Made by a program: the position numbers and the translations under genes
Assembly: GCA_963749415.1 (NCBI GenBank)
Contig: CAVVMG010000001.1
Coordinates: 1,486,765 to 1,550,764, forward strand
Direction: 5' to 3'
Origin: an uncultured Acidobacteriota bacterium
GTDB lineage: Bacteria; Actinomycetota; Acidimicrobiia; Spongiisociales; ZC4RG35
DNA: 64,000 nt
The notes under the pieces: generated by a model
What the model was told of the DNA's origin: nothing
The model's input: only the letters and a program-made list of their open reading frames with translations
Databases searched by the model: none
In this document: piece by piece, positions 1 to 64,000 of the stretch
Layout of the letters: each line of letters starts with the position of its first letter
Position numbering within the stretch: the first letter of the stretch is position 1

Positions 1-477
1 GGCTGCGTTGATCCCGGCGTTCAGCGCATCGGCGCGACCTCCGTTTTCCTTGTCTATGACTGTGATGTCGACACTGCCATGACCCCGGTAGATGCCGCGC
101 ACCGCGGCCGTGGAGATGTCCGGCCGGTACGGGATCCGGACACGCTCCAGGTGAAAAGCGTCTATCAATGCTTGAAGCGTGTCATCGGTCGATCCGTCGT
201 TGGTTATCACGATTTCGAAGCGGGGATATCCGACGATGGACATCGACCGCACCGAGTCGACGATCCCGGTGGCTTCGTTGTAGGCCGGGATGACGATCGA
301 GACCGGAGGCGAGGTCTGGCTGGACAACATGTCCGAAACCCTGCCGAATCGGTCGATGTGATGCACCCGTCTCATCACGGCCGCCGACCTCAGGCCCAGC
401 CACACCATGTACGACTGCATCAATATGAAGTAGATCAAGGTGAGGTAGCCGACCCAGCGCAAGATGTCGAAGATCAT
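1..477 (-). CDS. Glycosyltransferase family 2, PgaC/IcaA-like processive beta-glycosyltransferase. Only the N-terminal ~158 aa lie in the window; the gene continues beyond the window start.
   Basis: Minus-strand translation MIFDILRWVGYLTLIYFIL...PVSIVIPAYNEATGIVDSVRSM...EIVITNDGSTDDT...ADALNAG matches the PgaC/IcaA N-terminus (two TM helices then the GT-A DxD region). Its ATG overlaps the upstream stop as ATGA. It is absent from the ORF track because it runs off the window edge. Confidence 0.75.
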   Translation of the reverse strand, partial: MIFDILRWVGYLTLIYFILMQSYMVWLGLRSAAVMRRVHHIDRFGRVSDMLSSQTSPPVSIVIPAYNEATGIVDSVRSMSIVGYPRFEIVITNDGSTDDTLQALIDAFHLERVRIPYRPDISTAAVRGIYRGHGSVDITVIDKENGGRADALNAGINAA

Positions 478-1619
478 GCGGGGACCGTCATCCGAACCGA
501 GACATAGTCGACGAGTGCCCGGTCGTTGTCAGTCCCGGCTCCGCTCTCGACACGTTCCCTGGCCTCGGCCAGCACTCCGGAGTGGGCGAGCGCCTCGGCG
601 GCAGCATCACGAGCGAACTCGTCCTCCGCCCCGATGGCCTCCATCAACAAGATCACCCCGCCTGGCAACTCGGTGAGTGCTGCGGCGGAGTTGCGCCGAA
701 CCCACCAGTTGGCGTCTTCGAGCCCGGCGGCAAGCTCAGAATTGACGGATGGGTCCCCGATCTCCCCGAGCGCGCTCGCGGATTTGGCTCGCAATCGCCA
801 ATCGGCCGAGCGGTAAGTCTCCGCGAGCGGAGGCACCGCCATGGGCCCCCCGACCGATCCCAGGGCTTCGATCAGCGCCAATTTCGTCTCGTGATCGCTC
901 GCCACGCCAAGGACCGCGGCCAGCGTCGGGCCGGCCTCCCGATCTCCGATGGTCCCCAACACCCGGATCGCCTCTATGACTCCCTGGTTGTCGCCGTGGC
1001 CCAAGTTGACCCGGATATAGGCGGCGAGCGGCCAGGTCGCCTTGGCCCCGAAGCCGACCAGCGTGTCGGCGAAGCGTGCCCGAACCCACGCATCCTCGAG
1101 TCCGAATCGCTCCAGGATCGAGTCGATCGCCGGCGTGTGCTGGATTCGGCCCAGACCCCGGGCGCATTGGATCCGCACCTCCGGCTCGCGGTCTGACAGA
1201 TGTTCGATCAGGACCGGCGCCGTCGACTCTTCGCCCATCTCCGCCAGCGCCACCGCTGCTCGCAATCTCCGCCCCAGGGGGAACCGGCTTCGGAGTCGTG
1301 ATTCCTGTCGCTTGGCAAGGCCAACCCGATCCACGATCCCGGCGAGGGTGTCGATCTCAGTCCCGGTCACCACATTGCGCAAGTCGATGATCGCATCGAG
1401 AAAGGCGTCGTCATCGCCTGCTTTGGCTCCAATCGGATCGGTGTGATGTTCGAAGGCGAGATGGCGGCTCAGCACCAGCCTGTAATGAGCCCGTCGCTGG
1501 TCATGTCGCTCCATGCGACGTCGGTGCACGGCCTTCAGCACGACCAAACCCAGGAGCAGGATGATGTCGGCGCTGAAGACAACCGCGACCGCAGTCAGTC
1601 CGATCGTTGTTGCATCCAT
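474..1619 (-). CDS. HEAT/PBS-lyase-like repeat protein with an N-terminal transmembrane helix
   Basis: 381 aa. N-terminal hydrophobic segment (LTAVAVVFSADIILLLGLVVL). Repeated ~30-aa units with the motif xxVRxxAAxALGxIGDxxA, typical of HEAT-like repeats. Confidence 0.7.
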   Translation of the reverse strand: MDATTIGLTAVAVVFSADIILLLGLVVLKAVHRRRMERHDQRRAHYRLVLSRHLAFEHHTDPIGAKAGDDDAFLDAIIDLRNVVTGTEIDTLAGIVDRVGLAKRQESRLRSRFPLGRRLRAAVALAEMGEESTAPVLIEHLSDREPEVRIQCARGLGRIQHTPAIDSILERFGLEDAWVRARFADTLVGFGAKATWPLAAYIRVNLGHGDNQGVIEAIRVLGTIGDREAGPTLAAVLGVASDHETKLALIEALGSVGGPMAVPPLAETYRSADWRLRAKSASALGEIGDPSVNSELAAGLEDANWWVRRNSAAALTELPGGVILLMEAIGAEDEFARDAAAEALAHSGVLAEARERVESGAGTDNDRALVDYVSVRMTVPA

Positions 1620-1676
1620 TGAGATCTCGATGTTGTCATCGGCGGGCGTGGCGCCCGCATTGAGGGAACGCCCGAC

Positions 1677-2045
1677 TCAGAGCGGAAGTCGTTGCCGAAC
1701 CCGCGCCAACAATTCCGGAAGCCGGAACGGCTTTCGGATGAAGTCGACCGCCCCCATGTCGAGACTGCTGACCACCGTGCGGTCATCGTCGACACCGGAA
1801 AGCATCATCACTGGGACGATGTGCCCTTCCCGGTGCCAGCGATCGATGATCTCGAGCCCGAGGAGACCCGGCATCAGCTGATCGAGGATCACCAGATCGA
1901 AGGCATCGGTGGCACCTAGCTCGTAGGCCTCGACCCCGTTCTTGGCGGTGGTCACCTGATAGCCCTCGAGCTCCAAGGCGGTGACGAGCAGGGTGGTGAC
2001 GGTTTCCGAGTCGTCTGCCACCAAAACTCGATTGGGGTTGCTCAT
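1677..2045 (-). CDS. Single-domain response regulator (CheY-like receiver, no output domain)
   Basis: 122 aa beginning MSNPNRVLVADDSE. Conserved receiver features are present (DD pair, D in ILDQLMPG, S/T and K in FIRKP). The 291-aa ORF in the track is an upstream extension in the same frame that does not look like protein. Confidence 0.8.
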   Translation of the reverse strand: MSNPNRVLVADDSETVTTLLVTALELEGYQVTTAKNGVEAYELGATDAFDLVILDQLMPGLLGLEIIDRWHREGHIVPVMMLSGVDDDRTVVSSLDMGAVDFIRKPFRLPELLARVRQRLPL

Positions 2046-2199
2046 CAGCTCGTTGCTCTCCACGTGTGTGCACCGGCTCCCGGCACACCCCTCACCTGCG
2101 CGCCGCTGCCTGCCCCCTGGTGAGCAATGTACCCAGACCCGATTGTGCCCGCTGGCAATCCCACGTGGGATTGACTGGGGTGTAAGACTCTTCGCCGCC

Positions 2200-2925
2200 A
2201 TGGGAGCGATCCCGGAACACGAGAGGAAGAGACTCGAGGCCGTCGCCGGCGTCGGCCAATCGATCGATGACTTGGTGGCGCGTCGGCTCGCCGGCGAGCC
2301 CCTCCAATACATCGAAGGGACCGCGGCATTCGCGTCACTCGACCTGACTGTCGACGAGAGGGTCTTGATCCCTCGCCCGGAGACCGAAGGCATCTTCGAC
2401 CTGGCGGTACGCATGGTGCGGGCACCCGAGGTGATAGTCGACCTGTGCACCGGCTCCGGGGCCTTGGCTCTTGCTTTGAAGAATGCCTTTCCAGCTGCGG
2501 CGGTGTTCGCAACCGAGATCTCGTCTGAGGCGATGGAGGTCGCGACGATCAATCGTCACAAGACAGGGCTCCAGGTCTACCTGGCCGAAGGTGACCTCTT
2601 CGACCCGCTCCCGGCATCCATCCTGGGCTTGGTAGATCTCATCGTCGCCAACCCGCCGTATGTCGCGGAAGTCGACTTTCCCGGGTTGCCACGAGATGTC
2701 CAGCTGGAACCGAGGATTGCTTTGGTGGCCGGGCCCTCCGGCCTCGAGGTGATCCAGAGGATCGGTGACGCCGCCGGGCAGTGGCTCCGGCCCGGCGGAG
2801 TGCTCATCTGTGAGATCGGGGAGAACCAGGGTGTGTCCGCTTCCAGCTCGTTCCCTGATCTCCCGGTGGTGGTGCGCCAGGATCTGACCGGGCGCGACCG
2901 CTACGTGGTGGCCGTGAAGCCTTGA
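2200..2925 (+). CDS. prmC: Release factor glutamine N5-methyltransferase PrmC/HemK. The start is uncertain; the N-terminal domain may be encoded upstream in another frame.
   Basis: Motifs PLQYIEG, VLIPRPETE, DLCTGSGALALAL and NPPY are all present. Start taken as the first ATG after the divergent response-regulator gene. The product is short (241 aa) for the family. Confidence 0.8.
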   Translation: MGAIPEHERKRLEAVAGVGQSIDDLVARRLAGEPLQYIEGTAAFASLDLTVDERVLIPRPETEGIFDLAVRMVRAPEVIVDLCTGSGALALALKNAFPAAAVFATEISSEAMEVATINRHKTGLQVYLAEGDLFDPLPASILGLVDLIVANPPYVAEVDFPGLPRDVQLEPRIALVAGPSGLEVIQRIGDAAGQWLRPGGVLICEIGENQGVSASSSFPDLPVVVRQDLTGRDRYVVAVKP

Positions 2926-3482
2926 GCCTGGAGGCCGCGACGGTCGCGGTTCGTGCCGGCGAGGTGGTCGGAATCCCAACCGACACGGTCTATGGGATCG
3001 GCGCTGATCCGCTGAACGAGGATGCGGTCGCCCGGCTCTTCGAGCTCAAAGGGCGCCCGGAGCACAAGCCGGTCGGCTTGCTTGTGGCATCGGTCGAGCA
3101 GGCGGCTGAGATCGGCGAGATCGAAGGGTTTGCCGCGGAGCTCGCAACGCGGCACTGGCCGGGTGCATTGACGCTGGTCGTAACCCCCAAGGTGATCCTG
3201 GCCAATTGGGTTGGCGACGCCCAGCGGTTCACCGTTGGCCTCCGAGTCCCCGACCACCCGGTTGCGATCGAGTTGCTGGCCATCGTCGGTCCGTTGGCGG
3301 TGACCTCGGCCAACGTAAGTGGCGGCGAAGAGGCGATGAGTGACGTCGAGGCCAAAGAGGTGTTCGGGGACCAGGTCGCGGTGTATGTCGAAGGCCGGGC
3401 CCCGGGTCGCGAGGCCTCGACAGTGGTCGATGCCACCGGCATCGCGCCCGTTGTCCTTCGTCAGGGCCCGGTGCGCCTTTGA
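2922..3482 (+). CDS. tsaC: L-threonylcarbamoyladenylate synthase, TsaC/YrdC/Sua5 family
   Basis: 186 aa containing [15 protein letters not shown] and the remainder of the YrdC fold. TTG start overlapping the prmC stop by 4 nt. Confidence 0.8.
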
Positions 3483-3504
3483 ATACCCCCGTTACGCTTT
3501 TCCC

Positions 3505-4776
<1,272 letters not shown>

Positions 4777-4833
4777 TCCTGCCGAACGGCGTCTGCCCCG
4801 GCCCGCCGGCAATCCAACTTGCTAGCGTCGATT

Positions 4834-4862
4834 TTGCCTTGAAATCAGGCTCTTCCTACACT
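4834..4862 (+). promoter_or_regulatory. Putative sigma70-like promoter of the atp operon (-35 TTGCCT, 17-nt spacer, -10 TACACT)
   Basis: Lower-GC intergenic stretch between glyA and the first atp-operon gene. Hexamer spacing read directly from the sequence. Confidence 0.35.
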
Positions 4863-4863
4863 T

Positions 4864-4879
4864 TGTGAACACATTCACA
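4864..4879. promoter_or_regulatory. Perfect CRP/GlxR-family binding-site consensus TGTGA-N6-TCACA (TGTGAACACATTCACA)
   Basis: 16-bp site with perfect palindromic half-sites, immediately downstream of the putative -10 and 18 nt upstream of the first atp-operon start codon. Confidence 0.5.
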
Positions 4880-4896
4880 AGCTCTCCCAGTTAGCC

Positions 4897-5130
4897 ATGG
4901 AGCAAGAGACAGCCCACCAACAGATCGGACGCGCCATGAGCGAAGGCTGGTCGCAGGCCGGCTCGTTCCTCGGTTCGATCCTCTCCGGGATGTTGCTCGG
5001 GTTGCTCGCCGACTACTGGCTGGGAACCGAGCCCTGGCTGGTGGTCATCGGGAGCCTGGTCGGCATCTACTCCGGTTTCGTCAACGTATGGCGCTACACC
5101 AAGCAGATCGAGGACGGGCCGCGGCAATGA
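4897..5130 (+). CDS. Small membrane protein of the ATP synthase operon (AtpZ/ATPase_gene1-like, PF09527-like)
   Basis: 77 aa with two TM segments and an LGLLADYWLGTEPW motif. Stop overlaps the atpI start as ATGA. Confidence 0.65.
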   Translation: MEQETAHQQIGRAMSEGWSQAGSFLGSILSGMLLGLLADYWLGTEPWLVVIGSLVGIYSGFVNVWRYTKQIEDGPRQ

Positions 5131-5536
5131 GCTTGGAGCACGGCCCACCGATCGAGTCCAACCTCGCCCGCGACACCGTGGCCCGCGGCATCTATGTAGG
5201 GCCGGTGCTCATCCTGGTGTTCGGCCTCCTCCGTGGGTGGGACGGGGCGTGGAGCGCGGCGCTCGGCGTGTTGGTGGTGATCGCCAACTTCCTGCTGGCG
5301 GGGGCCATCCTCTCGATTTCGGCAAGGATCAGCCTCCAGGCTTATCATGCCGCCGCTCTGATCGGATTCTTCCTGCGTCTCGGCTTGTTCGTCGGCGCGG
5401 TCTACCTCATCGCCACCCTGGTCGAGGTCGACAGGATCGCCTTCGGGATCTCGGCGGTGGTGGCGTACTTCGCCCTCCTGACGTGGGAAGCGGTTTCGAT
5501 CTCGAGAGGCAGAGAAAAGGAGCTCAGTTGGCCACG

Positions 5537-5540
<4 letters not shown>
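5127..5540 (+). CDS. atpI: ATP synthase protein I (AtpI-like, four TM helices)
   Basis: 137 aa hydrophobic protein directly upstream of atpB. ATGA overlaps at both ends. Confidence 0.65.
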
Positions 5541-6587
<1,047 letters not shown>

Positions 6588-6596
6588 GGAAAGCTC

Positions 6597-7151
6597 ATGC
6601 AATTCCTGAGTGCCCTGGCCGTACTGGCCACCGAGGAAGGCGAGGAGACGTCCGGCGGCCTCAGCTTGGTGCTGCCCCACCCCGAGGAGCTGATCGCCGG
6701 CATCCTGGCGTTCCTGATCGTCTTCTTCTTCGTGTGGAAGTGGGCGCTCCCCACCATCAACAAGACATTGGAGGCCCGCCAGCAGGCGATCACCGGGCAG
6801 CTGACCGAAGCCGAGACCGCGAAGCGGGAGGCAGAGAGCCTTCTCGCCGACTACCGGGCCCAGCTCGCCGAGGCCAAGACCGAGGGCAATCGGATCATCG
6901 AAGAGGCCCGCCAGGCCGGCGAGCAGCTCAAGGCCGACATCGCGGCCCGCGCCGAGGAGGAGGCTGCGCAGACCCTGGCCAAGGCCCGGGAAGAGGCGCA
7001 GTCCGAGAAGTCGCGCGCCCTGGCCGACGCCAAGCGCGAGGTGGGTGAGATCTCGGTGGGGCTCGCAGAGAAAATCGTTGGCGGGTCCCTCGACGACAAG
7101 ATGCAGCAGGACCTCATCGATCGCTACCTGGCCGACCTGGAGCGCCTCTAG
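6597..7151 (+). CDS. atpF: F0F1 ATP synthase subunit b
   Basis: 184 aa: N-terminal TM helix followed by a long charged coiled coil rich in Ala, Glu, Arg and Lys. Confidence 0.9.
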   Translation: MQFLSALAVLATEEGEETSGGLSLVLPHPEELIAGILAFLIVFFFVWKWALPTINKTLEARQQAITGQLTEAETAKREAESLLADYRAQLAEAKTEGNRIIEEARQAGEQLKADIAARAEEEAAQTLAKAREEAQSEKSRALADAKREVGEISVGLAEKIVGGSLDDKMQQDLIDRYLADLERL

Positions 7152-7685
7152 ATGGACGATCGGGTCAGCGGATACGCCAGCGCGGTCTTCGACCTCGCTC
7201 AGGCCGAAGGCGAGTTGGAACGCGTCGAGAGCGAATTCCTCGCCATCGGTCAGGCTCTGGAGAAGTCTCCCGAGCTCAGGTCCACGCTGACCGATCCCCA
7301 AGTCCCGTTGGAGAGGAAGCAGGCGGTGGTCGACGAGCTCATCGGGAGCCAGGCATCCAAGCTCACGGTTGGCCTGGTCCAATTCATCGTGAGCCAGGGC
7401 CGGTCCGGTGACATCCCAGCCGTTGCCAGGGCCTTCGTGGAGAAGGCAGTCGCGTCGCGGGACCGGGCGGTGGCCGAGGTCCGCTCTGCTGTGCCCCTCG
7501 ACGATGCCACCGTGGAGCGTTTGGCCGCCGCGCTCGGCAAGGCCACCGGCAAGCGCGTCGAAGTCAAGGTGATCGTCGATGAGTCCGTCGTTGGCGGGAT
7601 CGTGGCCCGTGTGGGTGATGTGGTCATCGACGGGAGCCTCGCCCACGCCATGAGCCAGGTCCGCCAGGCCGTGTTGAGCCGCTGA
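7152..7685 (+). CDS. atpH: F0F1 ATP synthase subunit delta (separate gene, not fused to b)
   Basis: 177 aa at the delta/OSCP position between atpF and atpA. Confidence 0.85.
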
Positions 7686-7693
7686 GGAGAGTC

Positions 7694-9235
7694 ATGTCAG
7701 AGTTGACGATTACCGCCGATCAGATCACCAAGTCGCTACGCGACCAGCTCGCAGGTTGGGAGCCTGAGCTGGACAAGGAGACCGTCGGCTATGTCACCGC
7801 GGTTGCCGATGGCGTGGCCCGGGTCGAGGGCCTGCCCAATGTCATGGCCTCCGAGCTGCTCGAATTCCCAGGCGGCCTGATCGGGGTGGCCCTCAACATC
7901 GACGAGGATGACCTCGGCGTGGTGCTCCTCGGCGAGGCGAGCCACATCCAGGAGAGGGACCCGGTGAAGCAGACCGGCACCGTGCTCTCGGTCCCCGTGG
8001 GCGACGCCTTGTTGGGACGGGTCATCGACCCCCTGGGCAACCCGGTGGACGGCAAGGGGCCGATCAACTCCACCGAGAGCCGCCTCCTGGAGACGCAGGC
8101 GCCCTCTGTGGTCCAGCGCCAGCCGGTGAACCAGCCGTTGCAGACCGGGATCAAGGCCATCGATTCGATGACTCCGATCGGCCGGGGCCAACGCCAGCTG
8201 ATCATCGGTGATCGCCAGACCGGCAAGACCGCGATCCTGGTGGACACCATCCTCAACCAGAAGGTGAACCAGGGGACCAAGGACGAGGTCAAGTGCATCT
8301 ATGTGGCCATCGGACAGAAGGCGTCGACCGTGGCCGAGATCGTCTCCACCCTCGAAGCCAACGGCGCCCTGGAGTACACGGTGGTGGTCAACGCACCGGC
8401 ATCCGCCGCTCCTGCCCTCCAGATGTATGCACCGTATGCCGGCTCGGCCATAGGCCAGCACTGGATGTACGACGGGCAACACGTGCTGATCATGTTCGAC
8501 GACCTCTCCAAGCAGGCGGTTGCCTACCGCGAGATCTCCCTGCTGCTGCGCCGGCCTCCGGGCCGTGAGGCCTACCCCGGAGACGTCTTCTACCTTCACA
8601 GCCGCCTCCTCGAGCGATGCGCCAAGCTCTCCGACGAGCTGGGGGCGGGCTCGATGACCGGCCTTCCCGTGATCGAGACCAAGGCCAACGACATCTCGGC
8701 CTATATCCCGACCAACGTGATCTCGATCACCGACGGGCAATGCTTCCTCGAGACCGATCTCTTCTATCAGGGGATTCGTCCGGCTTTGAACGCAGGCACC
8801 TCGGTGTCCCGCGTCGGTGGAGCGGCCCAGGTCGGGGCGATGCGCAAGATCGCAGGCCCCCTCCGCCTCAACCTCGCCCAGTTTCGGGAGCTGGCGGCAT
8901 TCGCCGAGTTCGGGTCCGAGCTGGACGCCACCTCACTCGCCCAGCTGGAACGGGGTCGCCGTGTGGTCGAGGTGCTCAAGCAGCCCCAGTTCGCACCGGT
9001 CCCTGTCGAGGAGCAGGTGGTCGTCATCTATGCGGTCACCGAGGGCCTTATGGATGACATCGACATCCCCGACGTCCGTCGCTTCGAGAACGGGCTGCGC
9101 GAGTTCTTCGCCAGCCGCCACCCGGGCCTGCTCACTGAGATCAGGGACACCGGCAAGCTGCCGGAAGCGGAGACCGTGGACGCCGCGATCAACGAGTTCA
9201 AGGAGACCTTCGAAGGCTCCGGGGCCGAGGAGTAA
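7694..9235 (+). CDS. atpA: F0F1 ATP synthase subunit alpha
   Basis: 513 aa with Walker A GDRQTGKT and characteristic alpha-subunit motifs. Confidence 0.97.
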
Positions 9236-9244
9236 GGCCGAAGC

Positions 9245-10126
9245 ATGGCCTCGGCCCAGCTACGGGACACGCGACGCCGGATAAGGAGCGTCGAGGCGAT
9301 CAAGAAGATCACCCGCGCCATGGAGCTGATCGCCACCAGTCGCATCCCCAAAGCCCAGGCAAGGGTCAATGCCTCCAAGCCCTACACCGCCAAGCTGATC
9401 GAGGTGATCGAGAACGTGGCCGCCGCCGGGGCGGGGCACAAGCATCGCCTCCTGGAGCGACGGGAGCCGAAGACCGTTGGGATCGTCATCGTGTCCTCGG
9501 ATCGCGGCCTAGCCGGCGCCTACGCCTCGAACGTGATCCGTCTTGCCGAAAGCCGGATCCGGGAGTTGAACCGGGAGGGGAAGGACGTGGCCCTCTACGC
9601 CGTGGGGAAGAAGGCCCAGGCCTATTTCCGATACCGGGGCTATCGGATCGAAAACACCTACCTCGGCGTCACCGACACCCCGGGATACGGCGACGCCCGG
9701 GCCGTGGCCGCCTCAGTCGTGTCTGCCTTTGCCACCGGGCACATCGACGCGGTGGAGGTGTTTTTCACCCGGTACCAGTCGGCCATGACCCAGGTCCCGA
9801 CCCGGCTCGACCTGCTCCCGATCACGCCGCCGGAGGCAACTGAAGGAGCAGAGCGGGTGTCCTACGAGTTCGAGCCCTCTCCCGAAGAGATCCTCGACCG
9901 CCTCCTGCCCCGCTACGTCGAAGGAACCATCTTCAACGTCCTCCTCGAGGCCTCGGCCTCGGAGCACAGTGCCCGGCGCCGGGCGATGAAGGCAGCCACG
10001 GATAACGCGGAGGACCTGATCAGGGTGCTCAGCGTCCAGGCGAACCGGGCCCGTCAGGCGGAGATCACCACTGCCATCTCCGAGATCGTGGGTGGCGCCG
10101 AGGCCCTGGCCGGGCAGTCGCGATGA
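9245..10126 (+). CDS. atpG: F0F1 ATP synthase subunit gamma
   Basis: 293 aa with conserved N-terminal (MASAQLRDTRRRIRSVEAIKKITRAMELIATSR) and C-terminal gamma helices. Confidence 0.95.
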   Translation: MASAQLRDTRRRIRSVEAIKKITRAMELIATSRIPKAQARVNASKPYTAKLIEVIENVAAAGAGHKHRLLERREPKTVGIVIVSSDRGLAGAYASNVIRLAESRIRELNREGKDVALYAVGKKAQAYFRYRGYRIENTYLGVTDTPGYGDARAVAASVVSAFATGHIDAVEVFFTRYQSAMTQVPTRLDLLPITPPEATEGAERVSYEFEPSPEEILDRLLPRYVEGTIFNVLLEASASEHSARRRAMKAATDNAEDLIRVLSVQANRARQAEITTAISEIVGGAEALAGQSR

Positions 10127-10148
10127 GCAGAGATTCGAAACCAAGTGA

Positions 10149-11899
<1,751 letters not shown>

Positions 11900-11905
<6 letters not shown>

Positions 11906-12340
11906 CCCGGCGAGGGTCCTGGCGAACTCCTCGACGGCCTCAGGGAAACCCTCGCCGATTGCAGAGGCGATGACAGGGAAGAACACCGCAGAGAGCATCC
12001 CAACGCTCTCGGCGCGAAGAGTGACGTGAACCCTGGTTTCCCCTTCCCGTGGCGCCAGGCTGACCATCACCCGCCCTCGCATCTCCGAGGTCTCTATGTC
12101 CCAGGCCATCATCTTTTGCGGCTCGCGACCGGCGGGCGTGGCCCGACCCTCGTATTTCTTCCCGGCGGCAACGCTCTCGAATGAGAAGCCCTTGAGGTGG
12201 CCTTCTGCGTCCGTGACAGGGTTCTTGACCCGGTCGACGCCGGAGATCGCCTCCCAGCTCCTGGGGTCGTCGAGCGCCGCCCACACCCTGGCTTGCGGGG
12301 CGGCCGCGATCGACGAGTGCTGAAAGGTCTGGCTGGGCAC
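11900..12340 (-). CDS. SRPBCC-family protein (polyketide cyclase/CoxG/AHSA1-like fold)
   Basis: 146 aa with the SRPBCC pattern (VWAALDDPRSWEAISGV...). 3' end overlaps atpC convergently by 6 nt. GTG start lies inside an 8-bp stem hairpin at 12334-12362. Confidence 0.6.
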
Positions 12341-12436
12341 GGCGGGAAGTTAACCGTGCCCGGCCTCGCCGTGGCCTGAACATCAGATTTACCCCAATCG
12401 ACCTACGGTCGCGTCGGTCCGATGTGAATTGGAGGC

Positions 12437-13261
12437 ATGATGGACACCGACCACGATCACGTCGAAGAGCCGAGCAATGAGGAGCTCCGGCTCCTCAGCC
12501 GTCGCTCTGCCCTCAAGCTCCTCGGCGGAGCGAGTCTGGCGCTGATCGCAGGATGTGCCACCGGCTCGTTGGCAAGCACTACAACCGCTGCAGCGTCGGC
12601 CTCGTCGAGCACGGGTGGGGGCACGTCCACCACGGCGGCAGCGACGGGCTCCAGCAGCACGGTCTTCGGTGGCGACGGCGCCTGCGTCCTCATCCCCGAG
12701 GAGACCGCCGGGCCATACCCGCTCGACCTCTCCGGCGACGAGGTCTTCTTCAGGACCGACATCACCGAGGGCCGGACCGGCATTCCTCTCGCCCTGACTC
12801 TGGCCTTGGTCAATGCATCTGCCGAGTGCGCGCCGATTGCGGACGCCCGCGTCGATCTCTGGCACTGCGATGCGGATGGGGTTTACTCCGGCTACAGCCA
12901 GCCCGGCTCGGACACCACCGGCGAGACGTTCTGTCGGGGGATCCAGGTCTCGGACTCCAACGGGCTGGTCACCTTCCAGACCGTCTATCCCGGTTGGTAT
13001 CAGGGGCGGATCACCCACATCCACTTCCAGGTCTTTCTCGGCAACGGGCTGACCGCCACCTCGCAGATCGCGTTTCCCGCGGAGACCACCGATGCGGTCT
13101 ACGCGGTCGAGCCCTATTCGGCAAAGGGGCCCAACACCTCGGTGACAGACATCTCTCAGGACAATGTCTTCAGCGACGGGAGCCAGTACCAGTTGGCCTC
13201 GGTGACAGGAGACCCCGCGAGTGCGCTCGAGGCCTCTCTGCTCGTTGGCGTCGCCGCGTAG
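12437..13261 (+). CDS. Intradiol ring-cleavage dioxygenase-family protein with Tat signal and lipobox (exported lipoprotein)
   Basis: Twin-arginine motif SRRSALKLL followed by lipobox LIAGC, then a Ser/Thr-rich linker. Dioxygenase-family core GPYPLD...RITHIHFQVF (intradiol dioxygenase/PCD-beta-like). Confidence 0.7.
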   Translation: MMDTDHDHVEEPSNEELRLLSRRSALKLLGGASLALIAGCATGSLASTTTAAASASSSTGGGTSTTAAATGSSSTVFGGDGACVLIPEETAGPYPLDLSGDEVFFRTDITEGRTGIPLALTLALVNASAECAPIADARVDLWHCDADGVYSGYSQPGSDTTGETFCRGIQVSDSNGLVTFQTVYPGWYQGRITHIHFQVFLGNGLTATSQIAFPAETTDAVYAVEPYSAKGPNTSVTDISQDNVFSDGSQYQLASVTGDPASALEASLLVGVAA

Positions 13262-13308
13262 GGCCCCGGCTACCTTGGGCTCGTGACGAACGGCCAGTCG
13301 GGATAGGT

Positions 13309-14136
13309 GTGCATAGGGTGGCCGAGATCACGACCTTGAGTGGGGCCGTCGCCGAACTGGTGCGAGACGGGTCGATGGTCGCCATGGAGGGGTTCACCCA
13401 TCTGATCCCCTTTGCCGCCGGGCACGAAGTCATCCGGCAGGGGCGGCGGGACCTCACCCTGGTGCGAATGACCCCGGACGTCATATATGACCAATTGATC
13501 GGTATGGGTTGTGCCTCCCGGCTCATCTTCTCCTGGGGGGGCAATCCCGGTGTCGGGTCGCTTCATCGATTCCGGGACGCGGTGGAGAACGGCTTCCCGG
13601 TGCCTCTCGGCATCGAGGAGCACAGTCACGCGGCGATGGCTGCTCGTTACACGGCAGGCGCGTCCGGGTTGCCCTTTGCCGTGCTCCGGGGGTACCAGGG
13701 CTCCGACCTGATGGGGAAGACCGCGGTGGCCACCATCCAGAGCCCGTTCACCGACGAGCAACTCGCCGCGGTCCCCGCCCTGAACCCGGATGTCGCGATC
13801 ATCCATGCCCAACAAGCCGACCGCCGGGGGAATGTCGGGCTCTGGGGGATCACCGGGGTCCAGAAGGAGGCCGTTCTCGCCGCCCGGGCTTCGATCGTCA
13901 CCGTGGAGGAGATCGTCGACACCCTCGTGCCCCGTTCCCCAAACTGGGTGGTGCTCCCGTCGTGGGTGGTGACCGCGGTCTCCCTCAGCCCCGGTGGGTC
14001 GCATCCCTCCTATGCCATGGGTTACTCCACCCGAGACAATGCTTTCTACAAGGCGTGGGACGCGATCTCGAGGGATCGCGACGCCTTTCGAGACTGGATG
14101 GGCTCCAATGTCCTCGACGTTCCGAGGGGAGTCTGA
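13309..14136 (+). CDS. CoA-transferase subunit A (3-oxoacid / glutaconate CoA-transferase family I)
   Basis: 275 aa. Family-A pattern GFTHLIPFAAGHEVIRQG...SWGGNPGVG...VAIIHAQQADRRGNVGLWG. GTG start taken after the dioxygenase stop. The 527-aa ORF in the track is wrong-frame in its first half. Confidence 0.75.
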   Translation: MHRVAEITTLSGAVAELVRDGSMVAMEGFTHLIPFAAGHEVIRQGRRDLTLVRMTPDVIYDQLIGMGCASRLIFSWGGNPGVGSLHRFRDAVENGFPVPLGIEEHSHAAMAARYTAGASGLPFAVLRGYQGSDLMGKTAVATIQSPFTDEQLAAVPALNPDVAIIHAQQADRRGNVGLWGITGVQKEAVLAARASIVTVEEIVDTLVPRSPNWVVLPSWVVTAVSLSPGGSHPSYAMGYSTRDNAFYKAWDAISRDRDAFRDWMGSNVLDVPRGV

Positions 14137-14162
14137 CCATCGACGGCTACACCACCGACGAG

Positions 14163-14912
14163 ATGATGACGGTCACCGCCGCCAGGTTCCTCCGCAACGG
14201 CCAGGTGTGCTTCGTCGGCATCGGGCTCCCCAGCGAGGCGGCCAACCTCGCCCGTCTCTCTCATGCGCCGGACCTGGTCCTCATCTACGAGTCGGGGACG
14301 ATCGGCACCCGCCCCGAAGTCCTGCCCCTTTCCATCGGCGATGGGGAACTGGCGGAGAAGGCAGACACCGTGGTGTCGGTGCCGGAGATCTTCGGGTATT
14401 GGCTCCAGGGTGGGCGGGTCGACGTCGGTTTTCTCTCCGCGGCGCAAATCGACCGCTTCGGGAACCTGAACAGCACCGTGATCGGGCCCTACGACCAGCC
14501 GATCGTTCGTCTGCCCGGAGCGGGCGGTGCTCCCGAGATCGCCACCAATGCCCGCGAGGTGCTAGTCATGCTTCGCCAATCGACCCGCAGCTTCGTTGAG
14601 TCCGTCGACTTCGTGACCAGCCTCGGGTTCGGCAGGACCGGAGAGGGCAGGCCTCCCGGCGCCGGTGGCGGCCCCACCGTGGTGATCACTGACCTCGGGG
14701 TGTTGCGGCCCGACCCCGATGACCACGAGCTGACCCTGGTGGCAACACATCCCGGGGTGGAAGCCGGGGGCGTGGTGGCCAGCACCGGCTGGGAGCTCCG
14801 CATTGCCGACGACCTGGAGGTCAGCGTGCCCCCGACCGGGGACGAGCTCGGCATCCTGCGTGAACTGCTGGCGAAGACAGAGCGAGCACATTCGGGGCTC
14901 GGGCCGGCCTGA
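14163..14912 (+). CDS. CoA-transferase subunit B. The N-terminus is uncertain: the conserved sequence LTIDGYTTDEMM precedes the first ATG with no canonical start available.
   Basis: B-subunit pattern MTVTAARFLRNGQVCFVGIGLP...SGTIG...NLNSTVIG. First in-frame ATG is at 14163, but the upstream in-frame residues also look conserved. Confidence 0.7.
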   Translation: MMTVTAARFLRNGQVCFVGIGLPSEAANLARLSHAPDLVLIYESGTIGTRPEVLPLSIGDGELAEKADTVVSVPEIFGYWLQGGRVDVGFLSAAQIDRFGNLNSTVIGPYDQPIVRLPGAGGAPEIATNAREVLVMLRQSTRSFVESVDFVTSLGFGRTGEGRPPGAGGGPTVVITDLGVLRPDPDDHELTLVATHPGVEAGGVVASTGWELRIADDLEVSVPPTGDELGILRELLAKTERAHSGLGPA

Positions 14913-14918
14913 TCGCCG

Positions 14919-16265
14919 TCAGTGAGAGCCGGCGACTGCCAGCAGGTGCCACTCGCCCTCGATCCCCTTGAGGTTATGGACGCCTCGATCCTCGAAGGCG
15001 AGGTCGGAGCCGATCACCAGATCCTTGACCGTGCGGGAGACCAGGATCTCATCGGCATGGGCCTCGGCCATGATCCGGGCCGCAAGGTGCACGGTCATAC
15101 CGCCCACGTCTTCCCCCCTGACCTCGATCTCGCCGGTATGGAGCCCGGAGCGGATGGTCAACTCGTAGGGATGCAACCCCTCCCGGAAGCCGGTGGCGAA
15201 CCGAATCCCCCGACCCGGCCCGTCGAATGTGGCGAGCAAGCCGTCTCCGGTGCTCTTCACGTATCGACCCCCGTTGGCGGCGAGGAGGCGCCCGGCCAGG
15301 GCATCGTGCTCGTCCAGGACCTCTTTCCAGCGGGCATCGCCCCTCTCGGAGAGAAGGCGGGTGGAATCCACGATGTCGGTGTAGAGGACCGTGGCCAGGA
15401 CCCGATCGGCGGGTGCGGTCGGCCTCACCCCGGTGACGAACTCCTCGATGGCGTCGAGTGCCTCCTCGGCATGATCCCAATACAGTGGCCCGTCCGAGCC
15501 AGGCAGCTCCACCATCCGGGCGCCGTCGATGTGCTCGGCGATGTAGCGCCCTTGTTCGATCGGCATGAACCGGTACGAGGTCCGGTGCAAGACCAGTGTC
15601 GGCACGTGGATCGCGGGCAGCAGCGATCGGGCATCTGCGGTGAACATGGCGCGGAAGTACGCCGATGCGGCGGCCGGCCCCGCGATGGAGCGGGTCTTCT
15701 TGGCGTACCAATCCCGGAAACGAGTGTCGGTCGCCCGGCTCGGGACCTGCAGGATCACGTGCTGATCGGTGCCCCACCGGTCGGACATCGTCTCGCTCAG
15801 CTCCAGAGCGGCCTCCGGGCTCATCCCTTCCGGATAGTCCTCGGATGCCGTGTACTTGCTGCTGGTGTTGACCAACACCAGCGCTGCGGTCTGTTCGGGC
15901 CGGGTCGCCGCGAACAGCATCCCCATGGGACCCGCGTCGTAAGTGGCCACGATGGCGGCCTTCTTGCTTCCCACCGCATGCATCACGCAATCGAGCTCCT
16001 CCACGAACGACTCCCATGGAGGGAGGGCGTCGAGCGCTAGCGGATCTGAGGCACCGGTGCCCCGCCGGTCGAAGCGGATGACCCTGGCGAATGATGCGAG
16101 TCTCCGCAGGAACATCGCCGCCTGCGGGTCCTCCCAATCGGTGTCGAAGGCCCCGAAGCTGCCCGCGCTCAAGACCAGGTCTATGGATGATCCGTTGTCG
16201 GAGTCGAGGACTTCGTATGCGACCCGGTCCGCCCCCAACCGTGCATAACCGGTGCTGCGCTCCAC
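14919..16265 (-). CDS. Two-domain protein: N-terminal alpha/beta-hydrolase fold plus C-terminal class III adenylyl/guanylyl cyclase catalytic domain (M. tuberculosis LipJ/Rv1900c-like architecture)
   Basis: 448 aa. C-terminal ~160 aa carry cyclase-homology-domain motifs (VLYTDIVDSTRL..., VKSTGDGLLATF, GLHTGEIEV..., GMTVHLAARI). N-terminal ~270 aa have an alpha/beta-hydrolase-like layout (HVPTLVLHRTSY...). GTG start. Confidence 0.75.
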   Translation of the reverse strand: MERSTGYARLGADRVAYEVLDSDNGSSIDLVLSAGSFGAFDTDWEDPQAAMFLRRLASFARVIRFDRRGTGASDPLALDALPPWESFVEELDCVMHAVGSKKAAIVATYDAGPMGMLFAATRPEQTAALVLVNTSSKYTASEDYPEGMSPEAALELSETMSDRWGTDQHVILQVPSRATDTRFRDWYAKKTRSIAGPAAASAYFRAMFTADARSLLPAIHVPTLVLHRTSYRFMPIEQGRYIAEHIDGARMVELPGSDGPLYWDHAEEALDAIEEFVTGVRPTAPADRVLATVLYTDIVDSTRLLSERGDARWKEVLDEHDALAGRLLAANGGRYVKSTGDGLLATFDGPGRGIRFATGFREGLHPYELTIRSGLHTGEIEVRGEDVGGMTVHLAARIMAEAHADEILVSRTVKDLVIGSDLAFEDRGVHNLKGIEGEWHLLAVAGSH

Positions 16266-16544
16266 TGCTTCGAGGATAGCCCCGCGCCCTTGTCCTGCCT
16301 CAGGGCCCGTCGACCCACGAAAGAAGTTCGGGGCGACGCTGTCGTCGCCCCGAGGTTGCCCCTGGGAGGAGGGATCTGTTGTAGTCGACGGGCTATGACC
16401 GTGACACCTTCTTTGTAACCGACGCAGGTGACAGCCGGGTTAACGGGCGCTGTCGATCGGCGGAACCTTGGTCCGGGCCTGGATCGATAATTCGACGCTG
16501 GTAGCTGCCTGTCCCTCTCTAACCTCGCCCTCACCGGTCCTCCA

Positions 16545-18143
<1,599 letters not shown>

Positions 18144-18190
18144 GCGCTCGCACACCGGAACCGTTGGGCCACTCGCGTCATCTAACCGGC

Positions 18191-18700
18191 ATGAAGAAGA
18201 TGCTCTCGCTCTTGGTGTTGTTGGCCTTGATCGCCGCCTGCGGCGGCGCCGATCTCGGTGCCGGGGGCGCCGATCCCACTTCGACCTCCTCCACGCCGAC
18301 CACGGCCAGCCCGGACGAGCCGGTCGATTCCGGCGGCGACGAGCCGATCTCCGAACCGCTGCCTCCCGGACAGGTCCCCAACCCGAGACCACCAATCGAT
18401 GGCAGCACCGACGGCGAGGTGTGGATCACCAAGACCGACCTTCTCATCATGGAGAGCTTCCCGATCCAGGTCAGCCTCCAGGTGGAAGGGGAGAAGCCGA
18501 CACCGTGTCACGAGATCTTCTGGACGGCCGAGGACACCGGTGACGCAATCGAGATCACCATGATCTCCCAGGTCAACAGTGACCAGGCCTGCGCCCAGGT
18601 CATCGAGCCCTTCATGATCTCGGTGCCCTTGGGGAGTTGGGCCGACGAGTCTCGTGATGTGATCCTCAACGGCGAACCGGCGGGCTCCTTCGACAGCTGA
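18191..18700 (+). CDS. Hypothetical lipoprotein
   Basis: Signal peptide MKKMLSLLVLLALIAACGG with lipobox, then a Pro/Ser/Thr-rich linker and a ~110-aa acidic domain. No recognisable family. Confidence 0.6.
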   Translation: MKKMLSLLVLLALIAACGGADLGAGGADPTSTSSTPTTASPDEPVDSGGDEPISEPLPPGQVPNPRPPIDGSTDGEVWITKTDLLIMESFPIQVSLQVEGEKPTPCHEIFWTAEDTGDAIEITMISQVNSDQACAQVIEPFMISVPLGSWADESRDVILNGEPAGSFDS

Positions 18701-18769
18701 TCTGATCGGCGAGCTCAGGCACTGATTCGGGGGCCCGGCCGCTGCACGCCGGATCGAAGCCCTCCCCTG

Positions 18770-18789
18770 ACAAACGAACGTTCGTTTGT
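18770..18789. promoter_or_regulatory. Perfect 20-bp palindrome ACAAACGAACGTTCGTTTGT: putative PaaR (TetR) operator in the paaA promoter spacer
   Basis: The palindrome contains AACGAACGTT, which fits the PaaR-type consensus CNAACGNNCGTTNG. It lies between a -35-like CTGACA (18767-18772) and a -10-like TAAGAT (18790-18795), 14 nt upstream of the paaA ATG. Confidence 0.6.
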
Positions 18790-18802
18790 TAAGATCCTGA
18801 TC

Positions 18803-19732
18803 ATGACCCCGGAGCAACGGTTCGATGCATTGGTCGGCGACGAGGAGAAGATCGAGCCCGCCGACTGGATGCCGGATGGATACCGGAGCACCCTGATCCG
18901 TCAGATCGCTCAACACGCCCATTCCGAGATCATCGGGATGCAGCCCGAGGGCAACTGGATCAGCCGGGCTCCAACGCTCCACCGAAAGGCGATCCTGATG
19001 GCCAAGGTCCAGGACGAGGCCGGCCACGGGCTCTACCTGTACTCCGCGGCCGAGACCCTCGGGGTGCGCAGGGATGACCTCCAGCAGCTACTCCACCAGG
19101 GCAAGCACAAATACTCCTCGATCTTCAACTACCCCACGCTGAGCTGGGCCGACATGGGAACCATCGGCTGGCTGGTAGACGGCGCCACGATCACCAACCA
19201 GGTGATGCTCACCCGGTGCTCCTACGGCCCTTACGCCCGAGGGATGGTCCGGATCTGCAAGGAAGAGTCGTTCCATCAGCGCCAGGGTTACGAGTCACTG
19301 ATCCGGCTGTGTTCGGGAAGCGCGGAGCAGAAGGCGATGGCCCAGGACGCCCTGAACCGCTGGTGGTGGCCATCGTTGATGATGTTCGGCCCTCACGACA
19401 CCGATTCGACGCACACCGAGCAGTCGATGCAATGGAAGATAAAGCGGGTGTCCAACGACGACCTCCGACAGCAATTCGTCGACATGACTGTCCCCCAGGC
19501 CGACTACCTCGGGCTCGAGATCCCGGACCCTGAGCTGCGATGGAACGAACCGAGGGGCCACTACGACTTCGGTGAGATCGACTGGGACGAGTTCTGGGCG
19601 GTGGTCAAAGGTGACGGCCCGATGAGTCGAGAGCGGATCGCGCACAAGGTGGCGGCATGGGACGAGGGAGCCTGGGTCCGGGAGGCGGCCTCGGCCTACG
19701 CCGCGAAGAGACCACAGCGAGGTGCAGCGTGA
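18803..19732 (+). CDS. paaA: Ring-1,2-phenylacetyl-CoA epoxidase subunit A
   Basis: 309 aa di-iron oxygenase subunit ([11 protein letters not shown]...DEAGHG...). First gene of the paaABCDE array. Confidence 0.9.
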
Positions 19733-19742
19733 GGAGGATGCC

Positions 19743-20087
19743 ATGACCTACGAAGTCCCGGTCGCCCCGGGTGAGAGCGCCGAGTTGGAGACCGAAATCC
19801 AAGGCGGTTCCGAAGGCTGGCAGCTGTGGGAGGTGTTCGTGCGGGCGAGGCGGGGGATCTCCCACGTTCATATCGGGAGCCTCCATGCCCCGGACCCGGA
19901 GACCGCCTTGCAGAACGCCCGAGACGTCTACACCCGGCGTGGGGAAGGGGTGAGCCTCTGGGTGGTTCCCAGCTCCGAGATCAATGCCTTCGAGCCCGAC
20001 GATGCCGTCGAGTACGTGGAGGCCAATGAAAAGGGCTATCGGCTGGCGACCAGTTACGACATCCCCGACGAAGTGGGGCACATGTGA
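19743..20087 (+). CDS. paaB: Ring-1,2-phenylacetyl-CoA epoxidase subunit B
   Basis: 114 aa (MTYEVPV...WEVFVRARRG...HVHIGSLHAPDPE), the small PaaB subunit. Confidence 0.9.
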   Translation: MTYEVPVAPGESAELETEIQGGSEGWQLWEVFVRARRGISHVHIGSLHAPDPETALQNARDVYTRRGEGVSLWVVPSSEINAFEPDDAVEYVEANEKGYRLATSYDIPDEVGHM

Positions 20088-20830
20088 CGGGATCGGCTCC
20101 CACCGGGACACCTGTGGTCGACCTCGGCGACCGGTTCACGATGCTTCTCGCCCATGCCGACGACAACCTGGTCATCGCCCAGCGCCTCGGGGAGTGGATC
20201 TCGAGGGCACCCGAGCTCGAGGAGGACATCGCCCTGGGCAACATCGCCCTCGACCATCTCGGGGTGGCCCGCGCCCTGTACACGCTGGCCGGCGGGGTCG
20301 AAGGGCGCGGCCGCAATGAAGACGACCTGGCGATGCTCCGCGACGAGCGTCAGTTCCTCAATCTCCTGCTCGTGGAGCAGCCAAACGGGGACTTTGCCCA
20401 CACCATCGTGCGCCAGCTCCTCTTCGATGGATACCAACTCCTGCTCTGGGACACGATCGCCGGCGACTCCGACGCAGATCTGGCGGGGATCGCCGCCAGA
20501 GCCCTGAAGGAGGCTCGCTATCACTTCCGGCACTCCTCGTCCTGGGTGATCAGGCTCGGTGACGGGACCGAGGAATCACATAGCCGGGCCCAGACCGCCC
20601 TCGACGAGCTCTGGAGATACACCGATGAGCTGTTCCTCGACGGCGCGGTCGCCGATCGCAAGCCGTGGGACACCATGATCGGGGAAGTCCTCGCCGAGGC
20701 AGGGCTGGCGGCTCCCGACGAGCGGTTCCAACGGGACGGCGGCCGGCTCGGCTTCCACAGCGAGCATCTCGGTTTTCTCCTCGCCGAGATGCAATGGATG
20801 CAGCGGTCCTACCCGGGGCTGGAATGGTGA
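20084..20830 (+). CDS. paaC: Ring-1,2-phenylacetyl-CoA epoxidase subunit C
   Basis: 248 aa PaaC-like. Start overlaps the paaB stop (ATGTGA). Confidence 0.88.
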   Translation: MTGSAPTGTPVVDLGDRFTMLLAHADDNLVIAQRLGEWISRAPELEEDIALGNIALDHLGVARALYTLAGGVEGRGRNEDDLAMLRDERQFLNLLLVEQPNGDFAHTIVRQLLFDGYQLLLWDTIAGDSDADLAGIAARALKEARYHFRHSSSWVIRLGDGTEESHSRAQTALDELWRYTDELFLDGAVADRKPWDTMIGEVLAEAGLAAPDERFQRDGGRLGFHSEHLGFLLAEMQWMQRSYPGLEW

Positions 20831-21288
20831 TGGTCGCCTCGCTCGAGGTGGACCACGCGATCGCCGCGGTCGGTGCCGTGGTCGATCCCGAGATCCCGGT
20901 GCTCACCATCGCCGACCTCGGGATCCTCCGCGACGTCGTCCTGGATGATGGCCGATTGCTGGTGACGATCACACCGACCTACTCGGGATGTCCTGCAATG
21001 CGCCAGATCGAGTCGGACGTGAAGGAGGCCGCTCGAGCCGCGGGCTTTGATGACGTGGAAGTCCGCGTGGTCCACAACCCGCCGTGGACCACCGATTGGA
21101 TCTCACCCAAGGCAAGGCGTGCCCTCGCCGGGTTCGGGATCACACCCCCCACTCCGCTCGCCGAGGTGACCTGCCCCCGCTGCGCAGGCTCGTCGCGCGT
21201 CGTCTCCCGCTTCGGGTCGACGGCATGCAAGGCACTGATGGTGTGCACCGGCTGTGGCGAGCCGTTCGACCATTTCAAGGAGCATTGA
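20824..21288 (+). CDS. paaD: Phenylacetate-CoA oxygenase subunit PaaD (Fe-S cluster assembly SufT/PaaD-like)
   Basis: PaaD pattern DPEIPVLTIADLGILRDV plus the C-terminal Cys cluster CPRCAGS...CKALMVCTGCGEPFDHFK. Start chosen among ATG 20824, GTG 20827 and ATG 20830. Confidence 0.8.
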   Translation: MVMVASLEVDHAIAAVGAVVDPEIPVLTIADLGILRDVVLDDGRLLVTITPTYSGCPAMRQIESDVKEAARAAGFDDVEVRVVHNPPWTTDWISPKARRALAGFGITPPTPLAEVTCPRCAGSSRVVSRFGSTACKALMVCTGCGEPFDHFKEH

Positions 21289-21289
21289 C

Positions 21290-22366
21290 GTGTCGGCCCC
21301 TGTCGAGTTCCACGACCTCGAGGTCCTCGAGGTGGAGCCGCTGACCGACGAGGCGGTCGCTGTGACCTTGGCCGTCCCAGCCCGACTCCGCACCGATTTC
21401 GAATACCTGCCCGGGCAGCATGTGACCTTGCGGGCGATCGTGGAAGGGGAGGATCTGCGTCGCTCCTACTCGATCTGCGCCAACGCCAACCAGGGTGGCC
21501 TCCGGGTCGGGATCAAGAGGCTCCCCGGAGGAGCGTTCTCCACGTGGGCCACCACCCGGCTCCGGGCGGGGGATGTGCTCGGGGTGATGCCGCCGGTGGG
21601 GGAGTTCACCATCGAGCCCGATCCGACGAGCTCCAAGCACCGGGTCGCGATCGTCGCCGGGTCCGGGATCACGCCGGTTCTCTCCCTGCTGGCGACAACT
21701 CTCGAAGCCGAGCCGGCAGCGCGCTGGACGGTGATCTTCGGGAACAGGACTGCCGGGAGTGTGATGTTCCTCGACGAGCTGGAGGGCCTCAAGGACCGCT
21801 ATCCCGACCGTCTCCAGCTGTTCCACCTGATGAGCCGTGAAGGCTCCGACCTCCCGCTGCTCTCGGGCCGGATCGACGAGGAGAAAATCAGCCAGATTCA
21901 CCACCGACTATTGGGCAAGGGCGCGATCGACGAGTGGTTCCTTTGTGGGCCCTACGAGATGGTGACGATGGCCCGGGCCACCCTCACCGGACTCGGTGTC
22001 GATGACGAGCGGATGCACGATGAGCTGTTTTTCGCCGGTCCGTTGGACACGGCCGATCTACCGCCTGAGCCGCCCCCGGGAGAGGGAACAGTCCAGCTCA
22101 CGGTGATCCTCGATGGCAGGGCCGTCGAGACCCGGATGAGGCCGGAGACCTCCGTCCTGGACGCCGCGTTGAGGGTCCGCCCCGAGCTGCCCTTCTCCTG
22201 CAAAGGGGGAATGTGCGCAAGCTGCAAAGGGCGGATCGAGGTTGGCGAGGTCGCGATGGACAAGAACTATGCGCTGGTGGCCGCCGAGGTCGAAGCCGGA
22301 TATGTGCTCACCTGCCAGTCCCACCCCGTCACCGACCAAGTCGTCGTCCGTTACGACCACCGCTGA
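21290..22366 (+). CDS. paaE: Phenylacetate-CoA oxygenase reductase subunit PaaE (FNR-like FAD/NAD domains plus C-terminal 2Fe-2S ferredoxin)
   Basis: RxYS FAD motif (RRSYS), GSGITP NAD motif and a plant-type ferredoxin at the C-terminus (CKGGMCASCKG...C). GTG start 2 nt after the paaD stop. Confidence 0.88.
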   Translation: MSAPVEFHDLEVLEVEPLTDEAVAVTLAVPARLRTDFEYLPGQHVTLRAIVEGEDLRRSYSICANANQGGLRVGIKRLPGGAFSTWATTRLRAGDVLGVMPPVGEFTIEPDPTSSKHRVAIVAGSGITPVLSLLATTLEAEPAARWTVIFGNRTAGSVMFLDELEGLKDRYPDRLQLFHLMSREGSDLPLLSGRIDEEKISQIHHRLLGKGAIDEWFLCGPYEMVTMARATLTGLGVDDERMHDELFFAGPLDTADLPPEPPPGEGTVQLTVILDGRAVETRMRPETSVLDAALRVRPELPFSCKGGMCASCKGRIEVGEVAMDKNYALVAAEVEAGYVLTCQSHPVTDQVVVRYDHR

Positions 22367-22944
22367 TGGTCACCACCCGCAACAGCCGTGTCGACGTAGT
22401 CACCGCCGCCGGGCGCCTCTTCGCGGAGCGCGGCTATCAGGGGACGTCGATGCGGGACCTGGGCCGGGAGCTCGGGCTACTCGGGTCGTCCCTCTATGCC
22501 CATGTCGAGTCGAAGCAGGATCTGCTGGTCGAGGTGGTCGAAGAGGGATCCCGGCTGTTTCGCGCCTCTGCCGAGAGCGCGATGGCCGAGGGCGGGTCTC
22601 CTTCCGTCCGGCTGGCGCGGCTCATCGCCGGCCACGTGGGTGTGGTGCTGGCGAATCCCGATGTGGTGCGGACCTTCCTCAACGAGGCAAGGATGCTGGA
22701 TGACGCCCACCGCCGTCGGGTGATCGCAGCCCGCGACTCCTACGAGGCCGTTTTTCGACAGGTGGTCGGCGCCGGTGTGTCCGACGGCTCGTTCCGTCCC
22801 GATGCGGACCCCAAGTTGAGCTCGATCTTCGTCCTCTCGGTTCTGAACGCGATCGAGCGCTGGTACCGGTCCGACGGGGATGTCGGGCCCGACGACCTGG
22901 TCGCTCGCCTGACCGGGTTCCTCCTGGCCGCGCTCAGACGCTGA
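22366..22944 (+). CDS. paaR: TetR-family transcriptional regulator coupled to the 3' end of the paa operon (PaaR-like)
   Basis: 193 aa with an N-terminal TetR HTH (AGRLFAERGYQGTSMRDLGRELGLLGSSLYAHVESKQDLL). ATG overlaps the paaE stop (TGATG). Confidence 0.8.
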   Translation: MVTTRNSRVDVVTAAGRLFAERGYQGTSMRDLGRELGLLGSSLYAHVESKQDLLVEVVEEGSRLFRASAESAMAEGGSPSVRLARLIAGHVGVVLANPDVVRTFLNEARMLDDAHRRRVIAARDSYEAVFRQVVGAGVSDGSFRPDADPKLSSIFVLSVLNAIERWYRSDGDVGPDDLVARLTGFLLAALRR

Positions 22945-24329
22945 CGGTTTCGCTCTCGGGCACGGGGGCCCGCTGCCGTATCTCGGAGGCCAGCCAGAGG
23001 TAGAGCGCCAGGAGGGCGCCAACCACCAACATCAAGATCAGGCTCAGATCGGGGACGTACAGCGCAACCACAGCGATGACCACGCCGACCACCCGGACCA
23101 GGTCGTAGTGGTTCGATACCCAGCTGCTGAAACCACCACCTTGTCCGGGCTCCATCTGCGCATCCCACCACGCCTTCAATCTCATCGCCCACGCCGGGCG
23201 CCCCGTGAGGTAGACGGCGAATCCGATGACCGCGGCCCCGAGCGCGAGCCACAGCATCACCTGCCGCAGGCCAGAGGCAACGTCATACAGCAGACCGATT
23301 GCGATCCGATCACCTGCGGGGTTGGTCACCGCTGCGACCACTTGCTGTTCGATCCAGCGCAACAGGGCCTCCGTGATCGGCACTCCGATGATGATCCCGA
23401 TCGCGAGCTGGATTGCCGTTCTGCGCCTGGTTCTGGATACCCAAAGCGTCACCACGATGAGGAGCAGCGAGAAGATCGCAAGTGCCCAGACCGCCCGGTC
23501 GAGCATGACGACCCCGTTCTGGAGCTCGCTGAGCCGATCCTCGGACATGATGGTCACCTGGCCGAAGTCCTCCGGAAGGCTGGCACCGATCGCTGTCTCC
23601 AGTTGTGCCCGCGCTTCCTCGACGCGCTCCGACACCGCGCTCGGGGAGGGTGATATCGGGGCCGATCCCGCTGAGGTCGGGGAGCACTCGTCTGATCGCC
23701 TCGACGATGATCGGGATCGTGTTGAGGCTTACTTCTCCGTTCTCGACAGAGACGTTGGGGACCTCGGAGAGCTCGTTTCGCAGCAATGCCACGATCCTCT
23801 GATGGGCTGCGCGGACCAGCGGGGGGATCCGCTCCTGGAAGTCGGCTGATTGCACGAACCCGTCGATGCGAGCGGTGATCCTTTCTTCGAGCCCGGAGCT
23901 CAGGGTGGGAGCGAGGTTCTCCAGGGAGGGACGGTCGAAGGAATCGAGGATTTGCTGTCCCCGGTCGCCGATCTCCAGCGCGTCGACCAAAGCGGTGAAC
24001 AGGAAGTCATCGAGTTGGGTCAGTGCGGCGCTGATTCGGGTCTCGAGGTCCAGGGCATCGAGCACCTCGGTGGTGACGCGATCTCCAAGTGCGACATACA
24101 GGTCCGGGTCCTCGAGTGTCGGCCCGACTGCCTGCATGAATGCATCCGTGTCCAACAGCGTGTCCTCGACCCAGAATGCGATCGATGTCAGCACGATGCT
24201 GAGGGAGGTGATGACCACCAGCAGGAAGGTCAGGATCCTCCGAGCCCGCCCGGGCGACTCCGATGCGTTCACGTCGGCCGGCGAACCGGGCTCGGGAGCC
24301 TGGGGCTCTTCGCTGTTTGTCATCGGCAC
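22934..24329 (-). pseudogene. Integral membrane protein gene split by an apparent single-nucleotide frameshift near 23635-23645 (N-terminal TM helix plus ~200-aa extracytoplasmic domain, then a multi-TM C-terminal half). Either a pseudogene or a sequencing indel.
   Basis: Frame A (24329->~23640) reads a plausible protein ...IVEAIRRVLPDLSGIGPDITLPE and then degenerates into Arg/Gly-rich nonsense until 23310. Frame B begins exactly there (GTG 23635, VSERVEEARAQLETAIGASLPEDFG...) and continues as a multi-TM protein to 22934. The frames are offset by 1 nt. Confidence 0.5.
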
Positions 24330-24491
24330 TCGCTTTCAGATCTCTGGGTAGCGACTCTACGTGCCGGTGTGCTCGGGTGATTCACACAAAGCGAGTGATG
24401 CCGGGTTCGTCACATGTCCCGACAATCGATAGAAGAGGAGCCAATTTGTGTAGGTTGATCCCTTCGGACATCGGACAGGAAAGGATCAGCA

Positions 24492-24908
24492 ATGTCGCAT
24501 TCATCGGGTGGCAGTTACGACAGCCCTCCCGGGTTGGCGATCGGGGCGATCATGTTCGCCGGGATCATGATGGCGATGAGCGGGATCTTCTCCGCCATCT
24601 CCGGCCTCTTCGCCCTGGTCAAGGACGATTTCTATGTGGCCTTGCCCAACTACATAGTCGAGATCGACCCCACCACCTGGGGGTATATCCATCTCGGCCT
24701 GGGGATCCTGGTCGCCTTCGCCGGGTTCGCGGTGATCAGTGGTGCGACCTGGGCCCGCGTGATCGGGATCATCCTCGCCGTGGTCAGCGCCATCGCCAAC
24801 TTCGGGTTCATCCCCTACTACCCCATATGGTCGATCATCGTGATCGCCATCGACGTCATCGTGATCTGGGCCCTGGCCGTCCATGGCCGGGCCATGTCGA
24901 CCGCCTGA
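24492..24908 (+). CDS. Small integral membrane protein (four TM segments; possibly DUF308/HdeD-like)
   Basis: 138 aa hydrophobic protein with a good SD (AGGAAAGGA) 7 nt upstream of the ATG. Family call is weak. Confidence 0.55.
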   Translation: MSHSSGGSYDSPPGLAIGAIMFAGIMMAMSGIFSAISGLFALVKDDFYVALPNYIVEIDPTTWGYIHLGLGILVAFAGFAVISGATWARVIGIILAVVSAIANFGFIPYYPIWSIIVIAIDVIVIWALAVHGRAMSTA

Positions 24909-24951
24909 CTCTCTGAGAAATCGATCAGGGGGCGCCTCGGCGCCCCCTGAT

Positions 24952-26013
24952 TCATGCGCCGGCTTCCCCGCCGTTGGCAGCGGCTTTTCCGCCATTGGCG
25001 GATGCGTCTTTCACGCTCCAGGTGCCATGACTGGCGATCAGCTTGGCCAGGTCTCCTTCGCCGAACTTCTCCTTGGCCATCGCCAGCTGCTGATCCATCT
25101 GCTCCTCGTAGGTGGGGCGCTTCACGCTGCGGAAGATCCCCAGAGGTGTGGGGCCGTAGGGCCCGTGTGAGATCCGGCTCAGGCTGAATGCGATCGATGG
25201 ATCGGGTCGCGTTGGGTCGTGGACCAGGATGGCGCCCGGGTCGACCGTGGAGCTGTCGACCACCGTCGCCTGCCCGTCGCGCATGACCACCGCCTTGGCG
25301 CCCTCGTCGAAGACGATCGGCTTTCCCGGCTCCAGGTCGATCCGGTTGTGGACCCGCTCTTCCTTGCCGGTCAACTGGATGAAGGCCTTGTCGTTGAAGA
25401 CGTTGCAGTTCTGGTAGATCTCGATGAAAGCCGAGCCCTCGTGCTCGTAGGCCGCCTCCAGGATCCCATTGGTGTGGGTGCGGTCCATGTCGAGGGTGCG
25501 GGCGACGAAGGTCGCCTCCGCACCCAGAGCCAGCGACACCGGGTTGAACGGGTAATCGATCGACCCGAACGGAGTCGACTTGGTGTTCTTCCCCGGCTCC
25601 GAGGTCGGTGAGTACTGGCCCTTGGTCAGCCCGTAGATCTGGTTGTTGAACAAGAGGATCTTGAAGTTGATGTTTCGGCGAAGAGCGTGGATCAGATGGT
25701 TGCCGCCGATCGAGAGGCCGTCACCATCACCGGTGATCACCCACACCGAGAGGTCGGGGCGGGTGGTGGCCACCCCGGAGGCGATGGCCGGCGCCCGGCC
25801 GTGGATCGAGTGCATCCCGTAGGTGTTCATGTAGTAAGGGAATCTCGAGGCGCATCCGATCCCCGAGATGAAGACGAACTCCTCACGGGGGCGGCCGAGC
25901 CCGGCAAGGAACTGCTGGACCGATGCCAGGATCGTGTAGTCACCGCAGCCGGGGCACCAACGGACCTCCTGGTCTGTCTGAAAGTCGGAGCGGGTGTAGG
26001 TCGGGGCGGTCAC
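24952..26013 (-). CDS. korB: 2-oxoglutarate/2-oxoacid:ferredoxin oxidoreductase beta subunit (TPP-binding)
   Basis: 353 aa with a TPP-binding motif (GDGDGLSIGGNHLIHALRRNIN, ...CPGCGDY...). GTG start overlaps the korA stop (GTGA). Confidence 0.9.
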   Translation of the reverse strand: MTAPTYTRSDFQTDQEVRWCPGCGDYTILASVQQFLAGLGRPREEFVFISGIGCASRFPYYMNTYGMHSIHGRAPAIASGVATTRPDLSVWVITGDGDGLSIGGNHLIHALRRNINFKILLFNNQIYGLTKGQYSPTSEPGKNTKSTPFGSIDYPFNPVSLALGAEATFVARTLDMDRTHTNGILEAAYEHEGSAFIEIYQNCNVFNDKAFIQLTGKEERVHNRIDLEPGKPIVFDEGAKAVVMRDGQATVVDSSTVDPGAILVHDPTRPDPSIAFSLSRISHGPYGPTPLGIFRSVKRPTYEEQMDQQLAMAKEKFGEGDLAKLIASHGTWSVKDASANGGKAAANGGEAGA

Positions 26014-27887
26014 TTGATCATCTCCAGGATCTTCTCTTCTATCTCCGACACCTTGAATGGCTCGCCGGCCACCTTGTTCAGGCCCTTGACGTCGATCAGG
26101 AACTCGGCGCGGATCACCCTTCGCAGCTGGCCGGTGTTGAGCTCGGGGATCAGGACCTGCTCGTAGGCACGAAGCACGTCACCCAGGTTCGTGGGCAGGG
26201 GGTTGAGGTATTTCAAGTGCGCGGTGGCGACCTTCTTCCCTGCGAGCCGGACCCGTCGCGCCGCTGCCCGGATCGAGCCGTACGTCGATCCCCAGCCCAG
26301 CACCAGGATGGAGGCGTCCTCCTCCCCATTGACCTCCACCAATGGGATGTCGTTGGCGATGTTGGCCACCTTCCATGCCCGGGTGTCGGTCATCAACTGG
26401 TGGTTTGCCGGTTCATAGGAAACGTTGCCGGTGATCGCCTCCTTCTCCAGCCCGCCGATCCGATGCTCGAGACCGGCGGTCCCGGGCACCGCCCAGGGGC
26501 GGGCGAAGGTGTCGATGTCCCTCATGTAGGGGAGGAATGTCCCGTCGGGCCCGTTGGGGTACTTGGCGAACTCAACGGGGATCGGGGCCAGACTGTCGAC
26601 ATCGGGGATCTTCCATGGCTCCGAGCCGTTGGCGATCTGGTTGTCACTGAGCAGCAATACCGGCGTCATGTACTTGAGGGCGATCCGGGCGGCCTCCAGC
26701 GCCATCTCGAAGGCGTCGCTCGGCGAGGCGGCGGCGATCACCGGGATCGGAGACTCCCCATGCCGGCCGTATAGCGAGAAGAGCAGGTCGGACTGCTCCG
26801 GCTTGGTGGGGAGCCCGGTCGATGGGCCGCCCCGTTGGACGTTGATCACGATCAACGGGAGCTCGATCATGAACGCCAGTGAGATCGACTCGCTCTTGAG
26901 GGCGATTCCCGGGCCAGAGGATCCCGTGACCGCCAGATTGCCGGCGAAGGCGGCCCCGATGGCGGTGCCGACCCCCGCGATCTCGTCTTCCGCCTGGAAT
27001 GTCCGAACTCCGAAGTTCTTGTGGCGCGCCAGCTCGTGCAGGATGTCCGACGCCGGAGTGATCGGGTAGGTCCCGTAGAACAGGGGCAGCCCGGAGAGCT
27101 TCGATGCCGCGATCAGGCCCCAGGCCAGTGCCGAGTTCCCGTTGATGTTGGTGTAGGTCCCGGGCTCGAGTTTCGCCGGCTTCACCACGAATGTGGTCTT
27201 GGCTGCTTCTGTCGCCTCGCCGAGCGTGTATCCGGCCTGGAAGGCGGCAATGTTGGCGTTGGCCACCTCGGGCGTCTTCGCGAACTTCTTCCGCGCCCAT
27301 TCGATGGTGGGCTCGGTGGGCCGGTGGAAGAGCCAGGCGAGGAGCCCAAGGGCAAGGAAGTTCTTGGAGCGGAGGACGCTCCGCCCGCTGACACCGGTGT
27401 CCTTGACGGCTTCCTTGGTCAGCTCGTCCATGGGGACCTTGATCACCCGGAATCCGTCCAGCGCCCCGTCTTCCAGGGGGTTGGAGTCGTAGCCGGCCTT
27501 GTCGAGATTGCGCTCGTCGAAGGCGTCGGTGTTGACGATCAGAGTTCCGCCCTGACGCAGGTCCTTCAGGTTCTTCTTGAGCGCCGCCGGGTTCATCGCC
27601 ACCAGGCAGTCCGGTTGGTCCCCGGCAGTCAGGATGTCGAAGTCGGCGATCTGGACCTGGAAACTCGAAACTCCGGGAAGGGTCCCGGCGGGGGCCCGGA
27701 TCTCGGCAGGGAACGACGGCAGAGTCGCCAGGTCGTTCCCGAACAGGGCACTGGCGTCCGTGAATCTGGATCCGGCTACTTGCATTCCATCGCCGGAGTC
27801 TCCGGCGAATCTGATGACTAATTTGTCGAAGGTTTCGGTTGGGTTGGGTTCAGTGTCTGTTGTGGCAGTGACCTCGGCCACTTTCAC
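26010..27887 (-). CDS. korA: 2-oxoglutarate/2-oxoacid:ferredoxin oxidoreductase alpha subunit
   Basis: 625 aa KorA-like. GTG start preceded by AAGGAAG. Confidence 0.9.
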   Translation of the reverse strand: MKVAEVTATTDTEPNPTETFDKLVIRFAGDSGDGMQVAGSRFTDASALFGNDLATLPSFPAEIRAPAGTLPGVSSFQVQIADFDILTAGDQPDCLVAMNPAALKKNLKDLRQGGTLIVNTDAFDERNLDKAGYDSNPLEDGALDGFRVIKVPMDELTKEAVKDTGVSGRSVLRSKNFLALGLLAWLFHRPTEPTIEWARKKFAKTPEVANANIAAFQAGYTLGEATEAAKTTFVVKPAKLEPGTYTNINGNSALAWGLIAASKLSGLPLFYGTYPITPASDILHELARHKNFGVRTFQAEDEIAGVGTAIGAAFAGNLAVTGSSGPGIALKSESISLAFMIELPLIVINVQRGGPSTGLPTKPEQSDLLFSLYGRHGESPIPVIAAASPSDAFEMALEAARIALKYMTPVLLLSDNQIANGSEPWKIPDVDSLAPIPVEFAKYPNGPDGTFLPYMRDIDTFARPWAVPGTAGLEHRIGGLEKEAITGNVSYEPANHQLMTDTRAWKVANIANDIPLVEVNGEEDASILVLGWGSTYGSIRAAARRVRLAGKKVATAHLKYLNPLPTNLGDVLRAYEQVLIPELNTGQLRRVIRAEFLIDVKGLNKVAGEPFKVSEIEEKILEMIK

Positions 27888-27904
27888 TTCCTTGTTGGTT
27901 GTTA

Positions 27905-27920
27905 GAGCGCGCCTGCGCGC
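27905..27920. repeat. GC-rich inverted repeat AGCGCGC-CT-GCGCGCT between the amidase 3' end and the korA start
   Basis: 7-bp arms read directly from the sequence. No U-run follows on the minus strand. Confidence 0.3.
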
Positions 27921-27998
27921 TTGTCATTCAACACCAAGCTCGGTTGAGAACGACCGCATGTCGGTGGCTCGCTGGACCTATTTTATCGGCCGTCAGGG

Positions 27999-29297
27999 CT
28001 ACCCCGATCGCACGGTCGCGGGGGCGAACCCCACGAGGCCGCGCGACTCGAGTTCCCGGCCGAAGCCGATCAGTTCCACCTCGGATCCCAGCTTTCCGAT
28101 CGCCTGGAGGGAGGGTGCAGGCCCGGGCTCACCGCCGAGCGGCATGGCGATGGCGGGGTGCAGCGCGTGGTTCACGATCGATGTGAACCAGGAGAGGACT
28201 GTGCGGTAGTGGTGGCCCTCGATCATGTCCTCGCCGATCACTTTCCGAAGGGCGGGGACGGTCGGTGTGAGCAGGAGGTCCACGGTCTCGAAGGCGTCCG
28301 CGAACCGGTCCCGGATCATCAGCTGCCATTCCCGCCCCAGCGCCATCTGGTCGGGCGTCACCGCGCCGCAATCGAGGAGCCGGGCCCTGACCTCTTCGCC
28401 ATAGGGCAGGCCCGCCCCGAGATACCCCGCATGGACCGCGTTCACCTCCTCGGCGATGGCGAAGATCACCTCCCGCCCGGGGACCACGTCGGGCATGGTG
28501 ATCGGGTGTAGCACGTGGCCTAGGTCCGCCAGCTCGGCGATGACCCCGGTGAATGCCGCGTCCACGCCTCCATCCAGCGGCGCCTCGTCGTACCACGGCT
28601 GCGGTATGCCGATTCGGAGCCGGCCGGGGGCGGGCTCGGGCGTGAGATCACCTGACATCGCCCGATACGCGAGGTCGATCCCCTCCACGGAGTGGGCCAG
28701 AGGCCCCACGGTGTCGATCGAGGCGACGAGCGGGAAGACCCCCTCCAGAGGAATGCGACCCCAGGTGACCTTCAGGCCGTAGCAACCGCAAAGAGCCGCC
28801 GGCACCCGGACCGATCCACCGGTGTCGGTTCCGATCGCAATTGGCGTGAGCCCTGCACCAACCGCCGCCCCCGAGCCACCGGACGACCCGCCCGGGGAGG
28901 TCGCGGTGTCCCATGGGTTGAGGACCGGCCCGAAATGCGGGTTCTCGCTGGAGAACCCGAAGGCGAACTCGTGGAGCCCGGTGCGGCCCACGATGACTGC
29001 CCCCGCGTCCTCGAGTCGCTGCACCACAGGGGCCGACCCTGTAGCCATCACCCGGTAGAACGCCGACCCGCAGGTCGTGACCCGGTCTTCGTGGTCGACG
29101 AGGTCCTTGAGGCCGATCGGAGTCCCGGCAAGCGGGCCGGCGTAGCTGCCGCCCTCGATGACCCGATCAATGGCGCCGGCGCGGGCCAGTGCCCGCTCGT
29201 CATCGATCAGGATGAAGGCGTTGAGCTCGGCCTGTGAATCGTGGGCGAGCCTCAATGACTCGCCGACTCGATCTACGGCGGACACTCCGAACACCAC
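27999..29297 (-). CDS. Amidase-signature-family amidase
   Basis: 432 aa with the AS signature GGSSGGSGAAVGAGLTPIAIGTDTGGSVRVPAALCGCYGLKVTWGR and the catalytic Ser-cisSer-Lys context. Confidence 0.85.
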   Translation of the reverse strand: MVFGVSAVDRVGESLRLAHDSQAELNAFILIDDERALARAGAIDRVIEGGSYAGPLAGTPIGLKDLVDHEDRVTTCGSAFYRVMATGSAPVVQRLEDAGAVIVGRTGLHEFAFGFSSENPHFGPVLNPWDTATSPGGSSGGSGAAVGAGLTPIAIGTDTGGSVRVPAALCGCYGLKVTWGRIPLEGVFPLVASIDTVGPLAHSVEGIDLAYRAMSGDLTPEPAPGRLRIGIPQPWYDEAPLDGGVDAAFTGVIAELADLGHVLHPITMPDVVPGREVIFAIAEEVNAVHAGYLGAGLPYGEEVRARLLDCGAVTPDQMALGREWQLMIRDRFADAFETVDLLLTPTVPALRKVIGEDMIEGHHYRTVLSWFTSIVNHALHPAIAMPLGGEPGPAPSLQAIGKLGSEVELIGFGRELESRGLVGFAPATVRSG

Positions 29298-29329
29298 GTG
29301 AACTTAACGCCGGGGGTCCGAGCCCGGCC

Positions 29330-30370
29330 CTATTCGTAGCTGAGGCCTCCGGTGTCGGGCACCAATGAGATCCACACCTGTCCCGGCGGCACCGCGATCG
29401 TGTTGCCGTCGGCGTCGGTGAGGGTGTACCACTCAGTCTCCGCCTCCCGGGTCCACGTCCCCTCGACGACCTTGCCGTCGGCGAAGACCCAGGCGAGGCC
29501 GGAGCCGGTGGTGTGTGAGCTGGGCAACCCGTTGTTCGAGTACTGCTCGGACTCGAGCCCGATCAGCACCGGGAACCCGATGCGGCCCTCGGTGCCGTCC
29601 TCGTCTCGCCAACCCGACTCCCGCCCGTCCGCGGTGCGTAGCCAGGTCCGGGTGGTCGGATCCCATGTCCAGTCGACGTCGGTTCCCCGGAAATCGATGT
29701 GAACCGCGCTCACCGGCGCGGCGGTGGCGGGCATCCCCCCGAACTCCCAGATCGGGCCGGTGGGGGGCAGGTCCTGGAACTCCCTGGCGTCGGCATCGGC
29801 CCTGAGGCCGTCCGTCGTGGTGTACAGGTTGTGCGGTGCCCGCCGGAACCCGACCCGGAATGCCGCCGGGGTGGTTTCGGTGAGCAGGTTGATGTCCATG
29901 GACCGGATCATGTTCTGCACCCAGCCCTGGGCCCCGGAGATGGCGAAGGTCGGCTGGTTGAGGGCGGTGAGCAGCGTGGCGTCCGTCGGCCGGCCGGAGC
30001 GCATCGGTCCCAGGAACTCGGCGTCGGACTGCATCCACAATGTGAGGAACCTGGTGATCCCCTCGACCCGGATCTCGAAGACCGCGTCGGCCTTGTTGAC
30101 CCCGGAGTGGGGCCGGGCGTTCGGATGGTTGTCCAGCTTGACCGCGAGCAGTCGACGATTGAGGAGCGCGGGGTCGGTCACCGGGAGCCCGTTGATCGGT
30201 GAAAGCGCCGACGCCGTGGTGGTGGTGGTCCCCTGTTCGGTGGTCGTCGTCGCCAGGGTGGTGGTCGTTTCCGGTGTCGAAGTGGTCGTCGTGGTCCCGG
30301 TTCCCACCGCCGGAGAGCAGGCGGCCAGAGCCAGCGCGAGCACGATGAACCTATTGAGGGTTGAACGCAT
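29330..30370 (-). CDS. DUF3048-family lipoprotein (YerB-like)
   Basis: Lipoprotein signal LALALAACS, a Thr-rich linker, then LAVKLDNHPNARPHSGVNKADAVFEIRVEGITRFLTLW, which matches the DUF3048 core as I remember it. Confidence 0.6.
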   Translation of the reverse strand: MRSTLNRFIVLALALAACSPAVGTGTTTTTSTPETTTTLATTTTEQGTTTTTASALSPINGLPVTDPALLNRRLLAVKLDNHPNARPHSGVNKADAVFEIRVEGITRFLTLWMQSDAEFLGPMRSGRPTDATLLTALNQPTFAISGAQGWVQNMIRSMDINLLTETTPAAFRVGFRRAPHNLYTTTDGLRADADAREFQDLPPTGPIWEFGGMPATAAPVSAVHIDFRGTDVDWTWDPTTRTWLRTADGRESGWRDEDGTEGRIGFPVLIGLESEQYSNNGLPSSHTTGSGLAWVFADGKVVEGTWTREAETEWYTLTDADGNTIAVPPGQVWISLVPDTGGLSYE

Positions 30371-30396
30371 TGGCGGCAGGGTATCCCCGATCCCGC

Positions 30397-30798
30397 CTAA
30401 ACCGTTAGCACTCCCCCGGTGACTGCGAGGCTGGGCAGAGTCTCGTCGTGCTCGTCGAGCACCACCGCGAGCTCGATCCCATCCGAGTTGGAGCGAAGTA
30501 CATAGAGGGCATCGATGTTCACACCGGCATCGGCGATTGCCCTCGTCAGGCGGGCCAACTCCCCGGGACGATGGGGGAGATGGGCGGTGAGCACCATGTG
30601 CTCCTCGGATTGGAGTGCGGCCTCCTCGAGGACCCTTCTTGTCGTGGGCGCGTCATCGACGATCAATCGGACCGTGCCTTCCCCATTCGTGCCGTAGGCG
30701 GCGAGAGCCTCGATGTTGACACCGAACCCGGCGAGCGCCTCGGTGAGGGTGGCCAGGCGCCCGGGCCGATTCTCCATCTGGACCTCGAATTCGGTCAT
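30397..30798 (-). CDS. Tandem ACT-domain protein
   Basis: 133 aa with two ~65-aa ACT-like units (ENRPGRLATLTEALAGFGVNIEAL..., HRPGELARLTRAIADAGVNIDAL...). Confidence 0.7.
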   Translation of the reverse strand: MTEFEVQMENRPGRLATLTEALAGFGVNIEALAAYGTNGEGTVRLIVDDAPTTRRVLEEAALQSEEHMVLTAHLPHRPGELARLTRAIADAGVNIDALYVLRSNSDGIELAVVLDEHDETLPSLAVTGGVLTV

Positions 30799-30825
30799 GC
30801 TTCCGACTCTACGCCCCGTCGCGGG

Positions 30826-31474
30826 TCACGTGACCGGGAGCGCAGGCTCGGAGCGACCGCGCCTCGAGAGATACAGATGCCAGACCAGGCGCGCCGCCAC
30901 CGCCCGCACCGGTCGCCAGGGGGCGGAGACAATCTCCAGCTCTTCGGGCCCGGGGATCTGCTGAAGGCCAAGCGCTTCAGCGACTCCGACTTGGAGGGCA
31001 CGATCGCCGACGGGAAACGCGTCAGGGAGGAGCAAGGCGGAGAGCAGGTAGGCGTCGGCGGTCCAGGACCCGATCCCCCTCATCGCCAGCAACCGGGCCC
31101 GCGCCTCTTCCTCGTCCAGGCCCTGGAGGGCGGCGAGGTCGAGGGTGCCGGCCTCGACCGCCTCGCGCGAGCGAGACGAGGTATCCCGCCTTCTGCCTGG
31201 TGACCCCGATCGCGGTCAGCCCGGTCTCGCCGACCCGGAGCACGGAGCCGGGGGTCACCGCGCCCAGGAGCTCGATGAGCCGCCGGTACATGGCCGCTCC
31301 CGACTCGAGGGAGACCTGCTGCTCGAGGATGAGGAGCACCAGGGTGGGGAAACCCTGCGCTCGCTGCCAGAAGACCGGCAGCCCCCAGTCTTCGATGATC
31401 GAGTGCAAACCCGGGTCCTCGTCGCCCAGCATCCGCGCCGCTTCGACAAATGTGATGGCATCCAGGTGAGTCAC
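30826..31474 (-). pseudogene. AlkA-like HhH-GPD DNA glycosylase domain interrupted by a 1-nt frameshift near 31170-31180. In this sequence it is in frame with, and lacks a stop from, the upstream SodX peptidase.
   Basis: Frame A reads ...FPTLVLLILEQQVSLESGAAMYRRL...RQKAGYLVSLAR then nonsense. Frame C continues exactly at REAVEAGTLDLAALQGLDEEEARARLLAMRGIGSWTADAYLLSALLLPDAFPVGDRALQ, the HhH-GPD hallmark, and runs to the stop at 30826. There is an internal GTG at 31474 (VTHLDAITFVEAARMLGDEDP). Confidence 0.6.
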
Positions 31475-31771
31475 CCGCCGCCACAGATCCCGGATCGCCA
31501 CCGGCCCCAGGGTGCGGGAGTCGGCTGTGGTGACTGAGGCATTGTCCGAAAGCACCCACGCCTCGTCCGGGCCCAACCGCCGCTCGCCGATCGCCTCCCC
31601 GGGCCCGGCCGCCATCCGCTTCACCAGCCAGAAGTCCCCGCGCTCGGGATGAGGCAATGTCACAACCTCGCCGGCCTGGGGCTGGATGGAGTCGGTCGCG
31701 ACGAACTCGTCGCCCGGTAGGAGGGTCGGCAGCATCGAGGATTCGGCTACGCGAAACCGGCGCATGGGCAT
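31475..31771 (-). CDS. sodX: S26 signal-peptidase-family protease, SodX-like (NiSOD maturation peptidase). No in-frame stop before the downstream AlkA-like domain.
   Basis: S26 catalytic motifs SMLPTL (Ser), LVKRMAAGPGE (Lys) and SDNASVTTADSRTLGPV (GDNR-S-DSR box). Divergent from and adjacent to sodN. Start taken at MPMRRFRV (31771). Confidence 0.65.
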
Positions 31772-31823
31772 GGCCCCCCGAGGGTATGGTCGAAAACACA
31801 GACCGGACAACCAAGGAGTGTCA

Positions 31824-32231
31824 ATGCGCCGGGTAACCGTTGCCCATGCACACTGTGACCTGTTCTGCGGGGTCTATGACCCGGCCCAGGCCAAGATCGA
31901 GGCGATGTCGGTGCTCAAGATCGCCGAGAAGTACGCCGAGTCGAGCGACGATGTGTTCAAGGCTCGCGCCATCGCTCTCAAGGAAGAGCGAGCGGAGGAC
32001 GTCAAGCACCATCTGATGGTTCTCTGGGTCGACTTCTTCACCGCCGACCACCGCAAGGAGTTTCCCGACCTCGATGATCTCTTCTGGAGGGCGATCCATC
32101 AGGCCGGCGACGCCAAGAAGTCGGTTGATCCCGAAGACGGGAGGAAGCTGATCGAGCTCATCGATGAGATCGCCGACATCTTCTGGCAGACCGAGAAGGC
32201 GAAGGGGATGGGGGTCTACCCGCCCGCTTGA
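31824..32231 (+). CDS. sodN: Nickel-containing superoxide dismutase precursor (9-aa leader MRRVTVAHA then the Ni-hook)
   Basis: Mature N-terminus HCDLFCGVYDPAQAKIEA... matches NiSOD (HCDLPCGVYDPAQA) along its whole length (VKHHLMVLWVDFF, IDEIADIFWQTEKAKG). SD AAGGAG 6 nt upstream. Position 5 of the hook is Phe, not the usual Pro. Confidence 0.9.
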   Translation: MRRVTVAHAHCDLFCGVYDPAQAKIEAMSVLKIAEKYAESSDDVFKARAIALKEERAEDVKHHLMVLWVDFFTADHRKEFPDLDDLFWRAIHQAGDAKKSVDPEDGRKLIELIDEIADIFWQTEKAKGMGVYPPA

Positions 32232-32437
32232 TCGCTTTCTGGCTTCGACGCCGAATGGATGACCGAATCGACCCGTGTCTTCACCTTGCCCATGGCGTTC
32301 GCCGCCCATTCGTATTCAGGGGCGAGCAGGGCCAGGCCTCCCAGGATGGTGACGATCCCGGGCCCAGGTAGCACCAGCATCGCGGTGCCGGCTCCGAGGA
32401 GGGTGAAGCCTCCAGCAACACGCATTACCCGTGTCAT
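32216..32437 (-). CDS. PGPGW-motif small membrane protein (PF09656-like, 73 aa)
   Basis: MTRVMRVAGGFTLLGAGTAMLVLPGPGIVTILGGLALLAPEYEWAANAMGKVKTRV... This is the only protein-like part of the long Arg/Gly-rich ORF 32216-33325. 3' end overlaps sodN convergently by 16 nt. Confidence 0.6.
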   Translation of the reverse strand: MTRVMRVAGGFTLLGAGTAMLVLPGPGIVTILGGLALLAPEYEWAANAMGKVKTRVDSVIHSASKPESDQAGG

Positions 32438-32520
32438 GAGATCAAACCTACCCGCGGCCGGGGTTTGTGTGGATCGGGATTCACCCTCATTCGACCCCGA
32501 CGCCCGGACCGGCGTTTCAG

Positions 32521-34158
32521 TCAGTCGAGGGCGTCTGGCTCCAGCTTGGCGAACAGCGGCCGGACCTCCCCCAACGGTGCCCCGGCCTCGATCGGCGGGC
32601 GACGCCAGCCGTCGACCTCCACCGGGCCGCCCAGCATCGCCCCCACCACCGGGGTGGTGAACGGGAGATAAGGGGAAAGGGCGACCCTGATCCCCGAAAT
32701 TGCCTGGATGGCCGTCCATAGGATCGTCTCGGCACGTTCCCGGTCTTCCTTGACCAACTTCCATGGGGCGTTTGCGTTGAGGTAGACGTTCACTTCGGAC
32801 GCCGCATCCATCGCTGCCCGCAGGCCGGCGCGAAGCTCCACCTTTTCGATGTGAGAGCCGACGGCATTCAGCGCCGCATCGACCTTCACCAGCAGCTCGT
32901 CGTCGTCGGGCCGGAGCGCCGAAGGCGAGGGAACCTTGCCGTCGAAATTGGCCGCCGTCAATGACAGGACCCGGTTCACGAGGTTGCCCCAGGTGGCCAC
33001 CAGCTCGTCGTTCACCCTTCGGATGATCTCCTCGTCGCTGAGGTCGGTGTCGTTCTGCTCGGGGAGAATCGAGGCGATGGCGTAGCGCAGAGGGTCGGGT
33101 TCCATGCGCTCGGCGTACCACCCCATCGATCGCCCCACCCCACGACTGGCCGAGGCTTTCTCCGTGCCAAAGGTCACGTATTGGTTGGCAGGGACATCCG
33201 TGGGGAGATCGAGCCCCCCATAGCCCATGAGCATGCCGGGCCAGATCACCGTGTGAAACGGGATGTTGTCCTTGCCCACGAAGTAGTAGGACTCGGCGTC
33301 GGGATCTTCCCACCAGCGCCGCCATGCTTCGGGGTCGTCACCGAGTTGGGCCCACTCCTTGGCCGCCGACAGATAGCCGATCACCGCGTCGAACCAAACG
33401 TAGATCCGCTTCCCGGGACCCAGGTCGTCGACGGGGACCTCGACTCCCCATTCGATGTCACGGGTGATGGCACGATCAGGCAGGCCCTCGTTGACCATCC
33501 CCAACGCCCAATTCTTGACATGCCGGCGCCAGCCGGTTCGGGACTCCAGCCACTCGCGGAGCGGTTCTTGGAGCTTGGACAACAGCAGGAAGAAGTGCTC
33601 GGTGTCTCGAAGCACAGGAGCTGCGCCGCTGAGTCGGGAGCGGGGCTCGATGAGGTCGGTGGCGTCCAAAGTGCGCCCGCAGTTCTCGCACTGGTCGCCT
33701 CGGGCTTCCGGGTAGCCGCAGTGGGGGCAGGTGCCCTCCACGTAGCGATCGGGAAGGAATCGCTCGGCTTCCGGGTCAAAGAACTGGGCAGTGGTCCGCT
33801 TGGCGAGGTAGCCATGCTCGAGGAGGCGCAGGAAGACATCTTGGGTCACCGCGTGGTGGTTGGGGGTGCCGGTCGAGGTGTACAGGTCCCATGAGATCCC
33901 GAGGAGGTCCCAGTTCTCGAGGAATTCGGCGTGGTACCGATCCACGATCACCTGGGGCTCGACCCCCTCGTTGTCGGCGCGGACTGTGATCGGCGTCCCG
34001 TGCACATCTGATCCGGACACCATCAGCACCTGGTTGCCGGCGAGGCGGTGGTAACGGGCGAAGATGTCAGCAGGCAGATAGGCGCCGGCCAGGTGCCCGA
34101 GGTGTCGGGGTCCCGAGGCATACGGCCATGCGACGGCAACGAGGATGTGACGGGGCAT
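32521..34158 (-). CDS. metG: Methionine--tRNA ligase
   Basis: 545 aa with the HIGH motif (PYASGPRHLGHLAG), KMSKS-like VGKDNIPFHTVIWPG and Zn-knuckle cysteines CPHCG...CENCG. The ATG at 34158 gives a canonical N-terminus. The upstream 100 aa of the 647-aa ORF in the track are junk. Confidence 0.92.
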   Translation of the reverse strand: MPRHILVAVAWPYASGPRHLGHLAGAYLPADIFARYHRLAGNQVLMVSGSDVHGTPITVRADNEGVEPQVIVDRYHAEFLENWDLLGISWDLYTSTGTPNHHAVTQDVFLRLLEHGYLAKRTTAQFFDPEAERFLPDRYVEGTCPHCGYPEARGDQCENCGRTLDATDLIEPRSRLSGAAPVLRDTEHFFLLLSKLQEPLREWLESRTGWRRHVKNWALGMVNEGLPDRAITRDIEWGVEVPVDDLGPGKRIYVWFDAVIGYLSAAKEWAQLGDDPEAWRRWWEDPDAESYYFVGKDNIPFHTVIWPGMLMGYGGLDLPTDVPANQYVTFGTEKASASRGVGRSMGWYAERMEPDPLRYAIASILPEQNDTDLSDEEIIRRVNDELVATWGNLVNRVLSLTAANFDGKVPSPSALRPDDDELLVKVDAALNAVGSHIEKVELRAGLRAAMDAASEVNVYLNANAPWKLVKEDRERAETILWTAIQAISGIRVALSPYLPFTTPVVGAMLGGPVEVDGWRRPPIEAGAPLGEVRPLFAKLEPDALD

Positions 34159-34196
34159 CGTGGTTGAGGGTAACGAGGGGGTGCCCACACCGATTC

Positions 34197-35105
34197 CTAT
34201 TGGGCGGTCACGATCCCAGGCTCGGGAACGTGCTTGGTCGCCCGCTCGGTGAGGATCACGCCGCCCACGATCAGCGCCGCACCGGCCAGGACGGTGAGGG
34301 TGATGGTCTCGCCGAGGAAGATCACTGCCAGAGTCACCGCGACCACGGGCACCAAGTAGCCGGAGACTCCGAGCCGAGACGCGGGATTGATTTCCGCCGC
34401 GATCAAGAAGGCGGTGAACGGCACTGCGGTGCCGAACGACCCGAGGATGGCGATCAGCGCCCACTGCGAGGGTTCGATCGACGAGACGGCGGTCTCCCCG
34501 AGAATGGGAAGGGCGACGAGGTAGACGAGCGTTGCGGTCGCGAACTGCGGTATGACCAGGCCCTCACCGCCCACCTCCAGCGCGAACTTGCGAGTCAGGG
34601 CCGACCCCACTCCGGCGAGGACGACTCCGATCAGTGCGACGCTCACTCCGCGGGCCAGGTTGTCGACGCCAGCCATGCTGGTGCCTCCGATGCCGACCAG
34701 GATCGCGGTCCCGAGGACCGAAACCAGCAGGCCGGGAGTCGACTTCGGGTTGAAGCGCTCGCCGGGGACGATGAAATGGGCGGAGACAATGGTGGTGAGG
34801 GGGATGAGGCCGATGAGCAGCCCGCCCAGGCTGACCGGGATGTCTTCGAGTGCCAGGGTCAGCAACGAGTTGGGGATGGTCATGGCGACGACCCCGAGGA
34901 TGATCCCCCGGCGCCAGTGCTCCCCGTCCAGGTCCCGAAGCTGCGCCCGGAATATCGCAACCACCAGGATTATGGAGAGGGCGATCCCGATCCGGAAGGG
35001 GAGCAGAGTGAAAGTGGAGATGCCGCTCTCGAGGATCGCTCTGGTGAGAACCGCCGAGGAGCCCCAGCCGAGAGTCGCCAGCACAAGGGGGGTCCATGGA
35101 TTCAT
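34197..35105 (-). CDS. EamA/DMT-family transporter (10 TM)
   Basis: 302 aa with two EamA-like repeats of ~140 aa, hydrophobic throughout. Confidence 0.8.
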   Translation of the reverse strand: MNPWTPLVLATLGWGSSAVLTRAILESGISTFTLLPFRIGIALSIILVVAIFRAQLRDLDGEHWRRGIILGVVAMTIPNSLLTLALEDIPVSLGGLLIGLIPLTTIVSAHFIVPGERFNPKSTPGLLVSVLGTAILVGIGGTSMAGVDNLARGVSVALIGVVLAGVGSALTRKFALEVGGEGLVIPQFATATLVYLVALPILGETAVSSIEPSQWALIAILGSFGTAVPFTAFLIAAEINPASRLGVSGYLVPVVAVTLAVIFLGETITLTVLAGAALIVGGVILTERATKHVPEPGIVTAQ

Positions 35106-35177
35106 GAGCCGGGCACGCTAACCGTGACCAGAGATGGGCTAAAAGATAAGTCCCGGCCCGCCGATAACCTGATCACC

Positions 35178-36236
35178 ATGAACAAGCGTCTTCTCGCTCT
35201 CGTTGCAGTGTGCACCCTGGCGGTCGCCGCCTGCGGCGACCCCGATCAGTCCGGTCCCACGACCCCGTTGGATGCTCCCGACGCCGCCCTCCTCGCCTAC
35301 TCGCTTGAGGCCGGTGACGAGTACCAATACGAGGTCGGGATCGACCAGCACATCGATGTCGAGGCCACCGGCGACTCGTCCGCGATGGGCGAAGAGCTTC
35401 CAGGCGCGGCCTCGGTCGACATCTCCGGAACGGGGACCTTCACTCACGCAGTGGCCGCGGGTCCGACGGAGGGGACCTACGAGATCCACATCACAGGTGA
35501 CTTCCAGGACCTCTCTGTGACCGGCACCGTTGACGGAGAGCCCGTGGACAGCAGCGAGGTCCCGGACTTCGCAGCTATGGAGCCGATCGACGCGACCGTC
35601 GTGGTCGACCAGCAGGGAAACATCGTCAGCGTCGACGGGGAGGAAGTCGAAGACCCGATGGCAGGCCTCTTTGGAGACCTTGGTTCGATGTCGACCCCAT
35701 CGGCACCCGGCCTCAATCCGGGCCAGTTCTTCGGCCCGTTGTTCTCCGATGAGGAGGTGACGGTGGGGGACACCTGGTCCGACGAAATCGAAACGCCGGG
35801 CCTCGTCGACGAGCCGATAGTCACCAGCGTCACCAACACGATCACCGGGGTGGAAGAGGTCGACGGCGCACAGGTCTACGTGATCGACACCGCCACCAGC
35901 ACCTCCCTCATCGAGATCGATCTCGCCGAATTCTTCCGCGGCATGTTCGGTGCGTTTGCACCCGAGGGCGCTACCGAGGAGCAGTCTGCCGAGTTCGAGG
36001 AGACCATGAGCCAGCTCCGATTCATGATGACCATCGACGACACCAGCTCCGAGGGCACGTCTCGATTCGACCCCGAAGCAGGCCTGGTCCGCTCCACCGA
36101 CATGGACTCAGGGTCACACATCACGATGGACATCCTGATTCCCGATGAGACGACCAACGAGATGGCCGGGTTCCAGATGGACATGACGCTCGATCAGCAG
36201 TTGACCTACCAGCTGCTCTCCGGGCCCAGCTCTTAA
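35178..36236 (+). CDS. Hypothetical acidic lipoprotein
   Basis: Signal and lipobox MNKRLLALVAVCTLAVAACG, then a ~330-aa very acidic (Asp/Glu/Thr-rich) domain with no recognised family. The first half of the 702-aa ORF in the track is antisense junk over the EamA gene. Confidence 0.6.
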   Translation: MNKRLLALVAVCTLAVAACGDPDQSGPTTPLDAPDAALLAYSLEAGDEYQYEVGIDQHIDVEATGDSSAMGEELPGAASVDISGTGTFTHAVAAGPTEGTYEIHITGDFQDLSVTGTVDGEPVDSSEVPDFAAMEPIDATVVVDQQGNIVSVDGEEVEDPMAGLFGDLGSMSTPSAPGLNPGQFFGPLFSDEEVTVGDTWSDEIETPGLVDEPIVTSVTNTITGVEEVDGAQVYVIDTATSTSLIEIDLAEFFRGMFGAFAPEGATEEQSAEFEETMSQLRFMMTIDDTSSEGTSRFDPEAGLVRSTDMDSGSHITMDILIPDETTNEMAGFQMDMTLDQQLTYQLLSGPSS

Positions 36237-36267
36237 GAGGAGTCTCTCCCGGCTGTACCATCCCAGG

Positions 36268-37221
36268 GTGACCCTGGCGCCTGCCCGTACCTCGATTCTG
36301 CCCGATCGGATCACCACTCCGACGCTGCGGTCGTTCCTCCGCTCCGTGCCCTCAGTCGATGAGGTAGGGGCCCAGGAGCGGGTCGCGGCCCTCTCCACGC
36401 GTTCGATCAAGAAGGAGTCGAAGCGGGTTGCCCTCGACTTGATCATCCGGATGATGGACCTGACCACCCTCGAGGGTAAGGACACCGCAGGGAAGGTCGC
36501 ACAGATGTCGGCAAAGGCAATCCGGCCCGATCCCACCGACCCCACGGTCCCGTCGGTGGCGGCGGTCTGCGTCTATCCGGCGATGGTCAAGTTCGCCTTG
36601 GAGGCCACCGAGGGCTCGACGGTGAAGGTGGCCAGCGTCGCCACCTACTTCCCCTCCGGGCTGGTCGACACCGACCTCAAGGTGGAGGAAGCCTCCCGGG
36701 TGGTGCGGTTGGGGGCCCATGAGGTGGACATGGTCATCGATCGTGGCGCTTTCCTCTCCGGCGAGTACTTCAAGGTCTTCGACGAGATCCGGAGGGTGAA
36801 GGACGCGTGTGGTGATGCCCATCTCAAGGTGATCCTGGAGACCGGGGAGCTGGTGGCCCTGGACAACGTCCGCCAGGCGTCGCTGCTGGCGATGGCTGCG
36901 GGAGCCGACTTCATAAAGACCTCGACCGGAAAGGTGCAGCCCGCGGCCACCCTGCCGGTGACTCTGGTCATGTTGGAGGCGATCCGGGACTTCATGGACG
37001 CCACCGGTGTCATGGTCGGGATGAAGCCGGCCGGTGGCATCAGAACGGCGAAGGACGCCATTCGCTATCTGGTGCTCCTCAATGAGACCCTCGGTGAGGA
37101 CTGGATGACCCCGGACTGGTTCCGGCTCGGAGCCTCGACCCTGCTCAACGACGTCTTGATGCAGATCCGCTGGCTGGAAACCGGCCGCTACTCGTCACCC
37201 GACTATTTCACCAAGGACTGA
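36268..37221 (+). CDS. deoC: Deoxyribose-phosphate aldolase (long form)
   Basis: DeoC motifs including MDLTTLEG, AAVCVYPAMV, the Schiff-base Lys region GADFIKTSTGK and VASVATYFPSG. GTG start. Confidence 0.85.
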   Translation: MTLAPARTSILPDRITTPTLRSFLRSVPSVDEVGAQERVAALSTRSIKKESKRVALDLIIRMMDLTTLEGKDTAGKVAQMSAKAIRPDPTDPTVPSVAAVCVYPAMVKFALEATEGSTVKVASVATYFPSGLVDTDLKVEEASRVVRLGAHEVDMVIDRGAFLSGEYFKVFDEIRRVKDACGDAHLKVILETGELVALDNVRQASLLAMAAGADFIKTSTGKVQPAATLPVTLVMLEAIRDFMDATGVMVGMKPAGGIRTAKDAIRYLVLLNETLGEDWMTPDWFRLGASTLLNDVLMQIRWLETGRYSSPDYFTKD

Positions 37222-37223
37222 TA

Positions 37224-38696
37224 GTGGCATCTGAGATCGCAACCACCCCTCCCTTGCGTTGGGAGTATGCCGGGTCCCGGGAGTCGGCCGATATTGCAAC
37301 CATCGATGACCGCTACGGGCTCTTCATCGACGGCGAGTTCGTCGCACCCAAGTCGGGAAGGCATTTCCCGACAATCAACCCGGCGACCGAGGAGCCGTTG
37401 GCCGAAGTGGCCGAGGCGGGTGCGGAGGACGTCGATGACGCGGTCACTGCTGCCCGTCGGGCCTTCACCCAGGTATGGGAGCCGATGGAGCCTTCGGAAC
37501 GAGCCAAGTACGTCTTCCGCATCGCTCGCATGATCCAGGAGCGCTCCCGGGAGCTGGCAGTGGTGGAGACCCTGGACGGGGGCAAGCCGATCAAGGAGGC
37601 CCGGGACGTCGACCTGCCCCTGGTGGCGGGCCACTTCTTCTACTACGCCGGTTGGGCCGACAAGTTGGAGTACGCCTTCCCCGGGATCCGGCCCCGACCA
37701 CTCGGCGTGGCCGGCCAGGTGATCCCCTGGAACTTCCCGTTGCTGATGCTCGCCTGGAAGGTGGCGCCGGCGCTGGCTGCCGGGAACACCGTCGTCCTCA
37801 AACCGGCGGAGACCACCCCGCTGACCGCTCTGATCGTCGCCCAGATCGCCGCCGAGGCCGGGTTGCCACCCGGTGTGCTCAATGTGGTCACCGGAGCCGG
37901 AGGCACCGGGGCGGCGGTGGTGGGGCATCCCGATGTCGACAAGGTCGCCTTCACCGGATCCACCGCGGTGGGCAAATCGATCCAGAGCCAGCTCGCCGGC
38001 AGCCACAAGAAGCTGACATTGGAATTGGGGGGCAAGGCGGCGCATGTGATCTTCGACGACGCCCCCCTCGATCAGGCGATCGAGGGTGTAATCAACGGGA
38101 TTTTCTTCAACCAGGGCCACGTCTGTTGCGCCGGGAGCCGACTTCTCGTCCAGGAAAGCATTCACGACCGTTTCGTGGACAAGCTCAAGCGCCGATTGTC
38201 CACGCTGCGGGTCGGCGACCCGATGGACAAGAACACCGACGTCGGAGCGATAAACAGCCGGGCCCAGCTGGAGAAGATCAACGAGCTGGTCGAGTCGGGG
38301 CTGGATGAGGGGGCCGAGATGTTCCAGCCCGACTGCGTCCTCCCCGACCGCGGGTTCTTCTTCAAGCCGACGCTGTTCACCAATGTCGCCCAATCCCACC
38401 GGATAGCCCAGGAGGAGATCTTCGGCCCGGTGCTCTCGATCCTCTCCTTCCGCACCCCCGAGGAGGCGGTGGAGAAGGCGAACAACACCCCATATGGTCT
38501 CTCGGCCGGGGTCTGGACGTCGAAGGGCTCACGGATCCTGTGGATGGCCGACCGCCTCCAGGCCGGCGTGGTCTGGGCCAACACCTACAACAAGTTCGAT
38601 CCCGCCTCGCCGTTCGGGGGATACAAGGAGTCGGGCTTTGGCCGTGAGGGCGGGCGCCACGGCCTGCTCGCCTATCTCGACTGGGACGAGTCGTGA
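37224..38696 (+). CDS. NAD(P)-dependent aldehyde dehydrogenase
   Basis: 490 aa with GxxxxG in VTGAGGTGAAVVGHP, LELGGKA, catalytic Cys in FFNQGHVCCAGSRL, and EEIFGPV. GTG start 3 nt after the deoC stop. Confidence 0.9.
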   Translation: MASEIATTPPLRWEYAGSRESADIATIDDRYGLFIDGEFVAPKSGRHFPTINPATEEPLAEVAEAGAEDVDDAVTAARRAFTQVWEPMEPSERAKYVFRIARMIQERSRELAVVETLDGGKPIKEARDVDLPLVAGHFFYYAGWADKLEYAFPGIRPRPLGVAGQVIPWNFPLLMLAWKVAPALAAGNTVVLKPAETTPLTALIVAQIAAEAGLPPGVLNVVTGAGGTGAAVVGHPDVDKVAFTGSTAVGKSIQSQLAGSHKKLTLELGGKAAHVIFDDAPLDQAIEGVINGIFFNQGHVCCAGSRLLVQESIHDRFVDKLKRRLSTLRVGDPMDKNTDVGAINSRAQLEKINELVESGLDEGAEMFQPDCVLPDRGFFFKPTLFTNVAQSHRIAQEEIFGPVLSILSFRTPEEAVEKANNTPYGLSAGVWTSKGSRILWMADRLQAGVVWANTYNKFDPASPFGGYKESGFGREGGRHGLLAYLDWDES

Positions 38697-39541
38697 GCCG
38701 GCTCGATGTTCGCAAGACCTACAAGCTGTACATAGGCGGCAAGTTCCCCCGCTCCGAGTCGGGACGCTCCTATCCGGCGCTCGCCGCCGACGGTGAGGTG
38801 CTGGCCCGGGTCGCACAGGGGAGTCGCAAGGACCTCCGCGACGCGGTGCGGGTGGCACGGGAAGCCGGCCCGGGCTGGGCCGGGACCAGCGGGTACAACC
38901 GGGGCCAGGTCCTGTACCGGGTCGCAGAGACGCTGGAGGACCGGGGTGGGACCTTCGTCGAGCAGCTCCAGGCGGTGGGAGTCGGCAAGAGGGCGGCTGC
39001 TGCAGAGGTTGGAGCTGCCGTCGATCGCATGGTCTGGTACGCAGGATGGGCCGACAAATTCGCCCAGATCTACGGCAACCTCAACCCGGTGGCCGGTCCC
39101 TTCTTCAACATCTCGGCGCCCGAGCCCACGGGGGTGGTCGGTGTGATCGCTCCCGAAGAGCCTTCCCTGCTCGGCCTGGTCTCGGAGTTGGCGCCGGTGC
39201 TGGTGCCGGGAAACACGGCTGTGGTCCTCGCCTCGGAGCGCATCCCGATGCCGGCGATCACGTTCACCGAGGTTCTCAACAGCTCGGACGTCCCCGGTGG
39301 AGTCGTCAACGTGCTCACCGGCCATAAGGACGAGTTGATCCCCTGGCTCGCCGACCACATGGATGTCAACGCCATCGCCGCCGGAGGGGCCACATCCGAG
39401 CAGGCGATGAGGGTCCAGGAAGGAGCGGTGCACAACGTGAAGCGGGTGGTGATGCCTTCCGGGAACGGCTCCACCCAGAGCCCGTATCGCATCGCTGCGT
39501 TCACCGAGACCAAGACGGTCTGGCACCCAAAGGGTCTGTGA
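38693..39541 (+). CDS. ALDH-superfamily-like protein lacking the catalytic domain (NAD-binding half plus an ALDH-type C-terminal tail only)
   Basis: 282 aa. Residues 1-235 align with the N-terminal/NAD-binding half of an ALDH (..WAGTSGYNRGQVLYRVAETLEDRG..PGGVVNVLTG..). It stops where ELGGK and the catalytic Cys should begin, then ends with an ALDH-like tail SPYRIAAFTETKTVW. GTGA overlap with the preceding ALDH. Confidence 0.6.
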   Translation: MSRLDVRKTYKLYIGGKFPRSESGRSYPALAADGEVLARVAQGSRKDLRDAVRVAREAGPGWAGTSGYNRGQVLYRVAETLEDRGGTFVEQLQAVGVGKRAAAAEVGAAVDRMVWYAGWADKFAQIYGNLNPVAGPFFNISAPEPTGVVGVIAPEEPSLLGLVSELAPVLVPGNTAVVLASERIPMPAITFTEVLNSSDVPGGVVNVLTGHKDELIPWLADHMDVNAIAAGGATSEQAMRVQEGAVHNVKRVVMPSGNGSTQSPYRIAAFTETKTVWHPKGL

Positions 39542-40494
39542 CCCGGCTCGACTCCCTGAAGTTCAGCTATCCGGAGGTGGGCGCCACTCGGTCCCTCGAC
39601 GTCTCCGGTCCGCCCATGGAGAGCGATCACTATCGAGTTTTCGATGAGACCTGGGTCGTGGGCGCCGACCGTTCCCAATTCGAAGCAGCCTCGGAGTGCT
39701 TGATGACCCTCGACATGCATCGGGCCGCCGGGCTGGCGGTGAGGATGGGGCCTGACCTGGTGGAGGAGGGCTCCGCCTTCACACTTGGCATCGGGATTGG
39801 CCCATTTCGGATCGACGCTCCGTGCCGGGTGGTGTACACACTCGATGACACTGCGGATCGCTCAGGGTTCGCATACGGCACGCTGGTGGGGCACCCGGAG
39901 CGCGGCGAGGCGCGCTTCGAGCTGACGCACGACGAAGGGCAGCGGCAGGTCCGCTTCAGGATCGCAACGTTTTCCCGACCTGCCTCCCTGTTGGCTCGAC
40001 TCGGGGGAGCGGTGACCCGTTTCGCGCAGCGACAGGCCAACAAGAGATATCTGGCCGCGATCGACGCCGCGTGCTCCCCGGACGACGCGGCAGAGCTCGA
40101 TCGGCATTTCGCTCTCCCACGGCTTCTGGTCGGATTGGCCTTGACGGTCGCGAGCCTGTCCATCGTTGTCTGGGACATTTCCCGACTGTCGGGTCATCCG
40201 GGCGCGCTCGGGATCGCAGCCTTCCTGTCGCTGGCGGTTGTCCCCTTGGCCACCCTGGCGAGGATCGTGCCTTCCAGCCGCGCCGAGCTCGCCCGCAGCC
40301 GCATCGGGCCCAAACCAACCCTGAAGGTCTGGTTGCTGGCCGCGGCATGGGTGGTCGCGTTCCTCGCCCTCATCTATTCGGTCCCTCTCGCCTTGCGCGT
40401 GATGGCAGTTCCGGCTGCCGTGTCGGTCCTGGTGATCGGGATCCGGTTCGCGTGGCGTGGGGCGAGAACGCTCTTGGCTCAGAAGGGCATCTAG
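39538..40494 (+). CDS. DUF1990-domain protein with a C-terminal 4-TM membrane anchor
   Basis: N-terminal LKFSYPEVGATR... matches the DUF1990 start motif. The C-terminal 120 aa are hydrophobic. GTGA overlap with the upstream gene. Confidence 0.6.
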   Translation: MTRLDSLKFSYPEVGATRSLDVSGPPMESDHYRVFDETWVVGADRSQFEAASECLMTLDMHRAAGLAVRMGPDLVEEGSAFTLGIGIGPFRIDAPCRVVYTLDDTADRSGFAYGTLVGHPERGEARFELTHDEGQRQVRFRIATFSRPASLLARLGGAVTRFAQRQANKRYLAAIDAACSPDDAAELDRHFALPRLLVGLALTVASLSIVVWDISRLSGHPGALGIAAFLSLAVVPLATLARIVPSSRAELARSRIGPKPTLKVWLLAAAWVVAFLALIYSVPLALRVMAVPAAVSVLVIGIRFAWRGARTLLAQKGI

Positions 40495-40556
40495 CCACTG
40501 CTGACCCCCGGGTCGGTTCGGTTCGTTAGCCTGCCCGCCCTGTCAGGACCGATGCG

Positions 40557-41576
40557 TTGACTGCAAACTCAAACGACAAGACTGCCCCTTCGCCGGTCAC
40601 CTGGGGCGTGCTCGGCGTTGCCGGGATCGCCGTGCACAAGGTCATACCGGCGATGCAGGCGACGGGCACCACTCCGGTCACGGCGATTGCCTCGCGCTCC
40701 TCGGGCAAGGCGGAGGAGGCGGCGGTGGCCCTCGGCATCGACAGGGCTTATGGCTCCTACGAGGAGTTGCTCGCCGATGAGGACATCGAGGCGGTGTACA
40801 TCCCGCTCCCCAACCATCTCCACTCCGAGTGGACGGAGAAGGCGGCGGTGGCGGGCAAACACGTCCTCTGCGAGAAGCCGCTCGCGATGGGCAGCGCCCA
40901 GGCCAGGCAGATGATCGACATATGCGACCGCGCCGGCGTGAAGCTCATGGAGGCCTTCATGTATCGGCTCCATCCGATGTGGGTGGAGGCGCGACGCCTC
41001 ATCGATTCGGGAGCGATCGGCGAGCTCCTCGCCGTGCAGTCGTTCTTCTCGTACCGCAACATCGACCCCGACAACATCCGCAACATCGCCGACTTCGGAG
41101 GTGGTGCCCTGATGGACATCGGTTGTTACCCGGTGAATGTCTCCCGAATGCTCTTCGGTTCCGAGCCGACCGGTGTGAAGGCGTTCATTCGCCGCGATCC
41201 CGATTTCGGGACCGATGTCGTCACCTCAGCCGTACTCGACTTCGGCGGTCGGCAGGCGACGTTCACCTGCTCCACACAGATCGAAGACAACCAGAGCGTG
41301 GAGATCGTGGGTACCAGCGGCCGGCTCGAGATCGAGATTCCGTTCAACATTCCTCCCGACCGGCCCACCAGGCTGTTCCAATTCGGCGGTGGAAATCCGC
41401 CGGCAGCCCCGAATGTCGAGGTCCACGAATTCGCCGCGGCGGACCAGTACGGCATCCAGGCCGAAGCCTTCTCCCGGGCCATTCGCGGCGACATCCCGGT
41501 ACCGACCGATCCCGCCGATGCTGTCGCCAACCTGGTGGTGATGGAGCGCATCGTCGCCGACTCGCTGGTCGCCTGA
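40557..41576 (+). CDS. Gfo/Idh/MocA-family NAD(P)-dependent oxidoreductase
   Basis: Rossmann N-terminus VTWGVLGVAGIAVHKVIPA, EKPLAMGSAQARQMID and a C-terminal alpha/beta domain. TTG start tentative. Confidence 0.8.
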   Translation: MTANSNDKTAPSPVTWGVLGVAGIAVHKVIPAMQATGTTPVTAIASRSSGKAEEAAVALGIDRAYGSYEELLADEDIEAVYIPLPNHLHSEWTEKAAVAGKHVLCEKPLAMGSAQARQMIDICDRAGVKLMEAFMYRLHPMWVEARRLIDSGAIGELLAVQSFFSYRNIDPDNIRNIADFGGGALMDIGCYPVNVSRMLFGSEPTGVKAFIRRDPDFGTDVVTSAVLDFGGRQATFTCSTQIEDNQSVEIVGTSGRLEIEIPFNIPPDRPTRLFQFGGGNPPAAPNVEVHEFAAADQYGIQAEAFSRAIRGDIPVPTDPADAVANLVVMERIVADSLVA

Positions 41577-42997
41577 TGGCCCTGTCCGGCCTCGTCGCTG
41601 GCGTGGACTGCTCCACCCAGTCGACCAAGGTTCTCCTGGTCGACCTGGAGACGGGTCAGGTGGTGGCGAAGGGCAGGTCGGAGCACGAGGTCACCGGGAT
41701 AGGCGGAACCCGGGAGACCGACCCGGCCGTGTGGTGGACGGCACTGCGGGCCGCGTTCGAGGAGACCGGGAGGGCGGGTGACGTCAGCGCCCTGTCGATC
41801 GCAGGGCAGCAGCACGGCCTCGTCACACTCGACTCGGAGGATCAGCCACTTCGCCCGGCGATGCTGTGGAACGACACACGCTCCGCCGGCCAGGCGCAAC
41901 GGCTCACCGCGGCGTGGGGCGCCGATGAGTGGGCAGACCGAATCGGAATCGTCCCGGTCGCCTCGTTCACCATCACCAAATGGCAATGGTTGATCGACAA
42001 CGAGCCGGACATAGCCCAGGCGACGAGGAAGGTCCTCCTTCCCCACGACTATCTGACGTTTCGCATCACCGGCGAGCATGCCACCGACCGGGGCGATGCG
42101 TCCGGGACCGGCTGGTGGTCCTCGAATACCGAGGGCTACTCGTCCGAGGCGTTGGACCTGGTCGGGCTCGATCACCGGCTCCTCCCTTCGTTGACCGCCC
42201 CGGGTGCCCCTTCCGGAGAGGTGACAGCTCAGGCCGCAGAGGCCATCGGGTTGCGGGCCGGGACCCCGGTCGCCGGGGGCACGGGTGACAACATGGGAGC
42301 AGCCTTAGGGCTCGGACTGCGTCCCGGCCGGCCCGTGGTGAGCTTGGGAACGTCGGGGACGATCTATGCGGTCTCCGAGTCCCGCATCGTCGACCCGAGC
42401 GGGGTGGTGGCCGGGTTCGCCACCGCTGATCGCGGCTTCCTTCCGCTTGCCGCGACGCTCAATTGCACGCTCGCGGTCGATCGGTTCGCCGGCTGGCTCG
42501 GCCTCGACCGGGAACAGGTCTCGGATTCGACCGAGGTCGTCGTGCTTCCCTATCTGGATGGGGAGCGAACGCCGAACCTCCCAACAGCTGCCGGAAGTAT
42601 CCACGGCCTGCGACATCACACCCCGCCTGAGGAGATCCTGCTCGCGGCATATCAGGGAGCTGCCGCTTCGTTGCTGGAGGCGATGTCTGCCATCTCAGAT
42701 GCCGGCTCCGGGATACCCGACAATGCGCCGCTGGTTCTCATCGGGGGCGGGGCGAGGGGCAAAGCCTGGCAACGAGTCATCGCCGACCTCGCACAACGCA
42801 GGCTCGTGGTACCCGAATTGGATGAGCCGGTGGCGATGGGAGCCGCCATCCAGGCGGCGGCGATGTTCACCGGCACGGGGTGCTCGGACATCGCAGAGGC
42901 ATGGTCGACGATCGACGGGCCGATGGTCGAGCCCTCTCGTCCTGCGGACGACACCATGAGCCGGATCAGGGAGGTCAGAAGCACAGTTGCCCCATGA
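41576..42997 (+). CDS. FGGY-family carbohydrate kinase (xylulokinase-like)
   Basis: 473 aa with FGGY motifs (GVDCSTQSTKVLLVD, GTSGTI..., GGGARGKAWQRVIADL). ATG overlaps the upstream stop (TGATG). Confidence 0.85.
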   Translation: MALSGLVAGVDCSTQSTKVLLVDLETGQVVAKGRSEHEVTGIGGTRETDPAVWWTALRAAFEETGRAGDVSALSIAGQQHGLVTLDSEDQPLRPAMLWNDTRSAGQAQRLTAAWGADEWADRIGIVPVASFTITKWQWLIDNEPDIAQATRKVLLPHDYLTFRITGEHATDRGDASGTGWWSSNTEGYSSEALDLVGLDHRLLPSLTAPGAPSGEVTAQAAEAIGLRAGTPVAGGTGDNMGAALGLGLRPGRPVVSLGTSGTIYAVSESRIVDPSGVVAGFATADRGFLPLAATLNCTLAVDRFAGWLGLDREQVSDSTEVVVLPYLDGERTPNLPTAAGSIHGLRHHTPPEEILLAAYQGAAASLLEAMSAISDAGSGIPDNAPLVLIGGGARGKAWQRVIADLAQRRLVVPELDEPVAMGAAIQAAAMFTGTGCSDIAEAWSTIDGPMVEPSRPADDTMSRIREVRSTVAP

Positions 42998-43001
42998 TGC
43001 G

Positions 43002-43878
43002 ATGGAGTCTGATGTCATCCCGGTCACTGTTCCGCTCGACCTGAGGCGGGCCCTGCGGCCGCTCCACGGCTGGTTCGCAAAGGACGGCTGGTGGAAGACC
43101 GCGAGGACACCTGAGGGCAGCGGCTCCCTTCGCATCTCCCGCACCACCCAGGGGTTGGTGGGGCACGCCTGGGGCGACGGCAGCAATTGGCTGCTCGCCC
43201 GGCTTGGTTCGTTTGCCGGCCTCGACGACGACCCGACCCGGTTCGAGACCGATCATCCATTGGTCGGTGAGCTTCATCGCCTCCACCCCGGAATGCGCTT
43301 CGGAAAGAACGGCCTCGTCTTCGACGCCCTGGTCACTGCAATCACGGGCCAGAAGGTCACCGGCGCCGAGGCCGCTGCGGCGGGTGCCGGGCTGCGACGA
43401 GTTTTTGCCGACGATGCGCCGGGGCCCAATTCCGGGCTCCGCCTACCACCCGACCCCGACCGCATGGCGGCGGCCCCATATTGGGCCTACCACGAGCTGC
43501 ACCTGGAGCGGCGCCGGGCCGAGACGTTGCGCCGGGTCGCCGACCGACCATGCCGCCATCGGGATGCTGGGCGAGTTGCCGGTTGGCGAGGCCGCCGCCC
43601 GTCTCGCCGCGTATCCCGGAGTCGGGCCGTGGACGGTGGCCAAGACCCTGGTGGTGTCGCACGGCGATCCGGATCAGGTCGAGGTCGGCGACTTCCACGT
43701 CAAGCACATCGTGGTCCACCATCTGACGGGCCGGCCCCGTGGCTCCGACGAGGAGATGCTCGCACTTCTCGAGCCATTCCGCCCCCATCGGGGCCGGGTC
43801 ATCCGCCTGCTCCACACCCTCGGTCACGAGCCGAAGTTCGGTCCGAAGGTTCGGGCCCGGGACTTCACCCGAAGCTGA
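43002..43878 (+). pseudogene. Second AlkA-like HhH-GPD DNA glycosylase gene, frameshifted near 43530-43560
   Basis: Frame 1: MESDVIPVTVPLDLRRALRPLHG...NGLVFDALVTAITGQKVTGAEAAAAGAGLRRVF...HLERRRAETLRRVADRP then nonsense. Frame 2 continues AAIGMLGELPVGEAAARLAAYPGVGPWTVAKTLVV...GDFHVKHIVV... to the stop at 43878, which overlaps the P450 ATG. Frames offset by 1 nt. Confidence 0.6.
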
Positions 43879-45029
43879 TGATCGATCCGGCCAGCATCAC
43901 CCTTACCGAACTCGAGGACGACCCTCATCCCATCCTCGCCGACCTGCTCCGTCACTATCCGGTGTGCCACATACCGAGCATGGACATGTGGCTAGTCACC
44001 CGCTGGGATGACGTGGTCTACGTCTGCGAGCACCCCGAACTGTTCTCGGCCAACACCGACCCGAGTTGGCTGCGCGACTGTCTCGGGGAGAACATGCTCA
44101 CCCTCGACGGCGAGAGGCACGACCGGCTTGCCAACGGGATGCGTCCTTCCTTCTCCGGGACCGAAGCGGGAAAGGCGGTGAGGGAGTCGCTGCCGGCGAT
44201 GCTCGACGGTCTCATCGACGAGTTTGTGGCATCCGGCTCCACCGACCTCATGGTCTCCTATGCCGAGCCGCTGGCCAACCTGACATTGCTCAATGCATTG
44301 GGGATGACCTCGGTGGCGTGGCAGGAGCTTGCCGGGTGGTGCCGCGGGGTGATCACCGGCATCTCCAACTTCGAGAACGACCAGGAGAAGGCAGACCTCG
44401 CCGCGCTGGCCCACCGAGAGCTCGGGGAAGCCCTGGATCGGGAGCTGGGCCGACTGTCAGAGGAACCCGACGAAAGCGGCCTGTCCCATTTCCTGCGCGC
44501 CGGGTTCGCCCGGGACGAGATAGTCAACAACGTACGGCTCATGATCTCCGGAGGGATCAATGAGCCACGCGACGGTGTTGGCCTCGTCATGTATGTCCTC
44601 CTCAGCGATCCGGCGCTGTTGAGCCAGGTCGGTGAGGACCGAGCAGTCCTGCGCAAGGTGATCGAGGAGACTCTTCGACTCCACACACCGGTGGGGACGG
44701 CTACCCGCCAGGCGACGCGTGAACTGAAGCTGTCTGGGGTGTCTATCCCCGAAGGGTCGGTGGTCGCCGCCGTGCTCACTGCGGCCAACCGAGACCCGTC
44801 GCGTTGGTCGGAGCCGAACCGGTTCCGACTTGATCGTGGTGAGGGCTCTCACATCGCTTTCTCGCTCGGTGAGCATCGCTGCCTCGGCGAATGGCTGGCC
44901 CGCCAGCAGGTGAGGATCGGGGTGGAACGGCTCCTCGACCGACTGCCGGGGATCCGGCTAACCGGCGAGGTGAAGCTCCACGGTTTTGAGTTTCGGGGCC
45001 CGGTCGCCCTGGAGGTCGCTTGGGGTTGA
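43878..45029 (+). CDS. Cytochrome P450
   Basis: 383 aa with the heme loop FSLGEHRCLGEWLA, the EXXR-type ETLRLHTP and I-helix-like MISGGINEP. ATG overlaps the alkA-like stop (TGATG). Confidence 0.88.
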   Translation: MIDPASITLTELEDDPHPILADLLRHYPVCHIPSMDMWLVTRWDDVVYVCEHPELFSANTDPSWLRDCLGENMLTLDGERHDRLANGMRPSFSGTEAGKAVRESLPAMLDGLIDEFVASGSTDLMVSYAEPLANLTLLNALGMTSVAWQELAGWCRGVITGISNFENDQEKADLAALAHRELGEALDRELGRLSEEPDESGLSHFLRAGFARDEIVNNVRLMISGGINEPRDGVGLVMYVLLSDPALLSQVGEDRAVLRKVIEETLRLHTPVGTATRQATRELKLSGVSIPEGSVVAAVLTAANRDPSRWSEPNRFRLDRGEGSHIAFSLGEHRCLGEWLARQQVRIGVERLLDRLPGIRLTGEVKLHGFEFRGPVALEVAWG

Positions 45030-45032
45030 CGG

Positions 45033-46265
45033 TCAGTAGTAAGGGAGGTACTCCCGGATCTCCCAGTCGGTGGTGTGAGTGGAGAAGCGCTCCCATTCGG
45101 CCCGCTTGACGGCGAGGAAACCCTCGACATACGCAGGGGAGAAGGCCTCCACGAATTCCTTGTCACGCTCCAGCGCATCGAGCGCCGCCCCCAGGTCGGG
45201 CGGGCAACAGGTGTCGGTGTCGGCCCCGGTGATGCAGTCCTGGCTCTCGGCGGGCGGGCACTCCATCTCGAGGCGCACCCCGCGCAGTGCGGACACCAGG
45301 GTGGCAGCCGCAGCCAGGTGCAAGGAGGCGGCACCGTCGGCGAGCCGATGCTCGAGCCGGATGCCGGAGTCGGTGGCCGGGGGTACGCGAAGCGCCACAC
45401 CGCGATGGTCGTAGCCCCAGTTGGCGTAATAGCCGTTGAGTGAGGCTGGTTGGAGCCGCTTGTACGCGTTGACCGTCGGTGCCACCAGGGCGGTCATCGA
45501 AACGTGGTCATTGACGATCCCGGCGATGCATTGCCGGGCCAGCTCGCTGAGTCGATCAGGGGCGGAGTCGTCGATGAGCGCATTGCGGCCCTGATCGTCG
45601 ATGAGGGAGACGTTGACATGGATGCCACTCCCTCCGCGCTCGGTGATCGGCTTGCCCATGAATGCCAGGAGGAGTCCGCGCTTGGCCGCGATCTCCTTGG
45701 CCATCACCTTGAACAGAAAGGCGTCGTCGCACGCCTCGAGGGCCTCTCCGTAACGAAGTGTCAGTTCGAACTGCCCGTCGTCATACTCGGAATTGACCGA
45801 CTCCAGCTCCAGGCCGACCTCCCGGGCGGTCTCCATGATCTCCTGGATCGTGCCCGTGGGGTCGACCGCGGTGCCGGTGCCGTAGACGTAGGAGCCGGGG
45901 GTATATATCGGCTGCCATCCCCGGTCACCGTCTGGCTCGAAGAGGAAGGCTTCGAGCTCGAAGCCGACCATGGGATTCAACCCCAGCTCTCGCCACTCGC
46001 CGACGACACGCTCCAGGATCGAGCGGGGGGCGAGCTCGACCGGTGCCCCGTTCTTGGAGATCGAAGCCACCACGACACCGGTGCCCGGCTCCCACCCGGG
46101 CCGGACATCGTCCATGGAGAAGCGCGCCTCGACATCGGGGAAGCTCTCATGGTGGGCACCGGGATGGGGGATCATCACCCGGTTGAGCTGGAGGGAGAAC
46201 AGAGCCACGCAGTGATTGCTGCCCTCCGCAGCTCTTGCGCCGGAGAGATACTTCCCTCGAGCCAA
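45033..46265 (-). CDS. Glutamine-synthetase-like gamma-glutamyl ligase (GS catalytic domain, PuuA/GlnA3/GlnA4/IpuC-like). Conserved in-frame coding continues upstream to ~46484 without a canonical start codon.
   Basis: GS catalytic-domain motifs (FELEAFLF, NSEYDDGQFELTL, GSGIHVNVSL, NAYKRL, GYDHRGVALRVP). Upstream of the TTG at 46265 the same frame is open for 73 more codons and encodes a GS N-domain-like sequence (...SYDRVRFLWPDHLGLARGKYL), but with no ATG/GTG/TTG. Confidence 0.8.
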   Translation of the reverse strand: MARGKYLSGARAAEGSNHCVALFSLQLNRVMIPHPGAHHESFPDVEARFSMDDVRPGWEPGTGVVVASISKNGAPVELAPRSILERVVGEWRELGLNPMVGFELEAFLFEPDGDRGWQPIYTPGSYVYGTGTAVDPTGTIQEIMETAREVGLELESVNSEYDDGQFELTLRYGEALEACDDAFLFKVMAKEIAAKRGLLLAFMGKPITERGGSGIHVNVSLIDDQGRNALIDDSAPDRLSELARQCIAGIVNDHVSMTALVAPTVNAYKRLQPASLNGYYANWGYDHRGVALRVPPATDSGIRLEHRLADGAASLHLAAAATLVSALRGVRLEMECPPAESQDCITGADTDTCCPPDLGAALDALERDKEFVEAFSPAYVEGFLAVKRAEWERFSTHTTDWEIREYLPYY

Positions 46266-46518
46266 TCCGAGATGATCCGGCCAGAGGAACCGAACCCGGT
46301 CGTAACTCGCCTCGCTCAGAACCTTCTCCTGTGGGACTCGATGGTTAGTGGCCCGCCGCAGAAATACTGGTGGCGTCTCTCCGGCCCTCGACGCCCCTGG
46401 CCGTGTCGAAGTGCTCGCCGCAGCTCCCCGGCTGCGACTGCGCGCTTCTCCTTGCCAGATGACGCCGATGGCTCGGAGACACCCTCACCCTATTTCTCCG
46501 ACAGACCACTCAGAAACA

Positions 46519-46536
46519 GTATCAACCCCTTGATAT
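46519..46536. promoter_or_regulatory. Inverted repeat GTATCAA-CCCC-TTGATAT 10 nt upstream of the GATase start codon
   Basis: 6/7 matching arms in the divergent intergenic region between the GS-like and GATase genes. Confidence 0.3.
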
Positions 46537-46545
46537 TCTCGCCCG

Positions 46546-47235
46546 ATGCGGGCACTGGTCATCGAACACGACCCGCTGTCCACCCCGGAGCGGGTCGGGG
46601 AGCACTTGGAGCGACGAGGGTTCAGCCTCGAGCATTTCGTCGTGGTCGAGGACATCGACCACCCGGATGTCAGCGCAACCTTTCCCGAGAACGGAAGCCA
46701 CGACCTGGTGGTGCTGATGGGCGCCCCCTGGTCGGTTTACGACCCGGTGATGAAGGGCTGGGTGGGCCCGGAGCTCGACTTCATTCGGCACAATCAGGAA
46801 CGCGGGGTCCCCGTGCTCGGAATCTGCTTTGGGGGCCAAGCCCTCTCCGCCGCACTCGGCGGCTCCGTCAGACATGCCGGCCGCCCGGAATACGGGTGGG
46901 GGAGCATCGAGCCCACTGTCGACCAGATCGCCGGCGGCCCCTGGTTCCAGTACCACCACGACGAGTTCACACTCCCTCCGGGCGCAACCGAGCTCGCCCG
47001 CAACCAGTCGGGAGTCCAGGCGTTTCGCTCGGCCCGGGCTCTTGGCGTCCAATTCCATCCCGAGATGACCGCCGGCCTGTTGGGATCCTGGTGCGAGGTC
47101 GACGGCTGTTCGGAGATGGTGGAAGCCGGGTTGGACGTTGACCAGGTCATCGAGCAGAGCCGCACCCTCGAGGTCGACACCCAGCCCGACCTGGAGCGGA
47201 TGCTCGACTGGTTCCTCGACGACTTTGCAAGCTGA
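46546..47235 (+). CDS. Class I glutamine amidotransferase-like protein (GATase1/peptidase C26; candidate gamma-glutamyl hydrolase)
   Basis: 229 aa with the GATase1 pattern VLGICFGGQALSAALGG (Cys nucleophile) ... FQYHHDE ... GVQFHPE (His). Confidence 0.8.
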   Translation: MRALVIEHDPLSTPERVGEHLERRGFSLEHFVVVEDIDHPDVSATFPENGSHDLVVLMGAPWSVYDPVMKGWVGPELDFIRHNQERGVPVLGICFGGQALSAALGGSVRHAGRPEYGWGSIEPTVDQIAGGPWFQYHHDEFTLPPGATELARNQSGVQAFRSARALGVQFHPEMTAGLLGSWCEVDGCSEMVEAGLDVDQVIEQSRTLEVDTQPDLERMLDWFLDDFAS

Positions 47236-47237
47236 GG

Positions 47238-48494
47238 ATGACCGGTCCGCCCCCGGGAGTCGGCATCGACCTCACCGACCCCGATCTCTGGGAACGCGGG
47301 GTTCCGCACGCCGAGCTTCACAGGCTTCGTGACCAAGCTCCCGTTGCCTGGGCAGAGCATCCGGGCCCGCACCGCGGTTTCTGGGTGGTGACCCGCCACG
47401 AGGATGTCTTGTCGGTGTCACGCGATGCGGAGACCTTCTCGTCCCGGGATGGTGTGATCTCTTTGGAAGACCTCGACCCCGATCAGATCGATGCGCGGCG
47501 GTCGATGCTCGAAGAGGACCCCCCGCGCCACCGCGAGCTCCGTGCACTCACCTCCGCACACTTCACTCCGAGGGCGGTCCGGGTCCACGAGGGCTACATC
47601 CGCCAGCTCGCGGTGGATGCGATCGAGTCGGCGCTGGAGAAGGGGGACTGTGACCTGGTGTCGACACTCAGCGAGCGGGTGCCGATCCGGGTGCTGGGGC
47701 GCATCCTCGGAGTCCCAGACCAGGACGTGGACGAGCTGGTCCGCCTCGGCAATCAGATGATCGGTGCGGACGATCCGGAATACGGGAATCCGGGCGACCC
47801 ACCAATCCCGGCCGGCGACATGAGACTGCTCCCGTTCGGACATCCTGCCGCGCTGGAGGCCTTTGAGATGGCCTGGCGGATCACCAGGGACCGGGGCCCA
47901 GCAGACGGCACCGACGTTCTGGGAGCTCTGGCCCGGGGCCAGGTGGACGGCGTGCCGCTTACCGATCGCGAGCTCGGCACCTACTTCGTGCTCCTGGTGA
48001 TCGCCGGGAATGAAACGACCCGGCACAGCATCTCCGCCGGAGTGGCCGCCCTCGCTGCCAATCCTGAGGAGTGGAGGCGCCTCCGCACGCGGTCCGTCGA
48101 CCCGACTCGGGCCGCCGACGAGATTCTGAGATGGGCGACGGCGATCCACTTCCACCGTCGGATCGCCACCAGGGACACGAGCCTTCGCGGCGTGGAGATT
48201 GCAGCCGGTGACAAGGTGGCGGTGTACTTCGCATCGGCGAACTTCGACGAACGGGCGTTCTACGAGCCGTTCCGGTTCGATGTCGGCCGGTCACCCAATG
48301 AGCACGTCGCGTTCGGGCGCGGCGGCCCTCATTACTGCCTGGGAGCGCATCTCGCCAGGCTCGAAGTGCGGGTGGTCCTCGAGGAGCTCGCAGCTCGGGT
48401 CGCCTCGATCGAATTGACCGGAGAGCCGAGCCGGCTCCGTTCCAACCACATCAACGGCATCAAGCACCTTCCCGCCCGTCTCACGGCAGCCTGA
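47238..48494 (+). CDS. Cytochrome P450
   Basis: 418 aa with the heme loop FGRGGPHYCLGAHLA, the EXXR-type EILRWAT and I-helix AGNETT. ATG 3 nt after the GATase stop. Confidence 0.9.
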   Translation: MTGPPPGVGIDLTDPDLWERGVPHAELHRLRDQAPVAWAEHPGPHRGFWVVTRHEDVLSVSRDAETFSSRDGVISLEDLDPDQIDARRSMLEEDPPRHRELRALTSAHFTPRAVRVHEGYIRQLAVDAIESALEKGDCDLVSTLSERVPIRVLGRILGVPDQDVDELVRLGNQMIGADDPEYGNPGDPPIPAGDMRLLPFGHPAALEAFEMAWRITRDRGPADGTDVLGALARGQVDGVPLTDRELGTYFVLLVIAGNETTRHSISAGVAALAANPEEWRRLRTRSVDPTRAADEILRWATAIHFHRRIATRDTSLRGVEIAAGDKVAVYFASANFDERAFYEPFRFDVGRSPNEHVAFGRGGPHYCLGAHLARLEVRVVLEELAARVASIELTGEPSRLRSNHINGIKHLPARLTAA

Positions 48495-48578
48495 GATCCT
48501 CTGCACCATGTGATCGTTAGGACGCCAACGATCGCGTTCGATTGCTACTTTTCCGGCGACCGGACCAGAGGAGGATCC

Positions 48579-50024
48579 ATGTCGGACGGCCCCACTCCGA
48601 GCGAAGTTGGTTTCGAGCGGGCGGCGATCGGCTTTCCCACTGCCTTGGCGGCTGCGGTCGGATTGATCATCGCCGGGTCGGTCCTGCTCACCGCACAGAC
48701 CGGCTACGGAGCCGGGGGATACATCTTCGCCTGGGCCATCCTCATCGCCTACGTCTTGATGCTGGCGCAATCGGCGAGCTTCTCCGAGGCCGCCGGGATC
48801 CTGCCCACCGCAGGGTCGGTCTACGACTACATCGCCGCCGGCATGGGGCGGTTCTTCGCCATAGCCGGGACCCTTGCCGCCTATCTGGTGGTCCACGTGT
48901 TCGCCGGCACCGCGGAGACCGCGACCGCGGGCGTTTTCGCCTCGTTCAACTTCACCTTCCTCGAGCAATACCAGGCCGGGGGCTCCTGGTGGATCGGGGT
49001 CGCGCTGATGGTGATCTTCGCGGTGGTCAACATGCTCGGGATCCGGCCTTTCGCAAAGGCGGAGATCGCGATGACCGCGGTCATGTGGGTCACCTTGGTC
49101 GTCTTCGGGCTGCTGGGGACCTTGCAGCCCAAGTCGACCGATATCAGTGGGATGTTCGGCGAGTCGGCAGTCGGGACCGACCTGACCGCCATCTTGAGCA
49201 TGACCGGCCTCGCCCTGTTCCTTTTCGTCGGGGTCGAGTACGTGACACCGCTCGCCGCAGAGCTCAAGGAGCCGGCTCGCACCATCCCCCGCGCGATGTA
49301 TGTCGGCCTGACCGCGGTGGCGGTAGCGATGTTCCTCTATGGCACGGGTGTCGCCCGCCAGGTCGAGAACGTCGACCTGGGCGACGGGACGTTGATCCTC
49401 GATACCCCGCTCGCCATCCCGGCCTATGCCGAGGCGGTGCTCGGCGACTTCGGAAGGATCTGGTTCGGGATCGCGGTCCTCCTCGCCTCGGCAACCACCC
49501 TCAATACCCTGCTCGCCGGAGTGCCTCGCATCTTCTACGGGATGGCCAAGGACGGCACGCTGCCCAAGGTCTTCGCCTATCTCCATCCCCGCTACAAGGA
49601 GCCCTGGGTCGGAATCATCCTGGTGGCTCTCATTGGGATCGTGGGGGCGATCTGGATCGACGGTGACGTTCCTTCGATCATCAGCCTGATCCTGGCCGCG
49701 GTTCTGGCCTGGATCTTCAGCTACGTCCTGGTCGATATCTCGGTGATGGTGCTGAGGGCCCGGCGACCCGACCTGGCCAGGCCCTACCGGAGCCCTCTGT
49801 ATCCACTACCCCAATTGCTGGCGATTGCCGGGATGCTGGTGGCCGGGTGGTACGTCACACCTCCCTACCTCACCCGGTCGGACATATACACCCCGTTCGG
49901 GATCATGCTCGGAGCATGCGCCCTGTATGCCCTGATCTGGACATACGGCGTACAGAGGATCAATCCGTGGAAGCCGGTCGAGCCCGAGACACTGCTCGCG
50001 GAGGAGGGTGTCTCAGGTTCGTGA
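48579..50024 (+). CDS. APC-superfamily amino acid/polyamine permease (12 TM)
   Basis: 481 aa polytopic protein with strong SD GGAGGA 5 nt upstream of the ATG at 48579. The ORF in the track starts 69 nt earlier. Confidence 0.85.
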   Translation: MSDGPTPSEVGFERAAIGFPTALAAAVGLIIAGSVLLTAQTGYGAGGYIFAWAILIAYVLMLAQSASFSEAAGILPTAGSVYDYIAAGMGRFFAIAGTLAAYLVVHVFAGTAETATAGVFASFNFTFLEQYQAGGSWWIGVALMVIFAVVNMLGIRPFAKAEIAMTAVMWVTLVVFGLLGTLQPKSTDISGMFGESAVGTDLTAILSMTGLALFLFVGVEYVTPLAAELKEPARTIPRAMYVGLTAVAVAMFLYGTGVARQVENVDLGDGTLILDTPLAIPAYAEAVLGDFGRIWFGIAVLLASATTLNTLLAGVPRIFYGMAKDGTLPKVFAYLHPRYKEPWVGIILVALIGIVGAIWIDGDVPSIISLILAAVLAWIFSYVLVDISVMVLRARRPDLARPYRSPLYPLPQLLAIAGMLVAGWYVTPPYLTRSDIYTPFGIMLGACALYALIWTYGVQRINPWKPVEPETLLAEEGVSGS

Positions 50025-50590
50025 CCGGGGCGAGCCGGGTCGGCCGCCTTCCCCGCTCCTACCGATCGGGGAGGCTGCTCGGACTCCTGGCCAATGATTT
50101 TCCGGGGCACGGCCTCGAGCGCCTCGGGCCCGGACGAGGGCGCTTCGTTCCCGTCGGGGAGGGCCCGGTGATCGAGGTTCGGGAACGGGTCGACCGGCGC
50201 TTTCTGGGCCACACCGAGATCGCCCAATTCCTGCTCAGCGTCGATGTGGCACCCGGCTCGCCGGCACGGATCGAGGTGGTCCACACCGGGAGGCTCAAGA
50301 GGCAGGGCGTCGAGCTGGCGGTAGTCGTCGGCGACGAACAGGTCCGGGGTCTGGCCGGGCGGATCTCCAACGATGGTGCTTTCTCCGCCCCGGGTCTGGC
50401 GCTCGACTTCACCAGGTTCGACCTGGACCGCTCGGCAAGCCAATGGTCGGTGACCGTCGAGCTCATGGGTGCCAGCTTCGTGTCGCTCGCCCTGCCGCCG
50501 ATGCGGAGCTACATCCGCCTCCACCAGGACCAGATGGAGGCACTGGTCGAAGTTCTCACCGCCCTCGAGGGCCACCTGGCCCGCAATTGA
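50021..50590 (+). CDS. Hypothetical protein (189 aa), translationally coupled to the permease
   Basis: GTG overlaps the permease stop (GTGA). Protein-like composition, no family recognised. Confidence 0.45.
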   Translation: MTGASRVGRLPRSYRSGRLLGLLANDFPGHGLERLGPGRGRFVPVGEGPVIEVRERVDRRFLGHTEIAQFLLSVDVAPGSPARIEVVHTGRLKRQGVELAVVVGDEQVRGLAGRISNDGAFSAPGLALDFTRFDLDRSASQWSVTVELMGASFVSLALPPMRSYIRLHQDQMEALVEVLTALEGHLARN

Positions 50591-50609
50591 CCACAGGTAG
50601 CCTGCCTCG

Positions 50610-51017
50610 ATGATCGAGTATCGGGTGGGCAGCGACGTCGACCTCGACGAGGTGATCGACCTCTATGTCGATTCCACTCTTGGTGAGCGACGCCCGGTGG
50701 GGGAGAGGGATCGGATGGCCACGATGCTGGCCGAGGCCGATCTGGTGGTGTCCGCCTGGGACGGGGATCAATTGGTCGGCATCTCGCGGTCGGTGACCGA
50801 CTGGGTATACGCCACGTACCTCTCGGATCTGGCGGTGCGGCTGGACTACCAGAAGATGGGCATCGGCCGCGAGCTGGTGCGGCGCACCCGTCAGGAGACG
50901 CCTCGAGCGACCGTGATCCTCCTCGCCGCCCCGAAGGCGGTCGACTACTACCCGAAGATCGGGATGACCCAGCACCACAGCGCCTGGGTCCTCCTTCCCG
51001 GCGAAGAGCCGGCCTGA
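50610..51017 (+). CDS. GNAT-family N-acetyltransferase
   Basis: 135 aa with the acetyl-CoA-binding motif LAVRLDYQKMGIGRELVRR. Confidence 0.8.
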   Translation: MIEYRVGSDVDLDEVIDLYVDSTLGERRPVGERDRMATMLAEADLVVSAWDGDQLVGISRSVTDWVYATYLSDLAVRLDYQKMGIGRELVRRTRQETPRATVILLAAPKAVDYYPKIGMTQHHSAWVLLPGEEPA

Positions 51018-51027
51018 GCCGGCCGGG

Positions 51028-51954
51028 TCACTCCTCGAGCCAGGCCACGATCAGGTCGCCAACGAACTGGGGCAGATACATCTCGTTGTGATGGGCGCCC
51101 TCTACCGCCTCGACCAGGGCTTCGGAACCCGAGTCGTTGAGCGCATCTGCGAAGTCGATGGTGAAGGAAGGAGCGATGAAGCCGTCTTCCTCGCCGTACA
51201 TCAGCAACGAGCTCAAGCCGGGGTTGAGGCCGATGAGGTTCATCGGGTTCCCCGCCTCCCAGGCTTCGGGAACCTGAGCCGGCCCGCCGCCGAAGAAGGG
51301 GTACATCAGGACCCCGAGTCGCGTCACGTCATAGGGCCCGGCCAGGCCCACCAGGCGGTCGGGAATCCAGGGCCCGGGCAGAGTGCACGACCCGCTGTGA
51401 CTGCCGCCGTCGAGCGCTGCGACCGCCGCCAGATGAGCACCGGCAGAGTGCCCGAGGACAGCCACCGACCCATCTGCGTCCGGATGGGTGATGGCGAACC
51501 CGATGGCACAGGTGACATCGTCCACCGCAGCCGGGTAGCCGGGCGTCTCGCCGGCGAGTTGGTAGGCAGTGTTCACCGTCAGGTAGCCGCGGTCGGTGAG
51601 GAACCGAGCCAAGGGCCTCATGAGCGAAGGGTCACCCGCTACCCAGCCGCCACCGTGGACCAGCACCACGGCCGGAAACGGGGGAACTCCGTCGGGGATC
51701 ATCACCTCAGCGTCTATCTCGAAATCCGGAGCGACCGAGGTGGTGGTGGTTGCAAACGTGCTCGTGGTGGTCGCAGCGGTTGTCGTTGCAACCATGGAGG
51801 TGGTCCCGCCCTCCGTGGTCGAGGTGGCCGCCGGCGGCAGGGAGGTCGTGCTGGTCGGCCCGGACCCGACGCCGCCGGCGCAGGACACCAGCGCCAGCGC
51901 CGCGAGCGACGAGATCAGGCGAGCAGTGATGCCGCTTCCCGATCCACGTACCAC
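51028..51954 (-). CDS. Alpha/beta-hydrolase-fold esterase/lipase lipoprotein
   Basis: Candidate signal peptide RLISSLAALALVSCAGG, a Thr-rich linker, then HGGGW...GHSAGAHLA (GxSxG nucleophile). Start set at the in-frame GTG; the Arg/Gly-rich upstream part of the 370-aa ORF in the track is rejected. It would overlap the 3' end of pgl by ~40 nt. Confidence 0.65.
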   Translation of the reverse strand: MVRGSGSGITARLISSLAALALVSCAGGVGSGPTSTTSLPPAATSTTEGGTTSMVATTTAATTTSTFATTTTSVAPDFEIDAEVMIPDGVPPFPAVVLVHGGGWVAGDPSLMRPLARFLTDRGYLTVNTAYQLAGETPGYPAAVDDVTCAIGFAITHPDADGSVAVLGHSAGAHLAAVAALDGGSHSGSCTLPGPWIPDRLVGLAGPYDVTRLGVLMYPFFGGGPAQVPEAWEAGNPMNLIGLNPGLSSLLMYGEEDGFIAPSFTIDFADALNDSGSEALVEAVEGAHHNEMYLPQFVGDLIVAWLEE

Positions 51955-52592
51955 TCGACCACGCCTTCGCCCTCGGCGAGCCCCCCCGCCGGGTTCCGGC
52001 CATCGAAGGCCGCCTCGAGGGCATCGGCCTTCTCGCCGCCGTAGGCCACCACGACGGTGAGCCGGGCTCGCCACAACAGGGGGAAGGTGGCGGTCAGCCG
52101 AACCTCGTCGATGCTCGGCACCTCGTTGGCCACGAACCACCGGCTCGACTCATCGAGGCCGGCGGTGCCCGGGAACAGAGAAGCGGTGTGCCCGTCACTC
52201 CCCATGCCGAGGATGACCAGGCTGGGCGGGCCTGATCCGTGCAATGAGCGGAGGTGAGCCTCGTAGTGGGCTGCGACATCGCCGGGCTCGAGGTATTCGC
52301 TCCACCGGGGACGGGCGAACCGTGCCCCAACGTGATCGAGGAGCGTCTCCGACACCATTCGCCCGTTGGAGCGCTCATGGTCCGGAGGTACCCAACGCTC
52401 GTCGGAAAGCCATGCGTCGACCCGGTCCCATCCGCTTGCTCGCCCCCGAAGCGCCCGGTACGCGGCCTCGGCCGCCGACCCTCCCGCCATTCCGATGGAC
52501 AGGCGATCGTCCGCTGTCGAGATCAGGGCCGCGACCCTGGCTGCTGCCCCCTCGGCGGCAGCTTCGGCAGTGTCGTGGACGAGCAGCTCCAT
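51915..52592 (-). CDS. pgl: 6-phosphogluconolactonase
   Basis: 225 aa with Pgl/DevB motifs (SIGMAGGS, DERWVP, LGMGSDGHTASLFPG). Confidence 0.85.
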   Translation of the reverse strand: MELLVHDTAEAAAEGAAARVAALISTADDRLSIGMAGGSAAEAAYRALRGRASGWDRVDAWLSDERWVPPDHERSNGRMVSETLLDHVGARFARPRWSEYLEPGDVAAHYEAHLRSLHGSGPPSLVILGMGSDGHTASLFPGTAGLDESSRWFVANEVPSIDEVRLTATFPLLWRARLTVVVAYGGEKADALEAAFDGRNPAGGLAEGEGVVEWYVDREAASLLA

Positions 52593-52620
52593 CTGTCAAC
52601 CGTACCCCTCATATACATTG

Positions 52621-53289
52621 GTGAACGTGGCGAAACAGGTGCGGATCGCATGGTCCGGGGGCGAAGTCGGCGGGATGATGACGGGCAGCGGGGGCGTGGG
52701 GATCCTGCTCGCCCATGGGGCCGGAACCGACCAAACCCATCGCTTCGTGGTCGGGTTGAGGGACGGGCTGGCGGAGCGCGGGCATCGCGTGCTGACCTTC
52801 AACTATCCATACACGGAGCGCGGGTCGAAGAGCCCGGACCGGCCGGAGCGGCTGTTGGCCTGCCATCGGGCGGCCGCCGACTTCCTGGATGCACAAGTCG
52901 AAACTCTGATACTCGCCGGGAGATCGATGGGAGGCCGGATGGGCACGCTCCTGGTCGCCGACGGCTATGAGGCGTCGGGTCTCGTCCTCTATTCCTACCC
53001 TCTTCACCCGGCAGGCAAGCCGGATGACCTTCGGATCGCCCACCTTCCCCGGATCACTGCCCCGATGCTGTTCTTTCAGGGGACCCGCGATGCCTTGAGC
53101 CGCATGGACCTTTTCGAGCGTCACATCTCGCCCCTCCCCAACGCGACCGTGGAGTTGCTAGAAGGTGCGAGCCACTCCTTCTCTGGTGGAGGCTGGACGG
53201 AGCAGGCACTCCTGGAGAAACTCGTGGATGGCACCACAGCATGGGTGGCCCGCCTCTCGTCTGGCAGAACCAGCCGCAGAGGGGCATAA
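52621..53289 (+). CDS. Alpha/beta-hydrolase-fold protein (dienelactone-hydrolase-like, KANL3/YjfP-type)
   Basis: LLAHGAG... and GRSMGGR (nucleophile elbow). Start ambiguous (GTG 52621, or ATG 52675). Confidence 0.7.
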   Translation: MNVAKQVRIAWSGGEVGGMMTGSGGVGILLAHGAGTDQTHRFVVGLRDGLAERGHRVLTFNYPYTERGSKSPDRPERLLACHRAAADFLDAQVETLILAGRSMGGRMGTLLVADGYEASGLVLYSYPLHPAGKPDDLRIAHLPRITAPMLFFQGTRDALSRMDLFERHISPLPNATVELLEGASHSFSGGGWTEQALLEKLVDGTTAWVARLSSGRTSRRGA

Positions 53290-53326
53290 TTGGGCCTCAC
53301 CTCTCGCTTCTCCAAGGAGTTTTTCG

Positions 53327-54001
53327 ATGCCCGAAGTCAGTCTGCGCGCCCACACGGGGAGAGCCACGGGCTCTCGTGAGTCGCGGCGCCTCCGTCGTAC
53401 CGGGAACGTTCCGGCGATCGTCTACGGCAAGGGCACCGACCCGGTCTCGATAGCTGTCGACGCCCATGACCTGCACGTCGTGCTTCACACCGCCGCCGGT
53501 GCCAATGCCCTGATCAACCTCGAGATCGAGGGTGGGGCAACCCTGCTCACCATGGCCCGCGTCATCGAGCGCCATCCCTACCGCAACGAGTACCGGCACA
53601 TCGACTTCGTGACCGTGTCGCTGGATGAGGTGGTCACCGCCGAGGTGGCGATCCATTTCGAGGGCACTCCGGCCGGGGTGCTGGAAGGTGGTGTTTTCTC
53701 CCCGCAGCGGACACACGTGATCATCGAGGCCCTGCCCACGGCAATCCCGTCGCATATCGAGCTCGACGTTTCTTCGATCGAGATCGGCGGCTCTCTGCGG
53801 ATCGACGACCTGCCCCTCATCGAAGGAGTCACCTACACCGAAGACCCCGAGGCGGTGGTGATGAGTGTCACCACGCCCGCTGCCGAGATCGTCGAGGAGC
53901 CCGAAGAGGAGCTCGAGGGCGAGGAAGCCGGTGAGGAAGGCGAGGTGGCCGAGGGTGAGGAGCCTGCTTCGGCAGAAGAACAAGGCGAAGACGCCGAATA
54001 G
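53327..54001 (+). CDS. rplY: 50S ribosomal protein L25 / general stress protein Ctc (long form with acidic tail)
   Basis: N-terminus MPEVSLRAHTGRATGSRESRRLRRTGNVPAIVYGKG typical of L25/Ctc. SD AAGGAG present. Glu-rich C-terminus. Confidence 0.9.
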   Translation: MPEVSLRAHTGRATGSRESRRLRRTGNVPAIVYGKGTDPVSIAVDAHDLHVVLHTAAGANALINLEIEGGATLLTMARVIERHPYRNEYRHIDFVTVSLDEVVTAEVAIHFEGTPAGVLEGGVFSPQRTHVIIEALPTAIPSHIELDVSSIEIGGSLRIDDLPLIEGVTYTEDPEAVVMSVTTPAAEIVEEPEEELEGEEAGEEGEVAEGEEPASAEEQGEDAE

Positions 54002-54011
54002 CCAGATCCAC

Positions 54012-54590
54012 ATGGTCGTCGGCCTGCGCAATCCGGGGGCCGACTACGACGGAACGAGGCACAACGCCGGCTATGAGGTTGTCGAGCGCGCGTTGTCCCG
54101 CCATGGGGCGAACTTGAAGCGAGGGCCATCACGGGTCCGGGCCCAGCTCGCAACCATCGGGGCCGGGGACTCCCGCGTGATCTATGTGGTCCCGTCCACG
54201 TTCATGAACGATTCCGGGGCCGCCGTGCGGGCGGCGGTGGAATATCACGGCGTGGACCTCTCCCGCCTCCTGGTGGTCCATGACGACATCGATCTGGCGT
54301 TCGGCCGGCTCCGCCTCCAGGTCGGCGGTGGCAGCGGGGGACACAACGGGATCCGCTCGGTGGAAAGGGCTTTGGGGACCCCGGAGTTCAACAGGTTGAA
54401 GCTGGGTGTCGGCCGCCCTCCGGGGTCGACGGACCCTGCTGCTTTCGTGCTCCGCCCCTTCACCAAGGAGGAGAGGCCCCAGGTCGACGTCATAGTCGAG
54501 GAGGCGGCGGACATACTCGAGCAGTGGCCCGCTGATCCGGCACGAGCCCAGGAGATGGCAGCACTCAGGGGCCGGGACCAGACCTCATGA
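54012..54590 (+). CDS. pth: Peptidyl-tRNA hydrolase
   Basis: 192 aa: MVVGLRNPGADYDGTRHNAG...HDDIDL...GGHNGIRS. Confidence 0.92.
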   Translation: MVVGLRNPGADYDGTRHNAGYEVVERALSRHGANLKRGPSRVRAQLATIGAGDSRVIYVVPSTFMNDSGAAVRAAVEYHGVDLSRLLVVHDDIDLAFGRLRLQVGGGSGGHNGIRSVERALGTPEFNRLKLGVGRPPGSTDPAAFVLRPFTKEERPQVDVIVEEAADILEQWPADPARAQEMAALRGRDQTS

Positions 54591-54613
54591 CTCCTTCCGC
54601 ATAACGTCCCGAG

Positions 54614-56104
54614 ATGGCCGAACACGTAGGCGCCCTCGATCAGGGCACGACCTCCACGAGGTTCATGATCTTCGACGCGTCGGGCGCGGTCGTGGCCACC
54701 GACCAGCGAGAGCACAGCCAGATCTTTCCGAAGCCCGGGTGGGTGGAGCACGATCCGTTCGAGATCTGGGAGAACGCCACCTCGTGCATCGAAGCGGCAT
54801 TGGCGAAGGGCGGGCTGACTGCGAGCGATCTGGCAGGGATCGGCGTCACCAATCAACGAGAGACCACTGTGGTCTGGGAACGGTCCACGGGCCGGCCCGT
54901 TGCCAACGCAGTGGTATGGCAGGACACCCGTACCGCTGACCTCTGCACCCGCCTTGCCGGAGCCGATGGCCCCGACCGGTTCCGGGGGCTGACCGGCCTC
55001 CCGCTCGCCACCTATTTCTCCGGCCCCAAGATCCGGTGGTTGCTCGATGAGCTCGACCTCCACGATGCCGCGGGCAGGGGCGAGCTCGCCTTCGGGACCA
55101 TCGACTCCTGGCTGACCTGGAATCTCACCGGAGGGCCGCGGCACGGGGACCACATCACCGATGTCACCAATGCATCACGAACTCTGCTCATGGACCTCGG
55201 CACCGCCACCTGGGATGCCGACCTGGCTCGGGAGATCGGCGTCCCCACCGCGATGCTCCCCGGGATCGTGCCCTCGATTGGTGTCGACGCGGTGTGTGTC
55301 GCGCCTCTGGAAGAGGTTCCTCTGGCTGCGATCCTCGGCGATCAACACGCCGCGATGGTCGGCCAGGTCTGCTTTCGGCCGGGTGAGGCCAAGAACACCT
55401 ACGGCACGGGAAACTTCATGCTGCTCAATACCGGTTCCCAGCCGGTCGCCTCGACCTCTGGCCTGCTCACGACCGTTGCCTATCAGCGAGCTGGTGAGCG
55501 GCCGGTCTATGCACTCGAGGGCTCGATCGCGGTCACCGGCGCAGTGGTGCAGTGGCTCCGTGACAATCTGGGCATTCTCACCGAGGCACGGGAAGTCGAG
55601 GAGCTTGCCGCCACCGTCGAGGACAACGGCGACGTCTATCTGGTCCCGGCTTTCTCCGGACTGTTCGCCCCTTACTGGCGGCCCGACGCCAGGGGCGTGG
55701 TCACCGGCCTCACCAGGTTTGCCAACAAGGGGCACCTCGCCCGGGCGGCTCTCGAGGCGAGCGCGTACCAGACCAGGGACGTCCTCGATGCGATGGTCAC
55801 CGACTCCGGGGCCCCGCTCAGCGAGCTCAGGGTCGATGGGGGCATGACGGCCAACTCCCTCCTCATGCAGTTCCAGGCGGACATCCTGGGTGTCGACGTG
55901 GTCCGGCCCCGGGTCGCGGAGACCACCGCGTTGGGAGCGGCCTTCGCTGCGGGGCTTGCGGTCGGGCTCTGGGGGAGCACCGAGGAGATCGCAGGCCTCT
56001 GGGCAGAGGACGCCAGGTGGTCGCCGGAGATGGGGATCGACGATCGGGAGCGTCTCTACGGCCGCTGGAAACAGGCGGTCGAGCGCTCTTTGGGATGGGT
56101 TTGA
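54614..56104 (+). CDS. glpK: Glycerol kinase
   Basis: 496 aa, full-length match to GlpK ([42 protein letters not shown]...). Confidence 0.93.
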
Positions 56105-56140
56105 CCCCGGACTTGCCTCGTTCTGCCCGTAAGATCGGCG

Positions 56141-56716
56141 GTGAGTCGAGGAGGACCCATCTCTCTGCCTGACATGCTCGCGCTGTCGAGGATCGTCCTG
56201 GTACCCGTGATCATGGCGTTCACCCGAAGCGAGCAAATCGAAAACAACCTGGTGATCGCGGCCCTGTTGTTCGGATTCGCCTCGATCACCGACTATTTCG
56301 ACGGCTACTTCGCGCGGAGGAGCACGGGCGGGACCACCCTCGGGGCCTTTCTCGACACCACCGCCGACAAGATCCTGGTGACCGGCACGCTTCTGGCGTT
56401 GGTTTCTGTCGACCTGGTGTCGATCTGGCCGGCGGCGATCATCATCTTCCGGGAGTTCCTGGTTATGGCCCTGCGCGGTGTAGTCGCGGCACAGGGCGGC
56501 CTGATCCGCCCCTCCACCTGGGGGAAGATCAAGACCATCACCCAGTTCGTGGCGATCTTCCTCGCTTTCTTCAGGCTGCCCGAGCCCTGGGGACCCTGGT
56601 ATCTCGACCAGTGGGCGATGCTGATCGCGGTCATCGCCACCATCGGGTCGGCCTGGGGCTACCTCACGGCCTTCTGGCACACCGTCCGCTCGGAGCCCAC
56701 CGGCGCCAGGACGTGA
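56141..56716 (+). CDS. pgsA: CDP-alcohol phosphatidyltransferase (PgsA-like)
   Basis: Motif DYFDGYFARRS...GAFLDTTADKI (D-G-x2-AR-x8-G-x3-D-x3-D). 5 TM. GTG start. Confidence 0.8.
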   Translation: MSRGGPISLPDMLALSRIVLVPVIMAFTRSEQIENNLVIAALLFGFASITDYFDGYFARRSTGGTTLGAFLDTTADKILVTGTLLALVSVDLVSIWPAAIIIFREFLVMALRGVVAAQGGLIRPSTWGKIKTITQFVAIFLAFFRLPEPWGPWYLDQWAMLIAVIATIGSAWGYLTAFWHTVRSEPTGART

Positions 56717-57693
56717 AGGTCGCCGTCACCGGCGGGTCCGGCGTGGTTGGCGCCGCCGTGCTTCACCGGGTCGTTGCCGCGGGCCACGAGGTGAAGGCAC
56801 TGGCACGGTCTCCCGAGTCTGCCGGGAAGGTGGAGACGTTTGGAGCCGAGCCCGTTGCTGGTGACGTGCTCGACGTCGAGAGCCTGCGTCGCCTGGTGTC
56901 CGGTGCCGACTGGGTGTTCAACATCGCCGGCGTCAATGAGATGTGCCCCCGAGATCCGGATCTGATGGACCGGGTCAACGTGGTCGGCACCCGCAACGTC
57001 GTCGATGCCTGCCGTGCAGGCGGTGCGAGGAGGTTGGTGCACACCTCGAGTGCAGTCGCCATCGGTGAAAGCGAGGGATCCATCGGGTCGGAGGAGAGCC
57101 ATCATCGAGGGTGGTACCTCTCCCGGTACGAGCGCTCCAAGCACCTCTCGGAGAAGGTCGCCCTCGAAGCAGCGCAGGGGCTCGAGGTGGTCGTAGTCAA
57201 CCCATCATCGGTCCAGGGCCCGGGAAGGGCCACCGGTACCGGAAAGCTGATTCTCGACCTCCTCCGGGGCAAGGTTCCGTTCCTGGTGGATACCTCCGTG
57301 TCCATCGTGGACATCGACGACTGCGCCGCCGGGCATTTGTTGGCTGCCGAACGGGGCGTGCCGGGGCGGCGCTATTTGCTCAATGGGATGTCGCTCCGCC
57401 TTGCGCAGGCCATCGACGTCATCGCCAGGGTCGACGGCGCCCGGGTGGCCCAGCGGTACCTTCCCGGAGCCGTCGCCTCGGCCATGGCCGGCATCGTGGA
57501 AGGTGGTGCGCGCATGGCCGGGCGGACTCCGCCGGTGTGCCGGGAGATGGCACGGGTACTCCGCCATGGCCACCGCTACGACGGATCGCTGGCAACTCGC
57601 GAGTTGGGTCTCACCTACCGGCCCATCGAAGACACTGTGCGCCGCACGATCGAGTGGTTCCGCTCCGAAGGGCTTCTCACCGCACCCCGGTAG
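56713..57693 (+). CDS. NAD-dependent epimerase/dehydratase-family (SDR) protein
   Basis: VAVTGGSGVVGAAV Rossmann motif. GTG overlaps the pgsA stop (GTGA). Confidence 0.8.
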   Translation: MKVAVTGGSGVVGAAVLHRVVAAGHEVKALARSPESAGKVETFGAEPVAGDVLDVESLRRLVSGADWVFNIAGVNEMCPRDPDLMDRVNVVGTRNVVDACRAGGARRLVHTSSAVAIGESEGSIGSEESHHRGWYLSRYERSKHLSEKVALEAAQGLEVVVVNPSSVQGPGRATGTGKLILDLLRGKVPFLVDTSVSIVDIDDCAAGHLLAAERGVPGRRYLLNGMSLRLAQAIDVIARVDGARVAQRYLPGAVASAMAGIVEGGARMAGRTPPVCREMARVLRHGHRYDGSLATRELGLTYRPIEDTVRRTIEWFRSEGLLTAPR

Positions 57694-57707
57694 GATCGAC
57701 CGGGCCA

Positions 57708-60700
57708 GTGCCCGCTCCTCTCGCCCCCCTCCTATCGGCATGGCGCTCCGCTCCGCTTCCCGCGTTGGATGGGATATGGGCCATGGCGCCGGGTGGCCGC
57801 GCGTTTGCCCTTGCCGGCCTCGCCGAGCAGCTCGACGATCTGCTTCTGGTCTTGGTCCCGGGAGAGCGAGACGCCGAGGACCTCGCCGACGACCTGCGCC
57901 TTTTTCTCGAGGACGTGACTCTTGCCCCGGCCTGGGAGACGCTTCCCTTCGAGCACGTCTCGCCCAACCTCACGACCATGGCCCAGCGGGCGCGGGCCCG
58001 GCATCGCCTCGCTGCCGGCGGGGGCCACGGCGTGGTGGTCGCCAGTGTTCGCAGCGCAATCCAGCGACTCAGCCCCTCGCCTCCGGATCCTTTGACGGTG
58101 GCCCGCGGCGACGAGTGGGGGCTGGACGACCTGGCTCGATCTCTCGCCGGCATCGGGTACTCGCGCACCGATCGCGTGGAAGGGCGTGGTGAGTTCGCGG
58201 TGCGCGGGGGCATCGTCGATGTGTTTCCCGCGCACGCCGACGATCCGGTCCGGATCGACTTTTGGGGCGACGCGGTCGACGACATCCGGGTCTTCTCGGT
58301 CGGCTCTCAACGCTCCGAAGACCCTGTCGAGGAGATGATGGCCTTTCCGGCTCGCGAATTCAGGCCCGACCCGGGGGTGAGAGAGCGAGCGAGCCGCCTT
58401 ACGAGCGACGAACCGTGGGCGGCCTCCACTTGGGATCGCATCGCAGAGGGCCAGATCTTCTCAGGCATCGAGTCCTGGCTTCCCTGGCTCGCCGAGCCCA
58501 CATCACTCATCGATCTCGCTCCGCGAAGTCGCCTGGTGGTGATCGAGCCTTCACGCGCCCTGGATCGGGCCCGCGACCTGATCAAGGAAGAGACCGACCT
58601 CGCCGAGGCGCTGGCGCCGACCTGGGGCGACCATGCGCCCGAGGCCGGTGAGCACCCTGCTCTGTTCCTCGACCTGGAAGAAAGGCTTGCTGACGCTTCC
58701 CATCTCCGTGTGCCCACCGCCCCGATCGGCCCCGGGGACCTGGTCCTGATGACGACAGGGCTCGACGCCACCGCCGGCGATCCCGAGTCGGTGACAGCCG
58801 CACTTCGCCGCCTCGTCGAAGCCAAAACAACCGTGGTGGTGGCCATGGACGGTGAGGCTGCCGCCGATCGGGTAGGCAGGGCGTTGGCCGAGCAAGGATT
58901 GTCCCTGGATCGGGTGGGCAGGCTCGACAACCGGAGGTCGGCGATCGTCCCGGTTGGGATTCATCACGGCCTGATCGCTCCCGAACTGGGAATCGCGGTT
59001 CTGGGTGAACAGGAGATCGCCGGCCGGCGGCGGGCTCATCGCCGGGTGGGCAGGAGTCGCGCCGCCCTCACCCACCAGTACCGTGACCTCGCCGAGGGCG
59101 ACTACGTGGTTCACCATCAGCACGGGATCGGGCGATTCGAGGGGCTGGTGTCGAGGACCATGGTCGGCACCGAGCGTGACTACCTCATCATCGCCTATGC
59201 GGGGGAGGACCGTTTGTACGTGCCCGTCGACCAACTGGCGGCGGTGACCAGATACACGGGCGGTGAGGCGCCCCGGGTATCCCGGATGGGGGGCAGGGAT
59301 TGGTCCGACCAGAAGGCGAGGGTGCGCATGGCCGTGGCTGCCGTTGCCCAACGTGTGGTCGAGTTGCACCGGATGCGGGCGGCAGCGGTCGGCTTTCCCT
59401 TCGGGCCCGATACACCGTGGCAGGGCGAGCTGGAGGGCTCCTTCCCCTTCGAGGAGACCCCTGACCAGATGCGGGCGATCACCGAGGTGAAGAAGGACAT
59501 GGAGCAGGCCGAGCCCATGGACCGGCTGGTGTTCGGGGATGTCGGCTTTGGGAAGACGGAAGTTGCGATCCGGGCGGCCTTCAAGGCGGTGCAGGCAGGA
59601 AAGCAGGTCGCAGTCCTCTGCCCGACAACGCTTCTCGTCCAGCAGCACCACCAGACATTCGGCGACCGTTTCGCCCCCTATCCAGTCCGGGTCGAGGCCC
59701 TTTCCCGGTTCCTCACCGCCAAACAGCAAGACCGGGTCGTGGCCGGTCTGGGCACTGGTGAAGTCGACGTCGTCCTCGGAACACACCGCCTCCTGTCCGA
59801 AGACGTCGACTTCAAGGAGCTCGGTCTGCTCGTCATCGACGAGGAGCAGCGGTTCGGGGTGGCCGCAAAGGACGCCTTGAAGCAGCTGAAGATCGGAGTG
59901 GACGTGCTCACACTGACCGCGACCCCGATCCCGAGGACCCTGGAGATGGCACTGACCGGGATCCGCGACGTGTCGCACATCCGGACTCCTCCCGAGGACC
60001 GTCATCCGATCCTGACCTACGTGGGGCCTTACGACGAACAAGCCGTCTCGGCGGCCATTCGGCGTGAGTTGCTGCGCGAGGGACAGGTGTTCTACGTCCA
60101 CAACCGGGTGCAGTCGATCGATCGGGCGGTTGCCCATCTACGCGAGCTCGTGCCCGACGCCCGTTTCGTGGTGGCGCACGGCCAGATGTCGGAGGGGAGG
60201 CTCGAGCAGGTGATGATCGACTTCTGGAACCGCGAGTACGACGTGATGGTCGCCACCACCATCATCGAATCCGGGCTCGACCTGCCCCAGGTCAACACCC
60301 TCATCGTGGAGCGCGCCGATCTCCTCGGCCTTGCCCAGCTCTATCAGCTCCGGGGCCGGGTGGGACGGTCCAGCCAGCGGGCCTATGCCTACCTGTTCCA
60401 TCCCCCGGAGCGGAGCCTCAGCGAGGAGGCGCATCGCAGGTTGGAGGCTATCGGGGAGGCGACCGATCTCGGCTCAGGCTTCCTCCTCGCCCTCAAGGAC
60501 CTCGAGATCAGGGGCGCCGGCTCGATCCTCGGCGAGGTGCAGAGTGGTCACATCGCAGCGGTGGGTTTCGATCTGTATGCCGAGCTGGTGGCGGAGGCGG
60601 TGTCCGAGCTCGAGGGAACCGGGGTGGTGAAGGAGGCGCCTGCGGAGATACGGATCGACCTCCCGGTTGACGCCCACCTGCCGGAGTCATACATCGCCGA

Positions 60701-61070
60701 CCAGGAGTTGCGGCTCGAGGCGTATCGCCGGCTCGCGGCGACCGCGACGCCTGCGGAAGTCGATGACGTGGCGAGGGAATGGGAGGACCGTTTCGGACCC
60801 CGGCCTCCGGCCGCCGAGGCCCTCCTCGACCTGGCCCGGCTTCGGGTGGAGGCGATGCGGGTCGGTCTCGAGGAGATGGTCAAATTGCGCCACGAGATAC
60901 GAATGGGCCCGGTCGACCTGAAACCCTCCCAGGAGGTCCGCCTCAAGCGGCTTCAACCGCGATCGGTGCTTCGGGCCGCGGAGGGGTTGATCTTCATCCC
61001 CGCCCCTAATCCGCTGGTTCCCGGGCTCTCCCGGTTCATCGCCGAGATGTGGCCGGAGGACGGTTCCTGA
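57708..61070 (+). CDS. mfd: Transcription-repair coupling factor Mfd
   Basis: Mfd domain order: UvrB-homology N-terminal region, RNAP-interaction domain, then superfamily-2 helicase (GDVGFGKTEVA, DEEQRFG, QLRGRVGRS) and a TRG/C-terminal domain. Start taken at the in-frame GTG 57708; ATG 57783 is an alternative. The first 200 aa of the 1319-aa ORF in the track overlap the epimerase and are rejected. Confidence 0.88.
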   Translation: MPAPLAPLLSAWRSAPLPALDGIWAMAPGGRAFALAGLAEQLDDLLLVLVPGERDAEDLADDLRLFLEDVTLAPAWETLPFEHVSPNLTTMAQRARARHRLAAGGGHGVVVASVRSAIQRLSPSPPDPLTVARGDEWGLDDLARSLAGIGYSRTDRVEGRGEFAVRGGIVDVFPAHADDPVRIDFWGDAVDDIRVFSVGSQRSEDPVEEMMAFPAREFRPDPGVRERASRLTSDEPWAASTWDRIAEGQIFSGIESWLPWLAEPTSLIDLAPRSRLVVIEPSRALDRARDLIKEETDLAEALAPTWGDHAPEAGEHPALFLDLEERLADASHLRVPTAPIGPGDLVLMTTGLDATAGDPESVTAALRRLVEAKTTVVVAMDGEAAADRVGRALAEQGLSLDRVGRLDNRRSAIVPVGIHHGLIAPELGIAVLGEQEIAGRRRAHRRVGRSRAALTHQYRDLAEGDYVVHHQHGIGRFEGLVSRTMVGTERDYLIIAYAGEDRLYVPVDQLAAVTRYTGGEAPRVSRMGGRDWSDQKARVRMAVAAVAQRVVELHRMRAAAVGFPFGPDTPWQGELEGSFPFEETPDQMRAITEVKKDMEQAEPMDRLVFGDVGFGKTEVAIRAAFKAVQAGKQVAVLCPTTLLVQQHHQTFGDRFAPYPVRVEALSRFLTAKQQDRVVAGLGTGEVDVVLGTHRLLSEDVDFKELGLLVIDEEQRFGVAAKDALKQLKIGVDVLTLTATPIPRTLEMALTGIRDVSHIRTPPEDRHPILTYVGPYDEQAVSAAIRRELLREGQVFYVHNRVQSIDRAVAHLRELVPDARFVVAHGQMSEGRLEQVMIDFWNREYDVMVATTIIESGLDLPQVNTLIVERADLLGLAQLYQLRGRVGRSSQRAYAYLFHPPERSLSEEAHRRLEAIGEATDLGSGFLLALKDLEIRGAGSILGEVQSGHIAAVGFDLYAELVAEAVSELEGTGVVKEAPAEIRIDLPVDAHLPESYIADQELRLEAYRRLAATATPAEVDDVAREWEDRFGPRPPAAEALLDLARLRVEAMRVGLEEMVKLRHEIRMGPVDLKPSQEVRLKRLQPRSVLRAAEGLIFIPAPNPLVPGLSRFIAEMWPEDGS

Positions 61071-61149
61071 CTCGATTTCCGAGTGATGATTGCCCGCCCG
61101 ATTCTCTACCATTCCGCCCACCTCCCTTCTTTCGCAAAAGGAACCTGTC

Positions 61150-62079
61150 TTGAAGAAACTCGCAATCCCAGTCTTGGCGGTCGCGCTCGCTCTCGGCGCA
61201 TGTGGCGGAGGCGATGAAGTCGCCGCAACTGTTGATGGCGACGATGTGACCGTCGTCGACGTCGAAAGCCTCATCGACAACGGCGAGGAGCCGGTCGAGC
61301 CCGGCGCCCTGTTCGCCGAGGTGCTCACGTTCAGCGTGATTCACAGCATCGTCGTCCGGGCCGCCGAGGAAGACTTCGGCATCACCTTCACCGAGGACGA
61401 GATCGCGGCCGAGGCTGACGAGATAGTCGAGGGTGAGCTAGCCGAGGGTCAGACCCGGGAAGCCTTCCTCCAGGAGCGAGGGGCCACCGAGCTGTATCTC
61501 CAGCAGGCCGCCGAACAATCGTTGGTCGCCACCGCAGTCGTCGAGGCGATCAAGGGCGACCTGGACCCCCCGACCCAAGAAGAGATCGACACCCAGATGG
61601 AGCAGAACACCAAGAACCTGACCGAGGTCTGTGCCTCGCACATCCTGGTGGCGACCGAGGAGGAGGCCCAAGAGGTCACGGATCGGCTGGCGGCGGGCGA
61701 GGAGTTCGCCAACCTGGCGGCCGAGCTCTCCACTGATGGCAGCGCTGAGCAGGGCGGCGATCTCGGGTGCCAGCAGGCCGGCGGCTACGTGCCGGAGTTC
61801 GCCACCGCAGCGCTGGAGGCCGAGCTAAACGTGCCTACGGATCCGGTCCTGTCCGAGTTCGGCTATCACATCCTGCTGGTCACGGAGCGGACCGAGGCAC
61901 AACCCGCAGACCTGCCGACCGAGGACGAGGTCATCGACACCCTCCAGACCCAGGCCGCAGGCCCGGGCGCTCAGGAGTGGTTCGACGGCAGGATGGCCGA
62001 TGCCGAAGTGGTGGTCACCGAGCAGTTCGGCACCTGGCAGTTGGAGCCCAACCCAGAGGTTGTGCCTCCCACCGAGTGA
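61150..62079 (+). CDS. PpiC-type peptidyl-prolyl cis-trans isomerase lipoprotein (PrsA/SurA-like)
   Basis: Signal and lipobox LKKLAIPVLAVALALGACGG (TTG start, AAGGA SD). Parvulin domain ...VCASHILVATEEEAQEV...GDLGCQQAGGYVPEF...FGYHILLV. Confidence 0.8.
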   Translation: MKKLAIPVLAVALALGACGGGDEVAATVDGDDVTVVDVESLIDNGEEPVEPGALFAEVLTFSVIHSIVVRAAEEDFGITFTEDEIAAEADEIVEGELAEGQTREAFLQERGATELYLQQAAEQSLVATAVVEAIKGDLDPPTQEEIDTQMEQNTKNLTEVCASHILVATEEEAQEVTDRLAAGEEFANLAAELSTDGSAEQGGDLGCQQAGGYVPEFATAALEAELNVPTDPVLSEFGYHILLVTERTEAQPADLPTEDEVIDTLQTQAAGPGAQEWFDGRMADAEVVVTEQFGTWQLEPNPEVVPPTE

Positions 62080-63494
62080 TCCTGGTCATAGGTCTCGGCC
62101 CCGGCGACCTCGACCGGGTCCCGGAGACCGTTCGAACCATCCTCCTCGACTCTGACAATCGGGTGATCGCGCGGACCCGCCACCATCCGGCGGCGGAACA
62201 GCTGGCTCAGCTGAGGGAAGTCACCTTCTGTGATGACCTCTACGAGGCTTCCGACAGCTTCGACGACGTATACGCCGCCATCGCCGATCGGGTGATGGCG
62301 TCATCCGCGGAGGGAGCGGTGGTGTACGCAGTCCCCGGGAGCCCGATGGTTGGGGAGTTCGCGGTGCGCAAGCTCATGGAGTCCGGGGCCGGGATCGAGG
62401 TCATCCCCGCCGAGTCGTTCATCGACGCCATCCTCGCAACTGTCGCCTACGACCCGCTGGACAGGGGCCTACAGATCCTCAATGGGCATGGGCTACCGGT
62501 GCCCCTGGTCCTGGACAAGCCGACGATCATCGCCCACCTCGACCGCCCGGAAGTCCTCGCGGATGTGGCGGCGGCGGTGGACCGTGTCCTCCCCGAGGGA
62601 GCGCCGGTGTTCTTGCTCACTGAGCTCGGGTCGGCGGACGGCAGAATCGTCGAGTCCACCGCCAACACCGTGGATCCGGCGCGAGCCGGCTTTCGCACTT
62701 CGATGTACATCGATGCCGAGCCCGGCGGCTTGATCGGTGCGGTGCAGACCATGGCCCGGCTCCGCGAGGAGTGTCCCTGGGATCGGGAGCAGACCCACCA
62801 GAGCCTGATGAAGAACCTGGTCGAGGAGAGCTACGAGCTGATCGACGCCGTTTCCCGGCTCCCCGAAGGCGAGCCCGACTGGGTGGCGTATTCCGAGGTC
62901 GAGGACGAGCTGGGTGACGTTCTGCTCCAGGTGTTGTTCCATGCCGCCATCGCCCGCCAAGCGGGTGCGTTCGACATCGACGATGTCGCAGAGGTCCTGC
63001 GCCAGAAGCTGGTGAGGCGCCATCCCCACGTCTTTGGTGACGTCGAAGTGGCCTCGGCGGCCGAGGTCAAGTCGAACTGGGACCGGATCAAGGAAGAGGA
63101 ACGGGGCGAGGTGGCGGAGTCCGCCCTGGACGATGTCTCCGAGGGGATTCCGGCCTTGCAGCGGGCGTCCAAAGTGCAGAACCGCGCCGCCAAGGTGGGT
63201 TTCGATTGGGAGGAGGCGGCCCAGGTCGTGCCCAAGGTCCGCGAGGAGATCGATGAGCTGGAGGCGGTGCTCGACGATCCCGATCGGGCGGGGAGCGAGT
63301 TGGGGGATGTCTTGTTCTCGGTGGTCAATCTGGCCCGCCACCTCGGGCTCGATCCTGAGATAGCACTGCGCCAGGCGACCGATCGCTTCGAGACGAGGTT
63401 CCGGCGCATGGAGTCCGAGGGAACACTCGAGGGTCTCGATCTCGGCGGGCTCAATGAACGGTGGGACCGGGCGAAGGAAATGGAGCGGGATTAG
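62076..63494 (+). CDS. mazG: Tetrapyrrole-methylase-like domain fused to MazG nucleoside-triphosphate pyrophosphohydrolase (YabN-type)
   Basis: N-terminal ILVIGLGPGDLD... (TP_methylase-like). C-terminal tandem MazG/EE-xx-E motifs (LVEESYELIDA, VREEIDELEAVL...ELGDVLFSVVNLARHLG). GTG overlaps the PPIase stop (GTGA). Confidence 0.8.
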   Translation: MILVIGLGPGDLDRVPETVRTILLDSDNRVIARTRHHPAAEQLAQLREVTFCDDLYEASDSFDDVYAAIADRVMASSAEGAVVYAVPGSPMVGEFAVRKLMESGAGIEVIPAESFIDAILATVAYDPLDRGLQILNGHGLPVPLVLDKPTIIAHLDRPEVLADVAAAVDRVLPEGAPVFLLTELGSADGRIVESTANTVDPARAGFRTSMYIDAEPGGLIGAVQTMARLREECPWDREQTHQSLMKNLVEESYELIDAVSRLPEGEPDWVAYSEVEDELGDVLLQVLFHAAIARQAGAFDIDDVAEVLRQKLVRRHPHVFGDVEVASAAEVKSNWDRIKEEERGEVAESALDDVSEGIPALQRASKVQNRAAKVGFDWEEAAQVVPKVREEIDELEAVLDDPDRAGSELGDVLFSVVNLARHLGLDPEIALRQATDRFETRFRRMESEGTLEGLDLGGLNERWDRAKEMERD

Positions 63495-63502
63495 CCCGCC
63501 GC

Positions 63503-64000
63503 TCAGGGAGGGTCGGGCCCGCTGGTGTAGGTGTGGCCGAGGGGGCTGGTCCACTGGTAGTTACCAGGCTTGGTCCGTTTCAGCCGCCATCCGGCGTGCT
63601 TGAGCCGGTGATCGTGGCGGCAAAGTGGGGAGAGGTTGTCGGTGGTGGTGGGTCCGCCTTCGACCCAGGCTCGAGTGTGGTCGAGGTCACAGTCGGTGGC
63701 GGGCATCCGACATCCCGGGAAAACACAGGTCGGCGTCTGGGTTTCGACCTGGCGGGTCTGGTGGGTGGTGGGTCTTCTCCGGGTGGTCCCGGTCCATACC
63801 GGCTCCCCGTTCTCGGTGACGGTGACCCGGTGAGTGGAGGTGGTCTGCTCGTCGGGCGACCTGGCGGGCGATGTCGGCGATCACCGGTCCGTACCCGTTG
63901 AGCTCACCCGGCGCCTCTGACAGTCCGGCGAGAACTTGGAGATCAACGGTGATGTCCACCGTTCCCCGATCGCGCCCGTGATCCTGGCTCGTCCCGTGGA
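63503..64000 (-). pseudogene. DUF222/HNH-endonuclease-family gene (REP13E12-like), C-terminal part only. Frameshifted near 63845 and truncated by the window edge.
   Basis: The frame ending at 63503 reads ...TPTCVFPGCRMPATDCDLDHTRAWVEGGPTTTDNLSPLCRHDHRLKHAGW (HNH motif) and runs upstream to a stop at ~63880. A second frame upstream reads ...LAGLSEAPGELNGYGPVIADIARQVA (the DUF222 core). The two are offset by 1 nt. Confidence 0.6.

Follow-up and report, generated by a model that had tools for sequence, protein, structure and literature searches.

Four of the six frame breaks that had been described for this window (the whole 64,000-nucleotide stretch of DNA analysed here) proved to be real single-nucleotide breaks on comparison with in-frame relatives. 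At each of the four, the window carries one extra base (+1), and we consider it probable (about 0.7) that these are residual one-base insertion errors in the consensus of a MAG built from long reads only. The preliminary description had estimated five to six breaks per 64 kb; the count is four, i.e. 0.065 per kb, since the loci proposed for prmC and a glutamine synthetase (GS)-like gene are not frame breaks. The affected genes and the breaks are:

22937–24323, minus strand: conserved hypothetical membrane protein gene, 462 aa after removal of one base; its two frames split at ~23638
23636–23642, minus strand: break 1, context CCCGAG[C]GCGGTG, one base more than in the in-frame contig L003
30829–31765, minus strand: gene for an S26 peptidase (SodX-like) fused to an HhH-GPD (AlkA-like) domain, 312 aa after removal of one base; divergent from sodN
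31166, minus strand: break 2, an extra G, CTCGC[G]CGAGG
43002–43878, plus strand: second AlkA-like glycosylase gene, 291 aa after removal of one base
43543, plus strand: break 3, an extra A, GTCGCCG[A]CCGACC
63503–64000, minus strand: 3′ part of a DUF222/HNH endonuclease gene, with the N-terminus past the window end
63851, minus strand: break 4, an extra base, GCCCGA[C]GAGC

Removal of 1 nt at each site was needed to match the in-frame relatives, and it gave uninterrupted open reading frames of 462, 312 and 296/291 aa together with a continuous HNH C-terminus. No second lesion was found in any of the four genes after this one-base correction. All four breaks are +1 insertions. They lie in GC-rich contexts outside homopolymers, as had been noted from the sequence alone. 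The earlier identification of single-nucleotide breaks in these four genes was likewise borne out, each being absent from in-frame relatives. The extra base at ~23638 is absent from contigs L003, L010 and L013, and that at 31166 from L002 (98.5% nucleotide identity), L003 and 19 other genomes spanning the site. Neither L004 and L005 nor the short-read-style (k127/Logan) contigs L028 and L029 have the extra A at 43543, and L006 lacks the extra base at 63851.

At a genomic GC content of 65%, off-frame open reading frames are long, and a GTG codon lies right at the membrane-protein junction. Such features might suggest that the paired frames are separate adjacent genes, or are joined by chance homology, rather than being parts of one broken gene. 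At these four loci that reading is refuted, and we regard it overall as hardly credible, because the stitched proteins can be aligned along their whole length with single homologues and, across the junction, with solved AlkA-family structures. The stitched membrane protein is 86% identical to the 462-aa protein P0123 over 99% of its length; its homologues, each a single protein of ~462 aa, continue without interruption across the break site, and the junction GTG is GTC in L002. For the fusion gene, the source's own call is a 247-aa stump. Its Pfam HhH-GPD match crosses the junction only after correction, when it scores 42.3 bits (PF00730; cut-off 26.2), and the corrected protein matches PDB 2yg8 with E = 7e-22 and retains the catalytic Asp (that of 'PVGD', aligned to 'SSGD'). 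The second AlkA-like protein scores 17 bits with PF00730, under the 26.2 cut-off, in a match that spans profile positions 2–107 of 108; its alignment to E. coli AlkA (E = 6e-7) also crosses the junction. Finally, the corrected 164-aa HNH reading matches single proteins over 92–100% of its length and contains the HNH domain (PF01844, 33.7 bits; cut-off 21.4). The window does not reach the DUF222 part; homologues carry both PF02720 and PF01844.

The fusion of an S26 peptidase to an HhH-GPD domain, adjoining sodN, is a conserved arrangement in its own right. The S26 part passes the Pfam Peptidase_S26 cut-off (31.6 bits against 22.9), and the curated SodX cut-off (TIGR02754) is not reached by this gene (33.8 bits against 63.25). 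A SodX-like role is supported by context only, namely by the position next to, and divergent from, sodN.

Separate units are indeed what is found at the two remaining loci:

1677–2045, minus strand: divergent response-regulator gene
2200–2925, plus strand: prmC, 241 aa, intact
45033–46319, minus strand: GS-like gene, not frame-broken, 428 aa from an inferred CTG start at 46319–46317
46346–46512, minus strand: MITE-like hairpin repeat of ~167 nt between the GS and GATase genes, with inverted ends TAGTGGYC...GRCCACTA, mostly TA-flanked

The N-terminal domain of PrmC had been placed in another frame at 2066–2190. This region falls within the intergenic stretch 2046–2199, between the response-regulator gene and prmC, and prmC itself is intact. 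PrmC has 241 aa in three assemblies and passes TIGR03534 with 212.3 bits (cut-off 199.1) over profile positions 31–252 of 253. The alternative plus-strand frames of 2040–2262 were considered as a possible home for a PrmC domain and rejected: both contain stops (2121, 2172, 2183) and neither has a Pfam match.

The GS-like gene had been thought to lack a start codon and to have 73 conserved N-terminal codons at 46266–46484. Only 18 of these 73 are conserved, and a start is present, as the gene probably begins at a conserved CTG with the Shine-Dalgarno sequence AGGAGAA 6 nt upstream. Four assemblies, the k127 contig L028 among them, keep this CTG (46319) and the preceding GGAGAA. The protein belongs to the glutamine synthetase family (PF00120, Gln-synt_C, 276.6 bits) and reaches no NCBIfam equivalog cut-off, the best being that of type III GS (228 against 469.6). 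The start-less in-frame 'codons' are explained by the hairpin repeat, which is dispersed and not coding.

The hairpin repeat family is widespread and has no Rfam match; a search of 46200–46600 at E values up to 10 gave nothing credible. IS630/Tc1-mariner-type MITEs duplicate a TA target. The repeat has the characters of this class, being short (~167 nt) and non-coding, with long terminal inverted repeats and a TA duplication (mostly seen as flanking TA within CTAG), and its many copies have unrelated flanks and often sit at the ends of contigs. It differs from such elements in having many G-U pairs on one strand only and an unusually conserved central ~100 nt; because of these two properties, a role as a structured RNA is possible.

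Two scans of the window were consistent with the comparison of relatives. A codon-usage Viterbi scan gave three same-strand frame switches lacking a stop/start boundary, and these are breaks 1–3; the label at the window end, in the HNH gene, was examined by hand. The same scan rightly read metG in a single frame where L002 disagrees, and codon statistics are coding-like beyond each break. A scan of open reading frames against the window for frame switches is noisy in this high-GC genome, and its events backed by several independent genomes are again breaks 1–3. Events at ~21300, 31770–31800 and 47220–47250 lie at gene boundaries or in antisense open reading frames and were discarded. No further window-specific break was found when positions 2–63972 were scanned against seven related contigs. 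At gathering thresholds there are no Rfam families in the whole window, and it contains no tRNAs.

Indel error of long-read or MAG assemblies, the explanation that had been put first, accounts best for the four real breaks, the prmC and GS-like loci having dropped out. If correct, one base would have been inserted in the consensus at each site, in assembly or polishing rather than by mutation, and in the organism most of the four genes, if not all, would be intact. This reading is favoured because the breaks at sites 2, 3 and 4 are private to the window and that at site 1 is absent from L003, L010 and L013, because sister assemblies show the same mode of error, and because there is no sign of decay, each gene having a single lesion and the second AlkA-like gene and the membrane protein gene a low pN/pS past the break.

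The sister assemblies are instructive in this respect. Related contigs with Flye-style 'contig_N' names (ENA ERZ25039494, ERZ25039576) have private one-base indels of their own, for the most part insertions outside homopolymers, and some of these fall in housekeeping genes. Thus, metG is broken in L002, whereas the window and L003 have a normal 545-aa gene, and atpD is broken in L007 by a private one-base indel. Additionally, an amidase gene and paaE are broken in L003, and dozens of genes in L005, all of them intact in the window. Since sister contigs break genes that the window keeps, this kind of assembly demonstrably yields frameshifts. Their rate in sister-type assemblies is ~0.05 to 2 per kb, compared with the 0.065 per kb of the window. 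A point against error is that the window is a fairly clean assembly, with zero gaps over 9.3 kb against L001 and gaps at only 7 positions in 17.5 kb against L006. The source genome is a 2.64-Mb single contig, and circumstantial evidence suggests that it was built with Nanopore/Flye/Medaka-type technology like the sister contigs. Among the genomes of the genome scan that carry the same fusion gene as the window (55–67% protein identity) are long-read MAGs of Microflora Danica with contigs named in the same way, another point in favour of error. Indel errors and polishing are mentioned in the paper on the long-read catalogue (PMC12313526).

The window resembles Nanopore-only (Flye plus Medaka) MAGs in having private single-base indels scattered in conserved genes, whose correction restores the reading frame. 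It differs from the usual reports, which concern deletions in long homopolymers, in that its breaks are insertions in GC-rich, non-homopolymer sequence; platform and depth of the source are presumed in this comparison. Relative to the window, the indels of L002 and L005 amount to 56 insertions and 12 deletions, mostly of G/C and mostly not homopolymer extensions. The sequences TCGCC and CCGAS at the breaks looked suggestive of a common or methylation-like motif, and we claim none. CCGAS, which occupies 10.9% of window positions, is not enriched at insertion sites in sister assemblies (7 of 52, against ~5.7 expected; p = 0.34), and k-mer enrichment gave a weak CAGC signal and nothing else.

It is also possible, if unlikely, that the extra bases are genuine and very recent strain-specific frameshifts, through which two alkylation-repair glycosylases, the membrane protein and the HNH element have been lost. 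The breaks are, after all, truly present in the deposited sequence. Several observations sit better with mutation than with error. All four genes are dispensable; however, this placement is uninformative, since its probability by chance is ~0.27 (a rough estimate taking ~28% of coding length as housekeeping). The extra C at break 1 is common to the window and L002, in which the site has two bases more; here L002 was set aside as a referee, because the site edges a low-quality stretch of that contig (16 gaps and 35 mismatches over the neighbouring 500 bp). Decay is common among HNH/DUF222 elements, which are often real pseudogenes, and the HNH gene is multiply broken in L006 too. Of the four breaks, those in the HNH gene and the membrane protein gene are the likeliest to be real. 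Lastly, both AlkA-like paralogues have their break in the same helix, 1–5 codons apart depending on the alignment, which random errors would rarely produce and for which we offer no explanation.

Against these points, four pseudogenes with a single lesion each would be present among ~60 genes, and no older pseudogene with several lesions lies close by; at ~1% divergence, ~0.3–0.6 strain-specific frameshift pseudogenes are expected per 60 genes. Spontaneous bacterial indels lean to deletion. In contrast, all four breaks are insertions, in keeping with the strong insertion lean of the errors in sister assemblies, where the same kind of lesion affects the housekeeping genes metG and atpD. Furthermore, pN/pS past the breaks falls in the low range of intact neighbouring genes (0.05–0.20), such that any inactivation would have to be extremely recent. 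Beyond break 3, comparison with L004 gave 10 synonymous and 2 non-synonymous differences (pN/pS 0.07; 12 substitutions, a small count), and beyond break 1 there were 5 and 2, respectively (pN/pS 0.14; 7 substitutions, again a small count). Neither relaxed selection in these two genes nor further lesions, at one per gene, were seen past the breaks.

The same data bear on the pseudogenising lineage that had been offered as the alternative explanation. Frameshifted pseudogenes are a feature of genome decay in Mycobacterium leprae, and the window resembles such genomes in that conserved genes, DNA-repair genes included, show one-base frame changes. Unlike them, it has no multiple lesions, relaxed selection or IS expansion, and close strains are intact. 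Long-running decay is therefore disfavoured; what survives of this idea is very recent mutation at single sites. We consider it quite improbable that a free-living strain of Acidimicrobiia very recently inactivated both AlkA-family paralogues (each by +1, in the same helix), the membrane protein and the HNH element. Were this so, a sequence-specific insertion hotspot would be indicated, or else selection for losing alkylation repair, as in a mutator-like state, and the two alkylation-repair glycosylases, lost in parallel, would make a modest evolutionary curiosity.

Finally, the shifts all have the same direction and the downstream frames are still selected, features that would also be expected of programmed +1 ribosomal frameshifting or recoding, with full-length proteins being made from the sequence as it stands. 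Programmed +1 frameshifting is known from prfB, and, as there, a +1 shift would restore the frames of the window. Unlike prfB, no shift site is conserved: orthologues, whether close or distant, read through each of the four sites in frame, so there is no conserved recoding signal. Moreover, the break sites have neither a stop nor a slippery motif, and L002 would require a different shift at site 1. We give recoding a probability of virtually nil.

Taken as insertion errors in the consensus, the breaks amount to a warning about data quality. Gene calls truncate or split ~6% of the genes in the window, and anyone tallying pseudogenes, missing repair genes or "novel short proteins" in MAGs of this kind would be led astray. 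The by-products of the analysis, i.e. the CTG start, the hairpin repeat and the S26/HhH-GPD fusion, may be more useful than the breaks themselves.

Three-frame translation revealed four sites in the window at which a conserved protein jumps from one frame to the next. At each, deletion of a single base restored the reading, giving unbroken ORFs of 462, 312 and 296/291 amino acids and a continuous HNH C-terminus. The correction was the same at all four sites, namely one base fewer, and none of them lies in a homopolymer, in agreement with the preliminary description, which had placed the breaks outside long homopolymers. That description had listed six broken loci, of which the four below are borne out by in-frame relatives with one base fewer, but prmC and a GS-like gene are not.

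~23638, minus strand: break 1, membrane protein gene
30829-31765, minus strand: S26 peptidase (like the NiSOD maturation protease) plus AlkA-like HhH-GPD, ~312 aa
31166, minus strand: break 2, within this fusion gene
43543, plus strand: break 3, second AlkA-like gene (AlkA2)
63851, minus strand: break 4, DUF222/HNH gene

The window has 65% GC and zero ambiguous bases. By gene content and nearest relatives it belongs to the Acidimicrobiia, and exact protein look-ups put its genes on one contig of 2,641,084 bp, present at NCBI and ENA. Contigs for comparison were found via exact protein sequence, cluster members and one genome scan, and they jointly span window positions 2-63972. In addition to those tabulated, L008, L028 and L029 come from MAG119 (GCA_044867525.1, k127 contig names) and one Logan contig; we infer that these are short-read assemblies.

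Related contigs compared with the window (contig; ENA assembly; window positions; nucleotide identity; gaps)
L001; ERZ25039494; 3986-13251; 99.19%; 0
L002; ERZ25039494; 20840-36707; 98.47%; 24
L004/L006; ERZ25039494; 40518-63972; 94-99%
L005; ERZ25039576; 33905-55165; 97-98%; 44
L003, L007; ERZ25039494; ~2-34328; ~92-93%; many, mostly paired

At site 2, the upstream frame ending '...QKAGYLVSLA' is followed in the next frame by 'EAVEAGTLDLAAL...GIGSWTADAYLL', and DNA alignment places a single surplus G at 31166. The stitched protein aligned to solved AlkA-family glycosylases with no interruption (2yg8, E = 7e-22) and matched thousands of S26/HhH-GPD fusions, ~312-321 aa long, with identities reaching 87%. 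The call for this gene in the source genome is a truncated product of 247 aa (P0019), and a sister strain has the intact 312 aa (P0121). At site 3, where L004 and L005 both lack an A that the window has at 43543, the alignment of the stitched protein to E. coli AlkA runs across the junction, and the gene is whole, at 291 aa, in L004, L028 and L029. At sites 1 and 4 the window exceeds L003 and L006, respectively, by one base. The stitched protein of site 1 matches single proteins of ~462 aa (P0123: 86% identity, 99% coverage), and the corrected C-terminal reading of site 4 (164 aa) aligns with DUF222/HNH proteins along 92-100% of its length.

For the fusion protein, 3877 homologues were found at E <= 1e-5; both domains are present in almost all of the 120 listed, which are mainly from Acidimicrobiia and are annotated in their sources as one or the other, either 'S26 family signal peptidase' or else 'DNA-3-methyladenine glycosylase II'. 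The gene is divergent from the adjoining sodN (31824-32231), whose Ni-hook has the sequence HCDL[F/Y]CGVYDP both in the window and at each of the 22 related loci inspected. Since the canonical motif is HCDLPCGVY, an aromatic residue here replaces the Pro.

The N-terminal domain of PrmC had been thought to lie in a different frame (2066-2190), a reading that the comparison did not sustain. The two other plus-strand frames of 2040-2262 contain stop codons and gave no Pfam match. The gene (2200-2925, plus strand) starts at 2200, and its product of 241 aa, equal in length in three assemblies, passes the curated equivalog model (212.3 bits, cut-off 199.1). This PrmC is short, and of Pfam PrmC_N it matches no more than the final 21 positions. 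In this region (window 1-2925; L007:5777-10726), prfA and prmC are parted by a minus-strand cassette of three genes, encoding a response regulator (1677-2045), then a HEAT-repeat protein, then a GT2 glycosyltransferase; this layout is kept in relatives. As L007 has prfA upstream of the same cassette, the unusual order is ancestral to the group rather than the product of an indel.

The GS-like gene (45033-46319, minus strand) has an intact catalytic domain. It had been credited with 73 conserved in-frame codons lacking a start, yet conservation begins at a CTG codon at 46319 in the window, L004, L005 and L028, and the codons upstream belong to a hairpin repeat. In all four sequences, including the short-read-style k127 contig L028, GGAGAA, a conserved Shine-Dalgarno sequence, stands 5-7 nt upstream of the CTG; further upstream they diverge in sequence and length, including a frame-changing one-base difference in spacing. 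No canonical start codon is conserved. The TTG at 46265, the ORF-finder start, was rejected, being CTG in L004 and L028. Because conservation begins at the CTG behind GGAGAA and the TTG is not conserved, we infer from the alignments that the gene starts at this CTG (46317-46319, minus strand) and would encode 428 aa, which agrees with the point at which solved GS structures begin aligning. Gene callers had picked three different wrong starts, giving 391, 410 and 440 aa. The first of two P450 genes (43878-45029) sits between the AlkA-like and GS-like genes; MAG119 (L028/L029) has no P450 at that position, and there the two genes adjoin.

46346-46512, minus strand: hairpin repeat, ~167 nt, also at L024:1796-1964 and loci L030-L087

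Homology between the window and L004 ends exactly at 46320 and restarts at 46491. On the minus strand the repeat is predicted to form a long hairpin (-93.9 kcal/mol, z = -6.1). It has ends of the form TAGTGGYC...GRCCACTA, mostly TA-flanked, and a distant genome contains a copy of 85% identity in an unrelated context. The 26-nt apex occurs 58 times as an exact match among JGI metagenome contigs, often close to a contig end and with unrelated flanks. Compensatory changes affect 24 of the 55 predicted pairs, chiefly within the outer 30 nt, and some pairs are G-U in just one of the two strands; a search of Rfam gave no credible match. The repeat looks like an IS630-type MITE, though it could have a role as a structured RNA. 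A possible ORF of 47 codons within the repeat (46346-46490, minus strand), with a GTG start just downstream of GGAGAAA and a TAA stop ~25 nt upstream of the GS gene Shine-Dalgarno, is probably spurious.

The density of five or six breaks per 64 kb claimed earlier comes down to four in scans at three levels. In a codon-usage Viterbi analysis, same-strand switches without a stop/start boundary occurred at sites 1-3 only, all remaining frame switches coinciding with the stop of one gene and the start of another. In nucleotide alignments to seven relatives, the other unpaired in-gene indels break the relative's gene and leave the window ORF full-length, a version also found in a second relative wherever one covers the site; the remaining indels fall between genes or are offset by another a few bases away. 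At the protein level, a scan with the ORFs of all relatives gave sites 1, 2 and 3 as the break-like events that several independent genomes support. Multi-genome events at ~21300, 31770-31800 and 47220-47250 were dismissed, lying at gene boundaries or on antisense ORFs.

The sequence comparisons suggest, with a probability of about 0.7, that the four breaks are residual insertion errors of assembly. Each is private to the window, save that the extra C of site 1 also occurs in L002, and the sister contigs carry their own private one-base indels in genes intact in the window. In L002, two bases missing from metG (window 32915-32919) create an artificial fusion to the downstream PGPGW gene; MetRS is normal (545 aa) in the window and L003, with GC3 high right to the stop. 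Similarly, atpD is split in L007, an amidase gene and paaE are split in L003, and dozens of genes are broken in L005. L002 and L006 each contain a short indel-dense stretch, with 16 gaps and 35 mismatches within 500 bp in L002 (window 23772-24313) and no fewer than five frame changes in the L006 HNH gene (from window 63503-63972 onwards). Relative to the window, L002 and L005 together show 56 insertions and 12 deletions. Most of these concern G or C, and most do not extend a homopolymer; each of the four window breaks is likewise an insertion of this type. Among the genomes that the genome scan found to carry the fusion gene, at 55-67% protein identity, are long-read MAGs of Microflora Danica, whose contigs are also named 'contig_N'.

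Alternatively, some or all of the breaks might be genuine, very recent mutations, which we consider unlikely; programmed recoding seems extremely improbable. About 0.3-0.6 strain-specific frameshift pseudogenes are expected per ~60 genes at ~1% divergence, whereas sister-contig error rates predict 3-6 errors in a rough likelihood comparison, and error is therefore favoured for most sites. Nothing in the broken genes points to decay. In the part of the gene downstream of break 3, 10 synonymous and 2 non-synonymous differences separate the window from L004 (pN/pS 0.07), and downstream of break 1 the corresponding counts against L002 are 5 and 2 (pN/pS 0.14); intact neighbours give 0.05-0.20. For site 1, the probability of at least 5 synonymous changes in 7 under neutrality is ~0.015 by hand calculation, which makes it unlikely that the two strains inherited a frameshift there. 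The assembly-indel explanation put forward earlier is thus the likeliest for the four breaks, but does not apply to prmC and the GS-like gene, which are not breaks.

Some points fit insertion error poorly. Sites 2 and 3 break AlkA-like paralogues in the same alpha-helix, aligned to 'RAEALIHLANAALEG' of E. coli AlkA and, by alignment, 1-5 codons apart (31166, 43543); a rough hand estimate puts chance at <=1e-4, before allowing for after-the-event noticing. No sequence motif common to the break sites survived control. At site 1, L002 carries the window's extra C and one more base, which could reflect a shared real lesion plus an error in L002; two errors within its bad stretch are favoured because pN/pS downstream is low. 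The HNH element, for its part, may be a genuine pseudogene in the window's strain and in that of L006.

Given their clusters of one-base indels, the sister ENA assemblies (L002, L005, L006) are unfit as error-free references. The breaks are useful as a caution in annotating the genome to which the window belongs; as biology they are ordinary, and they are probably no true feature of the organism.

Follow-up and report, generated by a model that had tools for sequence, protein, structure and literature searches.

Does a sodX-type gene that runs without a stop into an alkA-type gene encode a genuine two-domain protein, or is it the outcome of genetic damage or faulty sequencing? The question is raised by a locus in a 64,000-nucleotide stretch of a contig from an uncultured member of the Acidimicrobiia; this whole stretch is called the window. 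The original prediction held that two coupled genes had been fused here by a frame change, with a genuine peptidase-glycosylase fusion as the alternative, and that the locus is either doubly damaged or mis-sequenced.

The starting observation, S26 and HhH-GPD domains in one frame without a stop, was borne out. A single minus-strand open reading frame (ORF) at 31022 to 31810 (262 aa) matches both PF10502 and PF00730; in it, the S26 peptidase domain is followed by the beginning of the HhH-GPD glycosylase domain, and the remaining glycosylase lies in a different frame (30826 to 31164). With one extra base removed, the whole sodX-alkA fusion gene spans 30826 to 31765 on the minus strand and has 312 codons from the ATG at 31765 to the stop codon TGA at 30828-30826. 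An in-frame ATG at 31771 would give 314 codons, but an alignment of 18 loci revealed that relatives keep the second ATG (31765) as their start. The deposited product P0019 (247 aa), which is truncated, also begins at 31765.

The domain junction reads ...LWRR-V100-T101-HLD... without an intervening stop. Its codons, GTG ACT (V100-T101), are located at 31474-31469 on the minus strand, and an off-frame TGA lies within them at 31473-31471. Of the AlkA/Mag-like HhH-GPD domain, the N-terminal portion (T101-A202; 31166 to 31471, minus strand) is in the peptidase frame and carries the PF00730 match. The rest (E203-T314; 30829 to 31164, minus strand) is out of frame with the gene start; this continuation, ending at the stop 30828-30826, corresponds to the ORF 30826 to 31092 plus a stretch upstream of that ORF. 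The frame actually read after the extra base gives a tail of 47 Arg/Gly/Pro-rich codons (31022 to 31165, minus strand; stop at 31024-31022), in which the third-position G+C content falls.

Conservation of the fusion

Two of the checks proposed along with the original prediction were run, a database search for the S26-HhH-GPD architecture and an alignment with the genes of relatives. The search revealed more than 120 protein clusters (90% identity) that encode the same fusion of approximately 312 aa. The 120 listed protein matches showed 95 to 100% query coverage and 56 to 87% identity, the sole exception being the window's own truncated product, and 118 of them contained both PF00730 and PF10502. 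In a one-genome-per-species collection, a relative was encoded in 578 of 599 candidate stretches, and the best 80 of these 578 each matched query residues 1-315 in one piece. Furthermore, the fusion was one uninterrupted, full-length ORF in all 81 fetched loci from Acidimicrobiia metagenome-assembled genomes (MAGs), with no indel at residues 85-125 and no gap within 15 residues of the junction. The residues S12, K51, R52, and D256 were invariant across the fusion loci. In a 50%-identity library, the fused form collapsed to one full-length representative (P0150) and thus constitutes a single tight subfamily.

Compared with the relative L001, the S26 part had a dN/dS of 0.24, and the glycosylase had values of 0.16 before and 0.094 after the shift. 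The value for the S26 part shows that it is read in the present frame, and the strongest purifying selection was found in the part holding the glycosylase active site. These comparisons show that the fusion is ancestral and conserved and not a lesion of this genome, and that both halves keep their catalytic residues under purifying selection.

The proposal that an indel near the end of sodX joined two ancestral, translationally coupled genes in this genome, with a sodX TGA overlapping the GTG start of alkA, so that the locus carries two lesions, has almost no probability left. It draws on the TGA one base out of frame within GTG ACT, and on the standalone glycosylase homologues, which begin at about query residue 100, i.e., at the junction. 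However, the junction is gap-free and conserved in 81/81 relatives down to 52% identity, and the S26 C terminus aligns to position 84-86 of 90 of the TIGR02754 model in the present frame, for which the S26 dN/dS also speaks. The off-frame TGA is indeed exactly at the junction, but it is not a relic of a sodX stop: it is present in 11 and absent in 70 of the 81 relatives, which mostly have GTC ACC, and is a by-product of the GTG-ACT codon pair. Since many relatives carry the same fusion, the outcome that the original prediction had itself named as pointing to a real architecture, fusion by an indel at this locus has to be abandoned in favor of the genuine fusion. The start of the standalone homologues at the junction makes an ancient fusion of neighboring genes a plausible origin for the whole clade.

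The split order, sodX followed by alkA, was not found at the five loci of the three nearest standalone SodX proteins (P0133, P0135, and P0148; L082 to L086), where sodX always adjoins sodN and is never followed by an HhH-GPD gene. It was also not found in the two standalone-glycosylase contexts inspected (P0155, and P0159 on a contig too short to decide). The nearest standalone glycosylase gene, that of P0155, overlaps its upstream gene by GTGA, and that gene encodes no peptidase. A search with the S26 part alone gave just 18 proteins, without the fused family itself among them, and is unsuited to counting split versions.

The two halves and the neighboring sodN

The SodX-type S26 peptidase domain (residues 3-99, MPM numbering; 31475 to 31765, minus strand) was recognized by PF10502 (aa 17-74 of the ORF 31022 to 31810; E value 7.8e-8; 32.9 bits versus a cut-off of 22.9) and by TIGR02754, the nickel superoxide dismutase (NiSOD) maturation protease model (positions 2-84 of 90). 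TIGR02754 was matched by 60/60 family members tested at model positions of approximately 2-86 of 90, with a best E value of 2e-13. The curated equivalog cut-off of 63.25 bits was not reached by the window (34.4 bits) or by the family member P0001 (35.1 bits); since this cut-off is a classification threshold and not a biological feature, we place the domain within SodX as a divergent subfamily. The catalytic residues Ser12 (31738-31736) and Lys51 (31621-31619), the SDN box (31549-31541), and the DS box (31522-31517) are all encoded on the minus strand, and S12, M13, P15, K51, and R52 were invariant in 82 sequences. The Ser and Lys boxes named in the original prediction are present, but the box given there as GDN reads SDN (LSDNASVTTADSR). 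The closest standalone homologues of the S26 half are sodN-adjacent proteins of 107 to 156 aa with 42 to 52% identity, several of which carry the name nickel-SOD maturation protease. We call the peptidase SodX because of its position adjoining sodN. Activation of NiSOD by SodX proceeds through cleavage of the preprotein (PMC8346466).

The sodN gene (31824 to 32231, plus strand) encodes a NiSOD precursor (PF09055, E value 2.4e-37; TIGR02753, 126.7 bits). Its leader comprises 9 residues, MRRVTVAHA, and is followed by the Ni-hook HCDLFCGVYDPA. In the fused clade, the leader reads MR(Q/R)VT(V/I)AHA, with AHA just ahead of His1, and is followed by HCDL(Y/F)CGVYDPA; position 5 of the Ni-hook is thus Tyr or Phe and not the canonical Pro. 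Divergent orientation of sodN upstream of the fusion was found in 80/80 loci scored, as in the window, with the two start codons about 50 to 60 bp apart. The divergent intergenic region of the window (31766 to 31823; 58 bp) includes the Shine-Dalgarno sequence of sodN, AAGGAG when read on the sodN strand. An alignment of 18 loci revealed an invariant block, GACCATAC (GTATGGTC on the sodN strand), which resembles a -10 element and may serve as a promoter. Downstream of the fusion, a gene for an ACT-domain protein (30397 to 30798, minus strand; PF01842, E value 9e-18) is a syntenic neighbor in 77/80 loci.

The glycosylase half was matched by PF00730 at aa 160-216 of the ORF 31022 to 31810 (E value 7.8e-8; 33.1 bits versus a cut-off of 26.2), and the intact representative P0150 scored 51 bits. 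The HhH motif LLAMRGIGSWTADAYLL is located at about 31092-31042, and the catalytic Asp256, in FPVGDRALQVG, at 31005-31003. In an alignment of the family, G233, G235, W237, T238, A239, and D257 were invariant (the repaired window sequence in this alignment holds one extra residue, and its D257 is D256 elsewhere). Also invariant were the LILEQQVS and GVTRQK blocks, which are common with AlkA2-type enzymes. Sequence matches in the PDB included 2yg8 (E value 1.2e-22) and 2h56 (E value 6.9e-22). The AlphaFold2 model of P0001 had a pLDDT of 93.2 and a pTM of 0.89, and a Foldseek search of the PDB with it placed 2yg8 first (E value 4e-11; probability 1.00; target-normalized TM-score 0.80). The other top matches were Mag2, Mag1, and 2h56, and the top four had target-normalized TM-scores of 0.75 to 0.83. 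Mag2 is not known to have glycosylase activity. With structures titled glycosylase homolog Mag2 among the top structural matches, the conserved Asp is no guarantee of glycosylase activity.

The extra base at 31165/31166

A frameshift inside the glycosylase part, which had been placed at approximately 31170-31180, is real in the sequence and lies at 31165/31166 on the minus strand, where the window has a single extra base (CTC GC[G] CGAG) compared to CTC GCC GAG in L081 and L001; its position within the CGCG run is ambiguous. In the protein alignment, all relatives read SLA-EAVE across this site, and DNA alignments show one extra base. The contig L081, which belongs to the same species (98.46% identity over 15.9 kb), is intact and lacks this base. 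In the window, the HhH residues and the catalytic Asp are encoded solely downstream of the extra base, and the frame shifts after Ala202, so that the predicted P0019 keeps the peptidase but not the HhH motif or the catalytic Asp. The locus is therefore not doubly damaged: relative to every relative, it has one extra base and no indel at the junction. Mis-sequencing does not apply to the junction; for the extra base it is the more likely reading, although unproven.

Two more single-base insertions in the window break genes that are conserved and continuous in relatives, one near 43543 in a second AlkA-like gene (43002 to 43878) and one near 23638 in a gene for a membrane protein. The scan for frame switches was based on ORFs and used GC3 and GC1>GC2; a scan of the G+C phase was too noisy. 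Another candidate, at 52336 to 53289, turned out to mark the ordinary end of a gene. The motif GCGC was present at 6/22 indel sites, versus a background of 8%, which no more than suggests a link.

We consider it somewhat more probable than its alternatives that the extra base is an assembly or consensus error. The two additional insertions are in favor of this, as is the fact that all three are single-base insertions and none is in a homopolymer. Furthermore, beyond the extra base the frame stays open over 112 codons and shows no signs of decay. Polarization with L001 assigned 3 derived nonsynonymous changes to the window and 4 to L081, i.e., there was no excess in the window lineage, and the window-versus-L081 dN/dS is based on too few differences to decide. 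Against an error counts that L081, the comparison contig, is the noisier assembly.

The alternative, to which we assign a lesser but appreciable chance, is a real and very recent mutation, by which the strain would make SodX with a crippled glycosylase half. In the same-species comparison of approximately 29 kb, both window-specific coding insertions hit HhH-GPD AlkA-like genes; by a post hoc estimate, such a double placement would be roughly 0.3% likely if random. The other three indels between the window and the relative are intergenic, as expected of real polymorphism, and the deposited annotation includes the truncated product P0019. In addition, the window-versus-L081 pN/pS of the fusion (0.59) is above that of most neighbors, the median of its neighbors being near 0.1 to 0.2. 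If the mutation is real, the insertion in the second AlkA-like gene would mean that both AlkA-type glycosylases are lost. However, the third +1 insertion breaks the unrelated membrane-protein gene, so that at least three broken genes would be present in 64 kb of an apparently compact genome, and three single-base insertions outside homopolymers form an unusual spectrum for indels of natural origin. The fully open downstream frame with its low dN/dS and the 3/4 split of the nonsynonymous changes also argue against a mutation. Moreover, the domains are predicted to be tightly packed (pTM 0.89), and truncation might therefore also endanger SodN maturation. Programmed +1 ribosomal frameshifting at 31165, which would restore the glycosylase frame, is extremely improbable: apart from the intact downstream frame, nothing speaks for it, 81/81 relatives are continuous at the site and need no shift, the same-species contig L081 lacks the extra base, and no known slippery or stop-codon context is present in CUC GCG CGA GGC. 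The isolated single-base insertions are a warning that the truncated genes of this assembly should not be taken as pseudogenes without read support.

Proposed roles and comparison with known systems

We conclude, with a probability of about 0.8, that the clade's form of sodX is a linker-free peptidase-AlkA/Mag-type glycosylase polypeptide of approximately 312 aa with the roles proposed here; within this reading, the extra base in the window is somewhat more likely an assembly error than a mutation. Throughout this large clade of Acidimicrobiia, the SodX-type S26 Ser/Lys peptidase forms the N-terminal part and passes directly into the AlkA/Mag-type HhH-GPD DNA glycosylase at the C terminus. By analogy with known SodX proteins, the peptidase half would remove the 9-residue SodN leader (MRRVTVAHA|HCDLFCGVY) by cutting after Ala-x-Ala, and leader removal would free His1, whose amino group would help bind Ni. 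The glycosylase half, as its relatives suggest, would be a monofunctional enzyme that excises purine bases with alkylation or other damage. The fusion would make superoxide defense and base-excision repair one expression unit, transcribed from a shared divergent promoter region.

We think it unlikely that the HhH-GPD half has no glycosylase function in the fusion and instead tethers the protein to DNA or the nucleoid, or serves the peptidase as a module for docking or regulation. The linker-free fusion with its confident single-body model (pTM 0.89) and the location next to sodN in every locus are compatible with such a role, and noncatalytic members of the fold may exist, as the Mag2-titled structures suggest. 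By contrast, the catalytic Asp, the HhH GIG-WTA motif, and the LILEQQVS and GVTRQK blocks are invariant, and purifying selection is strongest on the active-site part, which favors a working glycosylase. Slightly more doubtful still is the idea that the permanent, linker-free coupling of peptidase and glycosylase is functional and not a convenience of coexpression. Points in its favor across the whole Acidimicrobiia clade are the one-rigid-body model, the constant pairing with sodN, and the noncanonical Ni-hook (Pro5 to Tyr/Phe). For example, SodN maturation might be positioned or gated at the nucleoid by the glycosylase domain while this is bound to DNA; alternatively, the HhH-GPD domain might have become the site at which the SodN precursor docks.

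We found no description of a SodX-glycosylase fusion in the literature. At present, annotation gives the fusion proteins one of two names, "S26 family signal peptidase" or "DNA-3-methyladenine glycosylase II," so that one of the halves always stays hidden. A pipeline built to find standalone sodX will score such Acidimicrobiia as having no NiSOD maturation protease. In an abundant lineage of soil and water, most of it uncultured, the fusion would tie superoxide defense to base-excision repair, together with the unusual Ni-hook HCDL-Y/F-CGVY.

With SodX of Streptomyces and marine cyanobacteria (TIGR02754; MEROPS S26), the peptidase half shares the Ser/Lys dyad (SM.P...VKR...SDN...DS) of a small soluble S26 domain, the head-to-head arrangement with sodN, and a short SodN leader with small residues before His1. 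It differs in that the domain is never standalone here but runs directly into a glycosylase domain of approximately 215 aa, in that its scores are 34 to 35 bits (those of two members) versus the cut-off of 63.25, and in that the SodN partner has Tyr or Phe at Ni-hook position 5, where Pro is canonical. The glycosylase half resembles short AlkA-type glycosylases II without the AlkA N-terminal domain, such as AlkA2 of Deinococcus radiodurans (2yg8/2yg9), 2h56 of Bacillus halodurans, and Mag1 of S. pombe (3s6i). The two-lobed helical HhH-GPD fold (TM-score 0.75 to 0.83), the HhH motif, and the catalytic Asp are common to them, and identity to 2yg8 is about 30%. Standalone relatives of approximately 200 to 220 aa align from their own N terminus to the fusion junction, whereas here a peptidase domain is covalently attached at the N-terminal side. 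In E. coli AlkA and Ogg1-type enzymes, the HhH-GPD core also follows an extra N-terminal, beta-rich domain of about 90 to 110 residues. That domain is nonenzymatic and has a different fold, whereas the N-terminal domain described here is an S26 peptidase with catalytic equipment and a genetic partner, sodN. The same glycosylase family has N-terminal fusions with other partners in GrpB-HhH-GPD (P0162) and STAS-HhH-GPD (P0168) proteins, which show that it readily accepts N-terminal partners.

Architecture and conservation of the sodX-alkA fusion

On the minus strand, an ORF of 262 aa (31022..31810) contains, in order, MPMRRFRVAESSMLPTLLPGDEF, VKR, LSDNASVTTADSR, LWRRVTHLDAITFVEAARML and GVTRQKAGYLVSLA, followed by an Arg/Gly/Pro-rich tail. 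Pfam analysis located both Peptidase_S26 (aa 17-74) and HhH-GPD (aa 160-216) in this single ORF, each above its gathering score, and the NCBIfam model TIGR02754 (nickel-SOD maturation protease) matched it over model positions 2-84 of 90, below the cut-off. The remaining glycosylase lies in another frame (EAVEAGTLDL...LLAMRGIGSWTADAYLL...FPVGDRALQVG...RGRSEPALPVT; stop at 30828-30826); the repaired gene spans 30826..31765. Its neighbors are a divergent upstream sodN (31824..32231; PF09055, E 2.4e-37) and a downstream ACT-domain gene. An off-frame TGA at the peptidase-glycosylase junction was found at 31473-31471, within the codons GTG ACT. Thus, in what it read from the sequence (the peptidase in frame with the HhH-GPD domain, and the TGA), the original prediction was correct in all essentials.

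Its preferred explanation, that a frame change near the end of sodX had fused two coupled genes here, was wrong. A full-length, uninterrupted reading frame was present in all 81 loci analyzed (80 from relatives and one from a same-species contig), and none of them had an indel in residues 85-125, around the junction ...LW(P/R)RVTHLD..TF.EA. The off-frame TGA was rejected as a relic stop and is a by-product of codon choice, because it occurs in only 11 of the 81 relatives, among which GTC ACC are the commonest junction codons. Ser12, Lys51, Arg52 and Asp256 were invariant across the 81 loci. Furthermore, comparison of the window with the relative L001 gave a dN/dS of 0.24 in the peptidase part; in the glycosylase, dN/dS was 0.16 upstream of the shift and 0.094 downstream. 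Each part of the fusion is translated in the joint frame and is under constraint.

The alternative offered originally, a genuine peptidase-glycosylase fusion, was borne out by database searches. When the repaired 315-aa protein was compared with 5.8 billion proteins, at least 120 matches were obtained, and PF00730 and PF10502 occurred together in 118 of the 120 listed. The listed matches showed 95-100% query coverage, 56-87% identity and lengths of 297-334 aa, except for the deposited truncated window product P0019 (247 aa; 100% identity, 64% coverage), and are named 'S26 family signal peptidase' (NCBI) or 'DNA-3-methyladenine glycosylase II' (JGI). When one genome per GTDB species was scanned, 578 stretches were found to encode a relative. 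The best 80 of these, the source of the relatives' loci above, each matched query residues 1-315 as one piece; by record title, they are mostly MAGs of Acidimicrobiia or other Actinomycetota, with about a dozen under other phylum labels.

In a 50%-identity library, the fused form was represented by fragments and a single full-length protein (P0150, 314 aa); it therefore constitutes one tight subfamily. All other strong matches there were standalone glycosylases of ~200-220 aa, whose own N-terminus aligns to about query residue 100. A few relatives of the glycosylase have different N-terminal partners (GrpB, STAS). Most likely, the fusion arose once, when the end of a sodX became joined to the very beginning of a glycosylase gene; a split sodX/glycosylase intermediate was not found among the five standalone-sodX loci and the standalone-glycosylase contexts inspected.

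The two halves and the linked sodN

The peptidase half is SodX. A divergent sodN lies immediately upstream in 80/80 loci and the ACT gene downstream in 77/80, and TIGR02754 was matched almost end to end by all 60 fusion proteins tested. The closest standalone S26 relatives (42-52% identity) are small (107-156 aa); several are named nickel-type SOD maturation protease, and they were head-to-head with a Sod_Ni gene in each of the five loci inspected.

NiSOD is activated by cleavage of the preprotein by the maturation protease (PMC8346466). In the fused clade, the SodN leader comprises nine residues, MR(Q/R)VT(V/I)AHA, abutting HCDL(Y/F)CGVYDPA. S26 peptidases require small residues at -3 and -1, as are present in this leader. 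Preprotein cleavage releases the amino group of His1, which is a Ni ligand. The nickel-binding N-terminal stretch (Ni-hook) of the window SodN (residues 10-21; 31851-31886) is HCDLFCGVYDPA, and HCDL(Y/F)CGVYDPA was found in 78 of the 80 SodN N-termini scored. The five standalone-sodX loci have the canonical hook HCDLPCGVYDPA; thus, in the sampled loci, a Pro5 to Tyr/Phe substitution tracks fused sodX.

The sodN-sodX intergenic region (31766-31823) contains a nearly invariant 8-mer, GACCATAC, located 12-20 nt upstream of the fusion start. Among 18 aligned loci, its GAC and ATAC were identical in all 18, and two loci have GACAATAC. On the sodN strand it reads GTATGGTC, with a -10-like TATGGT. 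A strong Shine-Dalgarno sequence (AAGGAG) precedes sodN. The fusion gene lacks one, and its mRNA may therefore have a very short leader or be leaderless.

The glycosylase half is AlkA/Mag-like. Among solved structures, the closest in sequence are Deinococcus radiodurans AlkA2 (2yg8; E 1.2e-22) and a Bacillus halodurans protein (2h56; E 6.9e-22), followed by S. pombe Mag2 and Mag1, Archaeoglobus AlkA and E. coli AlkA. An AlphaFold2 model of an intact relative (P0001; 60-sequence alignment) had a mean pLDDT of 93.2 and a pTM of 0.89; it comprised an all-beta domain at the N-terminus (residues 1-97) and a helical domain after it. In a Foldseek comparison with the PDB, the model best matched 2yg8, Mag2, Mag1 and 2h56 (target-normalised TM-scores 0.75-0.83). 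Such a high pTM in a chain of two domains suggests that they are packed into a single body. Glycosylase activity is predicted from the invariant HhH motif and Asp.

The extra base at 31165/31166

The locus had also been considered either doubly damaged or mis-sequenced. There is no damage at the junction, which is continuous in 81/81 relatives; the frameshift inside the glycosylase is real in the assembly and consists of one extra base. All relatives have ...GYL(V/L)SLA-EAVE... at this site, and the minus strand reads CTC GC[G] CGA GG in the window versus CTC GCC GAG G in L001 and the same-species contig L081. With 202 native residues and a nonsense tail of 45-47, the truncated product is identical to deposited P0019 (247 aa, 2,641,084-bp contig); the extra base is therefore present in the public assembly. 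The 90%-identity cluster of P0019 includes the intact 312-aa P0121, whose contig L081 (ENA ERZ25039494) is 98.46% identical to window 20840-36707.

We favor an error at this position (probability roughly 60%). The downstream frame is open and strongly constrained, polarised substitutions show no window excess (window lineage 3 versus 4), and at least two further single-base insertions break window genes that are continuous in relatives. One, near 43543, splits a second AlkA-like glycosylase gene on the plus strand (from 42987 or 43002 to 43878) over two frames. This gene is intact in the same-species contig L089 and in >120 homologues, which are ~291 aa long and carry the name 'DNA-3-methyladenine glycosylase 2 family protein'. 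Out of frame, the upstream piece of the split gene continues into the adjoining P450 gene and yields a spurious 680-aa ORF. The other, an extra C near 23638 (GAG[C]GCGG), splits a minus-strand gene for a ~460-aa membrane protein (from about 24320 or 24335 to 22934) into ORFs 23310..24335 and 22934..23728; in the relative L091 (72% identical) it is a single 463-codon ORF. The density of broken genes, three in 64 kb, is high. Each of the insertions adds a single base outside any homopolymer, and two create GCGCG; this spectrum resembles a consensus artefact more than natural indels. A very recent real mutation is a serious possibility, at somewhat below even odds: in the ~29 kb comparable with same-species contigs, both window-specific coding insertions fall in AlkA-type glycosylases and the three remaining indels fall between genes, L081 is the noisier of the two assemblies (two deletions in MetRS, a ~700-bp indel-dense stretch), and pN/pS of the fusion against L081 is somewhat raised (0.59). 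Programmed frameshifting at the shift site is excluded for practical purposes.

Across sites including 31166, 32915-32919 and 23638, GCGC lay within a few bases of 6 of the 22 window-versus-L081 indel differences (background ~8%). This may point to a motif-linked consensus error, although the numbers are small. The membrane-protein break site is also broken or noisy in L081. At L081 8849-8852 (window 32915-32919), two bases missing in MetRS yield a chimeric 646-aa 'MetRS-PGPGW' gene call; the window MetRS (34158..32521) is intact, and the small gene after it, which encodes a PGPGW domain, ends at ~32216. Single-base indels are also densely packed in L081 17450-18225. Window 40518-46329 (~5.8 kb; GFO/FGGY/AlkA-like/P450/GlnA region) is only 93.9% identical to L089, compared with 99.1% for the adjacent 7.6 kb (46491-54047), which suggests a recombined or strain-variable segment.

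Relation to known systems

A full-text literature search, thin on subscription journals, found no paper naming SodX and a glycosylase together as a fusion and no mention of sodN in Acidimicrobiia; both results are absence of evidence only. Individually, SodX and short glycosylases of the AlkA type are well known. Because the fusion proteins are already public, under names covering one half only, the fusion combines known kinds and is not a new kind of system. Its points of interest are the clade-wide, linker-free joining of SodX to a glycosylase, the non-canonical Ni-hook that co-occurs with it and its practical bearing on annotation.

Follow-up and report, generated by a model that had tools for sequence, protein, structure and literature searches.

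The sodN gene of the window (the term used here for the whole 64-kb stretch of DNA that was analysed) is identified as a genuine nickel superoxide dismutase (NiSOD) gene, the product of which carries Phe where the published Ni-hook motif has Pro. According to the sequence comparisons presented below, an aromatic residue at this position (Tyr or Phe), or rarely Met, typifies a large actinobacterial NiSOD subfamily, in which Phe5 is reconstructed as having been derived from Tyr5 at least eight times, the lineage of the window included. Read in this context, the window gene is almost certainly functional and an ordinary NiSOD gene for its Acidimicrobiia lineage.

Identity and organisation of the sodN gene

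The deduced protein was matched by Pfam Sod_Ni PF09055 (2.4e-37, 128.8 bits against a cutoff of 25) and passed the cutoff of 90 of the NCBIfam sodN equivalog TIGR02753 with 126.7 bits. In the PDB, where the NiSOD sequences matched were those of Streptomyces only, 1q0d (hook HCDLPCGVY) was matched at 6.5e-32 and the Streptomyces NiSOD chains aligned with the window protein end to end. The Pfam, TIGR02753 and PDB matches thus agree with an earlier reading of the same DNA made from the letters alone (the sequence-only reading), in which the gene had been taken for a NiSOD.

The features of the locus are collected in Table 1. Read directly, the coding frame runs from ATG (31824-31826) to TGA (32229-32231) and opens with the leader codons ATG CGC CGG GTA ACC GTT GCC CAT GCA, which are followed by the hook codons CAC (His1, 31851-31853), TGT (Cys), GAC (Asp), CTG (Leu), TTC, TGC (Cys), GGG (Gly), GTC (Val) and TAT (Tyr, 31875-31877). 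A GAAGGA or CAAGGA is kept before sodN in the aligned upstream regions of related loci. No Fe/Mn-SOD signature was found by signature search within the 64-kb window.

Table 1. Coordinates of the features of the sodN locus in the window.
Feature	Position	Strand	Remarks
HhH-GPD (AlkA-like) DNA-glycosylase domain	30826-31462	-	Pfam HhH-GPD; fused in frame to the SodX-like domain
SodX-like S26 peptidase domain	31463-31771	-	Pfam Peptidase_S26, 7.8e-08, 32.9 bits against a cutoff of 22.9
Motif GGGTATGGTCG, 11 nt	31782-31792	+	conservation of at least 80% in an alignment of 69 upstream regions
Ribosome-binding site AAGGAG	31813-31818	+	5-nt spacer to ATG; read directly
NiSOD precursor ORF (sodN)	31824-32231	+	135 codons and stop
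Leader peptide MRRVTVAHA, 9 residues	31824-31850	+	read directly; presumed cut after Ala-His-Ala
Mature NiSOD, 126 residues	31851-32228	+	modelled four-helix bundle
Ni-hook HCDLFCGVY	31851-31877	+	His1, Cys2, Cys6 (Ni ligands), Gly7, Tyr9
Mature codon 5, TTC (Phe)	31863-31865	+	canonical Pro replaced; read directly
Val60-Asp61-Phe62 codons	32028-32036	+	end of helix 2; Phe62 vs Tyr62 of Streptomyces
C-terminal extension KGMGVYPPA	32202-32228	+	past the end of the Streptomyces enzyme; aromatic-5 subfamily signature

At its 3' end, sodN overlaps by its last 16 nt a convergent gene for a small membrane protein of the PGPGW family (73 aa, 32216-32437, minus strand), and a neighbour of this family also stands beside sodN in the related contig L081.

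Residue 5 of the Ni-hook across NiSODs

The Ni-hook motif H-C-X-X-P-C-G-X-Y has been described as conserved (PMC12933891) and used as a filter in NiSOD identification (PMC4460010). The window protein has H1, C2, C6, G7 and Y9 and does not match this motif because of Phe at position 5, a departure already reported in the sequence-only reading and confirmed here by reading of the codon. The rarity which that reading had attached to Phe5, on the other hand, was not borne out. The 120 closest clusters at 90% identity carry HCDLYCGVY (107), HCDLFCGVY (12) or HCDLYCGAY (1), and Pro5 is found in none of them. When one genome per GTDB species was scanned, a relative was detected in 413 genomes; in the best 80 of these 413, nearly all labelled as Acidimicrobiia/Actinomycetota MAGs (some automatic labels being evidently wrong), residue 5 is Tyr in 50, Phe in 29, Met in one and Pro in none, encoded by TAC (43), TAT (7), TTC (27), TTT (2) and ATG (1) and never by CCN. 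The relatives in these best 80 genomes are 79-98% identical to the window protein, and this spread, together with their differing contexts, excludes that the related sequences all derive from one contaminant.

A search seeded with a distant Tyr5 representative gave a sister group in which 114 of 120 clusters are non-Pro (108 Tyr5 and 6 Phe5). Its non-Pro members include cultured Ilumatobacter, Mycobacterium lehmannii, Mycolicibacterium confluentis, M. vaccae and M. sarraceniae as well as MAGs of Ca. Nanopelagicales, and all of the sister-group proteins which have a name are annotated 'superoxide dismutase, Ni'. Among about 270 non-Pro clusters, residue 5 is Tyr, Phe or Met only; HCDLFCGVY was found in 22 protein clusters and is carried by P0001 and P0002, each 99% identical to the window protein. 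The sequence-only reading had let its rarity claim depend on an alignment of NiSOD position 5 and, as non-Pro residues are the rule in a large clade, such an alignment speaks against it.

Among more distant relatives, represented by clusters at 50% identity, the hook was readable in 111 of the best 150 representatives and has Pro in 93, Tyr in 13, Phe in 3 and Met in 2. Pro5 was also present in 119 of the 119 cyanobacterial-type NiSODs taken as control. Since the whole Tyr/Phe5 subfamily fails the published motif, it is the motif that appears too narrow rather than the protein that lies outside the NiSOD family. The subfamily is already in public databases and is apparently undescribed as a hook variant; the strings HCDLYCG and HCDLFCG were not found in the literature searched, and a 2021 preprint on NiSOD phylogeny contains no discussion of the hook motif.

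Two candidates for additional non-Pro lineages were rejected. P0267 had been a candidate for an independent second lineage with Tyr5. Its only source is one ENA contig of 757 nt, where a leader and hook of the Tyr5 actinobacterial type meet a NiSOD body of cyanobacterial type at the conserved stretch GVYDPA. HCDGPCGVY-type hooks are carried by all of the 119 proteins nearest to it, and P0267 is probably an assembly chimera, which calls for caution in motif surveys on short metagenomic contigs. P0191 is a frameshifted fragment. Within the sister group, three Tyr5 clusters (P0432, P0437 and P0483) have the hook HCDLYCAVY, with Ala for the otherwise invariant Gly7, a further departure from the published hook motif.

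Origin of Phe5

When column 5 was masked, a neighbour-joining tree gathered the non-Pro sequences into a single clade inside the Pro-type actinobacterial NiSODs; a lone Met5 protein and two sequences regarded as artefacts fell elsewhere. By parsimony, residue 5 changed eight times from Tyr to Phe within this clade and once from Phe to Met. The window protein and L001, which both have Phe5, nest inside the Tyr5 neighbours L002, L003, L005 and L010, the nearest Tyr5 relatives of the window protein being L002 and L003 at 94-96% identity. Such a position indicates that Phe5 arose there by a recent one-base change from TAC to TTC. The sequence-only reading had reasoned that Phe would require two substitutions from CCN and that the codon was consequently no artefact. 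The codon is indeed no error, TTC or TTT being present at this place in 29 species genomes, but the CCN argument is inapplicable as the immediate ancestral state is Tyr (TAC), a single base away from TTC.

Conservation and modelled structure

Selection on sodN is purifying, with a median dN/dS of 0.115 in comparisons with 68 relatives and a value of 0.04 for the closest of them. In 69 genomes, each hook codon varies synonymously while the residues are fixed, with a dS of about 0.9 across the clade. An alignment of 192 mature sequences shows no variation at H1, C2, C6, G7 and Y9; in the non-Pro group, H1, C2, D3, C6, G7, Y9 and R39 are invariant, E17 being present in 130 and R47 in 115 of 132 sequences. 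Of the second-sphere residues of the Streptomyces enzyme, the window protein has Asp3, Tyr9, Glu17 and Arg47 but not Tyr62, which is Phe.

The AlphaFold2 model (mean pLDDT of 90) is an up-down-up-down four-helix bundle with helices at residues 11-30, 34-62, 74-90 and 94-113. Its top Foldseek matches are the NiSOD structures 1t6u, 3g50 and 1q0d (TM 0.86-0.97); for 1t6u, 1q0d and 1t6i, the TM score is 0.86 when normalised to the query and 0.93-0.97 when normalised to the target. No strong PDB match was obtained outside NiSOD. At hook residues 1-6 the pLDDT is below 50, as it is in the hook of a Pro5 control precursor. The model is therefore uninformative on hook geometry, and the geometry predicted for these residues was dropped.

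Residues associated with an aromatic position 5

The Tyr/Phe5 group differs from Pro5 NiSODs in a set of further residues. Phe62 is found in 130 of 132 Tyr/Phe5 sequences vs Tyr62 in 54 of 60 Pro5 sequences, and Met56, Ala/Val60, Thr64, Arg68, Phe71 and Asp75 are likewise distinctive of the group. Of 260 full-length Tyr/Phe5 sequences, 237 have a G-V-Y-P-P tail (MGVYPP followed by Ala or Ser), which is absent from all of 173 Pro5 sequences; among those listed, the Tyr/Phe5 examples with another tail are MGVYPV or MGVYPI variants or truncated. From the topology, the hook, the end of helix 2 and the C-terminus are at the same end of the bundle, so that the subfamily changes plausibly surround the hook, as judged by topology and covariation rather than by coordinates.

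Residues 5, 60 and 62 occur as Tyr-Ala-Phe (154), Phe-Val-Phe (33), Phe-Ala-Phe (11) and Tyr-Val-Phe (6). On two branches of the tree, one in the window lineage and the other in a Phe clade of 20 members, residues 5 and 60 changed together; with 9 changes at one position and 7 at the other over 324 branches, about 0.19 such coincidences would be expected. Ala60 is retained in the single-sequence Phe5 lineages and in the six Phe5 clusters of the sister group. The coupling between positions 5 and 60 is thus partial, and the coincidence test, with its two joint events, is suggestive only.

A simple swap of tyrosines, in which P5Y would compensate for Y62F, was also considered and is not supported because Phe62 occurs in 25 of the 119 Pro5 cyanobacterial-type NiSODs. 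It is further weakened by the Phe5/Phe62 proteins, which are without both hydroxyls.

Leader peptide and upstream region

A start codon (ATG, TTG or GTG) is retained at the sodN start position throughout 80 related loci; in several of them in-frame stops lie shortly before it, and the upstream translations are not conserved. These observations together support the leader of nine residues that had been deduced in the sequence-only reading. Its shortness, regarded there as special, turns out to be the norm of the clade (101 of the 120 closest clusters) and is shared by some Pro5 NiSODs, the leader of the sister group having 14 residues. AHA precedes HC in nearly all of the best 80 of 413 species loci, and removal of the leader with exposure of His1 is presumed from what is known of NiSOD maturation.

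Upstream of the gene, GGGTATGGTCG lies about 34 nt from the sodN ATG and 10 nt from the start of the divergent fusion gene. The TATGGT within it fits the actinobacterial -10 pattern TANNNT, which makes GGGTATGGTCG a probable sodN promoter element; as a -10 element alone would usually be less conserved, an operator could be included. A scan of the local region for sigma-70 consensus promoters and terminators gave no match, the GGGTATGGTCG site included, and neither did an Rfam scan of the same region.

The adjacent SodX-like/HhH-GPD fusion gene

The S26 (SodX-like) peptidase gene placed next to sodN in the sequence-only reading is present and divergent from it, the two start codons being 52 nt apart. 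In translation, the domain has a SMLPT serine box and a VKR lysine box, the motifs of the S26 Ser/Lys dyad, and it covers positions 2-84 of the 90 of TIGR02754 (sod_Ni_protease) with 38.1 bits, below the cutoff of 63.25. A SodX-like domain was found upstream of sodN in 80 of 80 related loci, and a SodX-like gene also adjoins sodN in Mycobacterium and Ilumatobacter, where it is stand-alone. The small stand-alone form expected of SodX (about 90-150 aa), which the sequence-only reading had assumed, does not apply to the window lineage, where the SodX-like sequence forms the N-terminal part of a fusion that continues into an HhH-GPD domain. Of 80 related Acidimicrobiia species loci, 74 have this fusion beside sodN, the intact ORF in relatives being 314-321 aa long, and in a related contig it is annotated as a single gene. 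A DNA-repair domain is thereby physically linked to a factor of SOD maturation.

In the window, one extra base relative to L001 in the CGCGCG run at 31164-31169 (minus strand) frameshifts the glycosylase half and leaves the peptidase domain intact; the frameshifted ORF ends at 31022 and the remainder runs on in another frame to 30826. Since alignment of the window with the near-identical contigs L081 and L082 shows many indels (for L082, 34 gap openings over 12.4 kb), this frameshift may be an assembly error and not the mark of a pseudogene. Two MAGs each have two contigs bearing the sodN and fusion-gene locus (L004/L031 and L039/L055), for which gene duplication or mixed strains in the bin are possible.

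Proposed mechanism and alternative explanations

It is considered highly probable that the gene encodes a working NiSOD of an uncultured Acidimicrobiia bacterium, belonging to the Tyr/Phe5 subfamily, in which a bulky residue 5 would do the job of the proline turn. From known NiSOD biology, the precursor would be cut after Ala-His-Ala by the divergent SodX-like S26 peptidase, and Ni would then be bound by the His1 amine, the Cys2 amide nitrogen and the thiolates of Cys2 and Cys6, with the His1 imidazole as axial ligand in the Ni(III) state and Tyr9 gating the substrate site as in the Streptomyces enzyme. Residue 5 is not a metal ligand and is limited in the subfamily to a bulky hydrophobic side chain; this side chain probably packs where the bundle meets the hook, close to residues 60-62 and to the subfamily-specific MGVYPPA tail, and may thereby replace the rigid proline turn. 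The Phe5 of the window would be a recent and recurrent one-base derivative of Tyr5, apparently tolerated and often accompanied by the change of Ala60 to Val.

A bolder proposal is that the aromatic-5 hook is structurally distinct, its turn being held, in place of a cis-proline, by an aromatic residue 5 packed on the end of helix 2 (residues 60-62) and on the tail, with Tyr62 lost and possibly replaced by Tyr5 or by the Tyr of the tail, and with anion access or redox tuning altered. This is held only tentatively and is rather doubtful as it stands; if true, the 'diagnostic' motif would miss a sizeable share of natural NiSODs.

Unlikely as well, to a somewhat greater degree, is that position 5 became unconstrained once Pro had been lost, Tyr and Phe being accidental and the covarying residues phylogenetic hitch-hikers. 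Position 5 is not a ligand and Tyr-to-Phe changes are frequent (eight events), and as most of the signature differences trace to a single ancestral branch, the covariation is confounded by descent. The restriction to three residues among the non-Pro clusters, despite the level of synonymous divergence in the clade, and the change of A60 to V on the same branch in both multi-species Phe5 clades nevertheless argue for a constraint.

A change of function of the whole aromatic-5 subfamily, to another metal or away from superoxide dismutation, would account for the clustering of P5Y/F, Y62F, K64T, K115E and the new C-terminal tail near the active-site end. It is improbable, given that all the Ni ligands, Tyr9, Asp3, Glu17 and Arg47 are kept, that the protein scores above the TIGR02753 cutoff and that the SodX-like peptidase is still linked; F62, being also present in Pro5 cyanobacterial-type NiSODs, is not tied to a new function.

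There is very little room left for the explanation that Phe5 is a one-off, a rare and possibly impairing mutation of this gene alone. It would fit the departure from the diagnostic motif (PMC4460010, PMC12933891) and the Pro5 of most distant cluster representatives (93/111) and of the cyanobacterial-type proteins (119/119), but HCDLFCGVY recurs in 22 clusters and in 29 of the best 80 species genomes, Tyr stands at position 5 elsewhere in the clade, and the gene is under strong purifying selection. An error of sequencing or assembly at codon 5, conceivable in an indel-rich, long-read-like assembly (see the gap openings against L082) with a frameshifted neighbour gene, is next to impossible for a substitution inside an intact frame, the identical codon being found in many independent assemblies and the same hook in P0001 and P0002.

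Significance of the aromatic-5 subfamily

As a single gene, the window sodN is of little significance, being a normal NiSOD for its lineage. A modest interest remains at the level of the subfamily, where a supposedly 'invariant' proline is naturally replaced, with linked changes around the hook and in culturable organisms. A strict motif filter (e.g. PMC4460010) would discard the subfamily in at least 80 species genomes and in 234 clusters (two nearest-relative searches), and with it the NiSODs of cultured Mycolicibacterium and Ilumatobacter. The natural replacement of Pro5 also offers a tractable test of the cis-Pro turn in Ni insertion and catalysis, for which culturable sources exist, and the recurrent Tyr-to-Phe switch, together with A60V, F62 and the C-terminal tail, points to specific residues of interest.

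Comparison with known NiSOD systems

The NiSOD of Streptomyces coelicolor and S. seoulensis (SodN; 1T6U, 1Q0D) shares about 48-51% identity with the window protein over its whole mature length. The two have in common the four-helix bundle, His1, Cys2, Cys6, Gly7, Tyr9, Asp3, Glu17, Arg39 and Arg47, as well as a precursor with a leader, which is cleaved in Streptomyces and likewise predicted to be so for the window. From Streptomyces to the window, Pro5 and Tyr62 are replaced by Phe, Lys64 by Thr and Asp56 by Met; the leader has 9 residues instead of 14, and the tail KGMGVYPPA is extra. We take the Streptomyces hook turn to be a cis-Pro5 turn and Tyr62 to be a second-sphere tyrosine; the lysines of this enzyme are proposed to steer superoxide.

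Synthetic hook peptides (HCDLPCG, HCDLPCGVY and longer ones) have the first 6-12 residues of NiSOD, bind Ni and dismutate superoxide, and their Leu4-Pro5 bond is trans in the active Ni-peptide complex (PMC5722923). Therefore, a cis-proline turn is unneeded for Ni binding in that peptide system, and a non-proline residue 5 becomes chemically plausible, with the difference that these molecules are peptides rather than the folded hexameric enzyme and that those considered here all retain Pro5.

The cyanobacterial-type NiSOD of Prochlorococcus/Synechococcus (HCDGPCGVY) belongs to the same family and has the same ligands and the same SodX-dependent logic of maturation, some members having Phe at the equivalent of position 62. 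It differs from the window protein by Pro5 (in each of the 119 proteins sampled), by Gly or Ala at position 4, by an insertion between helices 1 and 2 and by a different C-terminal tail, at about 34-42% identity.

The Tyr5 NiSODs of cultured Actinomycetota are those of M. confluentis (WP_085154118), M. vaccae, M. sarraceniae (WP_163695765), Mycobacterium lehmannii and Ilumatobacter sp. (WP_420450329), and the closest representative of this group, P0121, is 68% identical to the window protein. These enzymes have Tyr5 instead of Phe5, Ala60 instead of Val60 and a leader of 14 residues, and their SodX-like protein is stand-alone (92-144 aa) whereas that of the window lineage is fused to HhH-GPD. 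With the window protein they share the aromatic residue 5, Phe62, the MGVYPP tail, the junction of AHA with HC at the cleavage site and the divergent SodX-like gene.

Follow-up and report, generated by a model that had tools for sequence, protein, structure and literature searches.

A gene cluster in the window, the 64,000-nucleotide stretch of DNA analysed here, which comes from an uncultured Acidimicrobiia bacterium, appears to encode a pathway in which an amine would be imported, gamma-glutamylated, oxidised by cytochromes P450 and then deglutamylated. This reading is held with moderate confidence on the strength of sequence comparisons; it follows the logic of the isopropylamine (Ipu) pathway with enzymes of different lineages. 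What is directly observed is which genes the cluster contains, their catalytic motifs, the clades in which they fall and the conservation of their linkage. An earlier note, made from the sequence alone, had proposed a gamma-glutamyl-amide pathway from five genes. All five are present at the positions it gave (Pfam), and its reading is supported, as the ligase does not group with GlnA, the neighbourhood recurs in relatives and the GATase is not a domain of a biosynthetic amidotransferase. Its gene list was incomplete, however, in that it omitted DUF3156, a sixth gene whose translation is coupled to that of the permease. The features of the locus are as follows.

43878..45029, plus strand: P450b, 383 aa (Pfam p450)
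45033..46319, minus strand: GS-like ATP-dependent glutamate-amine ligase, a candidate gamma-glutamyl-amine synthetase (Gln-synt_C)
46320..46545, no strand: intergenic region separating the divergent GS-like gene and GATase row (position)
46546..47235, plus strand: stand-alone class-I GATase-like protein, 229 aa, a candidate gamma-glutamyl-amide hydrolase (PF00117)
47238..48494, plus strand: P450a, 418 aa, CYP125 clan, a candidate hydroxylase of the gamma-glutamylated amine (Pfam p450)
48579..50024 (ORF opens at 48510), plus strand: APC-superfamily permease, 481 aa, a candidate monoamine importer (AA_permease_2)
50021..50590, plus strand: DUF3156 gene (PF11354)
50610..51017, plus strand: GNAT acetyltransferase adjoining the row (Pfam)

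The genes are tightly packed. P450b converges on the GS-like gene with stop codons 3 nt apart, and the ATG of P450a begins 2 nt past the GATase stop; the window contains no other P450 gene. For the permease, the likeliest start is ATG 48579, which has the sequence GGAGGA 6 nt upstream (the strong Shine-Dalgarno site described in the earlier note) and yields a protein of 481 aa, the same length as homologues. The GTG start of DUF3156 overlaps the permease TGA (GTGA). The 46320..46545 region is presumed to contain a promoter and operator. It has no open reading frame with family support, and only its position suggests this function, since a search of the region for a sigma-70-like site, an inverted repeat or an Rfam match found none. 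The equivalent region of two related loci (L003 and L036) holds a gene for a 61-aa ferredoxin that is absent from the window. The GNAT gene keeps its place by the locus even in relatives (e.g. L013, L016 and L026) that have no P450, permease or DUF3156 gene and, in some cases, no GATase gene either. It probably belongs to the syntenic backbone and not to the pathway.

The GS-like protein matches Gln-synt_C (E 2e-82, Pfam). The first canonical start is TTG 46265, but the frame remains open upstream and there encodes the conserved family N-terminus YDRVRFLWPDHLG; the true start is likely CTG 46319, behind GGAGAAGG. An active-site comparison reveals that the metal, ATP and glutamate ligands are kept, and residues E129, E131, E212, E220, H269, R321, R339, R344, E357 and R359 are retained. 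Residues of the ammonium site are replaced (Y179 to V, E327 of the flap to L, N264 to G and S53 to H). These replacements parallel those of PuuA and IpuC, and loss of such residues is typical of glutamyl-organic-amine synthetases (PMC11335346). The protein scores under every NCBIfam cutoff, including those of the GlnA, GlnT and PuuA equivalogs (194.6 bits against a cutoff of 429 for TIGR00653, 202 bits against 650 for the PuuA model). In a neighbour-joining tree it groups, at 100% bootstrap, with the GS-like proteins from clade B of the Acidimicrobiia, from Novosphingobium and from Ruegeria (89% once Streptomyces is joined). The nearest relatives outside the Acidimicrobiia are those of Novosphingobium (45% identity), Ruegeria (38%) and Streptomyces canus (37%), and the best named one among annotated plasmid matches is ipuC of Paenarthrobacter aurescens TC1 (33.6%). 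That the protein is a true, divergent glutamine synthetase whose glutamine is used by the GATase is extremely improbable. Its top PDB match is the Bacillus subtilis GS (E 2.7e-49), and an 80% split in the tree puts its clade on the same side as GlnA and GlnT; yet it lies outside the GlnA/GlnT group itself (92%), its score is far under the GlnA cutoff and the four ammonium-site residues are replaced. Thus, the protein stands apart from bona fide GlnA, as the earlier note had supposed.

The GATase matches PF00117 at E 3e-17, and Peptidase_C26 only partially, over 33 residues. Its best NCBIfam matches, both under cutoff, are PRK06490 and PRK07053, which are models of stand-alone 'glutamine amidotransferases'. 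The translation displays the motifs GICFGGQ and FHPE (GxCxG and HPE), and the 229-aa protein is not part of a larger one. It is GuaA-like, whereas the Puu, Ipu and clade B hydrolases are of the PuuD/C26 type, and it is 31% identical to a Ruegeria GATase that adjoins a P450-GS pair.

P450a has the motifs AGNETT, EILRW and FGRGGPHYCLG, and its PDB matches are led by CYP125 (E 6e-84), followed by CYP124, CYP142 and CYP153. It is 40–48% identical to P450s that adjoin GS-like genes in other lineages, with values by lineage of 40% for Novosphingobium, 39–40% for Ruegeria and 44% for S. canus. P450a might instead hydroxylate the side chains of sterols or lipids like any CYP125-type enzyme, with no link to amines, given these best solved-structure matches and a P450 tree in which neither P450a nor the GS-linked P450s separate from the sterol hydroxylase CYP125 (deep branches have bootstraps of 16–32%). 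This is nevertheless very improbable: the identity to CYP125 (38% to 7qke) is below the usual 40% family line, the closest relatives found all adjoin GS-like genes, and no sterol catabolic genes are present among the ORFs checked by Pfam within 34–57 kb.

By sequence, P450b resembles aromatic O-demethylases of the CYP255/CYP1232 type (GcoA, AgcA, SyoA and 6g71); its best PDB matches are 6g71 (E 8e-56), SyoA (8u09, 5e-46) and GcoA (about 1e-37). The N-E of its I-helix, GGINEP, aligns with the amide-acid pair Q252-E253 of SyoA (PMC11842817), a pair that takes the place of the usual acid-alcohol one. The heme motif is FSLGEHRCLG. Unlike in these systems, no GcoB-type reductase gene adjoins P450b. 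The gene is also found directly downstream of the GS-like gene in eight related loci (L002, L006, L011, L020, L021, L024, L031 and L042) and slightly farther downstream in L036 and L040; the closest relatives, L008 and L005, lack it. The earlier note had seen no redox partner genes beside either P450, and a tblastn search of the whole 64 kb, in which three ferredoxins and two ferredoxin reductases of related clusters served as queries, likewise found none at E 1e-4.

The permease matches AA_permease_2 at E 2e-37. It is only 21–27% identical to PuuP and an Ipu-type permease, but 49–51% identical to Klebsiella and Salmonella APC permeases that precede a DUF3156 gene (three clusters). The DUF3156 protein (PF11354, E 4e-27) is probably an accessory partner of the permease; the pair is kept in Acidimicrobiia and in Klebsiella, Salmonella and Pseudomonas plasmids. 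In two of the three clusters, those of Salmonella and K. aerogenes, it adjoins genes for phenylacetaldehyde dehydrogenase (feaB) and an FAD oxidoreductase, and in K. aerogenes a monoamine regulon regulator is also nearby. Aromatic-amine genes are absent from the third cluster, that of K. variicola. The Pseudomonas aeruginosa DUF3156 gene adjoins FeaR, and the neighbouring permease, 52–55% identical, is in two pieces.

The neighbourhood is conserved in part. In clade A, the subclade of the window, 19 of 23 species loci have a GATase gene in divergent orientation to the GS-like gene, and only this pair is core. The P450, permease and DUF3156 genes are accessory, found in about a quarter to a third of loci (P450s and permease in 5–7 of 23, any P450 in 7), and the pair can evidently work without an adjacent P450. 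Of the 14 species loci of clade B, 12 have P450a. The GS-like gene adjoins a CYP125-clan P450 in four other lineages, namely clade B Acidimicrobiia, Streptomyces, Novosphingobium and Ruegeria. Gene orders vary: P450-GS in Novosphingobium and Ruegeria, GS-P450 in S. canus and L003 (the latter with ferredoxin-GS-P450 in one row), P450/decarboxylase/GS in clade B and GATase-P450 in the window, which shares the GATase/P450/GS trio with Ruegeria. Adjacency in several lineages and in varied orders argues for functional coupling, and recurrence in related genomes and across phyla indicates more than chance adjacency.

Isopropylamine breakdown already follows this scheme, so that the earlier note's description of the combination as not a named pathway overstates its novelty. 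In Pseudomonas sp. KIE171, isopropylamine is converted to L-alaninol by a permease, IpuC, a P450 system acting on gamma-glutamyl-isopropylamide (as the earlier note correctly suggested) and an amidotransferase-like hydrolase (PMC6776027). Homologous clusters, with the same four functions as the window, are found on P. aurescens TC1 pTC1/pTC2 and Microbacterium pYJNG. The enzyme families differ, and from its sequences the cluster is not taken for an Ipu orthologue that would turn isopropylamine or similar short alkylamines into amino alcohols. Shared functions and the ipuC plasmid match favour such orthology, which is quite improbable because the ligase belongs to a separate clade and is 33–34% identical to TC1 IpuC, P450a is from another clan than the Ipu P450s (27–29%), the permease is 21% identical, the hydrolase is GuaA-like and not C26/PuuD-like, and the row lacks the ferredoxin, reductase, SDR, alcohol dehydrogenase and aldehyde dehydrogenase genes of pTC1 and pYJNG. 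The window also differs in having DUF3156 and a second, O-demethylase-like P450. The Escherichia coli Puu system (PuuP, PuuA, PuuB, PuuC and PuuD) similarly has a divergent ligase/hydrolase pair, an APC-type importer and ammonium-site substitutions of the same kind, Y179 being V in both ligases; however, the window ligase is 28% identical to PuuA and P450s stand in place of the PuuB oxidase and PuuC dehydrogenase. Systems that glutamylate aromatic amines (AtdA1/TdnQ acting on aniline, and NpaA1, PDB 8wwu, acting on 1-naphthylamine) likewise have a GS-like ligase and a GATase-like protein preceding ring oxidation (PMC11335346), but oxidise with a Rieske dioxygenase rather than a P450, and the window ligase matches NpaA1 (E 6.5e-36) less strongly than it does GS or GmaS. 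Uncharacterised clusters on Novosphingobium pABRDHK22, the Ruegeria TM1040 megaplasmid (which has the homologous GATase) and an S. canus plasmid have the GS-like gene with an adjacent CYP125-clan P450. Unlike the window, these clusters also contain ADC-like, FAH, ALDH and catechol or homoprotocatechuate dioxygenase genes together with ferredoxin and reductase, and lack the permease-DUF3156 pair.

This raises the question of whether only the GS-like/GATase pair is functional, as a Puu-like couple that detoxifies or scavenges polyamines or other amines, with the P450s being unrelated occupants of a variable locus. The predominance in clade A of loci with the pair but without P450, permease and DUF3156 is consistent with this, as are the absence of P450b from the closest relatives and the presence of other cargo in the same chromosomal slot (HxlR, molybdopterin oxidoreductase and nitroreductase in L001, L002 and L007). 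Such a reading is unlikely, though it keeps some weight, in view of the linkage to CYP125-clan P450s in four other lineages, the 2-nt spacing between GATase and P450a, the ferredoxin-GS-P450 row of L003 and the lack of an adjacent PuuB- or PuuC-like oxidase or dehydrogenase. It is improbable that the genes are biosynthetic, with the gamma-glutamyl moiety serving as a protecting or carrier group while the P450s modify a secondary metabolite derived from an amine. A PLP-dependent decarboxylase, which would make the amine inside the cell, and an MppR-like protein are encoded in clade B relatives; the window, however, has an importer and not a decarboxylase, NRPS, PKS, export and resistance genes are absent nearby, genes linked in relatives are catabolic in type, and the locus is widespread and near-core in many Acidimicrobiia species.

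In the preferred Ipu-like pathway, the individual reactions, their sequence and the substrate are all inferred. Uptake would be through the APC permease together with the DUF3156 protein coupled to it, and would be of a monoamine, most likely an arylalkyl amine of the tyramine, phenylethylamine or (methoxy)dopamine type. The GS-like ligase would then form the N-gamma-glutamyl amide from ATP, glutamate and the amine. P450a is predicted to oxidise the glutamylated intermediate, and P450b may also do so, with electrons from a ferredoxin and reductase encoded outside the window. Finally, the stand-alone GATase would cleave the amide, releasing glutamate together with either the amine in its oxidised form or a subsequent product. 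The substrate, which the earlier note had left as some amine or amino compound, can be narrowed to a probable aromatic monoamine, e.g. tyramine. The window itself has no genes for ring cleavage, ADC, FAH or a decarboxylase, and therefore this suggestion draws on relatives and on the permease. It comes from the permease-DUF3156 kin near feaB and amine-oxidase genes, from the I-helix pair that P450b has in common with CYP255/CYP1232 O-demethylases, and from relatives in which homoprotocatechuate-like ring-cleavage genes (HpaD-, HpaE- and HpaG-like), an MppR-like ADC protein and MarR adjoin the GS-P450 pair.

Pfam searches confirm all of the genes named in the earlier note, i.e. two P450s, a GS-like gene, a GATase and an APC permease. 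The list was incomplete, as a DUF3156 gene directly after the permease had been missed. The G+C content of the window is 63–69%. The features are as follows.

43878-45029, plus strand: P450b, an O-demethylase-like cytochrome P450 of 383 aa (Pfam)
45033-46265, minus strand: GS-like gene, a Gln-synt_C protein (Pfam)
46546-47235, plus strand: class-I GATase of 229 aa (Pfam)
47238-48494, plus strand: P450a, a CYP125-clan cytochrome P450 of 418 aa (Pfam)
48510-50024, plus strand: ORF of the APC permease (Pfam)
50021-50590: DUF3156 gene, with a GTG start that overlaps the permease stop codon

The stop codons of the convergent P450b and GS-like genes are 3 nt apart, and P450a starts 2 nt after the GATase stop. 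For the permease the probable start is ATG 48579, preceded by GGAGGA. The GS-like frame remains open upstream of TTG 46265, where it codes for the conserved N-terminus of the family (YDRVRFLWPDHLG) and has no ATG, GTG or TTG over 73 codons. In this frame (window 46266-46322, minus strand) a CTG at 46319 has the SD-like GGAGAAGG in front of it and is probably the true start. The conserved upstream N-terminus and the SD-like sequence thus point to a non-canonical CTG start, or possibly to a sequencing error. Promoter and terminator scans, an inverted-repeat search and an Rfam search of 43000-51500 give nothing above background, which leaves no ground for claiming a regulator site or a riboswitch. 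There is no regulator gene within the window cluster; relatives have MarR, GntR or TetR.

The GS-like protein has a GS catalytic domain (Gln-synt_C, Pfam, E 2e-82), and it scores far below the cutoffs of the GlnA equivalog TIGR00653 (194.6 bits, cutoff 429.15), the type III GS/GmaS model (228, cutoff 470) and the PuuA model NF045547 (202 bits, cutoff 650). Its best matches among solved structures are just as distant, namely B. subtilis GS (2.7e-49) and a glutamate-methylamine ligase (3e-48), and more weakly NpaA1 (6.5e-36) and PA5508. The latter (PDB 4hpp) was considered as the closest structural relative and rejected, as its match (E 3e-27) is more distant than those of GS or GmaS. A MAFFT alignment with E. 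coli GlnA, PuuA and P. aurescens IpuC reveals that the metal, ATP and glutamate ligands are kept (E129, E131, E212, E220, H269, R321, R339, R344, E357 and R359). Y at position 179 is replaced by V (V in PuuA, T in IpuC) and the flap residue E327 by L (Y in PuuA, W in IpuC), and there are further replacements of N264 by G and of S53 by H. The D50 column has E, at a position that is uncertain because the N-terminal alignment is gappy. Loss of such ammonium-site residues has been described for glutamyl-organic-amine synthetases (PMC11335346). With conserved ligands, lost ammonium-site residues and a place apart from GlnA, the protein displays the features predicted for a synthetase of this type.

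In a neighbour-joining analysis of a small sample of 16 sequences (300 bootstraps, computed with a numpy implementation), the window protein groups at 100% with a second Acidimicrobiia subclade and with proteins encoded on plasmids of Novosphingobium and Ruegeria (TM1040 megaplasmid); inclusion of two Streptomyces plasmid proteins gives a clade of 89%. GlnA and GlnT form a 92% group from which the window protein is excluded. This separation and the score below the GlnA cutoff uphold the expectation that the protein would not group with bona fide GlnA. IpuC and PuuA are placed elsewhere, and the window protein is not nested on their side. By this placement the protein is not a true GS, and it is no orthologue of IpuC or PuuA either.

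The GATase is a stand-alone protein (PF00117) whose GICFGGQ and FHPE motifs provide a Cys-His-Glu triad. As a 229-aa protein unfused to a synthase domain, it is not a domain of a biosynthetic amidotransferase, an identity that would have counted against the pathway. The Peptidase C26 model PF07722 covers 33 residues of it only (32.8 bits).

P450a is 38% identical to CYP125 7qke (trimmed alignment), 40–48% to other GS-linked P450s and 27–29% to Ipu (isopropylamine pathway) P450s. It falls outside the CYP125 family as defined by at least 40% identity and a sterol-catabolic context, and no steroid genes are present among its checked neighbours. The very strong match to CYP125MRCA (50% identity) concerns an artificial sequence, which is reconstructed and consensus-like. 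In a neighbour-joining tree the GS-linked P450s and CYP125 fall in one clan; small errors are possible in its CYP125 and CYP125MRCA entries, as these were retyped from HMMER output. Deep nodes have bootstraps of 16–32%, and for this reason the claim that GS-linked P450s form a clade excluding CYP125 was dropped.

The best matches of P450b are the aromatic O-demethylases 6g71, SyoA and GcoA. Its I-helix GGINEP aligns with GGLNEP of 6g71 and GGLQEP of SyoA, where the amide-acid pair Q252-E253 replaces the acid-alcohol pair (PMC11842817). P450b thus has the amide-acid pair of CYP255/CYP1232, and O-demethylation of methoxy-aromatics is a putative activity. No GcoB-like gene is adjacent. The earlier note had remarked on missing redox partners near the P450s, and tblastn extends this to the 64 kb, which have no ferredoxin or ferredoxin reductase match.

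Bacterial handling of amines by gamma-glutamylation is established, although only a small number of substrates and enzyme lineages are characterized. According to PMC6776027, which refers to de Azevedo Wasch et al. 2002, the Ipu pathway comprises a permease, IpuC, a P450 system including ferredoxin and reductase, and an amidotransferase-like hydrolase, and its P450 hydroxylates gamma-glutamyl-isopropylamide. The earlier note was therefore right about such a P450; the statement that the four-gene combination is not a named pathway was wrong, since Ipu as outlined there has the same four functions. An Ipu-type layout is also seen on pTC1 of Paenarthrobacter aurescens TC1 and on a Microbacterium plasmid. 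The window cluster shares with Ipu a GATase-like hydrolase and a permease. However, the ligase is 33.6% identical to TC1 IpuC and belongs to a different clade, the P450 is at 27–29% and stands without the ferredoxin and reductase of the three-component system, the window GATase has no BLAST match to TC1 GATases at 1e-5, and the permease is 21% identical. Alcohol and aldehyde dehydrogenases, as well as redox partners, are missing from the window cluster. By sequence comparison the cluster is not an Ipu orthologue, and all four proteins are assigned to other lineages. It also differs from Puu, the E. coli polyamine pathway, as it has no PuuA equivalog, PuuB oxidase or PuuC dehydrogenase; there is no oxidase in the cluster, and the nearest ALDH lies 6 kb off in a separate syntenic block. 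PuuP and the Ipu-type permease are only 21–27% identical to the window permease.

Across the genome contigs of 185,579 species representatives, with one genome for each species, there are at least 578 GS-like relatives, of which the best 80 loci were analysed by BLAST of their ORFs. All 80 are from MAGs, nearly all labelled Acidimicrobiia or, generically, Actinomycetota. Among the matches listed, the closest relatives (74–95% identity) are from Acidimicrobiia MAGs only. Within the 80 loci, the window's own subclade (clade A, with 74% identity or more to the window protein) provides 23 loci flanked by at least 6 kb on either side. A divergent GATase is near the GS-like gene in 19 of these 23, and the other genes are found far less often: any P450 in seven (P450a in five, P450b in three), DUF3156 in six and the permease in five. 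The closest relatives, L008 (95%) and L005 (91%), have the row GATase-P450a-permease-DUF3156-GNAT, without P450b. Thus the GS-GATase pair is the core, and P450s, permease and DUF3156 are accessory even among close relatives. The GNAT gene was rejected as a pathway member, as loci without the accessory genes still have it in position.

A second Acidimicrobiia subclade (clade B, 58–63% identical; 14 informative loci from the same best 80 of at least 578) has a strikingly constant gene set. A PLP decarboxylase, an ADC-family protein and an ALDH are present in 14/14 loci, FAH and a LigB-type dioxygenase in 13/14, a P450a-type P450 in 12/14 and a PuuD-like C26 hydrolase in 11/14; this true C26-type protein stands in place of the window-type GATase. 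The conserved cluster appears to represent an undescribed pathway. In L081 it spans 3882-16209 and consists of a PuuD-like hydrolase, FAH (HpaG-like), CYP125-clan P450, PLP decarboxylase, GS-like ligase, MppR-like ADC, Na/H exchanger, ALDH (HpaE-like), MarR and LigB (HpaD-like) dioxygenase; L051, L066, L083, L084 and others have it as well. By tblastn, ADC, FAH, LigB and PLP decarboxylase have no match in the window. The two sets come together on a single metagenomic contig of clade A (L003), with FMO, ALDH, ADC, FAH, DUF3156, permease, GATase, ferredoxin, GS, P450, MarR, LigB, CMD, a MetE-like gene and a P450 of the P450b type. The MAG JBAPYG01 has both a clade A locus (L042) and a clade B locus (L077); clades A and B are therefore paralogous modules able to coexist.

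The association with a P450 extends to other lineages, as the nearest GS-like relatives among plasmid records adjoin a P450 of the P450a clan. Novosphingobium has P450-GS-ALDH (GS 45% and P450 40% identical to those of the window), accompanied by ADC, FAH, ALDH, a 2Fe-2S ferredoxin, catechol 1,2-dioxygenase and MarR. Ruegeria has a GATase divergent from P450-GS (GS 38%, P450 39% and GATase 31% identical to those of the window). S. canus has GS-P450 divergent from a row of ferredoxin, reductase, ADC, ALDH, 3,4-dihydroxyphenylacetate 2,3-dioxygenase, FAH and TetR. Linkage that persists with differing gene order is the pattern expected for a functional couple, and the GS-like protein and the P450 may form one. 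Together with the frequent GATase of clade A, the adjacency in these three bacteria bears out the neighbourhood conservation on which the first reading depended. On a Rhodococcus pyridinivorans plasmid (L098, 5944-8624) there are two tandem GS-like genes amid SDR, DUF1116 and hydrolase genes.

What, then, might the substrate be? Three leads, counted as independent, point to an aromatic monoamine. HpaD, HpaE and HpaG make up the homoprotocatechuate meta-cleavage set, and genes linked to GS-P450 in relatives score best as homologues of these three, below cutoff. P450b resembles aromatic O-demethylases. Klebsiella and Salmonella have APC permeases 49–51% identical to that of the window, and there too a DUF3156 gene comes next and overlaps the permease gene. 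In both Salmonella and K. aerogenes the pair has feaB (phenylacetaldehyde dehydrogenase), an FAD-dependent oxidoreductase gene and a cupin gene as neighbours, and K. aerogenes also encodes a monoamine regulon regulator close by; the K. variicola cluster has no feaB, FAD oxidoreductase or monoamine regulator. The P. aeruginosa DUF3156 gene is next to feaR and comes after a homologous permease that is in two pieces. (The Klebsiella, Salmonella and P. aeruginosa loci are L100 5842-6420, L101 4359-6441, L102 1832-7411 and L103 1687-7417.) By analogy, DUF3156 appears to be an accessory of the permease in the catabolism of aromatic monoamines; a paper of 2026 proposes a T3SS-chaperone-like antitoxin instead (PMC13092808). 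An aromatic monoamine is accordingly a possible substrate. No HpaD-, HpaE- or HpaG-like ring-cleavage genes are in the window, and in this genome the module may yield no more than an oxidized amine and glutamate, or genes of the lower pathway may lie elsewhere.

The active site, the phylogeny and the comparison of loci support the idea of a gamma-glutamyl amide acted on by a P450, and this scheme, in which every chemical step is inferred, is a somewhat probable account of the window cluster. It is rather unlikely that the module is the import branch of an undescribed arylethylamine route found in several phyla, where glutamylation shields the amine during P450 oxidation and extradiol cleavage. 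An arylethylamine (e.g. tyramine or methoxytyramine), imported or made by the linked PLP decarboxylase, would first be N-gamma-glutamylated. P450 hydroxylation or O-demethylation would then yield a catechol, whose ring would be cleaved by a homoprotocatechuate-like extradiol pathway (HpaD-, HpaE- and HpaG-like proteins and the MppR-like ADC). The glutamyl group would stop the free amine from cyclizing onto the ring-fission product, and the GATase or PuuD-like hydrolase would finally remove glutamate. A description of this pathway was not found in an incomplete coverage of the literature on DUF3156, gamma-glutamyl-tyramine and -dopamine, ADC-like enzymes, and GS with P450 and homoprotocatechuate.

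The analysis defines a distinct, well-populated GS-like clade, comprising the relatives from the species scan (at least 578) and proteins of alphaproteobacterial and Streptomyces plasmids, whose members are linked time and again to a CYP125-clan P450. If the generic scheme alone is true, this is one more Ipu/Puu-type pathway. If the substrate is an aromatic monoamine, abundant uncultured soil and aquatic Acidimicrobiia would have a role in biogenic amine turnover, the DUF3156-permease pair would be assigned a role, and there would be new P450s acting on N-protected arylalkyl amines, of interest in biocatalysis.

Several other features of these loci may be mentioned. In L006, from a long-read MAG, the homologues of P450a and of the permease are both broken into two ORFs (6262-8419), through either assembly frameshifts or decay of accessory genes. 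L002, from an Acidimicrobiia MAG, has BMC shell genes (BMC, EutN/CcmL, CsoS1D_N) and an aldehyde dehydrogenase at 13785-17293, ~5 kb from the GS-like locus. In the window, a full-length aldehyde dehydrogenase gene (37224-38696, plus strand) overlaps by stop and start codons the gene of a 282-aa protein (38693-39541, plus strand) that matches the first half of the ALDH profile only. The pair (490 aa and 282 aa) recurs in L005, and the short gene is therefore conserved and not a fragment. A conserved hypothetical gene lies between an FGGY kinase gene and P450b (43045-43875, plus strand), and P450b appears to be inserted between it and the GS-like gene in some genomes only. The L005 homologue of this hypothetical gene has a weak HhH-GPD (DNA glycosylase-like) match (E 0.005).
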